This document shows, piece after piece, positions 1 to 64,000 of a DNA stretch of 64,000 nt. Numbering within the stretch: position 1 is the stretch's first letter; every line of letters begins with the position of its first letter. This stretch comes from Octopus bimaculoides (taxonomy: Eukaryota). The notes beneath the pieces were generated by a model, which was not told where the DNA came from, searched no databases, and saw only the letters and a list, made by a program, of their open reading frames with translations. The position numbers and the translations under genes are program-made. The stretch spans positions 45,718,409-45,782,408 of the forward strand of contig NC_068986.1 in NCBI RefSeq assembly GCF_001194135.2. The letters run 5' to 3'.

Positions 1-96
1 GTCGATAGCCAGCTGAAGGAGATGTCCTCCTGGGGCTAAAAGCAACAGTAACATCCTCCCTCGGGGTCAGCCACATTTAAGTGGCAAATATACTTC

Positions 97-130
<34 letters not shown>

Positions 131-131
<1 letters not shown>

Positions 132-508
132 CCCTATTTTGCAGAAAAAAGTGTATGGCCGCCTACACTTTTTTTCTGCAAAATAGAGGTAGTTTATCCT
201 GTTCAGGCTATATTATTAGCATTATCCTGCGTTTGAGAATTTAAAATCACTTTTTTGAAACTTTCTAAGACATCCCAATGCTTCTAAAAGCAAACTTCGT
301 TTGTTTGTTTACGTTTATCGTAATTTGAATTTAACATACGCTAGCGTCACATAAAGCGAGATTTCTATACATCTTAAATTTGCAGAAGAATTTTTCGTGA
401 GTAGTTTACCTTAATCAGCTAGAGCACCGCGACGCGTAATTACGGAGGTGTGAGTTCGTGTCTCATAGCTGGCCGCCTACACATTTTTCTGCAAAGTAGG
501 GGTAGTTT
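131..508. repeat. Small foldback/SINE-like repeat: 25-bp hairpin (131-155 / 164-189) with its right arm repeated at 471-508 behind a tRNA-like segment
   Basis: cccctattttgcagaaaaaagtgta-tggccgcc-tacactttttttctgcaaaatagagg; ggccgcctacac..ctgcaaa.tag.ggtagttt occurs twice. Confidence 0.55.
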
Positions 509-1075
509 GAGAACTTTTTTTTTATGTAATATTGTATTATTTGTTAACAAAATAAATATAAGATAAAACATTGTCAACTTTTATTATATTCATTATATAT
601 ATTCTTTCCGGTTTAAATTAATATTACTAAGAAATATTACCTGTCTCTAGTACATTGGAAAAAAACGTTCCGATACGCCTTATGGTATTATCTTGATTAT
701 TTACGCACGCTATACCACTTGATATTATTGTATTTTTATAATTTACTATTCACTTCGATCACCTTTTTAAATTTGCCGCGGCATTAAAAACGGTAAGCGC
801 GCACATTGTGGAGATGGGCAGTTACTATGACCCTTAGGTCAGTAAGACTAGCTGAGGATAACTGGGTGACATTTTAACAAAGTTTGAAATTGTGTCGATA
901 TGGGTATGACTGGTTTTTCAATTTACGATTCTCTTCGTTATTGTTACGGGGGCTTAGAATTTCTGCTCATTCCCGATTTCAATTAATGTGTCTCAGTGAA
1001 AAATTGTGGTTGTAGTCGTTTTCTGACTGCTATTTTTAGCGTACTGGTGCCACTTGTAGCACCTTTTATTATAAA

Positions 1076-1138
1076 TTAATAATAATAATGATGATAATAA
1101 TAATAATAATAATAATATATATATGTATATATAATTTA

Positions 1139-1185
<47 letters not shown>

Positions 1186-1215
1186 AACTTATGTATGTAT
1201 GTATGTATGTATGTA
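1076..1215. repeat. Compound microsatellite (AAT)n-(TATC)n-(TATG)n
   Basis: Direct inspection. Confidence 0.95.
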
Positions 1216-1249
1216 CGTTTGTATGTATAGAGTGTTTGGCCGTTTGCTT

Positions 1250-1780
1250 CTCTCGATATTGACAAAGTATGGTCATGGTACAGGCTAAAACTACCTGGAA
1301 GGAATTTTTTAGGGTGAAAAATGACAAAACAAGGCCATTCACGTCAGCACTGTCAGATATGCCCATCACTATGATGAAGAAGCCGCCTGAATCCATGCAT
1401 TTGACTCAGGCTCACTCATTACTGAAATGTAGAGTTCTTCTGGCATGTATGACAATGCACATGTCCTCGTCACTAATCCCAGCAAAATCTCAGCGAAATC
1501 CAGTACCTTATACAGAAATTCTCTCGATAAAGACTGGTAAAAATCAAATTAGGTATAACTTGCCCTACCTCTGCCACTATCGGTTTTAAGCCATGTTATG
1601 ATATCGCTAGTGTTGCTCCAAAAGCCTAGACTGGAGGTCCTTCTAATGTCGTGATTTATCTTCCCGATCATCTGCTTGCTCACCAAGCTGATCTCAGACT
1701 GCGCAGGGTTGAGTCGACAGCAATTTGGCGTTAGAAACAAAGTTAAACTTATGAGCTTTGATCAAAATAAAGGCCTGCAT
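1250..1780 (+). mobile_element. Degenerate LINE reverse-transcriptase fragment (RTE-like)
   Basis: Frameshifted remnants AFDS, GMYDNAHV, SIKTGxNQ..LPYL, ICLL, NKVKLM in RT-motif order. Confidence 0.5.
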
Positions 1781-2126
1781 CTTCGTTAGTGTTTTACTCT
1801 TTCTTCTATATCTACTCTAAATGCTATATCTTTGGTCTCAATGTTTAATATTTCCAAAGGCTTGAGAGGCTGACCTTCCGTAAGTCGCTGGGATGTTGTC
1901 ATTAAGGTGGTGTGCATGTGTATGGTTACTTAGGCTACGTAATTTTTTTGTAGCAACAGCAAACAATAGGGTCATATCAGAAGTTTTAAAACGATTATAA
2001 ATATCCATGTGTATATAGATATATGTGTGGGGGACCCGTCTTGGGTGTCTGGATAAGAACATTTCTTTACACTAAGAAGCAATTTGTTTGGTTTCCCCAC
2101 AACTGATGACTTCTCATGAAATCTAA

Positions 2127-2385
2127 GTGGATTTGTTAGAGGAAACTGAAAGAAGCCAGTCGTAGATAAATGTGTGTGTCTGTGTTTGTCCTCCCATCAC
2201 TGCTTGACAACCGGTGTTGGTGTGTTAATGTCCCCGTAACTTAGCGGTTCGGAAAAAGAATCCGATAGAATAAGTACCAGGCTTTAAAAATATGTCCTGG
2301 GGTCGATTTGTTCGGCTAAATCCCTTCAAAGCGATGCTCCATCATGGATGCAGTCAAATGACTGAAACAAGTAACAGAATAACAG
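2127..2385 (+). mobile_element. SINE family A, 3' portion
   Basis: ggaaactgaaagaagcc...cgtaacttagcggttcgg...gtcaaatgactgaaacaagt, shared with five other copies in the window. Confidence 0.85.
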
Positions 2386-2462
2386 TATAAAGAGTCACGT
2401 AATTCAAGTTAGACAATTTTCTTTTTCTTTCCTCACTAGTTCTGCTCCGAGTCCTAAACATA

Positions 2463-2640
2463 ATAATGGTTTCTGATTTAGGCACAATACCTATAGTTTT
2501 TGAAGGGAGGGTGTTTGTCGAATTCATCAACTCTTGTCCTTCATTAGTATTTTAAATTATCGATTCCGAAAGGATGAAAAGCAAAGCTAGTTTCAGTGGT
2601 ATTTGAACGCAATAAACAAAATATTAGCAGCCATAAATAT
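2463..2640 (-). mobile_element. SINE family B, degenerate
   Basis: atcgattccgaaaggatgaaaagcaaag...atttgaac core. Confidence 0.7.
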
Positions 2641-5035
2641 TCTCCAATACGAAACTGCACCATCCAGAGGAAACTAAGGAACCTCACGAATCCGAGTCAC
2701 CAGGTGCACTATGCAAAGTACTTTTCTCTCCTCCGTAAATTTCACCCTACTGACGCATAGTTAGAGTAAACCAATTTACATGGACTCATCACGCTACATT
2801 CACCGGTCTTTAAAGAAACAGCAACTCTGCTTGGCAGAACGCCATGACAGAATATCCACTGACCGCACTGTCGGACTGGCGGAGATCTGTGAGTGCCTGA
2901 CAGCTTTCTAGGAGTCACGCATACTACCCTGGTCTGCGCGTAAACTAGGACTGCAGCTCAGCCAGAGACGAACTGCAGAAAAGTGCATATAACAAACGGT
3001 CACCACATCTGTTCTCTGTCAAGGAAACGCTAGCCACGGTATGCCTAGTCCTCAACTCACTGGGTGTTGACAGCAAATAAACTGTCTGACAAAAGGACAA
3101 CATCCCCTATACAGAAAGCGGAGGAGCAAGCGCTCCAATCTGGTCAGTCAGTAAACGGGACAAGGCATGGCTGTCAATGACGGATACAATGTAAGCACTC
3201 CTCACTTTGATCCAGCCCTTCAGGGATAGTTCGTTTTTGGCCCATTTCCGTGTGAGTCTAACCATATTCCACGTCACCTCTTTCCAGTTCTTGCCCACTT
3301 GGAAGTTTGGACCAAACTAAACCTTACGACGCTGTTGGACAGGTGCCGAGCAGCAGGCCCACTGACGCCTGGTTAATTTTTACTCCTATCAACGCTTCAC
3401 TTCCTCAGAGCAGTGCTGATCACTTCGATGTCTTTCATATCCGACACTATAACGGTCATATAATCTACATATTCAAACACGGACCTTCCACATCCCAGTT
3501 CTCGCGGGATATAGAGTAAGTACGTATAGAAATAGGGAAAGATTACATTTTTGGTAGACCTAGCACAGCATACTAAACGGTTCTGACAAGTGGACGTTTA
3601 TTCTGACCACCAAACAAATATCACTGTACATTGCAGTGATCCAGTTTCTGAAGATGGTCTCAAAACTAACCGCCCTCAGGACAGTCTCCAAGTATTGATG
3701 GTTGTCCTCATAAAATATTTTCGACTGATCTAAACTGATCAGGGCTCCACACATACCAGGTACTATAGCTACCTTTTACATCATGTATCGGGAAAGGTAG
3801 GGGCTATCGTGGATACATCTGTTGGTACGGTGCATATTTGTGCCTCACCTATCAGAGTATCGATGACAAGCTCCGACCACTTTGATAACACTTTAGACAA
3901 AGCCTTCAACTCTACGTTAAATAGACTTACGGGCCTGAAGTTATTAAAGTCACCCTCTTTGTTCAGGTTATTTTTCAGTAGCAACACTATCCCTCTTTTT
4001 GCCGGACTGAGAAATCTCCCGTTCTGCTGCCAGTTGAGGCAGACCTCTCTCACGAGGCCCCCATACAAGTCTGGCATATTATGATAAAGCTCGTAGGGAG
4101 ATCGTCCAGCCGTGGCAACATCTCTATCGTGCAGTCTGTCATCGCTTCCCATTTCATCAGCCATTATCGACTTTTCGCAGAACTCTTCACCACCAGTCGA
4201 GAGCTGTGAGGTAGGCGGTAAAGTTCACCATCTGCCACAAATAGTTGAGGGAAGTGCCACTGAAAAGACACACATATCAGTTCCGAATCAAATATCATGT
4301 GCCTCTCCCGATCCATCAAAGACCAAATTGTTTCTTTGTTTTCCTAGTTGAACATCTACCCACTGGTCTGTCGAACGGCTTTTGTTTCTCCATGCCTTAG
4401 AGTACGTACCCTAGTTTTAACACCGCAATCTTTCTACTTAGTGTTGAAGAGTCGGTTAAGAGCCAATCTTGCCGTCAGTCGTATTGTTTTCTAAATATTT
4501 CTTCCAGGATACTCATTAGCTCACCCTCTACTTTGAGTTTCTCTCTTAGTATTTCCATATCAAAATTTACAGATTTTTTCAGGACTAACTAGCATCAACT
4601 GTTGATGATTGTCCCTAAAAATTTCCTGCTAATGAGTTCTCTAATCCGGCCTCTGTAAACTTGCCGTATCGGGAAAGATGGGCTTGGTTTCCAGTAACCG
4701 GGTCCCTGTCAATACAGCTTATCTAGGTCGGCCTTACAGGTCACAAATTTGCAGTCATTATCATAGCCAACAACTTCGAATTGTGGCACTCTATGTTAAC
4801 TCTATCAACTAGTCGACAGAATACTCTATACAGATACGACCTGGATGACCTGATACTGTTTGCCCATATCTACATAGGTGCATTCGGGAAATCCAATCAG
4901 TTCCTGTAAACCACTTGGAAACGACTGTGCAGGTTTTCAAAGCTGTTAGTCTCACCTCTTAAGTCAGTTAATCCAGACGTTCATCTAAGATGGATTAACA
5001 ATCGTCCACTAGTATGAAATGTTGGGATCAGAGTT
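2640..5035 (-). mobile_element. Tx1/L1-clade LINE ORF2 remnant (APE endonuclease, RT and C-terminal region), pseudogenised
   Basis: ILVDD..SILDE and SYLYRVFCR (APE); RGIVLLLK..NFRPVSLFNVELKALSKVL and GALISLDQSK..FRNWITAMYSD..VRIN..LSEPF (RT); WAKNELSLKG; many stops and frameshifts. Confidence 0.85.
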
Positions 5036-5036
5036 G

Positions 5037-5172
5037 TAGTCGATTACATCGACTTCAGTAATTGGTAGATACTTATTTTATTGGCCCTCACAGGATGAAG
5101 GGCAAAGTCGACCTCGGCAGAATTTGAATTTAAAACGTAAGGACAGACAAAATATTGCTCAGCATTTTGCTT
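5037..5172 (-). mobile_element. SINE family B fragment
   Basis: gtcgattacatcgac...ggatgaagggcaaagtcgacctcggcagaatttgaa. Confidence 0.8.
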
Positions 5173-6239
5173 GAAGAAGAAGGAGGTGCTGAAGGAGAAA
5201 AGGAAGAAGGTGCCGAAGAAGAAGAAGAAGAAGAAAAAGAGAAGACGAAGAAGAAGACGAAGAAGAAGACAAAAATGAAGACGAAGAAGAAGAAAAAGAA
5301 GACGAAAAAGAGGAAGAAGAAAGCCAAAGAAGAAGATGAAGATAATGAAGAAGGAGAAGGGGAAGAAAAAGACGAAGAAGAAAACGAAGAAGTCGAAGAG
5401 GACCAAGGAAGAAGTAGAAGAAGAAATGGAAGAAGTAGACAAAAAAGAAGACGAAGAACGAGAAGACGAAATAGAAGAAGAAACAAAGAAGAGGAAGCCG
5501 AAGAAGACGAGGAAGACGGAGAAGAAGACGAAAAGCAGAAAGATGAAAAAGAAGAACAGGAAAAGTAGCGAAGAGGGAGAAAAAGAAGAAGACGAAGGTG
5601 AAGAAGAAAAAAAGCGAAAACAAAGAAGACGAAGACAGAGGAGAAGAATACGGCAAAGAAGAAGAAGAAAGGGAAGAAGTAGAAAAAGATGAAGAAGAAA
5701 ACGAAGAAGAGGATGAAGACGGAGACGAAGAAGAAGACGAAAGAGATGTAGAAGAAGAAGAGGAGGAAGAAGAAAACAAAGAAGGTAAAGACAAAGAAGA
5801 AGAAGAAGAAGAAGAAGAAGAAGAAGAAGAAGACAATGAAGAAGACGAAGAGAAAGAAAAAGAAGAAGAAGAAGAAAACAAAAAGAAGACGAAGAAGGAG
5901 AAGCTGAGGAAGAAGATGACGAAGAAGAAAACGACGAAGAACGAGACGAAGACAGAAGAAGAAGAAGAAGAAGAAGAAGAAGAAGAAGGAGAAGACAAAG
6001 AAAAAGAAGAAAAGAAGATGACGAAACCGAAGGAGAAGACGAGGACGAAGAAGAAGAAGACGAGGACGAAGAAAAAGAAGACGAAGAAGAAGAAAAGGCT
6101 GAAGAAGAAGACGAAGAGAAAGAAGAAGTAGGAGAATAATAATAATAAGAAGAAGAAGAAGAAGAAGAAGGAGAAAAAAAAAGAAGAAGAAGAAGAAGAA
6201 GAAGAAGAAGAAGAAGAAGAAGAAGAAGAAGAAGAAGAA
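5173..6239 (+). repeat. ~1.07-kb degenerate (GAA)n polypurine tract
   Basis: Overwhelmingly A/G on the + strand with GAC/GGA/GAG variants; ends in pure (GAA)n. Confidence 0.95.
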
Positions 6240-6274
6240 TTTCTTATATTTATGGTAAAAGAAATTATTCATTA

Positions 6275-6280
6275 TTTATT
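6275..6280 (-). terminator. Candidate AATAAA poly(A) signal of the gene (alternatives at 6289-6294, 6495-6500, 6545-6550)
   Basis: tttatt on the + strand about 525 nt past the stop. The region is AT-rich, so the motif could be chance. Confidence 0.35.
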
Positions 6281-6803
6281 GTAGCATGTTTATTCTTTAT
6301 AAGACATTAATACATTTAGAGAAAGTTGTTCTGAATCTTTCAGTCATGAAATCGGAAAGATTCTGTGCGTAGTATAATACAAAAATGTTAATCGAAAATG
6401 TGAATAAATTACATGTTATAGTTGTTGAATAACAAGCATGGTTCTATCCAAATTGGTAAGAGCAATTTTCAAGCAATTTAGTGGTAAATATTAATTTATT
6501 CAACAGGTTGAAACGTTTTAATCAGGACAGTAGGGCTATTCATATTTATTAGTAAATTTATTTTATGTCAAAATGTGTTGAAGAACGTTAAAGATATTTT
6601 TTTTTTAGCAAATATTAATAATATCACAAAGATTAGTTTACTGTCGAAGTTTGTATCAATCGATGAAAACAAGATAAAGTAAAGGCTAATTTCTTATATA
6701 TACTTATGCGAAAGTGATACGTAAATGTAACAATATATGCTGTGTGATGAGTTTAAGTCTGTGCGCTAAATAAAAAATATATATATATAAATCTCATTGA
6801 TGT

Positions 6804-6892
6804 TTAGGAAAGTGAAATATATCTCTCTAGCATCTGAACAGTTAGTAAAGCAAGAATTATTATTGAGAACATTGCATTCCGGCTTGCAGCGC
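6804..6892 (-). CDS. Terminal coding exon: (G)[31 protein letters not shown]-signal-like or short TM tail
   Basis: Acceptor ttttttttttcttttgtag; phase 1 matches B6; small residues G-A-A-S then ~16 hydrophobic residues; TAA at 6806-6804. Confidence 0.86.
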
Positions 6893-9800
6893 CTACAAAA
6901 GAAAAAAAAATACATATGAACATCAACGAATTTTGTTTTTGAGGAAGTATCATATTTAATAAAGCCAGTAAAAAGTTGTTGTTTGTCTATATGTTACGTT
7001 TTTCTTCTATGAACAACAGCAAATTCAGTTAAAAACTAAAAACCAAGAATGTAAAAATATATATTCATTGAACAAGTTTCAGGCTGATGTAGTGCATGAT
7101 ATTTTGGGAATCATGAACAAATAACAACTGTTTTAAAGAAATATAAAGAAGTGAAATAGAGAGAAACAAAAACTACTGAGGCTATGTATAAATTTTATTA
7201 ATTATGACTCTTCACAAGAAGTATAACATTGTTAGAAATAGCAGCCAAATACCCTTCAAGTTTCAACCTACTAAGGTAGTAACTGTTGCAGAGAGTTCAG
7301 AATGGCAAAAAATTCGGCAACTGACAAAACAGCGTCGTTAGGGTAATGATTGGACCTAGAGGGGTTGTGAATATTTAAGTCCCTGCCGAACGTGACTTCA
7401 GAAGTGATAATGTAACATAGATGTTAAAGAAAGAGAAGGGGAGAGAGAAAGAGAGTGAGAGAAAGAATGAGAGAGAGAGAGCTGGAAGGGAGAAGAATAA
7501 TTGATAGTGATTGGAAGAGATCAGGGAGTTGTAGAAATAGTAAATGAGATTAAAGTGATGAGGAAGGGTAACTTTGAGTCAGAGTAAGTGGAATATAATG
7601 CTGCCTGGAAGCTAAAGGTTTTGTGTTGCAGAAAAGCTGTAATGACTTGTGTGTAAGGGAGTGAGTAATAACGTGTAGAATCCAGGTCGATTCGTTTTTA
7701 TAATTCTATTCTAAATTGCATACACTACTATTTAATTCACCTTATTTTCGCGTTAATCACACCGTCAATCACCTTGATTTTGTCTTACGAAAAATAATGA
7801 ATTACTTACCATCACATTCCAGAAGTTCGCTATATTCCTTACTCCCCTCACATTTGGATTTATCAATACAGTCACGTACTTCTTTATAATACCTAGGAAG
7901 AGCGAGAAAAGAAAACATATTGTTGAAGCGATAGAATTTGCATTGAAATACGACACTACTCACAATGTTTTCCTTGTGTTCTTTAATTAATCCTTTGTCT
8001 GTCTTGTGCATCACTTGAGATTCACAGGATGTCTGTCCTTAACCACCATGCACCATATATGTTGCACATTCGCAATATTTACAATCACCAATGTAATTTG
8101 GAACTTAAAGGATAGCTTTGTATTACTCAGGACGTTTGAAGAAAGAGCTAAAGAAAAGTTTGAATACAAGCGTGGACGATTATGACAAACATGAAAATGC
8201 TTTGGACAAGCAAAAGAATAAAATAATCTATATTTTCCGATACGACTTTATTTTATCGACCCTGAGAGGATGAAAGACAGGATTTGAAATCAGAATTATA
8301 GAGCCGAAAGAAATACCAGAAGGTATATGTCCAATACTAACGTTCCTGCTAGTACGCCGCCTCTTTATTTTGTTTTACGCATGAAACCAGCACTTATGAG
8401 GGGATGGGTTTGTTGAAACGATCGGCTCAAGAGCATAATTGTCATTTTATTTTCTTGATCGCAGAGATATGAAAGGCAAAGTTCCCTTTGCGGGATTTGA
8501 AGTGAGAACGCAAAGGTTTGGAACAAATACAGCAAGGCAATTTCTCTGATGCTCAAACGTTTCTACTGCCCTTTGCCAAAATGATGACCTCTTTATTAAC
8601 CACAAAATTGATAAAGATATCAAGGCCAGCACAAGACGATGTGATATGGGATTACATAAAAAAATGTAAACAAGAGAATTATCTAAAAATAAACACAAAG
8701 ATTCAAAGAACAATTTCCCAGCATAGGAGAACCTCTGAGGACTACTCGTGGAAGCCCTACAAAAATCAAGGTCTGTCTCATCACTTGTCTTGGACAAGTG
8801 TCCTCTCACAACTACCATTCCCCAATTTACAGTCGCACGCTTAAAGCACGCCCGTTCCTTTGATGTGGGTAAAAAGCTTTAATGTTATTTGTGCCCTCGC
8901 ACAAGTGACACTTTGTCCTTCTACTCTCAACAACCACGTGAAGGTTTGTGCAATCAGGTAGCGTTATGAAGTTAGAGATGGCCTCGATATTTGGCAGATC
9001 TGCCTGTGTTAACAACTCCACATGTTCTTCAGTATTCTCAATATCTGCAGAATACTGGCTTTCTCTTTTATGTCAAAGAGAACCGCTTCCACCAACCAGC
9101 GGATGTTGATTTCTGGTGGCATATTTAATATTCTTATTTTAAACACACTTCAACCAAAGTAAATGGGGCTGAGGATGAGTTTAACACTCGTTAGGGTGGT
9201 TGTTGAGTGCTTTTTGGCCTTTTCTTCTGAGGTAAACCTCACTTCCATTTTTTACTCTTGGCTATGTAAGTTTTGCACTTCCAAATTGGTGCCAAACATT
9301 TTACTATCTGCTGGTGTGTTTCCTACTCTGTTCTACTTCTTGCTCAAGTTTCGTATAAAGCTGTCCGCAAATTAGCAACTTGCTGGACCGATCTAGGAAC
9401 ATTCAGCGCCGCATTTCACCCACATTTCTCCAACATTCATTTTGCACTTTAAAATTCATTTTCGTCAAAAATGTTGGTGGTGGTGGGTTTGATGTGGCCA
9501 AAAGCGGTGGTTTTTGGAGGTGACAGTGTTCTCGCTAGTGTTATTTTTGATTTTTGTTGTCATTCATCGCTTTTGTTGTTCCTGAGATGGCACATACTGA
9601 AAGTTTTAGCAGCGGAAAGTTACTTTCATGTTACCTTCAATGTTACTTTCATGTTGTTGTTGTTTTTGCTGCTGCTGTTGATGTCACTGACTTTTACAAT
9701 TTGGCTGTTTTGATTTGCGGATAACTGGTTCTTCTTTTCAGCGGCACAACAATCATCATCTGCCATTTTTATTATTAAACAAAAATTGATGTGCTTGTTA

Positions 9801-10365
9801 AAGAAACCTCAATTTAGTCCCTAAAGGCTACAGATTGAGAAAAACTAATTCCTAAGGACCTAGTTAGTTTATCTATATAACGACAACTAATGTTCAATAT
9901 ATAAGTCTGTAACAACGAACTTACGGAATCGATGTGCTATACGTGACAATGGACGAACAACAACATCAACAAGAATAATAATGGTTTCATCGATACTAGT
10001 GTTTAACTGGTACTTATTTATCGACCCCGAAAGGATGAGAGGAAAAGTTAAACTTGGTGGAATTTGAACTCAGAACGTAGCGACGGGCGAAATACTGCTA
10101 AGTATTTCGTCCGGAACGCTAACAAATCTGCCAGCTTTCCGCCTTTACAATAATAATAATCCTTTGTACTGGAAGCACAAGGCCTCAAATTTGGGTGAGG
10201 GAATAAGTCAATTACATCGACTCACAGAACTCGACTGGTACTTAATTTATCAACCCCGAACGGATGAAAGGCATAGTCAACTTCAGCGGGACACAGAACA
10301 TAGCCGCAGATGAAATACCGCTGAGCATTTCGCCCGGCGTGCTAAGATTCTGCCATCTCTCTGCC

Positions 10366-10429
<64 letters not shown>

Positions 10430-10704
10430 CAACAACAACAACAACAATAATAATAATAATAATAATAATAATGGTTTCCAATTTTTCCACAAGAGCAGCC
10501 ATTTTGGGGAAGCAGTGTTTCATTGGTAGGTAATTTATTAGTACGTAATTTATCGACACCGAAAGGATGAAAAGCAAAGTCGACCTCGGCGGAATTTGAA
10601 CTCAGAACATAGAACAGACGAAATATCGCAAAGCATTTCGCCCGGCGTACAAACGATTATGCCAACTCTCCGCCTTGATGATGATGATAATGATGATGAT
10701 GATG

Positions 10705-10747
<43 letters not shown>

Positions 10748-11207
10748 TGATGCTTAAAGGCACATGGCTGAAATTTTGAGGGGAAGGGGATAGTCGATTA
10801 CATCAATGCCAGTGCACAACTGGTACTCATTTTATCGACGCCAAAAGATAAAGTCAAGATCGGTAGAATTTGAACCCAAAACTTAGCGAAGAGAGAAATA
10901 TCGCTAAGCATTTCGCCCGTCGTGCTAACGATCCTGCCGGCTCACTGCCTTGATAATAATAGTAATAATAACAATAATAATAACGGTTTCAAATTTTGCC
11001 ACAAGGGCAGCAATTTTGAGAGAGGGGATGAGTCGATTACATCGACTCCAGTATTTCAATGGTACTTAATTTATCGATCTCGAAAGGCTGAAAGGCAAAG
11101 ACGACCACAGCGAAATTTGAACTCAGGATATAGCGACGGACGAAATGTCGCTATGCATCTCGTCCAGCGTGCTAACGATTCTACGACTTCGCTGCCTTAA
11201 CATCATC

Positions 11208-11274
<67 letters not shown>

Positions 11275-12537
11275 TGATAATAATAATAATAATAACAATA
11301 ACAACAACAATAATAAGCTTCTGATCTTAACTGACTGAAAGTGTTATCATGTACATTGTTTTGTTTTGGTATAAAAGATGGGCTACAGCAAATATTCTAC
11401 TCAATACCACAGATTTGCTTGTCAGTTGTTTGACCATAACCAGTTGAGCATGCCTCTTAGTAGATGACGATATGTGCATCTCTAATCACGAGCAAAAATA
11501 GTGCGGGAGCATCCTAGCCATGTATTGAGAGAAATTCTATGAGGTTTGGATAATTCACCTTTGGAAACATGGGTGTTTCGTTCAACGTTCTTTAACAACC
11601 CTTATTCAGGGACCTGTTGATCGGGATGGGCTACTCAACTTGAAAAGAATTCTAACTGGGCTCCACCTGCAAAGTGATGCACTGTTTATCTTGATATGAG
11701 ATCACCATGTCGCACACATATAGTTGTGATGCATGCATCTAGTGTACCCTTATCAGATGGGTAATCATGATGGGTATAATGGGCTTCGTATATTTTACTC
11801 CAGTGTCACTTTGATGGCATGTACTGCTCTCTCCTTCAATAATAACAATAGTAATAATCCTTTCTACAATAGGCACAAGGTCTGGAATGGGGGAGATTAC
11901 TAGTCGATCGCATCGACCTGAGTGTTTCACTGGTACTTAATTTATCGACCTCGAAGGAATGAAAGACAAAGTCAATTTTGGCGGAATTTGAACTCAGAAC
12001 GTAGCTCCAGACAAAATACCGCTAAGCATTTCGCCCGGTGGGCTAACGATTCTGCCAGCTTACGGCCTTGATGATGATGATAAAGGCCAATAGACCAGAT
12101 ATAGTTGTCAAAGATCATGAAAAAAAAAAATGCTTTCTAATTGATATATAAATACCAGCAGATCACAACGTTTCCCTAAAAGAAATGGAAAAACTTTCAA
12201 AATACAAAGACCTGGAAATAGAGGTAACTTGAATGCGGAATCTAAAAACAGAAACAATTCCTATCATAGTAGGTGCCCTAGGTATAATAAAAAATATTCA
12301 GACAAATACATAACAAAAACACCAGGACTTACAAATATATATAACATACAGAACATTGCACTACTGGGCACTGCACACATCCTGCGCAAAACACTTTCAA
12401 TACAGTAACCATAAGAACATCACAGCAAACCACAGCACATACCCAAGGCACACAAAGCTGCGCTCGGTAGTGAAGTGAAAGCACGTTATAAAAATAAAAC
12501 TACTGAATAATAATAATAATAATGATGATGATAATAA

Positions 12538-12570
<33 letters not shown>

Positions 12571-13242
12571 ANNNNNNNNNNNNNNNNNNNNNNNNNNNNN
12601 NNNNNNNNNNNNNNNNNNNNNNNNNNNNNNNNNNNNNNNNNNNNNNNNNNNNNNNNNNNNNNNNNNNNNNNNNNNNNNNNNNNNNNNNNNNNNNNNNNNN
12701 NNNNNNNNNNNNNNNNNNNNNNNNNNNNNNNNNNNNNNNNNNNNNNNNNNNNNNNNNNNNNNNNNNNNNNNNNNNNNNNNNNNNNNNNNNNNNNNNNNNN
12801 NNNNNNNNNNNNNNNNNNNNNNNNNNNNNNNNNNNNNNNNNNNNNNNNNNNNNNNNNNNNNNNNNNNNNNNNNNNNNNNNNNNNNNNNNNNNNNNNNNNN
12901 NNNNNGTGGAATCTAAAAACAGAAACAATTCCTATCATAGTAGGTGCCTTAGGTATAATAAAAAAATATTCAGACAAATACATAACAAAAATAGCAGGAC
13001 TTACAAATATATATAACATACAGAAAATTGAACTACTGGGTACTGCACACATTCTACGCAAAACACTTTCAATACAGTAAACATAAGAGCACCACAGCAA
13101 ACCACAGCACATACCCAAGGCGCACAGAGCTGCGCTCGGTAGTGAAGTGAAAGCACGTTATAAAAATAAAACTACTGAATAATAATAATAATAATGATGA
13201 TGATAATAATAATAATAATAATAATAATGATGATGATAATAA

Positions 13243-13275
<33 letters not shown>

Positions 13276-13856
13276 ATATAATATATAAATATAAATAATA
13301 ATAAATGCCCTGATGCAGTACCAGACAGTGGATGTCATGGCTTTCAATTTTAACTGATTGGAAGTGTTATCATGTACACTGTTTTTTGTCTTGGTATAAA
13401 AGATGGGCTGGAGCAAATATTCTGCTCAGTACCACAGATTTGCTTGTCAGTTATTTGACCTTAACCAGTTGAACCCTCGGTGGCTGACGATATGTGCATC
13501 TTTGATCACGAGCAGAAGTAGTGCGGGAGCATCATAGCCATGTGTTGAGAGGAATTCTTTGGTATTTAAATAATTCACCTCTGGAAACATAGGTGTTTCG
13601 TTCAACATCTTTAAACATACCTTATCAAGAGACATTTTGAACCGGATGGGCTACCCGACCGGAAGAAAATTCTAACTGGGCCCCACCTGCACTGTTTATC
13701 TGGATATGAAATTACCATGTCGCGCACACTTGGTTGTGATGCATGTGGCTGGTGTACCCCTAAATGATGGGTAGTCATGATGGGTAAACAGGACTTCATA
13801 TATATTTTACTCCAGTGTTACTTTGATGGCATGCACTGCTTTCTCACTCAATAATG

Positions 13857-13927
<71 letters not shown>

Positions 13928-16900
13928 CTCTTCCAACGTAGGCATAACATCTCACAGTTGAGTGGAAGAGACTACACGATTATGTTCACCGCAGTGTTTG
14001 ACGGGTTCTTTATTTTATCACCTTTGGAGTGATGAAAGCAAAGTTCACCTCAGCAAACGTGAAATCAAAAGGTAAAGAATTGTAACAAATAATGCAAAGC
14101 ATTTTATTACATACTCTAAAGAGGATCTTTTTTAAAACGGGGCCACATTTTTCATTAATGTTTTACGTAGTGTTTTTGGTACCGAAAGACTTTCAAACTT
14201 CGTATACTTATCTATTTTGTGTTATAGAACAGAAAAATATTTTTGTATTCGAATTTATTTCATGTAAAAAATTGTCTTATTTCGATAATTTCAACCAATC
14301 ACTGACGTCCATTCAGCCGATATACATTAAGTGCCGACTACATAAACAAACGATTCTTCGTTTTATTTGCTTTTTTCATTTTAAATTTGCTTTAACCCTA
14401 ACCCTAACTCTAACCCTAACCCTAACCCTAACGCTAACCCTAGGGTTAGGCTTAGGGTTAGAGTTAGGGTTAGGCTTAGGGTTAGAGTTAGGGTTAGGGT
14501 TAGAGTTAATTGTTTCAGAATCGTTTGTTTATGTAGTCGGCACTTAATGTATATCGGCTGAATGGACGTCAGTGATTGGTTGAAATTACAGAAATACGAC
14601 AACTTTAACATGGAATAATTTATGGATTTCTTTTTTTTTTAAGAAGACTAAGAGAAAAAGATGTTTTATATGACACATTCTACCAGTGTTCCAAGTTTCA
14701 AAGTGTTTCGTTAATGAAAAATGTGGCCCCCGTTTTAAAAAAGATCCTCTAAAGATTTTGCCATTCGTCTGCCCACGGCATCTTAAATAATAAAAATAAC
14801 ACTACAGTCGAGGTTAAAAGTTTGAAACATTTTTTTACAAACTAAAATTGTTATGTTCAAGTACAATTCGATTCAAATATACAAGATATATATTTCAACA
14901 TCAAATATAAAAATTCTAATTTTCAGACCTATGCTCCAAACTTTTGGCCCAGTAATATTATATTGCAAATTAAATATAACTTTGGCCATTTAATATAAAA
15001 ATTCTAATTTTTAGACCTATGTTCTAATCGTTTGGCCACAACTAATACCAAAAGTAAATTGTGTTTGAAATTTGTGGGATGGTATAGTTTCTTACTGTAT
15101 ATTTTACAATATCTTATTTAATGTCTCAGATGACTTGTTTCAAATACTAGCAATATAAAGTTTCTTTTCCCTTCATCTCCTTTTGCAAGCAGTGAAACTT
15201 GAAAAAATATGAGACACATTTCTTCCTTGAATATAACAATTTAGCCCACTCTTAAGTAAAACATTGAATTACATTACTTTTAATGAGTTACATATATGAA
15301 TTAAGAATGGAATACCGTCACCAAGCAGAGTTGTGATAGATGCACAATATGAAGATAAAGTCTTCAAGTAGTTCCTCAAAAGCACATTAGTCTATATCAG
15401 GGGTTTTCAAACTTTTTGACTTGCGGACCCCTTTATATTTCAAGCTTTACCTTAGGGACCCCCTTATAAACGCTTATGAAATTTATACATAAATATTTGC
15501 TTAAAATAACATATATTTTTACATTTATTTATTTAACAGTATTTAACAAATTGGTTTATTGTCAATTAAAAGATTTCGATTAAAAAACATATATAAAATC
15601 AAATTGCCCATAAAAAGTATTTGCTGTCTACGGACCCCCTGTCTTGTCCTTGCGGACCCCCTGTGGTCCGCGGACCACAATTTGAAAACCCCTGGTCTAT
15701 ATGATCCGTATTTCATAAAAATTAAGATATAACGAATGATATTAAAAGTAGTATAAATGAAACTAGATATCATGCAAGTCCTTATCTGAATGTCTCTTTT
15801 ATGAAGTTATATTACTACATTGAATGTCTTTTGGAGGATATGGTTCTATATTTACCCGCATTGCTCTTCTCTTGTGCTGTTTAGTGGTTGTTTCAAAGTA
15901 CGACTACACTTATCAAATGCATCACCGTTGCAACTGGTTTCTGCAAAAGCAAAAAATAAAGAAATTGCGTGTATTGAACAAAACAAATATCAACATATTT
16001 CAGTTCTTAAGTTGGGGAATATTCAATTATTTATAACCAATAATAGAGAACAACATTTAAATGTGTTTAACCATACGCTTGTGTTTGTGTGTTGGTGTGT
16101 GTGTATGTGTGCGTGTGACTGAGCCTATAATTCAACTTTGTAAAAACATTTATATGTTCATGTATATGTGTGTGTACACACACACACAAACATACATTCA
16201 CACACACAGAAACATACACTCACAAACACAGAAACATACACTCACACACAGAAACATACACTCACACACAGAGAAACATACACTCACACACATACATGAA
16301 TATTGTTTATTTACAGCACGTGTTTTGAATCATATATACAGGTATGTCATATTTTCCGTTTGTTCGCTTTTTATTTAATCCTCGCTCAGACGCAGATGCA
16401 CTCTGTATCGACAGCAGATTGCATTCCAAGAATGCAGAATGATACCCTTTAGTGAACATATTGAGAAATGCGCAAAACAAATGCTATCACAATTTGTAAT
16501 CTTTCCATTCTATCAATGTGCCATTGGAACACCAACACAAATTAGATTAAATAAGGAAACCTTCTTCATTGAAAAATATAACCCAAAACTCAACCATTTC
16601 TAACATTTTTAAATAAGGAAACTCACCTCATTGAAAAAAATATAAAGCAAAACCTAACCACTTGTAACACTCTATTCCTTCTAAACCAAATCATGTTAAA
16701 TTAATCAAATCTCACTTATTATCTCCCTTATACCGGAAAAAATCCTTGATTACCTTCCCCTATCTAGAACTCCATATTTTACACCATAGTGAAGACATGA
16801 CACGATACAGGTAGAGAAATGTGAGAAATTTGAAAAGAAAATACGAAACCGGTTATTTCTCCAAAAACAATGTTACTATACTCAAAATTTTATAACATTT

Positions 16901-17873
16901 TTCTAACATAACGATTTAAATATATACTTTAACCATATAACACAAGCCTTCTGTAGTTTTTCACTCTTTTTTATCTTATATATATATATATATATATATC
17001 GTCGGTAAAACATAAATCCGAAATAGAAGTACACTCTAAGTTACAGAGCAGTATATTATATAAAGTTAGATAAGGCCGGTTTATGGGGTTACCCTTGGTT
17101 TCATGTCGATAAAGCGCTTAGCTTTACAGCGTATCGTCACATCCCAAACTCGTTGGCTTATGGCCTTTCTATCATGTGGTCTCTTAATAAAATGGAAGAG
17201 AAAGACTTCATTACTCTGTCAACAGCAGAAGATTGTCTCCTTTTGGTTGTCAATCGTAAATGACCCTGTTATCATGTGGGTCTCAGTAGGCCAGCAGTGA
17301 TTTCCTGGAGTGCAACCATTGTCCGAAGACCTTCATTCTGCAGTTAAGGATGTTCCCCGGATCGAAGGAGTCTTTCAGTATCCTCACCCGTTCAGCTATG
17401 TACTATTTACAACTCTTGGTCTCGTTTATGCCGGGGCCTGGATTTTTTAGGATTCTCTGGAGCACCGCCTTTAGTCGAGCAAATTGACTCCAGGACTTAT
17501 TCTTTGGAAGCCTAGTACTTAGTCTATCGGTCTCTTTTGTCGAACCGCTAAGTTATGGGGACGTAAACACACCAGCATCGGTTGTCAAGCAATGTTGGGG
17601 ACAAACACAGACACACAAACATATACACACATATATATACATATATACGACAGGCTTCTTTCAGTTTCCGTCTACCAAAGCCACTCACAAGGCTTTGGTC
17701 GGCCCGAGGCTATAGTAGAAGACACTTGCCCAAGATGCCACGCAGTGNNNNNNNNNNNNNNNNNNNNNNNNNNNNNNNNNNNNNNNNNNNNNNNNNNNNN
17801 NNNNNNNNNNNNNNNNNNNNNNNNNNNNNNNNNNNNNNNNNNNNNNNNNNNNNNNNNNNNNNNNNNNNNNNNN

Positions 17874-17909
<36 letters not shown>

Positions 17910-20900
17910 GTTTTCTTCTCTTGAAATCATAAAATTGTTGTAAACTAATGTTATTTCCAATCTTCTGTAAAAACATGTCTGGCCACCTGCTTGGAAACAG
18001 ATGAGGGGTTGTGACATGAATGGCATCCAGGTGTAGAAAATTTGCCTCAGTAAACTCTGATCCACGGATAAATGGACGAGAAAGCAACGATGAATATATA
18101 TAGTATATATGATGAGTATATTGTATGTGGGGTGTTTGCGTCCACATGTACGCTATCCTTGAAGGATTTATAGAAGTGCAACCCAAAGTTTCTTGGACCG
18201 GAAAAATGAATAAGAAAGAAGCTGAATCTGTCTAAGCCATTAAACACTCATAACATTAAAGTCACCTTTGGTAAAGAGTCAGTGAAACTTCAGAAAATTT
18301 ATATAATTTATGTTTCTACAGAGCGCATCATTAATATAACTTTAGATATATATTATTTCTAAAATGCATCAGAAGGCACAAATGGATGCAGTGCTATATC
18401 TGTAGAGTAACTCTGGAGGCGCAATGGCCCAGTGGTTAGGGCAGCGGACTCGCGGTCATAGGATCGCGGTTTCGATTCCCAGACCGGGCGTTGTGAGTGT
18501 TTATTGAGCGAAAACACCTAAAGCTTCGCGAGGCTCCGGCAGGGGATGGTGGCGAACCCTGCTGTACTCTTTCACCATAAATTTCTTTCACTCTTACTTC
18601 CTGTTTCTGTTGTGCCTGTAATTCAAAGGGTCAGCCTTGTCACACTGTGTCACGCTGAATATCTCCGAGAACTACGTTAAGGGTACACGTGTCTGTGGAG
18701 TGCTCAGTCACTTGCACGTTAATTTCACGAGCAGGCTGTTCCGTTGATCGAATCAACTGGAACCCTCACCCTCAACGTCGTAAGCGACGGAGTGCCAATA
18801 ACAATGTAGAGTAACTGAATAAATTTTTTTTTATATATATTTCATAATGGCATTATTAGGTTTTTATGAATGTACTTCAGTCATAGGAGCACAGGAAGAA
18901 TTAGTTGAAAATGCATTTCTGATGCATTTTGACAAAAAGCTACATATAACTACTCTTAAGTATAGCTAAAGCGATATTTCTTGATAATATTGGTTTCAGA
19001 TTTTAGTGTAATCAACCTCAGTGCCCAACTAGTAATTAATTTATTGATTCCGAAAGGATGTAAAGCAATGTTGATATTGGCGGAATTTGAACTCAGAACA
19101 TTTTGTCTGGCGTGCTAACGATTCTTCCAGCTCGTCACTTTTATATAGCTGATAACAGTAACTGACGGTCGTTAGCAGGTCGGGCAAAATATTTAGCGGT
19201 ATTTTGTCCGTCTTCACCTCTTGAGTTCGACTTTACTTGTCATCCTTTCGGAGTCAATAAATTAAGTTCCAGTTAAGTACATGGTGTCGAGGCAATCGAT
19301 TTACCCCTTCTCCTGAAAATTGCTGCCCTGGTGCCAAGATTTGAAGTCAATATTAATAACTCATATGAATTTGAATTTATTATATTTTTTGCTGGAATAT
19401 TTTTATCATTGATCTTTTATTTGTTTCAATTATTTAACTGCGGTCATGCTGGGGCACCGCCTTGGATATTAATATTTTTTAAAAACAATATTTTCCTGGA
19501 GTTATTAAAAATATCATTGAAAGAGGAAATACTTACCACATCCATAAAAAGCGTATTGATCAGAGATTTTCTGTTCTGTAGGACAGACAGTATTCTTTGA
19601 ACATTGAACGGCCAATGATAATTGTCTGTAAAGTAATAAAACAAATTTCTTATCCAAAAGTAAACAATTGTGGAGCTGTCGGTTAAAAAACTATATTTCT
19701 GATCAGCTTTTAATCGCTAGTTACTTTTTACTTAATAGAAATGAGCTTGTAATAAAAGCAAGCATAGATACAGTTCATTTCGATAATGAACAGATCACTT
19801 TATCTTGGAGACTTCAGTTGTTGGCAAAATAGATGTTGAATGTAATCCAATAATAGAAATATATACATTTCAATAGCTACTTCGCACAGTTGGTCCTGAT
19901 GTTTATATCAAAGTATACAACATTGTTAAAAATAAATTGTAGTGCTGCTTTACAAAATACCATTATACAACTTGTGCCATTTTAACAAATCTTTTTTTTT
20001 TTGTCAGCTGAAAATTTACTCTTTTTCAAAAGATCTATGAAACAGTAACTTTGAAAACTATAGTAACACCTCTCCTCTTCTCAACTGTTCTTCACACTCA
20101 TTTTAATGCAAATTATTGAGTATATAATACGTATGTGTAAAAATCCTCAAAGTCAATATCAATTTATTTAATTTGTCTTTTATTAAACTCTCCAAATTAC
20201 ACAACAATGTTTTATTACTGCCATTTTTGAATTTAAGTTACCTACCTGTGGAGGTACATGGCCTAATGGTTAGAGCAGCGGACTCGTGGTCGAGGGATCA
20301 CGAGTTCGAATCTCAGACCTGGTGATGTGTGTGTTTATGAGCAAAACACCTTAGCTCCACGCGGCTCCAGCTGAAAGTAATGGCGAACTTCTGCTGACTC
20401 TTTCGCCACAACTTTCTCTTACTCTACCCTCCTGCATCTAGCAGCCCATCTGCGACGAACCGGTGTCCCGTCCAGGTAGGGAACCTATACGCCAATGAAA
20501 TCGGAAAATTGACCCTTATGAGCCAGGCATGGCTCGAGAAGGAACAAACAACAACACCAAACTATTCCTACTCTGAGCCTTGTCAGAGCCTTCGAACTCT
20601 CAGAATTTGAAACCAATATAATTTTGCTAAATTTTAACAACTATTGATATGCTTACTATGTTCTTATTTTTTGTATCAGAGAAAAGTGCATATGGCTGGA
20701 CATAAACACACTGTTCCAGTGAAGAGATTACTGCATCTAACACACTAGAATTTGAATTCTGTACATAATGCACACACGTACGCACTTATATGCGTGTATG
20801 AATGTGTATATAAGTGTGTGTGTTTGAGTCTGTATATATATATATATGTATATAATGTATGTATGTCTATAAAAATATGTACATATACATTTACACACAC

Positions 20901-20920
20901 ACACACACACGCACATATAC

Positions 20921-20981
<61 letters not shown>

Positions 20982-22313
20982 ATGCCCACTACTGGAATGA
21001 CCTGATCTTCTCCATAGGAAGAATAACGGAGTACCTCATCACAAAGTTCAAAAAGTTGGCATATTATTATTATTATTGTTACTATTGTTGCTGCTGTTGT
21101 TGTTGTTGTTGTTATCATCATCATTATTATTATTATTACTATTAGAGTATCAATAACTCCTCTAGAAATAACTTCCACATAGACCCATCCGCCACATACA
21201 GAACTGACACGCACGCACCCAACAAATTTTAACATAAACAGNNNNNNNNNNGTAGTATATTCCCTTATTGGGATTGTCACATTAAGTTGACAATATACAA
21301 TAGTTGTCCAATTAGATGAGAAGAATTAACTGTATAAATTACCCCTCCCCAAATAGCAGCAGAATCTCTAATACCCACTGCTGGAATGACCTGATCTTCA
21401 CCACAGGAATAACGGAGCACCTCCTCACAAAGTTCAAAAAGTTGGCATATTATTATTATTGTTGTTATTATCATCATCATCATTATTATTATTACTATTA
21501 GAGTATTAATAACTCCTCTGGAAATAACTTCCACATAGATCCATCCACCACATACAGAACTGACACGAACGCACGCAGCAAATTTATAAAATATAAACAG
21601 CTTTCAAAACGCAATGAATAGCGTTAGTGCTAGGGATCATGTACGTATGGGAATGTTTGTGTATACATATATGTATGTATGTACGCATGTGTGAGGAGAT
21701 AGATATATATATATATGTATATTTCCCCCTCACATGTGGTGACAGTGACTGTTGACGTACATCTGGACACACATATGTACTCATCTATCTATGCTTTTGT
21801 ATCCATAGATATCTACGTATGGTTATGTACACAGGCACAAGCATGTGTTTTGGAGTGTTTATAACTATTTATATGGTTTTATATACTGTTTGTAGGCTTT
21901 TATGTGCCTTATATTTTTATATTTTCATCTTTCATTTATTTTTATTTTTACTTTATTCTTATTTTTATTTTATATTTGTATTGAATTTTGTAAATCTCTG
22001 AAGAGGCTTAGCGAATCATGCATGTACCTCCATTACATCATTTCATCTGCTAATTACTCCGGCGCACAGGAGGTATAGAGATAGAATGGGGCATGCCAAC
22101 GCTAGGCCGAAACAGCTGTAAGTTTCTGTACATTCTCCAATTGCTAAATGTACTTTATATTTGTAACCTTAATTGTTAATATGACATGGTATGTCATAAG
22201 CATCTGTATATTGTGGTTTATCTCGTTTTAGTTATAAAATAAACAAATTAATCAACGGAATACACTGTCTGCAAGTCGATGGATACCGCATATTCTCCTC
22301 CATTTTCTCATTG

Positions 22314-22367
<54 letters not shown>

Positions 22368-25300
22368 CTTCTTTCAGTTTCCGTATACCAAATCCACTCA
22401 CAAAGCTTTTGTCGGCTCGAAGGAAGCGATAGTAAAAGACACTTGCTCAAGGAGGCACGCAGTACCACTGAACCCGTAACCATGTGGTTAAGAAGCAAGC
22501 TTCTTACTGAATACCCACACCTGCACCTGTAATATTTATAAATCTCTGTATAGTGTATGTAGTGTGCCCGTGTTTATATATGTGTATATGGATGCATGCG
22601 TGTATATGTGAATGTGTGAGTGTGTGTATATACGGATGTGGATATGTGAACGTTTGTTTGCGTGTATGTGTGTGTATAGATGTGTGTGTTTATATCAACC
22701 CTGTCTCTATCTACTAACAGTTTCTTTGTTCGTTTAAAATTTAACTTCACAATAGGCCATCAACCAGCCTCAGCTGTTTACCCTAATTTATTAAGGACTC
22801 TGAATGGTCCTGCGCTATTTGGTATTGTCCTTATTATTATTGTTGTAAAAGCGGCGAGCTGGCAGAATCTTTGGCACACCGGGAGAAAATGCTTAGCGGT
22901 ATTTCGTCTGCCGTAACGTTCTGAGTTCAAATTCCGCCGAGGTTGACTTTACCTTTCATCCTTTCGGGGTTGATTAAATAAGCACCAGTTACACACTGAG
23001 GTCGATGTAATCGACTGACCCCTTTCACGAAAATTTCAGGCCTTTTGCTTATAGTAGAAAGGATTATTATTGTTGTTATTAAGGCTGTGAGTTTGCAGAA
23101 TCGTTGGTATATCAGACGAAATGTTTAGTGACATTTTATTTGTCTTTATATTCGAGGTCACATTCCCTTGATACCAACTTTGCCTTTCATCGTTTCAGGG
23201 TTGACGAAATAAGTACCAGTTGAGCAGAGGAGTCTATAATCGGCTAATTCCCTCCTATCAAATTTCAGGCCTTGTTCTTATAGTAGAAAGGATTATTATT
23301 ATTATTGGTGATAGGGTTTTTTTAGCATCTATTTTTTATCATATGTTTGGACTCAAATAACTATGGTTTGGATGCTCTGTCTCCTGTAACGTTGTGTAGC
23401 ACATAAGGTTGTTGATAATTTGCATAACAGAATATATATCGTGCCTTCAATACTTGTTATAGTATCTGTTGCATGACAAAGATGATTTGTTTGCAACATT
23501 GTGTAATGTATCTACGAGTGTCATGCAATTATGATGGTAAATTATTGAAACATGTGTATTTTCTATAGAGTCTTGAATGCCATACCTGGTTTCTGTTTGT
23601 TATGTGTGTATATGTGCATGTGTGTGTGGTGAGGAGTTTTTAGATACATTTATATACATTATGCCTCTTCTTAATTAAACTTTATCCTATTTAGAACAAA
23701 GCAAATATTTGATTTACTCCTACATCTCTTTGTGCAACCATTGTTTGTTGCTTTTTCTATTAATTTTTTCTGCCTTTTCTACCTTTTCATCCACTTCAAC
23801 ATGTGGAGGCGTAATGGCCCAGTGGTTAGGGCAGTGGATCTGCGGTCATAGATTCGTGGTTTCGATTCCCAGATCGGGCGTTGTGAGTGTTTATTGAGCG
23901 AAAACACGTAAAATTCCGCGAGGCTCCGGCAGGGGATGGTGGCGAACCCTGCTGTACTCTTTAACCACAACTTTCTCTCACTCTTACTTCCTGTTTCTCT
24001 TGTGCCTGTAATTCAAAGGGTCAGCCTTGTCACACTGTGTCACGCTGAATATCCCCGAGAACTACGTTAAGGGTACACGTGTCTGTGGAGTGCTCAGCCA
24101 CTTGCACGTTAATTTCACGAACAGGCTGTTCCGTTGATCGGATCAACTGGAACCCCCGACGTCGTAAGCGACGGAGTGCCAACAACAGCACTTCAACTTA
24201 CTCTTCTTTTTTCACATATTCACATCCATCTTACTCCTTTCTTCATCATACTTTTTTTATCCTCCCAACTAAGGCAATAATCAAACGTCCTCACCAAACG
24301 TTTTAATATGCGAACTAACTTCTTCTGCATTGTGCTAAATGCCAGCCATGTCTAGAAAGACCTGCATATATAAACTACCATCTGAATACAATTTAGTCAC
24401 TATCTCAGTCACTATCATTAAAATTATATATACATACATGCATACATACATACATGCATGCTTGCATGCATACATACATACATACATATATGTGTGTTGT
24501 GTGTATATGTGTGTGTGTGTATCTGTGTTTGTGTACTTGATTTGTGAACTTGAATTAACAATGCTTTGTTTATCCACAAATAAGGAATATTTATCCACCA
24601 ATGATGCTGAGCACCCATTCCATCATGGTTTTGGGCTCCGTCCCACTGTACACCTTTGGTAAATGCCTTCTACTTTAGCCTTGGGTCATTCAACACCTTG
24701 TGGTGAATTTGGTAGATTTAAATTGTGTGAAAGCCTATTGTATATATGTGTGTATGTGTATGTGTATGTGTGTGTGTATGTGTGTTTGTGTGTGTGTGTG
24801 TGTACATGTGAGTGTGTTTGTACGTATGCATGTGTATATATATCTTTGAGTGTGTCTTTTTGTTTGCATTTGTCCTCCACAATTGCTTCAGATTTCTTAT
24901 TAGTTTGTTTGCATCCCTGTAACTTAGTGGTTTGGCAAAAGAGCCTGATAGAATAAATTTCAGATTTAAGAATAAATATTAGGTTTGATTTCTTTGACTA
25001 AGTCCTTCAAGGCAGTGCCTCAGCATGACCTCTGTCCAATGACTAAAACAAGGAAAAGAAAAATAAAGAAGGATGTATGTATGTGTGTGAAAGCACATTA
25101 AATTTAAAATATTTATGCATTGTGAATAACTGTTGTAGTTGTAATGGATTAGATCTTTGATTCCATTTTATAGTTTGTGAATAATAGATTATATTCTCGA
25201 TTATGTTCTATAACTTAGAGAGCATTTGTTTAAAGCATTATGTCATTAGATTATATAATAGATTAATTAGGAAGATTTTTATGTTAATAATATTATGCAA

Positions 25301-28300
25301 TGTAAGCAGCTATTTGAGATGAACATGGGAAGCTTTTGACTTGTCTTAAATTGTCCTAAATTGGAGCTTATAATTCTAATACTATGAAATGATATGATGT
25401 TTTTTTTTTTATTAGTATCTATAACCATTCAGCTGACTTACCAAGAACACTGACCTTTTCTCTACCTCCTATTTTAAACTTCTCTGCTATCCACTTGTGC
25501 TCCTCATTGGTTTAACAGACTATTATATCTAACATACACTGAAACCAAAACATGTAAATGTCACAACTCACCTGGGAACTCCTTGTTTGTTCAAATCATG
25601 CATTTTCTGGACCGTCACTAAATATATGACAGTGACTTAAATTTACCAAAATAACCAAATTCAAATGACTTACTCAACTCTACAAACTTTGTGTTATTTC
25701 AATTTTGTTTCCTACTTAATCTGGAGGAGTTGCTTTGAAATATCTCTTAAGCCAACTTTATTATATTTGCCATGTCTTCGACTTTAGTTTGACTTCTAAC
25801 ACAAATTTCTCTGAATTACCTTTCACTTGCTTGCTTTCTATTTTTCCAGCTTAGCTCTACCAGCTATCACTTAACGTATTAATTTTAGTGTTAATTAAAC
25901 TATTAAAATGCACATTCTCTTTGAGTATATAAATACAGTTTCTCCTCTTCTCAAATTTTCCCTACTGCTACTAACATTTGAAAACTCAAGCTATGCATTA
26001 ACCTTACTAATCTCAGTTCCCTGATTATCCAGTTCAGGCAGATCCGAAGGAGATATGTGCATTGATCTCCCTGTTGTTCATATTAAACAATCTTCAAACA
26101 AATGATTGAAAAACTACATACAACTTCACTTTGAAGTACATTTTGAGCAAACATTTGCTTGTGTTCTGTGTATGTAATTCAACTGATATCATAAATTGCT
26201 ATTGCAGTTGCACTACCTGAGCTAACTCGGACTGAGCAGCAATGAGGATTTTATTCTTATAATATGGACAAGTTTAATCCTGTTAGCTGATTTCCTGTTA
26301 AGTATCATATAGTAACAATAATTGAAATACACACTTGCAATTTTCTTTTCTAGTACTCCTTCCATTCACAAATACGTGGCATGCCATGTAGCCTTTCTTG
26401 CAAGGAGAGTCTGTATCTGACAAAAAGAATGTAGAAATAACATGAAACAAATGATAAGACTGTAAAAGTGGTAACAAGCATATTTTAAAGACAAAAATCG
26501 TAAAAATGTGACATGTCTACATTTCCTAAGAGTATTTATATTGTACATAAAATGAAACAATTTGAACAAGACACCAAAAAAATTAAATTCAAATTGGAAC
26601 AGTAACAATGGCACTTTAAGCTACAATAGGAACAATTTCTTTCAAATTAGAAATATTTTTATTTGGTTTTTATGTTGTAAGAACCTTAGAAAATAAGGTA
26701 AGCTGCTGCAAGTTCAGACTGTGACATTGTTTTGATTGTCAAGAGATGTTAATGTTAGCGCACTTCCTTTACAGTACTTTACTAATATCCACTTGAAAAA
26801 GACACCAATGTTACATTATGCATCCTAATGTTGCACTTTTCATACCATTTACTACTTAAACTAAAGTATAGAGTCTTCATATTAAGTTCAAAATGAAACC
26901 ACAATTTTGCATTATTCAATATATTCATTATGGCACCAGTAAAGTGCATTAGTGTCTTCTTTTTAAGAGGCCCATAAGTAATCACAAATGGTATACTTGG
27001 GGAGAATCACTAGAATATTGTCTTCCCCATGGAAATTGATTTTATGATTAGTGAAAAGAAATTAATGCTTGTCATTCAATTTCAATGGGATATGTTGCAT
27101 GAATAAGTTGCCTTCAACAGCTACTGAGAATTTTTTCTGCTCCCAGATTCTACAAAACACCAATCTTGTCATTTTAAACTAACTGATTTTTTCATCATAG
27201 CAATTCACATATCTAAGTGATTTTAATTTTAAATGCCTAACGTTCATATGAGACATGGAGTAGCTTTGTGATGTCCTGATTTATGCAACCTGGATTTGTT
27301 TTATTAATATTTCAATATTTAGGCTGGCTTGAACATTTACAGTCTTTCAGATCAAAATTTCCACTCCTAAGCCTAGTGTACGACTTCTGTTGTGAACAGT
27401 CCTCTCACATATGGAACCATCGTCATAAACTTCACATATCTTGTTAGCTGTTTGTACAGGATTTTTTTCTTTCTGGGAGCAAGAGAATGGTAAATGACAA
27501 AATATAACTTATTTTCTTCTGTTTTACCTTTTAACATAGAAATAATAGAAATAAACTTTGTACACAGTAGTTATATAAAAAAGTTGTGTTGAAATGCCAT
27601 CTTTCATAAAATATGTGTCATGCTTCTGCCGCATGAAAAACAAAATCATTGTGTTTAAACCCCACCAAATGAAAAAATGGTACAAACTTTATTCCAACTC
27701 AATGTAATATTTTCAGAAATATAATATTTTATCAGTGTTAGATGATCATTCATCATTATTTGATGAGTAAATTAAAGTTCTATAAGTATTGCTTTTATAC
27801 GCGTAATATTAACTATTAGGTTGTCTGGAAAGTTCCGAGCATTTTTAATATACAAAAATGGGATATAAATAATTAACCTTTCACTAAATTGTATTCAATG
27901 AAATAATTTCCATTATTATTAATGACCTTTGCCCATCTGTCAGGCAACTTAAATATTCCACTAGCATAAAATTTGACTGGTTTTGAAGAAAAAAGTTATC
28001 TAGATGCATTTTGACTCCATCTAAATTGTTAAATGTTTTTCCTTGAGTTCTGTAGAGACAAAAGCAAGTGGTATCTGGTTGGTGCAATGTCAGGAGAATA
28101 TGATGGAAGGGGTAAGAGATCCCAGCCAAGTTCATGTAACTTTGTTTGAGTAGCCAAAGACATGTGGTCTGGCATTGTCTTGTTGAAACATCACCCTTTT
28201 CCTGTCGGTCATCTCAGGCTTCAATTCTTTGATTTTTTTATGATTAGTGAAAAGAAATTAATGCTTGTCATTCAATTTCAATGGGATATGTTGCATGAAT

Positions 28301-31300
28301 AAGTTGCCTTCAACAGCTACTGAGAATTTTTTCTGCTCCCAGATTCTACAAAACACCAATCTTGTCATTTTAAACTAACTGATTTTTTCATCATAGCAAT
28401 TCACATATCTAAGTGATTTTAATTTTAAATGCCTAACGTTCATATGAGACATCAGAATTAATGATCTGGTTTTGTGGGAGCTTTCTGGCATGGATATTTG
28501 TCTTTGATTGCTGTTTTGAGGGATCCTTACACAAACCCCAGAATCTTTTTCACAGTACGTTTTCATACACAATCCATTTTTCATCTCCAGTCACAAGTTG
28601 TTTCAAAAAATCATGCTTTCATTCCGTTTCAAAAGCATATCACAAATGGAATACTGGTCCAATTCTTTTCTGAGAGTTTGTGAGGAACCCATACATTGCA
28701 GTGAGAAATGTATTCTAGCTTCACTAGATGTTCATGAGCTGTACTTTTAGAAACTTCCAACTCCTCTGCAAGTTCTTTAGTCGTGATATTTGAGTTTTCT
28801 TTGATTTTTGCCTTCAAAACATCTTCCAATTTTGAAGGTCTTCCACTGTGACTGTCATCTTCCAAGCTATATTCTCCAGCTTTAAATTTTGCAAACCATC
28901 CTCAAACATTTGATTCACCTACAACATCATCCCCATAAACTTCACAATTGCTTTTGCAAGTTTTCGCAAAACTTTCTCCTTTTTTAAAACAGAAAAGCAT
29001 TACAACGCAAATATGAAATTTTTGGCTATCCATTTCAAATGTCAATAAAGGGTAACCAGAATGACAGATAAATCTATCTTTAGTCAGGAACAAAGAAGAG
29101 ATGCCCTACTACTTCAAGCAACACCAAAGCTTTAACTGTGTTACGTTTCAGGTGTGTTCAATGAGGTATTAAAAGATTTAGCTTAGAAATGCTCAGAACT
29201 TTCAGACAATTTAACATTTTAAGAACTTGAAGGTTGGTGACTTTGTCTTGCCAATAATGGAATTAATGATAACCACTTGAACAAATAGACCGCCCTGAAC
29301 TCTTATGAAAATTCTTCATTCACTTTCTGTTCTTTCTGACATTAAGGTATGTGATTTATATTATATCTTGGCTACTGTGTGGATTAAAATCTTTATTGAA
29401 AGATTACTAGTATATCATTGCAACTACTAAATTAAAGTCTACTAATTTAGATGGGTGAAATATTGTAATATCACTATGTTATAGTGGTTAGCTGCACCAA
29501 AGCTAACTATGTGGTTTACTGTAGATGTGATATTTGAATCTCATTGACAGTTTCACAACTTTTTCTGTCTTCTACATTAGATATATATAATGGAATATCC
29601 TGAACACTGTGTGAAGTGAGGTCCCTGTTGATAAGTAACTGGTATTCCATTGTAGTCACTTAATCTAAGTGTACTGATTTTGTTGTTCAAAAGTTGTGAT
29701 GTCACATTGATGTAGTGTTTAACTACAGCTATACTGTTTATAGTATATGAGGTATTCAGATCCTACAGATGTTACAAATTTTCCCATCTTCTATATTAGT
29801 TACATATTTTGTACTTGATGAAAAACAGAATGTTGATTATTAATAGGGGATGATTTGCTGTCTGTATTGAAATGTCATTAATATGTTTTGAGTTTTATTT
29901 ATTGAGAGATACATCATGTTGTCTAGAATTTATATAAAAAATAAACTGTATTATTTTGTGCTTCCTCTTACTTCATCTTTAAAAAAAAACTTGTGAGCAT
30001 ATTATTTGTATCTAATGTGAAAAAAATTAACTTTTAAATTGATATATTTGAAGAAGTGCTATGTAGGCTCAATATAACTAAAATTGTATGATTATTATGA
30101 TGTTTCCTGAATATTATTATAAAGTGAGTTCTCAAAACAGAGTGAGAGATTAGTGATTTATGGAAGTGAATGCAAGACATCAGTTACTCCATCATCAAAT
30201 AAAAAAAGTGAATTTTATTTAAATGCTTAGAAGCTTACCACATTTTAATTTCTTGTATTCTATTTCCATGTCGCTTGACATGTTGCAATTCCGTGTTTCT
30301 AATCTTGATTTATATGATTTCAATTTACTAAAAAATATATTGCAATTAAAATAGAAATTTAAGATTTTATTTTACAAAAGATTAGAAGAAATAGTAATGC
30401 TGAGAACAAAGGACCTGACTGCATCTTCTGAATCTGACAAGTACTTGCCATGTAGTAGGTGTGATTCATACAACTGTACTTTCCCCCTAAATATTTGTGA
30501 CTTTGTGCCCATTCCAGAAGTTAAATATTGTTAATAGTGAATAGAAGTTATCAGTGAATAGAATAAGTGTGCACAAATAGGATTATTATAAAAGAATAGC
30601 AATGTAAATGTACCATTTCAACAATGTACCATTTCAAAAGAGGAAAATAATATCTTATATTCATTTAAAACTAAATAATTTTAGGCTACAATACATGGCA
30701 TAATTTCCTCCAGAAGATGTCATGTTCTTGCTGTATCAATTTTCAGAGAAGTGAGAATGAAATACCATCCACAACAGCATCAGGACAAAATTAAATACTG
30801 AATGTCTTTAGGTTTAGTGATCAATTATTTTTCTACTAATTGAAGCATACTACTGTTCTGATAAGCATAATTTAAGATTGATGGCAATATCCTGATGAAA
30901 TATTTAATATACTCAGATAATTATTTGATAAATTGAGGAACAAAAATTAATTCCTACAAACACTGTAGTTAGTTTATCTGGAGAACTCTTCAACAAAAAG
31001 TAAACAGATTTCTTTAAGGAAAAAGTCCATGGATGAAATGCAATAACTGCCATTGAAAAATTGCACCATTATACAATTCATTGTAGAAATAAACTAGATT
31101 CGAAAGTTTTCTCACCACTGTAATTTCTCTATTCTCTTGAGGATTTTATCCTTAGTAGGAGGTGAATTGCAATTTTAGAACTTATATTCTTCTCAGTGGA
31201 ACATAAAAATATTTGTAATCATCTGTTAAAACATATCCATTGTATTGTGTCTCCAATTTAACTCTCCATGGTATTTTACACAACAAGGTAGATAGTAAAG

Positions 31301-34300
31301 TTAAGTACCTTGCTTGACTAAGAATCCTTTGTATGTTTATAGTGGCATATAAAGCCGTGGGTATTGTTAACGATTTGCAGAGCTAATTATACATCAATAA
31401 TTGATAAGAAATATTTTATATATAATGCATGTTCAATGTAGAAATGATATCCTTAGATAATATCAATTTCTTAGAGTCATGTGTAAATTTTGTACAAATG
31501 ACTGCAAGTTCAAACCTCTAGATAAACTCATTACACTTAAGAGAGGTTTTTATACTGACAAGAGAACAGCATGACAGTAAAATTAAAAGCATGAAAGTAA
31601 AATCAAAAGCTCAAAGTATTTAGCATTATGAAGGCAGAGGTAACATAAGTGGTGCAGTGGGATACTTAATCAATCTCTAGAAATACTGCACTTGACATAT
31701 CAATTATGTGATAAACTATAGAATAAGGAGAAATATGTAGTACTTTGTTCTATTAGTCTCTCATTGGTTTCAGGCCATGATGGAGCACAGATATTAGCTT
31801 TCACTCTTGATTATTTTAAACTAATTTTCTGGCTTTGTCTCAGGAATTGGTCCAGTTAAGTAGTGAGTTGGACAGAGCTGCCCTTCTTTGCATTTGTTGA
31901 TGTGATGTGGGTTCATCTGGTATATCAGATAAAAATTTGCACAATTGTTCTTTGAACACACCCACTGCTACACACCATAGATAACTGAGGCTTTTAAGTA
32001 AAGTTTTGAAAAGTTGTGGGCTTTTGAATTCTAAACTATTACAGTATCGGGTTGTTACTTTGGATGGAGAAGGTTAAATCTTTGGTACTGTGCAGTGGCA
32101 TCCAGTCTGGTGATTGGTATAGCTTTCAATTCCAAAGTTGGGTGATAGACCTTCCAGGATCTTCAATATATACATATCACTGCATATCATTTATGCCTTC
32201 TCTCCAAAAGTCTTAGCTCTTTCACTCTCTCTCAGTACATCAGCTGCTGCACCAAGGCAATATTGTTGATCTTGTGTTTATTTTTTAAATGCCACATTCA
32301 TAAGTCTAACATATGCCTATAAATTGAAATGTTAACATTTTTTGTAAGCATATAAAAAAAAAAATGGAAAAATGGAAAAATGCTTCCCTGACTCTTATCT
32401 CAAAAAGTGCAAGTTAGAAAAATGTTTTACTAAGTGAAGAGTTTTTGAAAAGAATGGGCCCATTTATGATTGATGACAGTTATTAATCTTCACTTTTGTA
32501 ATATTAAAATCTTATTGGGTTTATGTTCAATGATATGTAACAATTATTTTCCCTAAAATCTAGCATAAATCATAACAAATACATTGAGGAGCTAAATTTC
32601 ATTATTTGAAATATAACACTAGTATTTTATTGACAACTAATTCACTAACACGTTTTCCATGTTCTACTGATGAACACTTCTCTTATAATATTGCATTAAA
32701 CATATCAATGTACTTAGATAACAATAATTACTTACTCGCATTTCTCTTTACCTGTGTTGTTATCAGTGAAACTTGGTTTTGAAACTTCATAACAAAGTCG
32801 TTCTGTGATTGGAATGGATTATAAATTTACACATCAGAAATACAACTTAATTTGAACACTTTCTTAGCAACATGTTAACTTTGTAAAAGTAACATCCTTT
32901 CAATAAAAAATATTGTACTTACTTTCTCCCCAAAAGCAACATCTTTACTGAAGAAAGAATTCAACAATCACAAAATCCTTTTTGTCAACTAATAACTTGC
33001 TTACAGTCTTCAAGCAATACCTTATAATCATTTACTGCTGTAAGTCTATACATAACAAGATCATAAGGACATATAGGCCATCACATGTCATACAAACCAG
33101 AGTATAACTGACAAAGTGACCCAGACAATGCGATCAGTATTCTGCAGTTTTATCTGGCATACTTTCAACTGGTGCATAGAATGGCTTGGATAGAAAAGAA
33201 GAGAAAAAAGAGTACTGCATGATATATTTCTCTTGTTTCTTCATTCAACAAGATGGAGTTAATAAGGAATACTCTCCGTAGTTGCTTAACCGACTAGAAA
33301 TAATAACCAAATATTTCATTAACCACTCCCTCTTATTAATAAAATGAAAACTATAACTCATAATATAATGCTAGATACACACTACGTCCCCATCCCTCCA
33401 AAAGTGAACTAATAATGTATAGATTACTTTTGATTGTAGGTAATAAGTGCAATCAGTACTGGCCTGGGGCTAAACAACAGCAATAACATTTAGAAGAAGA
33501 AGAAAAAGTTGATGATTTTAGTATAAAATCATTATCCTGCTATTTTGCATTCTTTAGCCTGTACCATAACAATAATAACTAGTTTTATTTACAGTAAATA
33601 CTAGTTCCACAAAATAGAGAAAATAATACAATGTTCATTAAAATAATACAATGATCATTAAAATAATACAATGTTCATTAAAATAAAAACTAATATCTCA
33701 GAGAAAACCATGAAATAAAGAGAGAAACTCCTTGATTCTCAAACCTTGACAGATATTCTAATAATCTGAAAGTCAGAACAAAATCTTGAAATTGACTGTA
33801 ATATGAATGTCTGAAAGCCATTGATTGCTTTTTTACAACAATCATTACACATTTACACACTTCCCCACTGATGCAATTGGTTACACTTTTTCCTTCATGG
33901 TGCAAGTAATGGTCATGACATTTCTTTTGCCTCATTTTATACAACTTTGACCTTAGACAACTTCAAAATTTCCTATTGTTATTCTTTCACACATTGAACA
34001 AGTTCTACCAAAATGAAAAACATTATCCATAATATTGCAACAACTATAGTAATGCATTGAAGCAAGAAACCTAAATGCAAAGTTTCTCATTGGATTTATT
34101 CAACCTTCTATCATCAAATATACTCCCTGTTTTGAAATAGAAGCTCTTTTGTCGTATTGCTATTAAACAATGGAAACTTATCTCTTCAATCAATCTGAAA
34201 ATACATAAAGAATTCCAAATGTAACCAAGATGAGTTTGTAATGTTTTAACCTGATCATAATATTTCATAATATCTCTCTTTCCTCATCCCTACCAGAATA

Positions 34301-37300
34301 ACTCCAGAAAGAGTATACTGAATAAATTACTTTCTTTACTTTCAAACCACTCACATAATATTTATAGAAAGTATAAGATACTTAAAATACTCCATGACAG
34401 GTATTAATATTGTCAAGTCTCTCTTCCATTTGATATACACAACTTCAATTTATTTTTAACTTCCTAAAATATGAACAACTGATTCACAGAACTCTAAAAA
34501 GAGAACAACAAGGCAAAGATTTTGCATGACTAATTATCATTGTCATTTTGCAACAAATCTCTGGAGGGTCAAAATGATTAGGATAAATAAGAAACATCCT
34601 CTCTACACCATAAAACCACTGAATATCGTGATAAAATTTTACAAAGTGTAAGATATATGAAACAAAATAAAATACCAAAATATTAGAGATGCAATGGTAT
34701 GGTTAAATTTGTATTTCTTACTTAAGCTCAGGTTGATTTGTACTTGAAATTAAACTTAAAATAAAGGATTATGCTAGTTGTTTCTACTAATCAGTCTAGT
34801 AGCAACTGATCATGTATAACCTGACGAAAAGATATAACTACAGCTGAATTTAATAAAAGTAAATATTCATAAAAACTAAGATTGTATTATAATTACAACA
34901 ATTAACAAGTATATTTAAGTAAAATTTCGTCAAAGGCATTCCAACTAAGAAATAATGTGAAAACTGGGATCTTTTTTAAAACGGGGGCCACATTTTTCAT
35001 TAACGAAACACTTTGAAACTTGGAACACTGGTAGAATGTGTCATATAAAACATCTTTTTCTCTTAGTCTTCTTAAAAAAAAAAAGAAATCCATAAATTAT
35101 TCCATGTTAAAGTTGTCGTATTTCTGTAATTTCAACCAATCACTGACGTCCATTCAGCCGATATACATTAAGTGCCGACTACATAAACAAACGATTCTGA
35201 AACAATTAATCCTAACCCTAACCCTAACTCTAACNNNNNNNNNNCAAATTTAAAATGAAAAAAGCAAATAAAACGAAGAATCGTTTGTTTATGTAGTCGG
35301 CACTTAATGTATATCGACTGAATGGACGTCAGTGATTGGTTGAAATTATCGAAATAAGACAATTTTTTACATGAAATAAATTCGAATACAAAAATATTTT
35401 TCTGTTCTATAACACAAAATAGATAAGTATACGAAGTTTGAAAGTCTTTCGGTACCAAAAACACTACGTAAAACATTAATGAAAAATGTGGCCCCCGTTT
35501 TAAAAAAGATCCGAAAACTGAAAATAAACTACATTAAAAAACACAAAAGAGACAAATGTTTGCAATAATTACACATAAAGGCAGAATTGAAAATGAAACC
35601 GGGCTGAATACAAAAACAGACTTGGGTATCCCTACTAAGCGAAACAAATATGTAAATGTTTAAAAGTCAGTTGTGTAATGCCATGGGCTAATTTTTGATA
35701 TGATAATGGTAGTATCGTAAAAAAGGGAAATTTTACATGCATCTATATGTATGTATTCGATTGAACAGATACAACTACATTCATAAATTTCCCTTCCGTA
35801 AAATTTCAAAAAGTAATTTTTGTGTACTTTTTGAAATGATTGCAATTTGTAATAACTCACATATATACAGGGTGCATCAATAATTTGAGGACAATTTATA
35901 ATTTAAGTAAAACAAACATATTTGATAAAACAATATAATTTTTTTTTTAGAATTAGGTATACACATTCATACATATACATCGCAAAAATATATTCAATAA
36001 AACCGTCATCAGCCTCATTAATGTCTCGATACAGCTCCTGAAAGGACTAAATGTGTTGATCAGGTGATTTTAACCGATATCGACCTTAATGTCCCCAATA
36101 GCAGGCATCATAGAGTCCTTCAGTATTGGTGGGCATTTTTGTTAGCCTCTCGTTTAACGACACTCCTGTCGTAGTACTCTTGAGGTGGAGTGAAGTAAGG
36201 TGGACGAGGAAACCAAATATTAGTGGATCATGAAAATGTTCGGCCATTCACTCTTTAGTCTTGCAGGTTGTGCAAGAGGGAGCAGAATGTTGCTGGAATA
36301 CGTACACCCCGCCCCAAGCATCTCCTTGATCCAGGCCTTGACACGTTTCCAATGACTGGATGTAGATTGTTGCATTGCTTCTAAGATCTTGCAGGAAAAA
36401 GTGAGGTGCCCTCATTGATCATGACCCCGAAGACCATCCCAGACGATAGGAACTTGGTGTACATAACAGTGGGGACTTCAGTGAGGCTGGCACAGAACCA
36501 TCTATCATTTCTTCTGTGCACTTCATGATCTTGGACTAAGGTCTTCTCACCCAAAGCATATCGGACTCCTCGGAGAGCTTGAGTTTGTTCAGCAAACGAT
36601 TCGACCGTACAACATGGTTTTCCTGCGTCTTTTCGGACATGAATCACCCTTTTCTCATAATATGGGGTTTTTACCCGATGTCTTCATGCATAATACGTCT
36701 AATGGAGATGATTGGCAATGGGTCTCACTGGCTTCACGGTAATCTCCTTGATGATGCTCTGAAGAAACTGAACTTTTCTGACAACGTCTGACCGTTGAGA
36801 ATATGTTATTATTTTGGCCACCGAAGACACATTTCCGCTAGAGGACTAGAGCTATTTTCTATTCTTAAACAAGAAAGATCTGGTGACATTTAAGAAGGGT
36901 GCAATCTGAGAATCACAGTAGTTGGCAACTAAAACGAGGAGGACGGCATGCCTTTTCATTGTATACATTAGTTATGAAGCTTTTTTGTTGGGAGTAGTAT
37001 AAAGAAAGGATAAGTTTGGATCACTTGTCGTTCTTAAGAGTTTGGGTTTCAAATAGCTGACTCACCCTGTACATGTTTTCTATTAAGAAAAGTACCTTTT
37101 CTTCAATGCTAACATAATAACTTCATAAATTTAGTCTGTTCAGTTATAATAAGAAGCTATAATTATTCTTTCTAATTTTGGCATAAGGCCAGCAATTTTG
37201 AGGAGAGGGGACAAGCCGATTACATCATCTCCTGTACTGGGCTGTTAATTATTCTGTTGACGTCGAAAGAATGAAGAAAAAAGTCGAGTTCGGTGGAATT

Positions 37301-37772
37301 TGAACCCAGAACGTAGAGACAGGAGAAATGCTGCAAAGTATTTTGTCAAATGCGTTATTGATTCTACCAGCTCGATATTTAATAACTGACTTTTTAGCAT
37401 ATACATATTGGTTTCGCTAATCCAGTATACCCAAATCTATTTTGTGTTTTTCCCCGTATTGGTTTGCTTTCATCATCAATCCAACAGTTACATGCACATA
37501 AAGCCCATCTCCATTGAACAACAACGATAAAGAACAGTGAACGAAAGAGAACAAATCCTTAAACAGTATTCATTAAACAATACGGCTGTACTTTTCTAAA
37601 TTTTGCTTTAAAAAAAAATGCTACTCACCGCAAGTATTTTCTTTGTAAGTTTTCTGCCATTCAGTTGGCATTCTACATGTCCCGTTAGTATAACTTCTTT
37701 TATTCAAAACACAATGATATTCGCTCATCAGATTCCTGATGGAGAGTAAAAGTATGACTAAGTGTTATATAT

Positions 37773-37832
<60 letters not shown>

Positions 37833-40188
37833 GGGGGGTTCAAAAAAGAAAAACGACAAAAAATAACAACGCGAGGACGTGATACAGATATTGTGTTACT
37901 GGACGCTCAGGAATTCTTCACCGAGCGTCCAGTAACACAATATCCGTATCACGTCCTCGCGTTGTTGTTTTTTGTTGTTGTTTTGTCGTTTTTCTTTTTT
38001 GAACTCACTATATAACGCACGGTCACACGGATCCCGGCCTTTCGACTGAACTTGGAGCACCCAATTCCTGGAATTCTTCTACCTTCAGATTACTGTTCCT
38101 GTTGGATTACTGCTTCTACTCACTCGGATTACGCCATTCCTGCACCTTGATTATATATATGTATATATATATATATATGTGTGTGTGTGTATATATAAAT
38201 TCATACAGTTTCTGCGGGATTACTCGTAGCGCACGTGGGTAATTGAGGAATGATACGATTTTCTTGCTCGTCTATATGAATACGAAAATGCTATTCTTGG
38301 ATAATCGTTTGATGTCGCTTGATCGAATTAATTATCCTTTTATTAACATTCTCGGATTTATAATTTTGAAATATTGCACTGATGAAGGAAGTAAGTTCGG
38401 GTAATATAATTTACACCTCTTTGATCATGAAACGCGTCTGCAATTAATCGGGTAGATTCGTTAATTTTTCTTTTTTGCCTTTGTAGTTGCGAGTATTGCT
38501 GTTGGGAGTTGTATTTTGCTAGTGAAATAGTAGTTTTGACTGCTATTTCTAATTTTCGGTGTGTGGTGAAGCAATGCTCGCTCAACCCTAATTTTAATTA
38601 TATATATCTTAATATATATAATCCGTTCTGTCTGTCTGTTTGTGAATTGATAACTCGAGTATTGTTCACCTGATCGCTCTGAAATTTTAAAAATGGATAC
38701 ATGACGGAGCTAGTTTCAAGGTGAGACTCGCTATTTTTGTAATCTTTTTGTCCTGTTTGTTCTACCATTAAAATCAATCAGTTGCTAAGACAAGCGGCAC
38801 ACACGCACGCACGCACGCACATACACACACACGTCCATTTCATATAGACGTACATACATCTGTTACTTTCTTTATCTGTTCTTTTCGCTTATCTTCAATC
38901 AACTACCGTAAAAGTTTTATAGTATTACGTCACATTTTCTAAATGTGTGTGTGTACCTTCACTCACTCACTCTATCTCTCTTTCTCACCCTCTTTCTCTG
39001 TCACATACACACGCGCAAGCACGCACGCGTGCGTACACACACACAAACACACACACGTCCATTTCATATAGACGTACATACTTCTTTCACTCGTGGAGGC
39101 GCAATGACCCAGTGGTTAGGGCAGCGGGCTCGCAGTCATAGGATCGCGGTTTCGTTTCCCAGACCGGGCGTTGTGAGTGTTTATTGAGCGAAAACACGTA
39201 AAGCTCCACGAGGCTCCGGCAGGGGATGGTGGCGAACCCTGCTGTACTCTTTCACCATAACTTTCTCTCACTCTTCCTGTTTCTGTTGTGCCTGTAATTC
39301 AAAGGGTCAGCCTTCTCACACTGTGTCACGCTGAATATCCCCGAGAACTACATTAAGGGTACACGTGTCTGTGGAGTGCTCAGCCACTTGCACGTTAATT
39401 TCACGAGCAGGCTGTTCCGTTGATCGGATCAACTGGAACTCTCGACGTCGTAAGCGACGGAGTGCCATCAACAACAACTTCATTCTCGTTCTCTCTCACA
39501 CACACACAATCACACGCACGCGCGCGCGTGCGTTTCTAACTCACACGCGGCGCACGCGCGTTTCTAAATGTAACTGCTCATTTACAATTTATGTTGGTGA
39601 TGACAATATCGTGCCAAAAATTCTTTTTAAGCGTTCTGGTGTTTTGTTTTTTAAAAAACAATATGGAGAGCTTGCAAAAATCATTGAGGTAATGTTTCTA
39701 TTTAATTTTATTAGGTTTTATTGAATTTCAAAATTTCTTGATAGGATGCCTCGAAGAAGGAAGAGTAAACTTGGCAAAAAAAAAACAAGAAATGCTTTTG
39801 CACTGCGTTCACTGCATGCAAGCGAGACAGCTAAACAAGCTGAACACCAGCATGCACGCGCTGCTGCCTCTACGTTGATGGTTAGGGCTTCAGAAACACC
39901 CGAACAAGCTGACCGTCGGCGTGCACGACATGCTGCCTCTACGTCGATGGCTGGAGATTCAGAAACATCTGAACAAGCTGGCCGTCGGCGTGCACGCGAT
40001 GCTGCTTCCAAGTCAAATAGCCGTGCTACAGAAACAGTTAACAGTTTTAGCGTCTCAGGAATATTTAATGCCTTAACCAACGTAACACAGTCCAAGTTAA
40101 CTCTCTTCACCTATACAAACCGTCCAATGGACGGCGGCTCGTTTGCTAGTATATATATATATATATATATATATAGTGAAATTCTTCA

Positions 40189-40225
<37 letters not shown>

Positions 40226-41076
40226 AAATAGTAAATGAGTATATGCATATATACGTACAGGTATGTGCATACCGACATCCACCTGTATGTATAGGTGCAT
40301 ATCTGGGTACAGGACATTGCAAACAAACGTAGACGAGAACACACGAGCCACATAGAGAACATTCTACTTCATCAGCTATATACATACATACATCTATCAT
40401 ATAGACGTATATATTTATCCAAACGCATATTTATTGTTTATTTGGAATAATCTTTAACAAAGGAAAAATTTTAGCTGAATTTTTATTGAACGACCACTGA
40501 GATTCATAAAATGTTTTGAAACATAAATCAGTTTGTTTTGATATGGAGGGATTTTTCGTTGGAGTAATATTAATAACCGTCTTAACTGTTGTATTCTGAC
40601 CATTTAACTAACAATACCAATAGCAATAAATGTCGATAGGTGCACGAAGTAATGACAGTAAATAAACAATCTCTTGATTCCTTTAAAACTGTTTGGCACA
40701 TATTTGAACCTGCAACTGCTTTTTACTGTAGTTTGCCAAAGAAAATTCCCGTTTAAGTTATATTGAATAATACAGTGATAAATATGCACTATGTTCTAAA
40801 AAAAAGTACAAAATCTTTAAATAGTATTCATGGATTTCTGATAAAGAAAGCAAATCTTCTCAGTTAGTTCAGTGTTGTCTCCTTGGTTTCTAATGCTGAA
40901 GAGAACTAAAGCGTTCGAAACACATCCCATAGAGGACGTTCTGAGCAGACAACGGTGTTCTTACGCCTTTTTTTTTTCATTTTATGCAAAGAATTTTCTC
41001 ATTGGAAAGCTGCAGTGAAAAGCTCTAATAGGATCGTGTATGTTTCAAAATATGTGAACTTATCTACAGTTTGTGT

Positions 41077-41129
<53 letters not shown>

Positions 41130-41177
41130 CACACACAACGGACATGCGCACGCACACACAAACACACACACACACAC

Positions 41178-41231
<54 letters not shown>

Positions 41232-42436
41232 GCACTCGAGTTGCGAGACAAACTCTGATCTTATTAAAAGAACCCTATATCCGTGTCTATGTATGCATGT
41301 ATATATGTATGTATATATGTAAGTAGTTTAAATATATATATATATATAGTTCAAATTTACAGAAAAAGACGAAGACAAGTGTAGGAACAGCAAGCAATGG
41401 AGAGACTATGGAAAAAAACGGAGAGAAAACTATGGAGTTCAGCGATCCAACATGGCATGATGACTGGAAAAAAGAGGTTGAATGAAATGGAGATAATAAT
41501 GGTGATCCCAACTAACTAAAGCGCACAAGCATGTGTGTGTATGTGAGAATGGTGTGTGTGAGTATGTATGTGTGTGTAGGTGTAAGGGAGCGAGGGAGTC
41601 TGACGCGTGTGTGTGCTTTTTCAAGTGGTGTGTGCACATGTGCATGTGTGAGTGACCAAATATTGTGCATGTGTATAGTGTGTTTTTCGGTGAAAGTTAT
41701 CTTTGTCTATACCTGCTGCGTGTGTTTATGCTTGTTGCATGTGTGGGTATATGTTGTCTGTATTCAGGTATTATGTGTTTGTGTAAATGTGGATGTGTGC
41801 TTGATGGTGTGTGGTGTGTCTACGGAGTTAAACAGGGTGTTTGGCTGCTCGTATAGTGGAATGTGTGGCTATTGAAGATTGTGTGTAGGTGTGTAGATAA
41901 TGGTGTGTCGTGTGGGTACTGAGAAGTGGTCGGTGCTAGTGTGTGTGGAGTGGGAAGGTGTGTGCGTGAAGCGAGTATGAGATGAACAGTGTTTATGGGT
42001 GTGTGTATAGTGTGTATATGTAGGTATGTATGCATGCATGTATGTGCACACAGAAAGAGTAATAGTGTGTGTGCTTGCGTGCGTGCGTGTGTGTATATAC
42101 GTATTCTTTACCCATCTGCATGTATTTACTTCCATTTCATAAACACGCAATTACTTCAATGTGCCCCATCCCATCCCTATATAATGTACTCACTACTCAT
42201 ATTCCACAAGAAAACGTTGAAATTTAATCTGAGTTTATTCTGTAGAGACTCACTGTTTAATATCAACTGCATTGATATCGTGTCTTGTGGGATCTACAAA
42301 CGTTATGCGTTTTATCTTCATGCCTCAACTACATAATAAAAAGTGTTGAAATTAAAATCCAAAAGCAATCGTGTGCAAATGTCATCCTCCATAACTAAAC
42401 TGTACTACTACTATATTATACTGCACTGCAACAAAT

Positions 42437-42500
<64 letters not shown>

Positions 42501-45043
42501 GCTAATGCTGCTGTTACATAATTAATGAAACAAATAAGAATATATATGAGATCAAGAGTGAAAATACGTGATAGAGAGGAGAGAAGAAGCGAGAAGTAAG
42601 AGAGATGGTGGATTTTAAGCAACATACATTTCTTTGCATTGTTTTAAAATCTCTTTCCAGTTTAATGTAATTCTCATTCAATGTTATTCTTCGGTTGTAT
42701 TCCTTTTTCTTTTCACTAGGCTTACTCTCACCATAGAAAACGGAACCACAGAGGGTAACAACTTAGAGCTTGTATGCTCGAAGCTTTTCAACATTTTCAA
42801 AGAAATTAAAAACTTTGTTTAGAGTGGATATAAATGTATCAAAGAAGGATCTATGTACTCTACTTTAAGCAATTCCACTCAAGCCGATGTCACTTTCAGG
42901 AACGCAACTCGAAACAGTAATATCACTCTCTTTAATTCAGCAAAACCTAACTAAAGAAAGGAAAAGGGCACTAGAAACTATTAATAATTGATACTATTAT
43001 CATTTATATTTCTGACCACATGTTATTTAAATAATTGCATTATAATGAATAAATTGAATATTAGGGTCTGTGGTTGTTGTTGTTTGAACTAATTGTATCT
43101 CTGGTTATTGTAAATAAATATCTTTTTGTGAATTGTGTAATATATAAGATTTTATATAAATATCATAAATAATAATTGATCTTAATTGTTATATATAATT
43201 ATACGTGTTTGAGTATAAATATCTAAATTATATAAGGTGGTGCTCGAGTATTGTTACCAAAAGTATAAAGAAGAGAAATATAAGATAACACCATCTCTCA
43301 CACTCACATGCACGCATGTACATAACGTCGCCATTATTATGAGAAATCAAGTGTCCCAGATTTAAATTCTCTCATCTAGATTCGGTATAAAGAAATAGTC
43401 TGATGTCTTTTCGATATAAATCAGAAATAGTCTGTCTTTTCAGTTGACTATATCTCAGCGTTATAAATTTATGCTTTTTGTATCAATGCAAACTTCTCGT
43501 TTTCCCTTTTATCTACACGTATACAAAATATATTCATTTAGTTAGATATTTAAATATATTAATTCACTTACAGACAAACAGTGTCTTTTTCCGTATTTTT
43601 TGGTGCCGTATCACATGCAGCTACATCACTCGAGTTACAATCAATTTCTTAAAAAAATTAAGACCATAAAGAAAAGTATAAAATAAGGTAGACTTTAGTG
43701 GTATACTGAAATAATATAAGAGGAAATTTTAGAATTAGTAATAATTAGATATCTGCATATCGTAGCAAACACACAAATGCTCAATTAACAAGTGTTAAAA
43801 CGAAAAAAATTTCTAAGTGATAATAGTCAAATCATTCAAAATCAAGTTATTTCTAAAACTATTATATTGATCTCCGTATATTAGTCAAAAACAAAATGAA
43901 AATATACCAAGTGTTTTCTTTTTGATTTTAAAATAATAATTTATGATTTTATTTGAATGGTATACCACCCCGTTTTTTGAAGGCGCGTGGCCTAATAGTT
44001 AGGGCGTTGTAATCACGATAGTTAGATCGTGGTTTCAATTCATAGACTAGCCGGCGTTGTATTCTCGAGAAAATCAATTAATTTCCTGTCCACTCAGCTT
44101 TAAATAATAACCTTGTGACGGATTAGAGTACACGAGTGAGATGGTGACTCAGGAGAATCATCCGAACAGACGTCTTGAGGGCTTACCACGTCGAAGATTT
44201 TTTGATTGATTGATAAGTATAACTTTGAAAGCGTTAGATAAAAGAACTTACTAAGACAAACATCGGTGTAGTACTTGTCCAACAACTCAAAATGCTTGGT
44301 ACAGTCTTGTTGATATAAACAATGTTTCACATAGTTAAGGTCACTAAAAAAGTAAAGATATTTAAATTACCATTCAAAATTTTACATCAACAAAAAACAA
44401 AAGTAACATGTTTTATGTATTTCTAATCATACGTTATCGAATCACTAAGGTCTACATTTGTATGCTCTAAATGAAAGGTTCTCAACAGATAGAGGAGACA
44501 TATGCCCCCACCCACCCCGGGAGCTATTTGGAACTCGAAGGGGTGCCTTTTGGGGAAAGGGACACTAGGGAGGCGTTAAGAGACCTGGGGTGCGAGGTGG
44601 CACTGGAAGTTCCTCAACTTTAATAAGTTTAATTTGAAATTAATGAGTAGTAGCCATATTTTCACGTCTCCGCGACACTCAATTTTAAGAAAACCATGCC
44701 TTTTTGTTTCAAATTTCCAAAAACTTAAAAAATACTTTTTTCCCTTTGACGACACCAAGCAAATTCTAAAAACAGATGAATGGTGACAGACGACTAAAAG
44801 AGAAAAGTAATGAATAAAAGCGAAAAGCTGAATCTGTATGTATGTGTGTATTCATGTGCAAATATATAAAGAATTGTGGTCAGAACTTTGAATCAAACTG
44901 GCTTTTGGGAGTGGTTGATAAGTATGTATCGTGTATGTGTGTGTATGTATGGGTACGTTTGTATGTATATGATTGCGTGTATTACCATCTTGAATTCCTT
45001 TCTGCGATTGAACTTAAGTTGGGCTTGGATATGAAAGACCCAA

Positions 45044-45111
<68 letters not shown>

Positions 45112-45696
45112 NNNNNNNNNNNNNNNNNNNNNNNNNNNNNNNNNNNNNNNNNNNNNNNNNNNNNNNNNNNNNNNNNNNNNNNNNNNNNNNNNNNNNNNNN
45201 NNNNNNNNNNNNNNNNNNNNNNNNNNNNNNNNNNNNNNNNNNNNNNNNNNNNNNNNNNNNNNNNNNNNNNNNNNNNNNNNNNNNNNNNNNNNNNNNNNNN
45301 NNNNNNNNNNNNNNNNNNNNNNNNNNNNNNNNNNNNNNNNNNNNNNNNNNNNNNNNNNNNNNNNNNNNNNNNNNNNNNNNNNNNNNNNNNNNNNNNNNNN
45401 NNNNNNNNNNNNNNNNNNNNNNNNNNNNNNNNNNNNNNNNNNNNNNNNNNNNNNNNNNNNNNNNNNNNNNNNNNNNNNNNNNNNNNNNNNNNNNNNNNNN
45501 NNNNNNNNNNNNNNNNNNNNNNNNNNNNNNNNNNNNNNNNNNNNNNNNNNNNNNNNNNNNNNNNNNNNNNNNNNNNNNNNNNNNNNNNNNNNNNNNNNNN
45601 NNNNNNNNNNNNNNNNNNNNNNNNNNNNNNNNNNNNNNNNNNNNNNNNNNNNNNNNNNNNNNNNNNNNNNNNNNNNNNNNNNNNNNNNNNNNNNNN

Positions 45697-45756
<60 letters not shown>

Positions 45757-46703
45757 ACATATATATTGTGGGGGCATAATGGCCCAGTGGTTAGGGCGGT
45801 GAATTCGCGGTCTTAAAATTGCGGTTTCGATTCCCTGACCGAGCGTTGTGAGCGAAAACGCCTAAAGCTCCACGAAACTCCGGAAGGGGATGGTGACGAA
45901 CCCTGCTATACTCTTTCTCTCACTCTTTCTCCTTGTGTCTGTTGTACTTGTATTTCAAAGTGTCAGTCTTGTTACACTCTGTGTCACGCTGAATCTCCCC
46001 GAGAACTACGTTAATAGTACACATGTCTGTGAAGTTAATTTGACGAGCAGGCTGTTCTGTTGATTGGATCAACTGGAACCCTCATCGTTGTAACCAACGG
46101 AGTACCACTAAAAGAAAAAAAAGAACTATGTATATGAATGGGAGGAATTACGATGTAAGCACGTGCTAAAACCTCTCATACCTTCTTTATCTTTATGAAT
46201 TTTTACAAGTGTTTTTTTCGATTTTGTCATCGATTCTGTCTTCTGCATAATGGAATTGATACGATTATGCAACACCCCAACCAATTTTTTTTAATACGGA
46301 CAATCCGAATCTGCCATTCATTTCTCTTTATAATTTCCAAATAGTCTTTTAATACTTTTCTGGAAGAGAGTCAATTGACTGCCTTCACACTTATTTACAT
46401 AATCCTGGACTTTAAATGTAAAATGCCAGTGACATGCTGCATGTTTAGCAGACAGACAACCGTCCAGTGGTACGACATATAGTCCAAGTACACGAAAGCC
46501 TTCTTTTTAAGAGGAAACATGATGTTGGAAAAGTGGTGAAGAAGTTTGGGATAGTTGTGATTGTCTTAACCGACGGTGTGCTAGTTTTTTTATGTGCATG
46601 TGCATTAATAAGGATATAATTAAAACAATTGGTATACACCCACGTATATATACATAGATACATACATACGTACATACATACATGCATAAACACACACACA
46701 CAC

Positions 46704-46750
<47 letters not shown>

Positions 46751-48593
46751 AATATCAGAAAATCAATATTAGAAAATTCTTCAGAAAGATATATACGTGT
46801 GTAAAATAATTGTTTTATTAAAATATAAATATATATGAATATATGTAAATATGTATAAGTATAAATATACAATAATAAATATGAGAGTTTAAAAGTTTTG
46901 AATTAAGTTTTTAAAGCATCTTACGATTGTTTCGTTGAAGTGTTGTCCCTATAATGGAATCCTATATTGATAAGCATTTAGAGAGAGCTCTTCTGCTCTT
47001 CAGAGATATAAAATTTGAAATTTGTATAATTTATCGAATGGAATATAAGACAATATAATGTATTTTATACATAATTATTATGGATTACTACAGAAGAATT
47101 ACCAAGGAGGCATATATGAATTTCAAGATTCTCATACTAAAGTGTACTTACCAAAATCAAAAGCAGTAATTTTTAATTTATATTTCAAACAAACACCATT
47201 TTCCCATATTATTTCATATTAAAAAAAAAAACTGCCATTCGTTAAATTATACAAATTTCACATTTGATATTTCTGAGGAGCAGAAAAGTTATCTATAAAT
47301 GCTTATCAATATAGGATTTCATTATAGGAACAGCACTTCTGCCAAACGATCGTACGATGCTTTAAAAACTTAATTCAAAACTTTTAAACTGTCATATTTA
47401 TTATTATATATTTATACTTATACATATTTACATATATTTATATATACTCTTTTACTCTTTTATTGTCTAAGTCTATGAACTATAATTGGAATACAGGACA
47501 ATATAATGGATTTTACACATAATTATTATGGATTATTACAGAAGACTTACCAAGGAAGCATATATGGATTTAAAGACTCTCATACTAAAGTGTACTTACC
47601 AAAATCAACAGCAGTAATTTTTAATTTTTAATTTATATTTCAAACAAACACCATTTTACCATATTACTTCATATTAAAAAAAAAAAACTACCATTCGATA
47701 AATTGCACAAATTTCATATTTTATATATCTGAAGAGCAGAAGAATTGTCTATAAATGCTTATCAATATAGGATTCCATTATAGGAACAGCACTTCTGCCA
47801 AACGATCGTACGATGCTTTAAAAACTTAATTCAAAACTTTTAAACTGTCATATTTATTATTATATATTTATACTTATACATATTTACATATATTTATATA
47901 TACTCTTTTACTCTTTTACTCTTTTACTTGTTTCAGTCTTTTGACTGTGGCCATGCTGGAGCACCGCCTTTAGTCGAGCAAATCGACCCCAGGACTTATT
48001 CTTTGGAAGCCTAGTACTTATTCTATCGGTTTTTTTTGCCGAACCGCTAAGTTACAGGGACGTAAACACAACACTATCGATTGTCAAGCGATGTTGGGGG
48101 GACAAACACATACACAAACACATATATATATATACATATATACGACGGGATTCTTTTCAGTTTCCGCCTACCAAATCCACTCACAAGGCTTGGGTCGACC
48201 CAAGGCTATAGTAGAAGACACTTGCCCAAGATGCCACGTAGTGTGACTGAACCCGGAACCATGTGGTTGGTAAGCAAGCTATCTTTAATACAACAATTAT
48301 TTTACACACGTATATATCTTTCTGAAAATTTTTCTAATATTGATTTCCTGATATTAATAATAATATATTATAACATATATATATATATAATCGCTCGTAT
48401 TAAATACATAAACACTATAAAAGTATTAATACTTTGATACAATAGAGCACTCAATATAAATTGAGTATATAATATTCTCANNNNNNNNNNAATCACCGAA
48501 CCTCGAGCTTAACTATGGTCTATCCGTAGCACTTACTCAGCATTACCTGAAACCTCTGGGTCTAATTGACACCACTACCGCTCATAACCCCTG

Positions 48594-48631
<38 letters not shown>

Positions 48632-50215
48632 TATACATATAAAACAAAGCCTAATGGTGAGAATTTAAAAAAACTTTAGGGGCAAATGGTTTTCACTATG
48701 AATTTCAATTTAATCGGAATCTACACGATCTGAAGTATATTTGTAGAAAAGAAATATTTTAATTTTCTCGAGGTTATGAAGAAGCAAATATTCATATATA
48801 CGCAAAGATGTATATAAAACTAACTCTGTATGTATGTGCATGTGTGTATATTCGTATGCTTCTGTATGCGTTTATATATGTATATGTGTAAGTTTCAGAA
48901 GATGTTAGAATAATGGAATAAAAGTAAGTCATAATAAAAGATCTCCCAAAAACTACTGTTTCTGGCACAGATATTTACGCAATTTTGATTTTGAAGCATT
49001 TAAAAAATTATTTGGAAATTATAAAGAGAAACAAATGGTAGATTCGGACTGTCCGTATTTTAAAACCACGAATTTAAAAAAAGATTGTGAGTGTGTCAAA
49101 TTCTTTCTCCAGAAGTTTATGGTTTCACAGGAATAAGCGTGGAAAACTGCATCAATATAACCAATTTTCGGATTTTTTTACTTCCTTTTAAAAAATGCAA
49201 ATTTTGTGAATGAAACAAACTAGATCCTGAATAAGAAATGAATGTTTAATATGACAAATTTTCAGAATATTTTACGTCATTTTAAAAGAGAGCTGATTTT
49301 GTGACACAAACTAACTAGATCCAAGTATAGTAAATACCATCCACCACAATTTTCTACTCATATGAAGTACATATGTATTTCAACAATTTCTATCAAATAC
49401 ACTTTCTTTCTTGAGCATAAAATGTCCTCTTCCCGAGTGACTACTTATATGTCAGATTGTTGCACAAGTTCTAGCCGCTTTGATAAGGGAAATCGGAAAG
49501 CTTTGAAATGATTTCATTAGCATTTACTTGTACCAAAGAGAACCTTTTCGATAGACAACACGTTGATTTCATAAGTGTTGCGTAGTGTAAATAAATGCAA
49601 TTACCAAACTTTCAATTTATTATTTGTTTTTTTTTTATTGCTTCTCAGTTTCTACATCTGTACTCCCGATTGCGTACAAGCGCATATGTAAAACGACGTC
49701 CTATATTTTTTAAATCAATATCTACTGATATCAAAATAAGTGATATATTTTAAAATAAAACATTTTCTAGGGGGTGGAGGGCATTTGTGACTCTAAGGGT
49801 CAAAAGCTGGCGTTTGGCCAAAATGGGTTGAGAATCTTTGCTTTAAATAAATTCTAAATTATACATTCCTATATAATTATATTCTTTTCTACTCTAAGCA
49901 CAAGGTACGAAATTTTTGGGGAGGGGCCCAGTCGGTTAGATCGACCTAGTATGTAACTGGTACTTAATTTATCGACCCCGAAAGGATGAAAGGCAAAGTC
50001 GATTTTGGCGGAATTTGAACTCAGAACGTAAAGACAGACGAAATACCGTTAATCATTTCGCCCGGCGTGCTAACGTTTCTGCCAATTCGCCGCTTTCCTA
50101 TATAATTATATTAACACAGATACCCATCACATGTACATACATACATACACATACATGCATACATACATGCATACATACATGCATACATACATACATACAT
50201 ACATACATACGTACG

Positions 50216-50256
<41 letters not shown>

Positions 50257-53149
50257 GCACCAGACCAGATGACTACATCCATGGCCAAACCTTCGATCCT
50301 ATTATTGTATGAAATCAGAAGAGGAAGTTATCGAGCGTAATATCCAACAGAGAGTATCAAAAACAGTAATAAAAGTGTCTAGACTCAAAATCCCGACCTC
50401 TGCTGTGGTTGAAAAGAGTCCTTGAAAACATAGAATATACTCTAAAGAAGACGCGCTATTCTAGTCGCCTTCAACTGTACCAATAAAAGGCTTTGTACTA
50501 CGATCTTCTTACACCTAATCAACGCATTCAAATCTCTCAAAGCGCAAGCAACGCAAACTCGGTCACCATATGAAGTTTTAATAGAGACCAAATCTGTATC
50601 TCAAATACTTGAATTCCTCGGTGGCGAGAGAAAATATTTCAGCCATGATCAGTTTTGATTTACACCAAAGTCAATAAAACCGTAATTGTATTACTACTGA
50701 CGTATTTGAAGCGGAGCTGTTGTTACACACACCTTAGATAACTTCTAGAAAGACTAGTCAACGAGGCGAGGGAAGCTCTATGTTGTTGCTTGATCTATCA
50801 GAAATAACAGCCAGTTTCTCTCAATTCACATCCTGCTGTCTTAAGAAAAAGGCGGACATATTGGCATTGTATACACAGGCATTGTATACACAAACACATA
50901 CACGCGCACACACACACACACACACACACGCACGCATCCCCCCACAAACAGATACATACACACACACATTCATATCTGCAAGGATGGATCAAAAGAATAT
51001 TAAAGAATATCATTCTACCTTTAATCGATCCACCCTGAAACTATCTTATTCTACTTCACCCAACTTCGAATCTATTGTAGTAGCCTCTAATAAGCAAAAG
51101 CTCATTCTTTACTATCAAAACTCACATAACTACAACACACACACAACTCCAGCACAGATACCCTTATATTAGACCACAACCACAACCCAACCCATCCTAC
51201 TGACACTGCCCCGGGACACCACCACAATCTCTACCACCCTTACAAATAGTGCAATTAATAACAACAATAGTAATAATAGCAATGTTGGTAATGATAACGG
51301 TAATAATACTAATAATATAGAATTTTCTACCCCTTTCTATAACCTCTCCTCTGACGATACTACCTCCTCTATTACTGAGCACACTCCCCAAAATTCACCT
51401 AATTGTAATTGCCGTCTCCCCATTACAGATGGAACCATCTGCCCGTTACAAACCCATTGCAAAAGATATAATGTAATTTACAAATGCACTGTCCTTTATC
51501 TATTACACAACTCTACAGCCATATACATAGGATCAACCAAACATTTTAAGCAACGATATGCCGCTCACTTCCATTCTTTTAGATACGATAAACATAGTAA
51601 ATCTACAACACTTGCTAACCAGATACATCATCTCAAAAATACAAATATACCCTATACTCTATCATGGTCAATACTGGACTCAGGACTTCCCTACCGAGGT
51701 CAACGCTCAACTCTCCAGCACTGCTAAATAAACATAATGAGGCACTAAGCACATGCATAGAACAAAGATGCAGTGTGTTTATCAGAAAATGGCTAGGTCT
51801 TCCAAAACTGCTGAATACAACTGCACTATGTGGAAAGCCCGTGATGAAACTACCGATAACATCAATCGTCGAAGACTATGAGGCAGGAAATAGGTGAGGA
51901 CGCTAATGATGCTAAGGTGTATTCGAAAGATCAGAACATCCGAGAAAATCCTCCAGAGGTAGGAATAGGGAAGAAATGGAAAGCGGAAGAAGCAGTAAAT
52001 AGTGCGATCAGAAAGCGACGGTGAGATATGTTCTGTCAAACTGCAGGCTAGCATTAGACAAATATACATGACGTCACAACCAAGTTCTCGGTGTCATAAG
52101 TGCACCACTCAAGGGGGAAATCGAGAGATAGAATAGGGGTGAGAACCTAAAAGTGAAAAAACGCTGAAGAATATACTTCAAGAAGGTAAAAGGATATAAG
52201 ACTAGGCCTTCAAAAAAAGTATACGAGACAGATGAAATAGGGAAAGGATACTGGGAGCTGGCCGCGGATTTGGAAAGATTATTAATATGTCCACTCATAA
52301 AATCAACAAAAAGACCAGACTTAATCTTATGGAATACAGACCGGAAAATTGGAATTTTACTATAACTGGCAGTGCCGTGGGAAGAGAACATCTCTAATGC
52401 AGAGCAACGGAAAGAGAGGAGGTATGGAAAATTAATCGAAGAGTGCGGGGAACAGGGGTGGACTGTCGAGTATTACCACCTGGCAGTGGGGCTAGAGGCT
52501 TCATTGAAAGGAAAATAGTAATGTTATTTAAAAGAAGATTTGCATTTTTAAAGCACAGAACTGAGAAAAGTAATAAAGAAGATACAGGAGGCAGTCAACA
52601 GGGCCAGCTTCTATATATGGCTGAAACGAAAAGACACGAAATGGTTCGAAAGCCATACTATGCCGACTGAGAGATAGCGTCGCCAGGTGAGACTGGCTGG
52701 TATTTACACAGCGTTGCTGCTTGACGGCTGGGCCGAGGGAACCATCTCGTTCATTGCGCGCCTTTCCCCTCCTTTAGTCAGTAGACTGCGCCACGTGACA
52801 GTCAGTCGATGCGGGCTGTTGAAGCTCAGATTGTGACAGTTACCTGGCGCTAGTTGTCGGAGCCTACCGGCGAGTATATAAAGGGCAATTGGCAAGGTGG
52901 TCATTTGCCCGCTGACATTCGTTGACGTTGCATGGAAGACGATGCGATCAAAGAAAAACCATGCAGCCTATGGAGCTTTCCAAATGGCACACCTAAACAA
53001 ATATTACTTCGATACTTTTTTGTCATTATGAAGCATATCTCACATAGCCCATTTCTCGAGAGGGGTGCCCATGCTTGATATAGATCCACAATATCCTATT
53101 TACTCGGCTTGTATTGGACGTATCATTGGCAAATTCCAGAGTGAGAGAG

Positions 53150-53241
<92 letters not shown>

Positions 53242-55876
53242 GGGAGGGAGAGAACGAGAGAGGGAGAGAAGTCACTAGTGCTTCCTTTTGAATAAGGCAG
53301 AGACATGGAGGAGGAAAGCAACTGAGAACGAAGAGAAACTCCCTAGAAAATAGTAAAAATGAATTCATGTTACATAATTACAATATTAGGTATAGCTGCA
53401 GGCGGTTTCGTGAGATGTCCGCATGGATAACAATAAAAGCATGATTATACCCAAATGAATCCAAACGTTCCTTGATAGCATCAATGTTACTTGGCATATT
53501 AGAGGCAGCGGTATTGTCGGAAGGTACCGAAAACCATATAATTTCCAAATGACAGTGTCCTATAGCGTAAGCTAAGGAAAAATATGTGTTATGTTTATAT
53601 AGGAGTAAGTACTATTCTTGTTTAGTCTCAGATCATCTCATAGTGCTTTCCTATCTAAAGTATTGGGTCATTCCATAAATAATGCGGTTTTTTCAATTGC
53701 ATGAACTAGAAGTCGGAGGGGGAGGGATAAACTACTTGCATCAACTTGCTATAAAAATTGGTAGTAATTTTACCTTGTGCTTATTCTTAGTGCAAATTTT
53801 GAAGAGTGTTGTTCGATTTTAACAGTTATTTTTTCAAAGCTATAATGGAAGTGACAAAGGAGCATATTCGGCATATTTTGCTTTATGAGCTCAATAAAGG
53901 CAACAACGCAACGGAAAGCGTGAGGAATATTAATGCATATGTGGGGATCGGACAATAAGCGTAAGTCAGTGTCAACGGTGGTTCCAGAAATTAGGCCTCG
54001 CCCTAGAAGATCTGTAGAGCTCGACGAGGACGTCTTGCAAACTCTGGTGGAACAAAATTCCATCGTAACTGTTGAGGAACTAGTAGAGAAGGTTGGATTT
54101 GCTCATTCAGTCATTCATCGACACCTGCAAATTGAGTCAACGGGTTCCTCACAAACTTTCCGTGTCTAATCGCGCGCAGAGAGTGAATGTCTGCTCTTCT
54201 TTGCTGTCACGTCTCACGAATGAAACTTCTTTTTAGACCGAATAGTGTCTGGTGACAAGAAATGGTTTCACTATAAAAATGTCAAGCGCTGAAGACAGTA
54301 ATTAGGGAAAGGAGAAACACTGGCATCCCAGGCTAAAGAAGTTGGTGTTATCTGTTTGGTGAGAAAAAAAAAAACGTTTAGTCTACTTTGAACTTTTAAA
54401 CTCAAACCAAACGATAACAAAGGAGATCTGCTGCGAGCAGCTTGAGCGGATTAAGTCAGTGCTAGAAGAAAAGCGACTATCTTTAGTTTCAAGAGTATTC
54501 TTCCATCAGGATAATGCTCGGCCACATACAGTGAAGATGACATTCCAAAGGTTAGAGCAGCTTTAATGGGAAACGATGCCCTACCCACCATATTCATCAG
54601 ACATTGCCCCATCTGATTATCATTCATTCTGCAGTCTTTAAATACATTTGGACGGAAAAAGATATGAATTCTGTAGACGAGGTCAGAACAGTACTGGAAG
54701 AGTATGTTTCGTCACAGACAAGTGAATTTTGGAAGAGAGGCCTTGCAAGTCTACCAGATAGATGGAAGAGCATTGTTGAAAATGAGGGAGAGTATGTTTT
54801 AGATTAAAAAAGAACTTTGTTTATCTTAATTCTGAAAAATAAAAGATGCATAAAAAAGCGCGTTATTTATGGGATGACCCAATAGTTTTGTCTATGTGTT
54901 CTGAATACTTTCGTTTATGTATCGCTAACTATTTGAGACTGATGATATCTGACTTATGTATCAATATTATTTTTTTTATCGTATTCATATCTTCCATCTG
55001 ACTATTTGAATTCACACACATTAAATACATCCAGTAGGGGTTACGTATCACTAGATACTCGATTTTCACATTCAGATAAAAGCGTATAAGAGAATTCTCA
55101 TCGCATAGGTGCAACATTTTTAGTTCATTCTTACAATGTATTTCTACTAATTCTTTTCGTGTTTTATAGAACAATTGTGATATAATTGTGATAACAAATC
55201 ACGTAGGCTGAACTATTGTTAATGGTTTTGACTGTGATCTCTTCGTTACGTTATTTTGAGAGCAGCTAGTTCAATATCATCTTAACTTACATGAAATACA
55301 TGACATGGAAATGCATGACAATTCGGATATTGTATCTAATCTTACCTGCATGAATTTAACTTTGAACTTCTACAAATCTGAATGTTACTTGTTTTACAAT
55401 CTTTGGCTTCCTCCTCTATAAAGATAACAAAAAATAAAAGCAATGTCATAATTTGAAAGTATAGCCGTTACGTTCGTAATTATATAAATGCGCACGTTTC
55501 GATTCGAAAACTGATGAAAGGGATCTTATTTCATCAGAACTATGTTCCAGCACACAAGTCTTTACTCTCAATGGCTGCTATGCGTGACTGACTTTGAACT
55601 GGTTGATCACCTTCCCTATTCTCTTGATTTGTCCTCATCTAACTATCATCTATTACCCAGCATGAACAAACACTTGACTAGGAACCAGTGTTGCAGAGCT
55701 GATAACGTCATATCTGCTGATCAACAGGACGAAACTTCTTCACTAATGGGTTCCAAACACTGCAACACCAATGAAAGAAGTGCGTGAACCAAAAGAGGGA
55801 CTATGTAGAAAAATAAGCCTCATTTGGTCACATTCCATGAGAGTATCTTGATCAGCCTATAGACGTTTCAACTACC

Positions 55877-55933
<57 letters not shown>

Positions 55934-58900
55934 GTATATATATTTTACCTTTTACTTGTGTCAGTCATTAGATTGCAACCATGCTGAAACACAGCCCTGA
56001 AGAAATTTAGTAGAAAGAATTGACTTCAATACTTACTTTCCTAAGCTTAGTACTTATTCTATCAGACACTTTTGCTGAACTGCTAAGTTACGGGGACATA
56101 AATACACCAATATCGGTTGTCAAGTGTTGGTGGTAGGGGACAAACACCCACACACATGTATATATAAATAAATATGTATATACGACGGGATTCTTCCAGT
56201 TTCCATATAGAAAATCCACTCAAAAGGCTTTGGTCGGCGAAGAAAGCTTCTTACCAGATAGCAATACCTATATACGAGAGGATGCTGAAAGGTTCCTGGC
56301 TTTAAGAGTATTGCGAAAGGCCTGTTTGGAAACCCAACTTTCTGAGTTCTTCTACAGGACTTGAAAGAACTGAAGGCCCGCTGTAGTTAGTGTGCTTATC
56401 TGAGAGAGAACTACATTGAATAAAATCATAGTTTACTGATCCTCTTGCATTTTCTTTTCACCCAAAGCCAGGAACTTTTCAGCACATCCTCGTACATATA
56501 ATTTTCAAAAATTCTCCTGAGTCACGGCTGAAGGAAATATCTCCGTCGAAAATTTATTATAAAAGCCCATCAACTGTTCTACTTTACCTGTGTAAAATGT
56601 GGGCATGGGGGTATGATATCTATGTATATTTCCTATTTAGTATTGGGGAAGTTTCATTTATAAGGACGTACTCCCGTATTTGTCTTAGGGTTGGGTCTTT
56701 TGGGTGCTTGGATAAGATGCGGATGTCAAGTTGACCCAAGTTGCCTCCATGCTGGTCTTTGGCATGTTGGTAGAGTATGGAGGACTGTTTTTTGCTGTTG
56801 TTTTGCGAGAAGCCTCTGATACTTATCAGTAGAGTTAGTGTGACGGTCGACTTCACTACAATAGTGAACATCCGGGATCTATTATTTGTGGCAGTCTTGT
56901 GTGTGGGTGTGCGTGGCTTAGTTTTGTTTGTAACCAGGCCAACTGCTACATTATTTTGTATACCACACTTAGACATTTTGCTGCTCACGCTCCATCTACA
57001 AACAGTTTTTTGATGGTTTTTCTGTACTGTATGTGTGCATTAGGATGTGGATTCCTCTGGGGATGGTTTCATTCTATCTAGAGTAGAGAGTGATTTTGCC
57101 ATAAGATACGTTTGGCTTGAGTTTTGGCTGCTTAAAGCGGTAGTTATTCACTATGCCAGCAGACACCTTTTATGTAGAATTTACAGTTGATACGTGCTTC
57201 ATGTACCGTTTTCTTGTTTATTTTACATTTCCTTTTTGTTTTAAGTTTAAATTCGGTTTCATCACTCTTTCTTTTCCTTCGCTACTTTGGGAGGTGGCGC
57301 TGGGGCTGCTTCTCTTGGGAGCTTTTGTTTTCTTTTCTTTCTGCTTTTACATCTCTTTAAATATGAATATTCTCGTTCATGGTTGCACTATTGTTGTCGC
57401 CCTCCTTATTGAGCTTTCCACATGTGGCTGCCACACTGGTATTTTTCTCTGTATCAGGCGTTTCACTTGGAGGCTCACCACTTTTAAAAATGGTATCTAG
57501 TTTGTTCAAGTGTGACCTAATAAGTGCATATGAGCGGATGAATTCACCACACTATTTGCGTCAAGGATCTGATAAACCCATTGCTTTTCAGTACTGCTGC
57601 AATAAGCTAGTTGGGTGAATCATTTTCGGCTATGGTCCAAGTTCTAAGGAACAAATCTTCTTCAGTAGTCGTCCAGTTTCTCGATGTCTTTGCTGCGCTA
57701 TTTATCTTCTTCCTTGTGGTGGTTGTGTCACTGCATGTATGATTTGTTCGTAGTTGCAGAGTGAGAGAGAGGGGGAGGAAGAGAGAGAGCGAAGAAATGA
57801 TGAGGATATGAGTGGAGAGTGAGCAGGGAGTAACTTGAAACAGAGGCGGAAGCAAGTAAAAGGGGAGAGAAGAGGGTCAAAAAGGAGATGAAATGGATAT
57901 GTCAGGACAAAGAGAGTAAGTGGATGAAAGACAGAGCAGGCTGAGACAGAGAGAAGATCAAGTGGCGGGGGAGAAGGGACCGAGAGAAGAGAGGATGAAA
58001 ATAGTGAGAGGAGAGCAACAAGAGGGGGAGAGAAAGAGAGAGGAGATTAAATGGGGGAGAGTTAAGACTCAGTAAGTATATGAAGGGTTATAAAGGGGTA
58101 AAGTGCGACTAAGGTTGGGAGGAGAGTGCATAAAGAAAAGAAAGTGAATAAATTGAGAGAGAAATGAAGAGAGCGTTACTCGAAATATAGAGCAATCCTA
58201 GTTGAGTAAAGATGGAAGGACACATATATACATATATGTGTATAGAGACAGGGAGAACAATTAAATGTTCATTGCTTTATATATTAATTGATAGTTGATC
58301 TCAGCATGATCAAGTCTCAGTTTTAGAGTCAGTACTTTCCCGCTAATTCGAGTTTGGAAGTTATGCAATAGCTTCTAATTTGGAGCAAGATATGATATCC
58401 CATCTCACTTCATAGTTGAGAATCGAATACTAGATATTTGAATTATATGAATTATATACTCACTGCATTTCAGGCGATTAAGTTCCTGATTTCCACGACT
58501 TTTTATCTGTCCATTGAGTATTTCAGTACAGAAGTGAATATTCTGAGCACGTCTGTAAAAGATTATTAATAACAATTAATATCAGATACCATTATTTCAT
58601 TATAACAGGCACACAGAAACAGCAACCGAATATCCCACAAACCACACCCCACATTCTTAAAAAAATTAGACTTTCAATAATTTATATTATGTCTGGAATA
58701 CAAACATTTGGAACACTTTTTATCATAGATCTGCTTAACCAATGTTGACATATGACTAAACAACAACGAATTCCACCTTTCAATTTGGTCTCGTGTCAGT
58801 GGTTCATAACTGTTTGCGTATTGTCTGGATGAAATCAGTGTATCTCAATGGTAACTAATTTTTTTATTTCTCGTCATTGAAAGAATCTCATAGACTCATT

Positions 58901-61037
58901 TCTCAAACTTCACAGTCCTCTTCTAAGATTCTTCAGTATCAATTTTTCTTCGTTGAAATGCATCTAGGAAATGTAGTGAGTGAATGTTTACCTACGAGTT
59001 TGTTTATTCTAACAGTTTGCTCATCACATGGTCCTGAGGGTCTTTATATTGCAGTATCCCATTTACGGATAAAAACCATAATCAATAGATACCGTTGTCA
59101 AACCTGAGATGTATTCACGTATTCATATAGTTATTGAATATTTTAAAAAGCTAGCTAATGCTGTGGTGGTTCGCTGCAAACTTATTCTGAAGGAACAAAC
59201 TATTTCTATTTGTTCCTCAATTTTGTGAGGCTTCGTAGTACGTTCGTAGCACTAGTGGTAACAACCGACTCTGACATCTAAATTCACAGTAGGACAAGCT
59301 TATAAATAGCAACTATTATCTTTATTGAAAAATGAAGAGGACTGTATAATTTCTTTTCTTCTTCCTTGTTTCTCAGGGCAGGTGTATATATACTGATAAA
59401 AAGGCAAAAATACAAGGGAATTTAAAAACCATTCGCTTACACTTAAAAACTAGATTAATTCCATGGATCTGATTTTCTCTCCCGATCTTCCTTGAAAAAC
59501 GTGTGGCCATCGCCTAGTTCACAAGGTTTAATCATCTATACTAATCTTGCCCTACCAGTTTTATAGTTACGAGGTCTGATTTCTTGAAAAGACTTGTTCT
59601 GTTGCCTCTGTCAAATGAAGTATGCATGTTCTATGCATAACAAATGAGTGCTTCCTTTGTTTTTCCTTCCGTTTAATCTTGTCCACAAAAACTAGGCTAA
59701 CTACTTGCCTTGATCAGCTGGCTATTTGTTATTTTTGTGATTTCTGCTGCTGTAGTTTGTTGTTTGGCCTCAGGCCTAGCCTCATCAATACTTTTTAGAT
59801 AATAATTCGAATTGGTTGCTAGTCAAGCAGTTAAGTGACCACGTAATGGCTTCTCCATTGACTCGTTAGTTTGAAGAACAGCTAACGTTTCGAACGTTTT
59901 TGACAGTCCTTTGTGCTACTAATGAGCATTAACAATTCTAAAGAAACTTTCACATTAGTCACCAGAATACACCTAACTTCGTTTCTGCTATGGGGTACAG
60001 CGAAGAGAGACTGCACAACCACACGCAGCGGTATGCAGGTCCAAAACTATGACTTCCAGTTTTGATATCACCTGTCGTCATGCTCTTTTTCTATCATAAT
60101 GGATCTTTATCGGGGTGGCGGGAGAGGAGTACTCAGAATTTTGTCCGTTAAGAATAACACTCGATAACTCCTACTCTCGTGGTCATAAAGGCTAGACTCA
60201 ACAATATTTTTGAACTCGTTATTTCTTTTACCTCAATAGAAGTTGATGTCCATTTTGTTACTTTCATCAAACCAGCATGACGAAATAGTTTTGGCATTCA
60301 GATATGAGCAGTTTCTTATTTTCAGTTGTTTTACATCTGTTGGATTGCCTCTTTTGGACAGCCTATTGAAATGGTTTAGTAGATTGTGTTAACTGATGCA
60401 CGCTATGTTTTCTCGGTAGCATAGATGAGAGATGGTGGAGACCAAATGTGTATGACTTCCTGTCAAATACGTATTCTCAACCCATCAGAGATTCTATACC
60501 TTCTAGAGTCCACATGATTATCAGTAAATAGCATATATATCTTCAGTGTAAGTTGTAAAATATCAAAATATAAGGGAAAATATCCGGAGTGTGGTGCTTA
60601 AGATAACTTGATAGATCGTTTGTTTTTCTTCGGGTTGTTACCTCAACTAATAGTATTAAATGTTGCATCCTGACATTAATTCAGTCAACCCAAAGTTTCT
60701 TGAATTGGGATCTCAGTATCAAGTTGACCACGATTTCTATACATCGCGCTTGGATTCATTCATTGTTTAGTCACAAAACAAGTATACACCAATCTATGTG
60801 GGTGCGCATGTGTGTTTATTTTGTGTTTCTGCACGGTTTTTTGTACTTTATTTTTTAGCTTCCTGCGTATTTTTGTATGATTCTGTATTTTCTGTGTTTT
60901 CATTAGATTTTGTTTTTATTTTTCATTGTTTATGTTTATATTTGCTTATACTTACTGGCAATCTGTCTTGGCATAATCGTCTAGACTGTTTCGGCAGTCT
61001 CTGAAGTTTTCTTGATTCAAAAGTATGTTAACGCCAC
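6804..61037 (-). CDS. Spliced gene, 5'-incomplete: secreted/cell-surface protein with six tandem 6-Cys modules and a C-terminal GPI/TM-like hydrophobic tail; join of 13 exons, 1100 nt, ~366 aa
   Basis: 13 minus-strand exons with GT/AG ends. Phases alternate 1-2/2-1 and join with no stop codon. C3-x8 spacing is kept across every A/B junction. 32 Cys (even number); 5 N-x-S/T sequons (NSS, NGT, NNT, NMS, NST). Confidence 0.88.
7810..7892 (-). CDS. Exon B6 (phase 2-1): [27 protein letters not shown]
   Basis: Acceptor ttttcttttctcgctcttcctag, donor tg|gtaagt; 83 nt; inside ORF-track entry 7802..8014. Confidence 0.9.
8830..9770 (-). mobile_element. L1/Tx1-like ORF1 remnant with a degenerate zinc knuckle
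   Basis: [26 protein letters not shown] resembles VVVEGRxxxCxxCxxxxHxxxxCP; [13 protein letters not shown]. Confidence 0.45.
9980..11198 (-). mobile_element. Five head-to-tail SINE-B copies (9980-10146, 10157-10367, 10470-10676, 10755-10951, 10982-11198) separated by (AAT)n
   Basis: Minus-strand tRNA-like head (tggcagaatcgttagc ... gagttcaaatt) and central gcctttcatcctttcggggtcgataaa..agtaccag motif in each copy. Confidence 0.9.
11317..11838. mobile_element. Unclassified ~540-bp interspersed repeat (family D), copy 1, flanked by (AAT)n
   Basis: Aligns along its length with 13304-13850. Confidence 0.8.
11855..12069 (-). mobile_element. SINE family B
   Basis: Same head and core as the cluster copies. 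Confidence 0.88.
12080..12505 (+). mobile_element. R4/Dong-clade non-LTR retrotransposon 3' end (restriction-like endonuclease plus 3'UTR), (AAT)n tail
   Basis: [50 protein letters not shown], i.e. PD..D RLE motif; ends aaaactactg(aat)n. Confidence 0.8.
12572..12905. other. Assembly gap; other gaps at 17748-17873, 21242-21251, 35235-35244, 45112-45696, 48481-48490, 61147-61693
   Basis: N runs, mostly flanked by microsatellites. Confidence 1.
12906..13177 (+). mobile_element. Second R4/Dong 3'-end copy, 5' side cut by assembly gap
   Basis: Closely similar to 12238-12505; [39 protein letters not shown]. Confidence 0.8.
13304..13850. mobile_element. Family D repeat, copy 2, flanked by (AAT)n
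   Basis: aatgccctgatgcagtacc ... gcatgcactgctttctcactc(aat)n. Confidence 0.8.
14123..14747. mobile_element. MITE with GGATC termini, 8-bp TSD (TCTAAAGA), nested inner inverted repeat and (TAACCC)n/(GGGTTA)n core; Merlin-like by termini (inference)
   Basis: TIR ggatcttttttaaaacgggg(g)ccacatttttcattaa at both ends; TSD at 14115-14122 and 14748-14755. Confidence 0.85.
15398..15694. mobile_element. hAT-type MITE, 297 bp
   Basis: TIR caggggttttcaaa / tttgaaaacccctg; perfect 8-bp TSD gtctatat at 15390-15397 and 15695-15702. Confidence 0.92.
15856..15940 (-). CDS. Exon A6 (phase 1-2): [27 protein letters not shown]
   Basis: Acceptor tttctttattttttgcttttgcag, donor gg|gtaaat; 85 nt. Confidence 0.9.
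16381..16900 (+). mobile_element. Penelope-like element: GIY-YIG C-terminus and 3' region
   Basis: [50 protein letters not shown]. Confidence 0.65.
17458..17747 (-). mobile_element. SINE family A, cut by gap
   Basis: Reverse complement of the family A body, including CORE-like ttgggcaagtgtcttctactatagcc. Confidence 0.88.
18413..18804 (+). mobile_element. SINE family C (tRNA head), full length
   Basis: A/B-box-like tggcccagtggttag / gtttcgattccc; 12-bp TSD tgtagagtaact at 18401-18412 and 18805-18816. Confidence 0.93.
19010..19350. mobile_element. Two SINE-B copies back to back (about 19010-19140 minus, 19170-19350 plus)
   Basis: gaaaggatgtaaagc..gaatttgaactcag followed by gactttacttgtcatcctttcggagtcaataaa. 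Confidence 0.75.
19537..19625 (-). CDS. Exon B5 (phase 2-1): [29 protein letters not shown]
   Basis: Acceptor ttgttttattactttacag, donor tg|gtaagt; 89 nt. Confidence 0.88.
20248..20555 (+). mobile_element. tRNA-head SINE related to family C but with a different 3' tail
   Basis: tggcctaatggttagagcagcggactcg..gttcgaatctc head; tail ..ggctcgagaaggaacaaacaacaac. Confidence 0.8.
20980..21600. repeat. Two diverged direct copies (20980-21241, 21369-21600) with a 10-N gap between them
   Basis: taat.cccact.ctggaatgacctgatcttc ... ataaacag repeated. Confidence 0.85.
22365..22505 (-). mobile_element. SINE family A, 5' part
   Basis: gggcttctttcagtttccg..aagacacttgctcaagg. Confidence 0.8.
22850..23300 (+). 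mobile_element. Two tandem SINE-B copies ending in (ATT)n
   Basis: gcggcgagctggcagaatc..gagttcaaattccgccgagg..ctttcatcctttcggggttgattaaataagcaccag..agtagaaaggattatt, twice. Confidence 0.88.
23801..24188 (+). mobile_element. SINE family C, full length
   Basis: Closely similar to 18413-18804; 9-bp TSD cacttcaac. Confidence 0.93.
24625..25065 (+). mobile_element. SINE family A, diverged
   Basis: ttggtaaatgccttctactttagcc..gtaacttagtggtttggcaaaagag..caatgactaaaacaag. Confidence 0.78.
25450..26080 (-). mobile_element. Degenerate RTE-like RT remnant
   Basis: [15 protein letters not shown] resembles ESKGLRVNxxKTKVL; heavily decayed. Confidence 0.4.
26335..26416 (-). CDS. Exon A5 (phase 1-2): [26 protein letters not shown]
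   Basis: Acceptor ttctacattctttttgtcag, weaker donor aa|gtgtgt; 82 nt. Confidence 0.83.
27816..29214 (-). mobile_element. Mariner element, defective, carrying a 217-bp foreign insert
   Basis: TIRs ttaggttgtctggaaagttccgagcattt / aaatgctcagaactttcagacaatttaa; TA on the left; [28 protein letters not shown]. Confidence 0.9.
28236..28452 (+). repeat. Exact 217-bp copy of 27040-27256
   Basis: Base-by-base identity from ttttatgattagtg to gagacat. Confidence 0.95.
30239..30327 (-). CDS. Exon B4 (phase 2-1): [29 protein letters not shown]
   Basis: Acceptor atattttttag, donor tg|gtaagc; 89 nt; Arg at C4 position. Confidence 0.85.
31760..32270 (-). mobile_element. CR1/L2-group LINE 3' remnant
   Basis: [33 protein letters not shown], the post-RT region typical of CR1-group elements. 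Confidence 0.7.
32736..32802 (-). CDS. Exon A4 (phase 1-2): [21 protein letters not shown]
   Basis: Acceptor ccattccaatcacag, donor ga|gtaagt; 67 nt; has C1 and C3, lacks C2. Confidence 0.83.
33285..33488 (+). mobile_element. Short interspersed repeat ending ctggggctaaacaacagcaa; related tail at 29-51
   Basis: Shared tail motif ctggggctaaa. Confidence 0.45.
34967..35512. mobile_element. Second copy of the GGATC/telomere-core MITE, opposite orientation, 8-bp TSD GAAAACTG
   Basis: TSD at 34959-34966 and 35513-35520; arms are reverse complements of copy 1; core lost in a 10-N gap. Confidence 0.88.
35868..37069 (-). mobile_element. Tc1/mariner element of maT/DD37D type, defective
   Basis: cagggtg...caccctg ends flanked by TA; [40 protein letters not shown]. 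Confidence 0.75.
37170..37378 (-). mobile_element. SINE family B
   Basis: ttttggcataaggccagcaattttg..gaatttgaacccagaacgtag. Confidence 0.85.
37629..37735 (-). CDS. Exon B3 (phase 2-1): [35 protein letters not shown]
   Basis: Acceptor cttttactctccatcag, donor cg|gtgagt; 107 nt. Confidence 0.88.
37838..38004. repeat. Long near-perfect inverted repeat (~70-bp arms, 14-nt loop)
   Basis: aacaacgcgaggacgtgatacagatattgtgttactggacgctc / gagcgtccagtaacacaatatccgtatcacgtcctcgcgttgtt. Confidence 0.92.
38607..40149 (+). mobile_element. Non-autonomous Helitron with N-terminal repeat ORF fragment (39746 onward) and nested SINE
   Basis: 5' a|TC in (TA)n; 3' hairpin ccgtcc-aat-ggacgg (40120-40134) then CTAG|t; [15 protein letters not shown] repeats as in Helitron ORF N-termini. 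Confidence 0.78.
39094..39476 (+). mobile_element. SINE family C inserted in the Helitron
   Basis: Closely similar to 18413-18804. Confidence 0.93.
41530..42100 (+). repeat. Degenerate GT-rich low-complexity tract
   Basis: Cryptic (TG)n variants. Confidence 0.85.
42437..42500. repeat. (CTA)n microsatellite
   Basis: Direct inspection. Confidence 0.95.
43572..43647 (-). CDS. Exon A3 (phase 1-2): [24 protein letters not shown]
   Basis: Acceptor cttaatttttttaag, donor ct|gtaagt; 76 nt. Confidence 0.87.
44252..44343 (-). CDS. Exon B2 (phase 2-1): [30 protein letters not shown]
   Basis: Acceptor atctttacttttttag, donor a|gtaagt; 92 nt; lies inside ORF-track entry 44100..44330. Confidence 0.9.
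45768..46107 (+). mobile_element. SINE family C, diverged
   Basis: ggggcataatggcccagtggttagggcgg..ggaaccctcatcgttgtaaccaacggagtacc. Confidence 0.88.
46831..47900. mobile_element. AT-rich foldback element (arms about 46831-47041 / 47235-47445) with its middle and right arm duplicated in tandem (47495-47897)
   Basis: aaaagttttgaattaagtttttaaagcatc is the reverse complement of gatgctttaaaaacttaattcaaaactttt, which occurs twice. Confidence 0.85.
47905..48285 (-). mobile_element. SINE family A, near full length
   Basis: (ctctttta)n tail, ggagcaccgcctttagtcgagc..gacacttgcccaagatgccacg..gaaccatgtggttgg. Confidence 0.92.
49888..50097 (-). mobile_element. SINE family B
   Basis: atcgaccccgaaaggatgaaaggcaaagtcg..gctaacgtttctgccaattcgccgctt. 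Confidence 0.9.
51160..51756 (+). mobile_element. Penelope-like element GIY-YIG endonuclease remnant
   Basis: [68 protein letters not shown]. Confidence 0.85.
51757..52680 (+). mobile_element. 5'-truncated RLE-type LINE (HERO-like), post-RT region and endonuclease
   Basis: [30 protein letters not shown]; [49 protein letters not shown]. Confidence 0.8.
53138..53268. repeat. (GA)n microsatellite
   Basis: Direct inspection. Confidence 0.95.
53663..54882 (+). mobile_element. Full-length mariner element with frameshifted transposase (ATG 53845)
   Basis: TIRs ttgggtcattccataaataa / ttatttatgggatgacccaa with TA both sides; [34 protein letters not shown]. Confidence 0.93.
55346..55415 (-). CDS. 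Exon A2 (phase 1-2): [22 protein letters not shown]
   Basis: Acceptor ttttattttttgttatctttatag, donor ag|gtaaga; 70 nt. Confidence 0.88.
55560..55880 (+). mobile_element. Mariner 3' fragment
   Basis: [22 protein letters not shown]; ends ccctcg|ta. Confidence 0.8.
55945..56260 (-). mobile_element. SINE family A
   Basis: ttacttgtgtcagtcatt..gctaagttacggggac..cactcaaaaggctttggtcggc. Confidence 0.85.
56275..56492. mobile_element. Mariner-derived MITE, 218 bp
   Basis: TIRs cgagaggatgctgaaaggttcctggcttt / aaagccaggaacttttcagcacatcctcg; TA flanks. Confidence 0.9.
56600..57700 (-). mobile_element. Penelope-like element remnant (GIY-YIG C-terminus and upstream ORF)
   Basis: [46 protein letters not shown]. 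Confidence 0.7.
58464..58552 (-). CDS. Exon B1 (phase 2-1): [29 protein letters not shown]
   Basis: Acceptor aatcttttacag, donor a|gtgagt; 89 nt; has C4 and C6, Gly at C5 position. Confidence 0.85.
59480..60560 (-). mobile_element. Degenerate RTE/BovB-like RT remnant
   Basis: MLFTDN (LFADD-like), [13 protein letters not shown] remnants in the expected order. Confidence 0.5.
60956..61037 (-). CDS. Exon A1 (phase 1-2): [27 protein letters not shown]
   Basis: Acceptor ttgttgttagttgtag, donor ca|gtaagt; 82 nt; has C2 and C3, lacks C1. Confidence 0.82.
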
Positions 61038-61976
61038 CTACAACTAACAACAATATGTAACCAATGAATATACTGAATATAAAAACTTGTGACATTTATG
61101 CATGTATCCATATACACACGCATATATATATATATATATATATATANNNNNNNNNNNNNNNNNNNNNNNNNNNNNNNNNNNNNNNNNNNNNNNNNNNNNN
61201 NNNNNNNNNNNNNNNNNNNNNNNNNNNNNNNNNNNNNNNNNNNNNNNNNNNNNNNNNNNNNNNNNNNNNNNNNNNNNNNNNNNNNNNNNNNNNNNNNNNN
61301 NNNNNNNNNNNNNNNNNNNNNNNNNNNNNNNNNNNNNNNNNNNNNNNNNNNNNNNNNNNNNNNNNNNNNNNNNNNNNNNNNNNNNNNNNNNNNNNNNNNN
61401 NNNNNNNNNNNNNNNNNNNNNNNNNNNNNNNNNNNNNNNNNNNNNNNNNNNNNNNNNNNNNNNNNNNNNNNNNNNNNNNNNNNNNNNNNNNNNNNNNNNN
61501 NNNNNNNNNNNNNNNNNNNNNNNNNNNNNNNNNNNNNNNNNNNNNNNNNNNNNNNNNNNNNNNNNNNNNNNNNNNNNNNNNNNNNNNNNNNNNNNNNNNN
61601 NNNNNNNNNNNNNNNNNNNNNNNNNNNNNNNNNNNNNNNNNNNNNNNNNNNNNNNNNNNNNNNNNNNNNNNNNNNNNNNNNNNNNNNNNNNNNACACACA
61701 CACACACACACACACACACATATGGGCGGGGATAAATAAACATTTGTACATAAAAGTTTTTAATGAATATTTTACATAATTTAATCATTATATTTTTAAA
61801 GGAATTTCAGCCTCATCGATTCTTCAGTGCTTTAATTTTAAATGTTAATATTACAAAAACCTCACAGTTCACTGAGGGTTAAATAAGAATGTAAGTACAT
61901 TCTTTTTATGATATTGATATACATCTATGAAACTTTGAAATGATTATGCTTTGTTGTACATGGAGTAGATAATATA

Positions 61977-63229
61977 CGAGGAGTGTTCATTAAAGATTTT
62001 TCCCTGACCCACTTCCCAATGACTTGGATAAATGAAACTTGGTATAATCATTAGTCCTGCACTACATAGCCACCAATAATGGTAACACACTTCTCCCATC
62101 ACTATGCAGCTGTGAAAACCTCGCCTGTAAAAGTCAATAGGTTGTATCTGGAGCTAAGATTTTACCTCGGAAATAAGTTCATCATCATCCGGAAAGTGCC
62201 TTCCGCTCAGTGGTTGGAAAGCGGTGGAAGTCAGATAGTGCGAAATCGGGAGAATAAGGAGGATGAGGAAGGATTTCATAGTGGCAGAAGTGTCCTTTCA
62301 TCTGGGCAGTATGTGCATTGCGAATTGGGGCGTTGTCTTGGAGGAGGCACACTCCTTTGCTCAGCATGCCGTGCCTCTCTGCTTTCATGGCGTCCTACAA
62401 TTTCTGCAGCAGAGAAGCATAATATTGTGGTGCCCTTTGCCAGAAAATCCATCATCACTACTCTACGCTGGTCCCAAAAGACTGAGCATCAACTTGCCTG
62501 CTGATAGTTGGACACGAGCTTTCTTTGGAGGTGATGAGTTATCATGCTTCCATTACTTCGCATGGACTTTAGTCTCAGGATCATGTTTCACCCTGTGTGA
62601 TAAGTCTGCCGCAAAAGTCCTCCTCGTTTTCTTGGCACATTGCCAAAAGAGCCTGGAAGCAATTGACTCGTTCCTGGTTCTGGAAAACTGTGAGCATCCG
62701 GGGAATCCATCGTGAAGTCAATTTCCGCATGTACAAATGGTCATGAATGATTTTTCCACGGATCCTACACTTATCTTTACTTCTTGGGCTAGTTGCCGAA
62801 TAGTTATGTAGCGGTCCTCCAAAATGGCAGCTTCCACTTTATGGATGGTGTCGTCATCAATGGCGGAATGTGTCGTCCAGGAATAGGAACAGTTTCCACC
62901 AATGTCCGACCACGTTTGAACTGGTGATGCTAGTGCTAGACTACGTCGTATGATGGTGCATCGTCACCATAAACTTCTTTCATCTCATCGAAAGTCTCTT
63001 TTGGTGTACGACCTTTCAAGTATAAGAACATAATCACTGATCTGCATACAACTGCCCCCATTATAACACCTTAGTCCACTTCAGTAGCCATAACAGACAA
63101 ACGAATACTAGTGGAAAGCTGCAATTTAAAAATGTGACATGTAGAGACATGTATAATTATATCTGTACAAGTTCCATTTCCTGCAATAGCTGGAAGTGGA
63201 TCAGGGGAAATCTTTAATGAACACCCCCG
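61977..63229 (-). mobile_element. Full-length mariner element, defective transposase
   Basis: TIRs cgaggagtgttcattaaagattt / aaatctttaatgaacacccccg with TA both sides; LLQDNAP, HPPYSPDFALSDFH, VYGDDAPSY. Confidence 0.93.
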
Positions 63230-64000
63230 TAATTACATGTCCTAGTATTAATTACTGTTTGATTTTAACATCCTAGATTTCGTCAGATTCACTGTTAATT
63301 CTGACCTCATTCTTATAGTAATGTCAACAAAACTAAGAATGCTATATTCAACTTCCCATTTATAGAGAATGAACTTTTGCATTTCCTACAGTAGTTTCAA
63401 ACTCATATTGATGAACTAAATCAAGAAGCCTCATCTTAACTGCTTGACTTGCTAGAAATGGTAGCCATACCTCTCTGAAATGAACTTATTATATAGGAAC
63501 ACCTGAGGTACACTACGAATGTAAAAGTAGAGGTAGCCATACCAAGAACACCGGTATAAAAGATGTGTTCAATCAAGGTGTTTTATTTGTCCGCCCATCA
63601 AAATAAAATACATGAATATATACGTATATGTACATCTATGCTTCTGTGATTGCGTGCGTGCGTTTTTCCTTTGTTTTACTTCAGTGGATTCATATTACGC
63701 TTTAATCAAAATATATGAGAAATATTATTTTCTTTATAAAATATGTAAATTTGAAGCTACAGCAAATACATACATAGACGTTAACGAACAGTTTGTACAC
63801 ACTCTCCAAGCACTTATATGCATGTGTAGTTTAGTCATAGCTAGTGGTTCAAATTTCAGCTTGCTAAGTGAATGAGTTCCTAGTAGCTTATATGCGTGCC
63901 TAACCTGCTCGTTGCTCATTGATCAAAATTTAGCTCGTTATGCAAGTATAATTTTCTTCGAGAAACTGTTCGCTATTCAGTTTGTTCGTATGAAGAATTG

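Follow-up and report, generated by a model that had tools for sequence, protein, structure and literature searches.

A clustered octopod gene family encoding candidate cysteine-stapled helical-repeat surface proteins, seen at LOC106882236 of Octopus bimaculoides

The GFRalpha and GAS1 co-receptors are the closest described systems for the octopus protein considered here. GFRalpha presents GDNF-family ligands to RET, and GAS1 acts with Hedgehog. In human GFRalpha1 (UniProt P56159), the cysteines of the C-x5-C pair presumably form an internal disulfide. GFRalpha-like domains have a length of about 90 aa, and their defining feature is ten conserved disulfide-forming cysteines (PMC4349606). We used domains D2-D3 of human GFRalpha1 as a reference, checked against PDB entry 6q2n_C. 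The cysteine spacing of this reference is 6,5,10,8-9,4-7,21-27,1,4-9,11, which includes a CxC doublet.

The protein encoded at LOC106882236 of Octopus bimaculoides resembles these co-receptors in overall design. A signal peptide, tandem cysteine-rich extracellular domains that are all-alpha (as predicted for the octopus protein) and a C-terminal hydrophobic signal of GPI type (a candidate one in the octopus protein) are found in both, and the cysteines follow a loosely similar rhythm, C-x6/8-C-x5-C-x10/14-C. The repeat unit is different. In the octopus protein it is about 55 aa long with six (or four) cysteines and no CxC, compared to about 90 aa and ten conserved cysteines in the GFRalpha-like domain. 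In addition, the two cysteines of the octopus C-x5-C (C4 and C5) are probably not bonded together, unlike those of GFRalpha1. The protein appears to be of a familiar kind, a cysteine-stapled helical-repeat surface glycoprotein, and it belongs to an uncharacterised family, apparently restricted to octopods, for which Pfam has no model.

Gene model and annotation of the locus

The window, which is the whole 64,000-nt stretch of DNA that was analysed, matches CM046606.1 of GCA_001194135.2 in reversed orientation. On its minus strand, 13 small exons of 67-107 nt, with AG and GT at every splice site, join into one stop-free frame. This frame runs from 61043 (or 61037, see below) to 6804, about 54 kb, and is closed by a TAA at 6806-6804. 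The exon chain had been proposed in a preliminary description made from the letters alone, and it was confirmed. With the acceptor at 61043, the spliced product of the window is identical to residues 18-385 of XP_014788326.1, and a protein search with the 13-exon model gave a 385-aa match with 100% identity over 100% of the model. The record is named "uncharacterized protein LOC106882236 [Octopus bimaculoides]" and is the same protein as UniProt A0A0L8FN98, which is labelled "GDNF/GAS1 domain-containing protein". The span in the window is coding exons 2-14 of the annotated gene LOC106882236. The preliminary description was mistaken in calling this gene hidden: its model is already in RefSeq and UniProt, where the RefSeq annotation and the original annotation of the genome, on which the UniProt entry is based, have the identical protein, and there is nothing new in the model itself. 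No transcript-derived copy of the protein was present in the collections searched.

Each protein module is encoded by a pair of exons, called A and B. A naive six-frame motif search was swamped by TG/CA microsatellites, which translate as CVCV, and a scan constrained by splice sites and phase was used instead. The 13 exons were recovered by scanning AG...GT intervals under constraints of phase and cysteine content. A strict scan for the A/B cysteine register gave eight matches on the minus strand, one on the plus strand and none in 20 shuffles; the eight coincide with the A and B exons of the four six-cysteine modules and with no others, in alternating order. An additional B and A exon between 55346 and 44343 was considered and ruled out, as the A exon at 55415 joins the B exon at 44343 directly in the annotated protein.

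The exon chain in the window is 5'-incomplete. Coding exon 1, the signal-peptide exon (MISRMTFISLVAFLLFA plus one base), is outside the window, about 6.3 kb past position 64000 and at 10001-10052 of the locus sequence L001; a search for it within the window found none. The signal peptide of XP_014788326.1 is MISRMTFISLVAFLLFAVVG. The acceptor of the first exon in the window also needed correction, since the preliminary description had placed it at 61037, 6 nt further in than the RefSeq acceptor at 61043. These two acceptors are arranged in tandem at the start of coding exon 2 (ttag/TTGTAG/G, window 61037-61043). Both are in frame, and the two extra residues given by 61043 are present in orthologs. 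The tandem acceptors could allow NAGNAG-like alternative splicing that includes or omits Val-Gly beside the predicted signal-peptide cleavage site.

The six flagged assembly gaps and the gap at 61147-61693 are all intronic, with 104 nt as the nearest distance between a gap and an exon. Since the collinear proteins of O. sinensis are 380-385 aa long and have no extra module, the gaps hide no coding exon.

Downstream of the stop codon, 6280-6803 on the minus strand is likely the 3' UTR, judging from AATAAA/ATTAAA signals at 6562, 6550, 6522, 6500, 6294 and 6280. About 570 nt downstream of the stop codon, right after the AATAAA cluster, begins a (GAA)n microsatellite that is about 1 kb long (window 5215-6239, 344 copies, 69% matches).

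The introns contain several repeats. Two relics of the N-terminal helix-turn-helix domain of a mariner/Mos1-type transposase lie on the minus strand in intron 8, at 27398-27556 and 28908-29108, with Pfam HTH_48 matches at E 8e-5 and 6.7e-9, respectively. Another mariner-like stretch, at about 62592-62846 on the minus strand in intron 1, had no Pfam match. In intron 3, a 456-bp unit is duplicated in tandem at 47039-47918 (1.9 copies, 92% matches), and intron 5 holds a 69-bp tandem repeat at 39834-40036. Two near-identical stretches of about 130 nt, at 12333-12462 and 13005-13134, lie on either side of the gap at 12572-12905 and share identical flanking contexts that look like splice sites. Either this pair belongs to a dispersed repeat or the assembly has a local duplication around the gap. 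Beyond the gene, a 127-aa minus-strand ORF at 3781-4164 contains FRPVSLFNVELKALSKVL and has no Pfam match at E<=0.01; we take this stretch to resemble the reverse-transcriptase motif of non-LTR retrotransposons.

Module architecture and the octopod family

The protein consists of six tandem modules of 52-61 aa, with one A and one B exon for each. Splice phases alternate strictly, being 2+3n+2 for A exons and 1+3n+1 for B exons, so that a phase-2 intron comes directly after C3 and a phase-1 intron lies between modules. All six A exons end exactly 2 nt past the C3 codon, and the x8 spacer straddles every A/B junction, just as the preliminary description had reported. It follows from this phase pattern that a symmetric (1-1) exon pair was duplicated in tandem to give the modules.

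All of the exons are on the minus strand. Module 1 is encoded by exon 2 (60956-61043), which carries the end of the signal peptide and the A half, and by exon 3 (58464-58552, 89 nt), the B half, with a Gly at C5 and the invariant motif SRGNQELxRLKC. In module 2, the A half of exon 4 (55346-55415, 70 nt) reads C-x7-C-x7-C and the B half of exon 5 (44252-44343, 92 nt) reads x7-C-x5-C-x14-C. Exon 5 is preceded by an 11-kb intron with two assembly gaps inside. Module 3 comprises exon 6 (43572-43647, 76 nt), an A half with the sequon NSS, and exon 7 (37629-37735, 107 nt), a B half that reads C-x11-C-x14-C and has the sequon NGT. Exon 8 (32736-32802, 67 nt), the A half of module 4, is without C2 (C-x17-C) and has the sequon NNT; its B half, exon 9 (30239-30327, 89 nt), has an Arg at C4 and the sequon NMS. 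The halves of module 5 are exon 10 (26335-26416, 82 nt), which has a GTGTGT donor, and exon 11 (19537-19625, 89 nt). Module 6 begins with exon 12 (15856-15940, 85 nt), an A half with a conserved motif starting L-K and an NST sequon. This sequon and most other positions of the exon are invariant in the family. The module is completed by the B half of exon 13 (7810-7892, 83 nt). The terminal exon 14 (6804-6892) encodes the small residues G-A-A-S, a hydrophobic segment of 16-17 residues and a conserved polar end, ERYISLS, before the stop codon. The five N-x-S/T sequons and the hydrophobic C-terminus that had been described are all present in the spliced protein.

The preliminary description had six tandem modules of six cysteines, all repeating C-x6/7-C-x7..15-C-x8-C-x5-C-x14-C. 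The number of modules stands, and the cysteine pattern is less regular than that. Only modules 2 and 5 fit the motif exactly; the x5 spacer is lengthened to x11 in module 3, and the x14 spacer is shortened to x11 in module 6. Six cysteines are found in four of the six modules, while modules 1 and 4 have four, giving 32 in total. Module 1 is without C1 and C5, and module 4 is without C2 and C4. Seven relatives were found, and the five octopod proteins that were aligned agree, wherever the sequences cover them, at all 32 cysteines and likewise at the four "missing" positions. The alignment indicates that the four-cysteine state of modules 1 and 4 is constitutive.

These two modules suggest which cysteines are bonded. 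The joint loss of C1 and C5 in module 1, and of C2 and C4 in module 4, implies disulfides C1-C5 and C2-C4, and hence C3-C6, as the scheme for each module. Because C4 and C5 are lost separately in different modules, they would not be bonded to each other. Models from AlphaFold2 contained only helices by DSSP, as the preliminary description had anticipated. Confidence was moderate, with pLDDT 68 for the full-length protein, pLDDT 67 for modules 3-6 (seven sequences) and pTM 0.31-0.43. In these models, C3 and C4 are predicted to lie on one long central helix. In module 3, both models also have a beta-bridge between the residues adjoining C1 and C5, in line with the predicted C1-C5 bond. Similarity between modules by hhalign was weak (best P 0.001, modules 3 and 4). 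In everything but the cysteines, divergence between the modules is almost complete.

Seven octopod proteins make up the family as found here: three from O. bimaculoides, three from O. sinensis and one from Argonauta hians. An exhaustive HMMER profile search of 1.84 billion representative proteins gave four cluster representatives. Only the octopod proteins and one remote protein, P0008 (E 2e-9), were returned, and no nematode or arthropod protein was among them. No relatives from squid, cuttlefish or nautilus were found, as far as their proteins occur in the libraries searched. None of the seven octopod proteins had an above-threshold match in Pfam-A; the only matches were sub-threshold chance ones (GCHY-1, Sld3_N, Imm50 and others, all below cut-offs). 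The locus names and accession numbers of the family were not mentioned in the searched literature. The preliminary description had suggested an undescribed cephalopod family; the family is uncharacterised, and "cephalopod" is too broad for proteins found in Octopus and Argonauta only. It appears to be a small, fast-evolving, clustered family, seen so far in octopods only.

The three O. bimaculoides paralogs lie within about 260 kb of CM046606.1 (45.53-45.79 Mb), at 45.53, 45.64 and 45.73 Mb. The plus strand carries LOC106871163 and LOC128248134; the minus strand carries LOC106882236, which converges with the middle gene. The three O. sinensis genes pair 1:1 with them, at ortholog identities of 66, 81 and 61%. 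Orthologs in other octopods were a proposed check of the gene, and they exist: the three O. sinensis proteins and the one from Argonauta hians are collinear with all 32 cysteines invariant, and the exon boundaries are shared with the paralog P0004 (LOC106871163). In the alignment of all seven sequences, invariant positions are most frequent in module 1 (42%, non-Cys) and the tail (39%) and least frequent in modules 2-5 (12-15%).

The hydrophobic tail, with its preceding small residues, is kept in six of the seven relatives. The exception is P0004, whose annotated CDS ends "...ECSGK*" by reading through an intact G/GTAAGT donor (L002 49150-49200). This read-through indicates that the tail exon is absent from the annotation and not from the design of the gene, and the RefSeq model of LOC106871163 looks 3'-truncated. 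For the same reason, P0004 was rejected as a secreted isoform.

Proposed mechanism and membrane anchoring

We regard the protein as probably an octopod-restricted, fast-evolving, disulfide-stapled helical surface protein of a binding or co-receptor type. An extracellular product, which the preliminary description had proposed, is supported by the annotated signal peptide, the 32 invariant cysteines and the sequons, and a place on the cell surface by the C-terminal hydrophobic anchor signal. The signal peptide would direct the protein into the ER, where it would be oxidised to 16 disulfides and N-glycosylated; the NST sequon of module 6 is the invariant one. Each module would fold as a small helical unit in which a short helix or loop bears C1 and C2, C3 and C4 sit in a long central helix, and the segment between C5 and C6 forms a third helix. 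The six helical modules would then be displayed as an elongated rod on the outer side of the plasma membrane. The rod may be held there by a GPI anchor added at G-A-A-S, which is somewhat favoured, or by a transmembrane helix of 16-17 residues followed by a 7-residue tail.

By analogy, the most likely role would be that of a co-receptor or binding protein specific to the lineage. Interaction and anchoring would fall to the conserved ends, namely module 1 with SRGNQELxRLKC and module 6 with the tail. The fast-diverging modules 2-5 would act as a spacer or as a specificity surface. Such an architecture may work like that of the anchored co-receptors of the GFRalpha/GAS1 type.

A more far-reaching proposal, to which we give slightly less than an even chance, is that the module of about 55 aa is a new, independently evolved extracellular fold that is non-homologous to GFRalpha/GAS1. 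The cluster of three genes would then be a fast-evolving octopod innovation resembling a lineage-specific recognition system. The module could be a three-helix unit that is encoded by two exons of symmetric phase and has the bonds C1-C5, C2-C4 and C3-C6; the recognition could be between gametes, chemotactile or immune.

The nature of the anchor bears on a different reading, a possible but somewhat doubtful one. With the same ectodomain, the protein could be a type I single-pass membrane protein with a conserved cytoplasmic E-[KR]-Y-I-S-[LF] that serves as a YxxPhi-type sorting signal, which would make it an endocytic or recycling receptor. Conservation of the polar tail, which has charged residues, extends from Octopus to Argonauta (VQMLE[KR]YIS[LF]), and an invariant Gln within the hydrophobic stretch suits a true transmembrane helix. 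Also, the share of invariant tail positions across the seven sequences matches that of module 1, which is unusual for a segment that is cleaved off. However, the hydrophobic stretch is merely 16-17 residues long, and the run of small residues upstream of it, G-A-A-S, is typical of a GPI omega site. Moreover, the Tyr would be just 2-3 residues from the membrane, a position that YxxPhi signals usually do not tolerate.

Relationship to described families

The UniProt name on A0A0L8FN98, which is also on one paralog, raises another reading, one absent from the preliminary description: the protein may be a highly divergent true member of the GDNF/GAS1 superfamily and a co-receptor with a GPI anchor, whose role is to present a signalling receptor with a secreted ligand. 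We consider this unlikely. The name presumably comes from a match to SMART SM00907. The shared overall design described above would fit membership, and the run C3-x8-C4-x5-C5-x14-C6-x3..6-C1'-x6/7-C2' partly resembles the start of the GFRalpha domain, C-x6-C-x5-C-x10-C-x8/9-C-x4..7-C. The best alignment of profile against sequence, which was non-significant, pairs C4-x5-C5 with the first C-x5-C of GFRalpha1 D2.

However, the searches gave no match. With Pfam PF02351 (gathering score 22 bits), P0001-P0007 had no match at E<=10, compared to 113 bits for the GFRalpha1 D2-D3 control. The octopod proteins have no entry in the precomputed Pfam field, and each of the 120 GFRalpha matches listed has one. 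When the family profile was run against PDB sequences, it matched no chain at E<=10, though many GFRalpha and GFRAL chains are present there. Foldseek against the PDB, with the full-length and M3-M6 models, reached E 0.25 at best, and its top 50 matches included no GFRalpha. Its matches were generic helical-repeat proteins at E>=0.25, and these values are to be read with the query models in mind, as pLDDT was about 68 and Foldseek statistics are weak for small helical modules. With an HMM of GFRalpha D2+D3 run without filters, the real octopod sequences scored no better than shuffled ones. By hhalign, the family had a probability of 0.2% against GFRalpha1. Against a 26-sequence GFRalpha profile it scored 15.0, within the column-shuffled null of 9-25, in a test of low power, as the positive control of D2 against D3 scored only 17.6.

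The cysteines argue against membership as well. The ten-cysteine pattern with its CxC doublet has no register in the octopus protein, which has a period of six cysteines and a minimum spacing of 3; both the ten cysteines per domain (PMC4349606) and the doublet are absent. The all-alpha stapled fold predicted in both AlphaFold2 models is generic and not diagnostic of GDNF/GAS1. The independent losses of C4 and C5 suggest that these two are unbonded, and the corresponding pair in GFRalpha1 is presumably an internal disulfide. GDNF/GAS1 membership is not demonstrated by these comparisons, and since two defining features, a PF02351 match and the ten-cysteine pattern with its doublet, were looked for and not found, the protein is not classed as a member here. 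The UniProt label may be a cysteine-pattern false positive.

The only remote match of the family, P0008 (EukProt g1403.t1), has a sole further relative, P0009 (locus L004), on a Tara Oceans plankton metagenome contig. Because P0009 is encoded by a single-exon gene on such a contig, the two are probably protist proteins, from planktonic eukaryotes. Their repeats, which belong to no Pfam family, are tandem and have eight cysteines, C-x10-C-x15-C-x8-C-x3-CxC-x22-C-x5-C. All five P0008 repeats align to the region of module 6 encoded by exon 12 through C-x7..10-C-x2-L-x2-P-x-N/D-x-T-x4-C-x-Y-Y-K-x4-C, with a library-wide E of 2e-9. Also like the octopus protein, P0008 and P0009 start with a signal-like segment and have a hydrophobic C-terminus. 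In contrast, the P0008 repeat is about 85 aa long with eight cysteines and a CxC, and it matches only module 6, at about 15 bits per repeat and with high composition bias. The resemblance to module 6 would be either convergent or very remote.

Nematode CPG4/DUF19 (PF01579) had been named as the closest motif in the preliminary description. The two are alike in being extracellular cysteine-rich proteins of invertebrates, and the C-x8-C-x5/6-C stretch of CPG4/DUF19 presumably resembles the octopus module. This lead found no sequence support, with no PF01579 match at E<=10 in the seven octopod proteins. EGF, Ly6/uPAR, Kazal, saposin, insect OBP, ShK and Lustrin_cystein had no Pfam match in the octopod proteins either, in agreement with the preliminary description, which had set aside the first five of these patterns.

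A secreted structural or matrix component, as in a cuticle, egg coat or mucus, with the repeats forming a stable rod and no receptor function, seems quite improbable. Among structural and secretory proteins, tandem repeats rich in disulfides, rapid divergence and restriction to one lineage are common, and P0004 is annotated without a hydrophobic tail. However, that loss is best read as the annotation truncation at the intact donor, the anchor signal is kept in all six other relatives and the composition has no matrix-protein-like bias. Finally, although the RefSeq record is a computational prediction, it is highly improbable that the exon chain is an artefact of prediction or belongs to a pseudogene that is not transcribed, given a frame that is intact over 13 exons and 54 kb with canonical splice sites throughout, 32 cysteines that are invariant across genera and paralogs despite 42-66% overall identity, intron positions kept in a paralog and the same protein from two annotations.

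For the octopod-restricted surface protein that we favour, the value of these results is in annotation and in generating hypotheses, and they have no bearing on a long-standing open question. They describe an uncharacterised family that appears restricted to octopods and is without a Pfam model, and whose sole database label was not reproduced here. The two constitutively four-cysteine modules predict a disulfide map without experiment. If the module is a distinct fold, a new domain family would be merited, and the proteins would be an additional candidate for the octopod-specific surface proteins that may be behind lineage-specific cell recognition.

Follow-up and report, generated by a model that had tools for sequence, protein, structure and literature searches.

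A six-module cysteine-rich octopod protein and a candidate C1-C5, C2-C4, C3-C6 disulfide pairing for its predicted helical modules

Kazal domains and beta-defensins contain six Cys residues that are connected in a 1-5, 2-4, 3-6 topology. The same pairing is found in the crustacean hyperglycaemic hormone (CHH)/ITP family, the members of which are all-helical proteins of ~72 aa with six Cys, indicating that a helical fold can accommodate the 1-5, 2-4, 3-6 topology. In conotoxins, snake three-finger toxins and PLA2, the signal peptide and the Cys framework are conserved but the mature region is hypervariable, and their exons outpace their introns. Among the GDNF/GAS1 proteins (GFRα1-4, GFRAL and GAS1; PF02351/SM00907), GFRα and GAS1 are developmental receptors that have been conserved. 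Co-receptors of the GFRα type are helical, rich in disulfides and GPI-anchored, and GFRAL includes a local C252-C258 (C-x5-C) disulfide (PMC8266384).

LOC106882236, a minus-strand gene of 14 exons in Octopus bimaculoides, is a real gene that has been modelled in RefSeq but is uncharacterised. All of its exons except the first are located in the window, i.e. the whole stretch of 64,000 nucleotides analysed here, to which the coordinates below refer. The product (XP_014788326.1; UniProt accession number A0A0L8FN98) is 385 aa long; it starts with a signal peptide, continues with six modules of ~55 residues in tandem and ends in a hydrophobic putative anchor. In UniRef, it carries the label 'GDNF/GAS1 domain-containing protein'. 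A search of the literature for the locus or the accession found nothing.

Structure of the gene and its exon pairs

Eight exons with AG/GT boundaries, found between positions 61037 (61043) and 30239 on the minus strand, correspond to exons 2-9 of the 14 and encode four two-exon Cys modules. The limits given in the original prediction coincide with the start of exon A1 (61037) and the end of exon B4 (30239). The donors of these eight exons are GT(A/G)AGT-like and the acceptors are canonical AG. When spliced, exons 2-14 were 100% identical to residues 18/20-385 of O. bimaculoides XP_014788326.1, and this exact identity to the RefSeq protein shows that the reading of the exons is not due to chance.

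Each module is encoded by a pair of exons, A and B, and has phase-1 borders and an internal phase-2 intron one codon past C3. Among these eight exons, the A exons (67-82 nt) are entered in phase 1 and left in phase 2, one codon past C3, and the B exons (89-107 nt) are entered in phase 2 and left in phase 1. Symmetric phase-1 borders, a signal peptide and an even number of Cys per module, all of which are found here, are traits of exon-shuffled extracellular repeat modules.

Exon 1, which encodes MISRMTFISLVAFLLFA and ends with an additional G, includes the signal peptide. It precedes A1 by ~9.2 kb and is not contained in the window. For exon 2 (A1; coordinates 60956–61043, minus strand), the sequence of the RefSeq protein points to 61043 as the acceptor, whereas the original prediction had used an AG 6 nt downstream, at 61037. 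As exon 1 ends in G, the codon split before module 1 is either G|TT (Val18; acceptor 61043) or G|GT (Gly; acceptor 61037), and the additional Cys that had been considered for this position does not occur.

The gene was found to extend past exon B4 to position 6804, and includes two further modules, each with all six Cys, and a hydrophobic tail exon, all on the minus strand. Module 5 is encoded by exons A5 (coordinates 26335–26416; C1, C2 and C3) and B5 (19537–19625; C4, C5 and C6). In module 6, exon A6 (15856–15940) encodes C1, C2 and C3 together with a conserved N-S-T sequon, and exon B6 (7810–7892) encodes C4 and C5-x11-C6. The last coding exon (6804–6892) encodes G-A-A-S, then a hydrophobic tail and the stop codon, and represents a GPI-signal-like putative membrane anchor. 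Modules 5 and 6, the tail exon and the UniRef 'GDNF/GAS1' label had been missed originally.

Three N gaps are present within 30239–61037, one in the intron between B3 and A4 (coordinates 35235–35244) and two in the 11,002-nt intron between A2 and B2 (coordinates 44344–55345; gaps at 45112–45696 and 48481–48490). All three are intronic and touch no exon, and identical Ns are found at this locus in the newer chromosome-level O. bimaculoides assembly. The locus of the ortholog in Octopus sinensis contains zero N, and has the same 14 exons, phases and AG/GT sites with an exact translation to the XP protein (P0002). The gap-free A2-B2 intron of O. sinensis (9.1 kb) was found to include no module-like exon, only (TG)n artefacts, indicating that the pairing of A2 with B2 is sound and that there is no hidden module. 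In both species the ORF is uninterrupted and every splice site is preserved, and the product appears functional, in agreement with the original prediction.

Other signals in the window were also considered. Matches on the plus strand and matches to the spacing pattern were rejected as (TG)n microsatellite artefacts only, and the longer intronic ORFs gave no match to Pfam. The modules were not detected by tblastx or blastp self-comparison, because they are too short and divergent.

Cysteine framework and the two reduced modules

The framework of a module is C1-x6/7-C2-x7..15-C3-x8-C4-x5-C5-x14-C6. In module 2, exon A2 (coordinates 55346–55415, minus strand) encodes C1, C2 and C3, and exon B2 (44252–44343) encodes C4, C5 and C6. 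Module 3 is arranged in the same way, with C1, C2 and C3 in exon A3 (43572–43647) and C4-x11-C5-x14-C6 in exon B3 (37629–37735).

Modules 1 and 4 have only four Cys each. In module 1, C2 and C3 are encoded by A1, and C4 and C6 by exon B1 (coordinates 58464–58552, minus strand), giving the arrangement C2-x11-C3-x8-C4-x5-Gly-x14-C6 with no Cys 6-8 residues before C2. The Gly codon (GGA, 58512–58510) is exactly at the position of C5, and the description of module 1 as a module that lacks C1 and has Gly in place of C5 was thus borne out. In module 4, exon A4 (32736–32802) encodes a single N-terminal Cys (32794–32792), Phe (TTC, 32770–32768) and C3, and exon B4 (30239–30327) encodes Arg at the C4 position (AGA, 30305–30303), C5 and C6, such that the module reads Cys-x7-Phe-x9-C3-x8-Arg-x5-C5-x14-C6. 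Here, the placement of Arg exactly at C4 was correct, but the absence of C2 is one of two readings of the alignment. The two exons in which the paired losses occur are 2.4 kb apart in both modules, as described (intron A1-B1, 2403 nt; intron A4-B4, 2408 nt).

The N-terminal Cys of module 4 was placed in the C1 column by L-INS-i, and in the C2 column by default MAFFT and by hmmalign. In the default MAFFT and hmmalign alignments, a K-P-x-L loop in module 4 lines up with the K-x-P-L loop that follows C2 in module 6. The module 4 Cys sits 3 residues past the exon border, like C1 of modules 3 and 6.

Homologs were sought by searching 1.84 billion representatives exhaustively with a profile, together with an indexed search. 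Only seven octopod relatives were found: O. bimaculoides and O. sinensis each have three paralogs, located on one chromosome, and the seventh protein is from Argonauta hians. The exhaustive profile search added only two octopus paralogs and a remote EukProt orphan (P0008; E = 2e-9), which has five repeats each with eight Cys and hence no losses.

The number of Cys per module is 4-6-6-4-6-6 in 7/7 octopod homologs, every count being even. Each reduced module is short of one member of {C1,C2} and one of {C4,C5}, and C3 and C6 are never lost, as had been claimed. As the reduced modules are common to all seven octopod proteins, they represent two ancient events (n = 2) and not repeated ones. The comparison of Cys across homologs that had been proposed as a check found the same framework throughout and supplies only these two events. 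In an alignment of five homologs, the Cys columns were invariant (32/32), compared with 100 of the 349 other columns (29%).

Predicted fold and disulfide pairing

AF2 was applied to the whole protein with five sequences, and to module 2 using an alignment of 29 modules. The whole-protein model is all-helical but of low confidence (pLDDT 55), too poor to reveal how the modules pack. The single-module model (pLDDT 78.3, pTM 0.53) includes helices at residues 9–15, 23–35 and 39–52 and no strands. In this model of module 2, C1 is predicted to lie two residues ahead of helix 1, the end of which carries C2, C3 is the first residue of helix 2, C4 is one turn before the end of helix 2, C5 is in the turn, and C6 comes straight after helix 3. 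Compared with those of module 2, the helices predicted for modules 1 and 4 are less distinct.

When the spliced protein and all homologs were compared with Pfam at E<=10, nothing relevant was found, with no match to GDNF, Kazal, defensin or CHH, and a sequence profile search of the PDB gave 0 matches. A Foldseek search of the PDB with the full-length low-confidence model returned generic helical repeats only, and that with the single-module model returned only TPR-like or generic helical hairpins (E>0.8); GFRα was found in neither. The fold of the module is predicted to be all-alpha and without a recognised family. An all-alpha prediction excludes the fold of Kazal domains, for which there was no Kazal_1 or Kazal_2 match at E<=10 and no strand in the model, and that of beta-defensins (a three-stranded beta-sheet of ~40 aa), for which there was no Pfam match. 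The suggestion that the module is independent of these two folds is thus supported.

The geometry of the Cys residues was estimated using the predicted helices and ideal helix distances. On this basis, C3 and C4 would share a helix at a distance of 14 Å, C5 and C6 would flank a 14-residue helix, C4 and C6 would be at opposite ends of the hairpin, and C3 and C6 would be adjacent at its open end. The sole comfortable pairing for {C2,C3,C4,C6} in module 1 would then be C2-C4 with C3-C6, and that in module 4 would be the N-terminal Cys with C5, again with C3-C6.

The most parsimonious pairing overall is C1-C5, C2-C4 and C3-C6, as no re-pairing is needed if the module 4 Cys is C1, and its probability is estimated at roughly 0.55; it is unproven and hangs on this one alignment choice. 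Each module is predicted to begin with a short helix, which bears C1 and C2, and to continue as a helical hairpin with C3 to C6. Under this arrangement, a C3-C6 bridge may close the hairpin at its open end in all modules, and two more bridges, in the simplest case C2-C4 and C1-C5, would connect the N-terminal helix with the end of the hairpin at which the turn lies. Module 1 would have lost the C1-C5 bridge and module 4 the other one, with both losses probably predating the divergence of the octopod paralogs and Argonauta and leaving no free thiol.

The loss of one of {C1,C2} together with one of {C4,C5} in each reduced module is the pattern predicted by clean loss of a bridge between the helix and the turn, whereas the reverse would be expected from local C1-C2 or C4-C5 bridges. 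However, counting shows that two random pair losses are compatible (disjoint or identical) in 7/15 cases, and as there are only two events, consistency between them is weak evidence for the pairing. The C1-C5, C2-C4, C3-C6 wiring that had originally been deduced from the paired losses is therefore retained as the best single hypothesis, though with n = 2, dependence on the alignment and this rate of chance agreement the pairing is not established.

With the module 4 Cys read as C2, the sets that were lost, {C1,C5} and {C1,C4}, clash, and at least one of the two modules must have re-paired. An alternative that we regard as unlikely is a crossed wiring, C1-C4, C2-C5 and C3-C6, in which module 4 keeps C2 and has cleanly lost the C1-C4 bridge, possibly via an 8-codon deletion of 'C1-x7', and module 1 lost C1 and C5 with subsequent pairing of the widowed C2 and C4. 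It would account for the C2 column assigned by default MAFFT and hmmalign, for the match between the K..P.L motif after the module 4 Cys and the C2-C3 loop of module 6, and for A4 being the shortest A exon (67 nt), but at the cost of one disulfide re-pairing and of a location 3 residues past the exon border that resembles C1 of modules 3 and 6. On the predicted geometry, a C2-C5 bridge would also have to extend the C2-C3 loop of module 2 (6-7 residues) further than a C2-C4 bridge. It is more doubtful still that the wiring is GDNF/GAS1-like, with C4-x5-C5 local at the helix-turn-helix, C1-C2 also local, and both reduced modules re-paired. That would require two independent re-pairings, predicts clean losses of {C1,C2} or {C4,C5} that are both unseen, and joins two residues, C1 and C2, that flank a predicted helix ~12 Å long. 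The UniRef name 'GDNF/GAS1 domain-containing' points in its direction, as do the C-x5-C disulfide in GFRAL and the GPI-anchored helical nature of the GFRα receptors (PMC8266384), and the best HHalign match, which is insignificant, sets C4-x5-C5 on the C-x5-C of GFRα1 D2.

This resemblance does not extend to recognisable homology in the searches made. PF02351 at E<=10 was matched by none of the eight family proteins, the precomputed Pfam field is empty, and Foldseek retrieved no GFRα. HHalign comparison of the family and module profiles with GFRα1, the sequence of which was verified against 6q2n, gave a probability of <1% (0.2%). A SMART/InterPro match, which was not reproduced here, is presumably the source of the UniRef name. 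Finally, if some of the Cys were outside intramodule disulfides, forming intermodule bridges, binding metal or occurring as free thiols, paired loss would be uninformative about the wiring. This is very improbable given the even count per module in 7/7 homologs and the first and last modules without an odd Cys, and the signal peptide and conserved N-glycosylation sequon suggest passage through an oxidising secretory pathway.

Divergence and relationship to known systems

To compare rates, the exact orthologous CDSs of O. bimaculoides and O. sinensis were rebuilt. The twelve ectodomain exons share 78.9% nt identity, with dN of 0.25, dS of 0.29 and dN/dS of 0.86 (0.96 without Cys codons). The introns share 85% identity in a crude global alignment of 200-nt flanks, or 85-93% in near full-length BLAST alignments, and the ectodomain pN is 0.209 compared with an intron p of 0.10-0.15 (z ~4-7 by hand estimate). 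The ectodomain exons thus diverge faster than the surrounding introns. Exon 1 is 90% identical and the tail exon 97.8%, and 0/32 Cys are changed. While the C-terminal G-A-A-S and hydrophobic tail resemble a GPI signal, 97.8% nt identity is unusually high for such a signal, and the putative anchor may be either of the GPI type or a C-terminal transmembrane segment. The other two O. bimaculoides-O. sinensis ortholog pairs share 81% and 61% protein identity. Gene conversion from known paralogs, considered as a cause of the fast divergence of the exons, was unsupported by an exon-by-exon comparison.

The Cys scaffold is under strict purifying selection, whereas the rest of the ectodomain is diverging very fast. 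Even counts and 32/32 invariant Cys amid this divergence strongly support the selection against free thiols that had been predicted from the paired losses. A hypervariable surface on an invariant disulfide scaffold recalls toxin, immune and gamete-recognition families. The combination of an invariant scaffold and a fast ectodomain is more in keeping with a protein for surface recognition or binding than with a conserved developmental co-receptor, and argues for a recognition role under diversifying selection.

Taken as a whole, the interpretation that the module is an undescribed octopod-restricted helical six-Cys domain distinct from GDNF/GAS1, with 1-5, 2-4, 3-6 wiring on an all-alpha fold, in a hypervariable surface-recognition family, is put forward tentatively, at somewhat less than even odds. 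If the C1-C5, C2-C4, C3-C6 wiring is true, this would be a new small helical disulfide module absent from Pfam, and a clean natural example of the loss of whole bridges. The accelerated divergence may outweigh the wiring in importance, as the three-gene octopod family is a candidate recognition/effector system under diversifying selection, and such systems are poorly known in cephalopods.

Of the described systems, conotoxins, three-finger toxins and PLA2 share with the octopus gene the conservation of a signal peptide and a Cys scaffold, a hypervariable mature region and a divergence of exons above that of introns, but the octopus product is a six-module protein of 385 aa with a putative anchor and not a small secreted toxin. 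Kazal domains and beta-defensins have the topology proposed for the octopus module, though on alpha/beta or beta folds with other spacing, whereas the module is predicted to be all-alpha. The CHH/ITP family has this pairing on helices, but its members are single-copy hormones with other Cys spacing, being neither repeat modules nor membrane proteins, and no Pfam match to them was found here.

The GDNF/GAS1 proteins are similar to what is predicted for the octopus protein in having extracellular, all-alpha, disulfide-rich tandem domains, with a GPI-like tether that is putative in the octopus protein, and both they and the octopus protein have C-x5-C at a helix-turn-helix. However, the octopus unit is a six-Cys, three-helix unit of ~55 aa, whereas that of GDNF/GAS1 is a ten-Cys, five-helix domain of ~90 aa, and the ten-Cys framework of GFRα1 D2/D3 (C-x6-C-x5-C-x10-C ... 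C-x-C) is not matched by the octopus module, which lacks the C-x-C motif and has no profile, HHalign or Foldseek match. The octopus family is also very fast-evolving and known only from octopods. The automatic 'GDNF/GAS1' label on octopod proteins is thus not evidence of GFRα-like signalling, and the octopus protein is treated here not as a member of this group but at most as a protein that works like one, as a tethered helical binding scaffold.

Divergence of exons and introns between octopus species

The minus-strand gene LOC106882236 (window coordinates 6804–61043) was compared between O. bimaculoides and O. sinensis using the comparison locus L002. The exons encoding the ectodomain share 78.9% nucleotide identity, whereas the introns of the gene are 85–93% identical, and the exons therefore evolve faster than the introns. 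For the ectodomain, dN is 0.25 and dS is 0.29 (dN/dS ~0.9), and all 32 of the 32 cysteines are unchanged despite this divergence.

Signal peptide and tail exon

For the signal peptide and tail together, dS is 0.03, compared with 0.29 for the ectodomain. The last coding exon (6804–6892, minus strand), which encodes the GPI-signal-like tail, is 97.8% identical at the DNA level in the two species, and the sequence VQMLE[KR]YISL in the tail is nearly invariant among the paralogs and in Argonauta. This conservation is far above the level usual for a mere GPI signal. At exon A1, two in-frame AG acceptors are located 6 nt apart (ttag|TTGTAG|GT; 61037–61043, minus strand), and the upstream one is that implied by the RefSeq protein sequence. 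Splicing at the downstream AG would shorten the signal peptide by Val-Val at its end.

Repeats and assembly gaps in the introns

Four copies of a SINE-like interspersed repeat, ~85–95% alike in translation, were found in introns (18460–18810, 23850–24300, 39140–39720 and 45810–46060, all plus strand). A repeat element is present in two introns in opposite orientations (14136–14787, plus strand; 34905–35528, minus strand), and its copy at ~35.1–35.4 kb makes up an inverted duplication around the N gap at 35235–35244. The intron between exons B4 and A5 carries a 100% identical direct duplication with copies ~1.2 kb apart (27066–27179 and 28262–28375, plus strand), and direct and inverted repeats of ~450 nt are clustered in the A2–B2 intron (46829–47903). 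Four further N gaps outside the A1–B4 region (61147–61693, 21242–21251, 17748–17873 and 12572–12905) are all in introns of LOC106882236.

A remote relative

The sole relative outside octopods was the EukProt protein P0008 (g1403.t1), which is absent from the window and is itself an orphan. It contains five repeats of C-x10-C-x15-C-x8-C-x3-C-x-C-x22-C-x5-C and a hydrophobic C-terminus, and shares with module 6 the core C3-YY[KR]-x5-C4.
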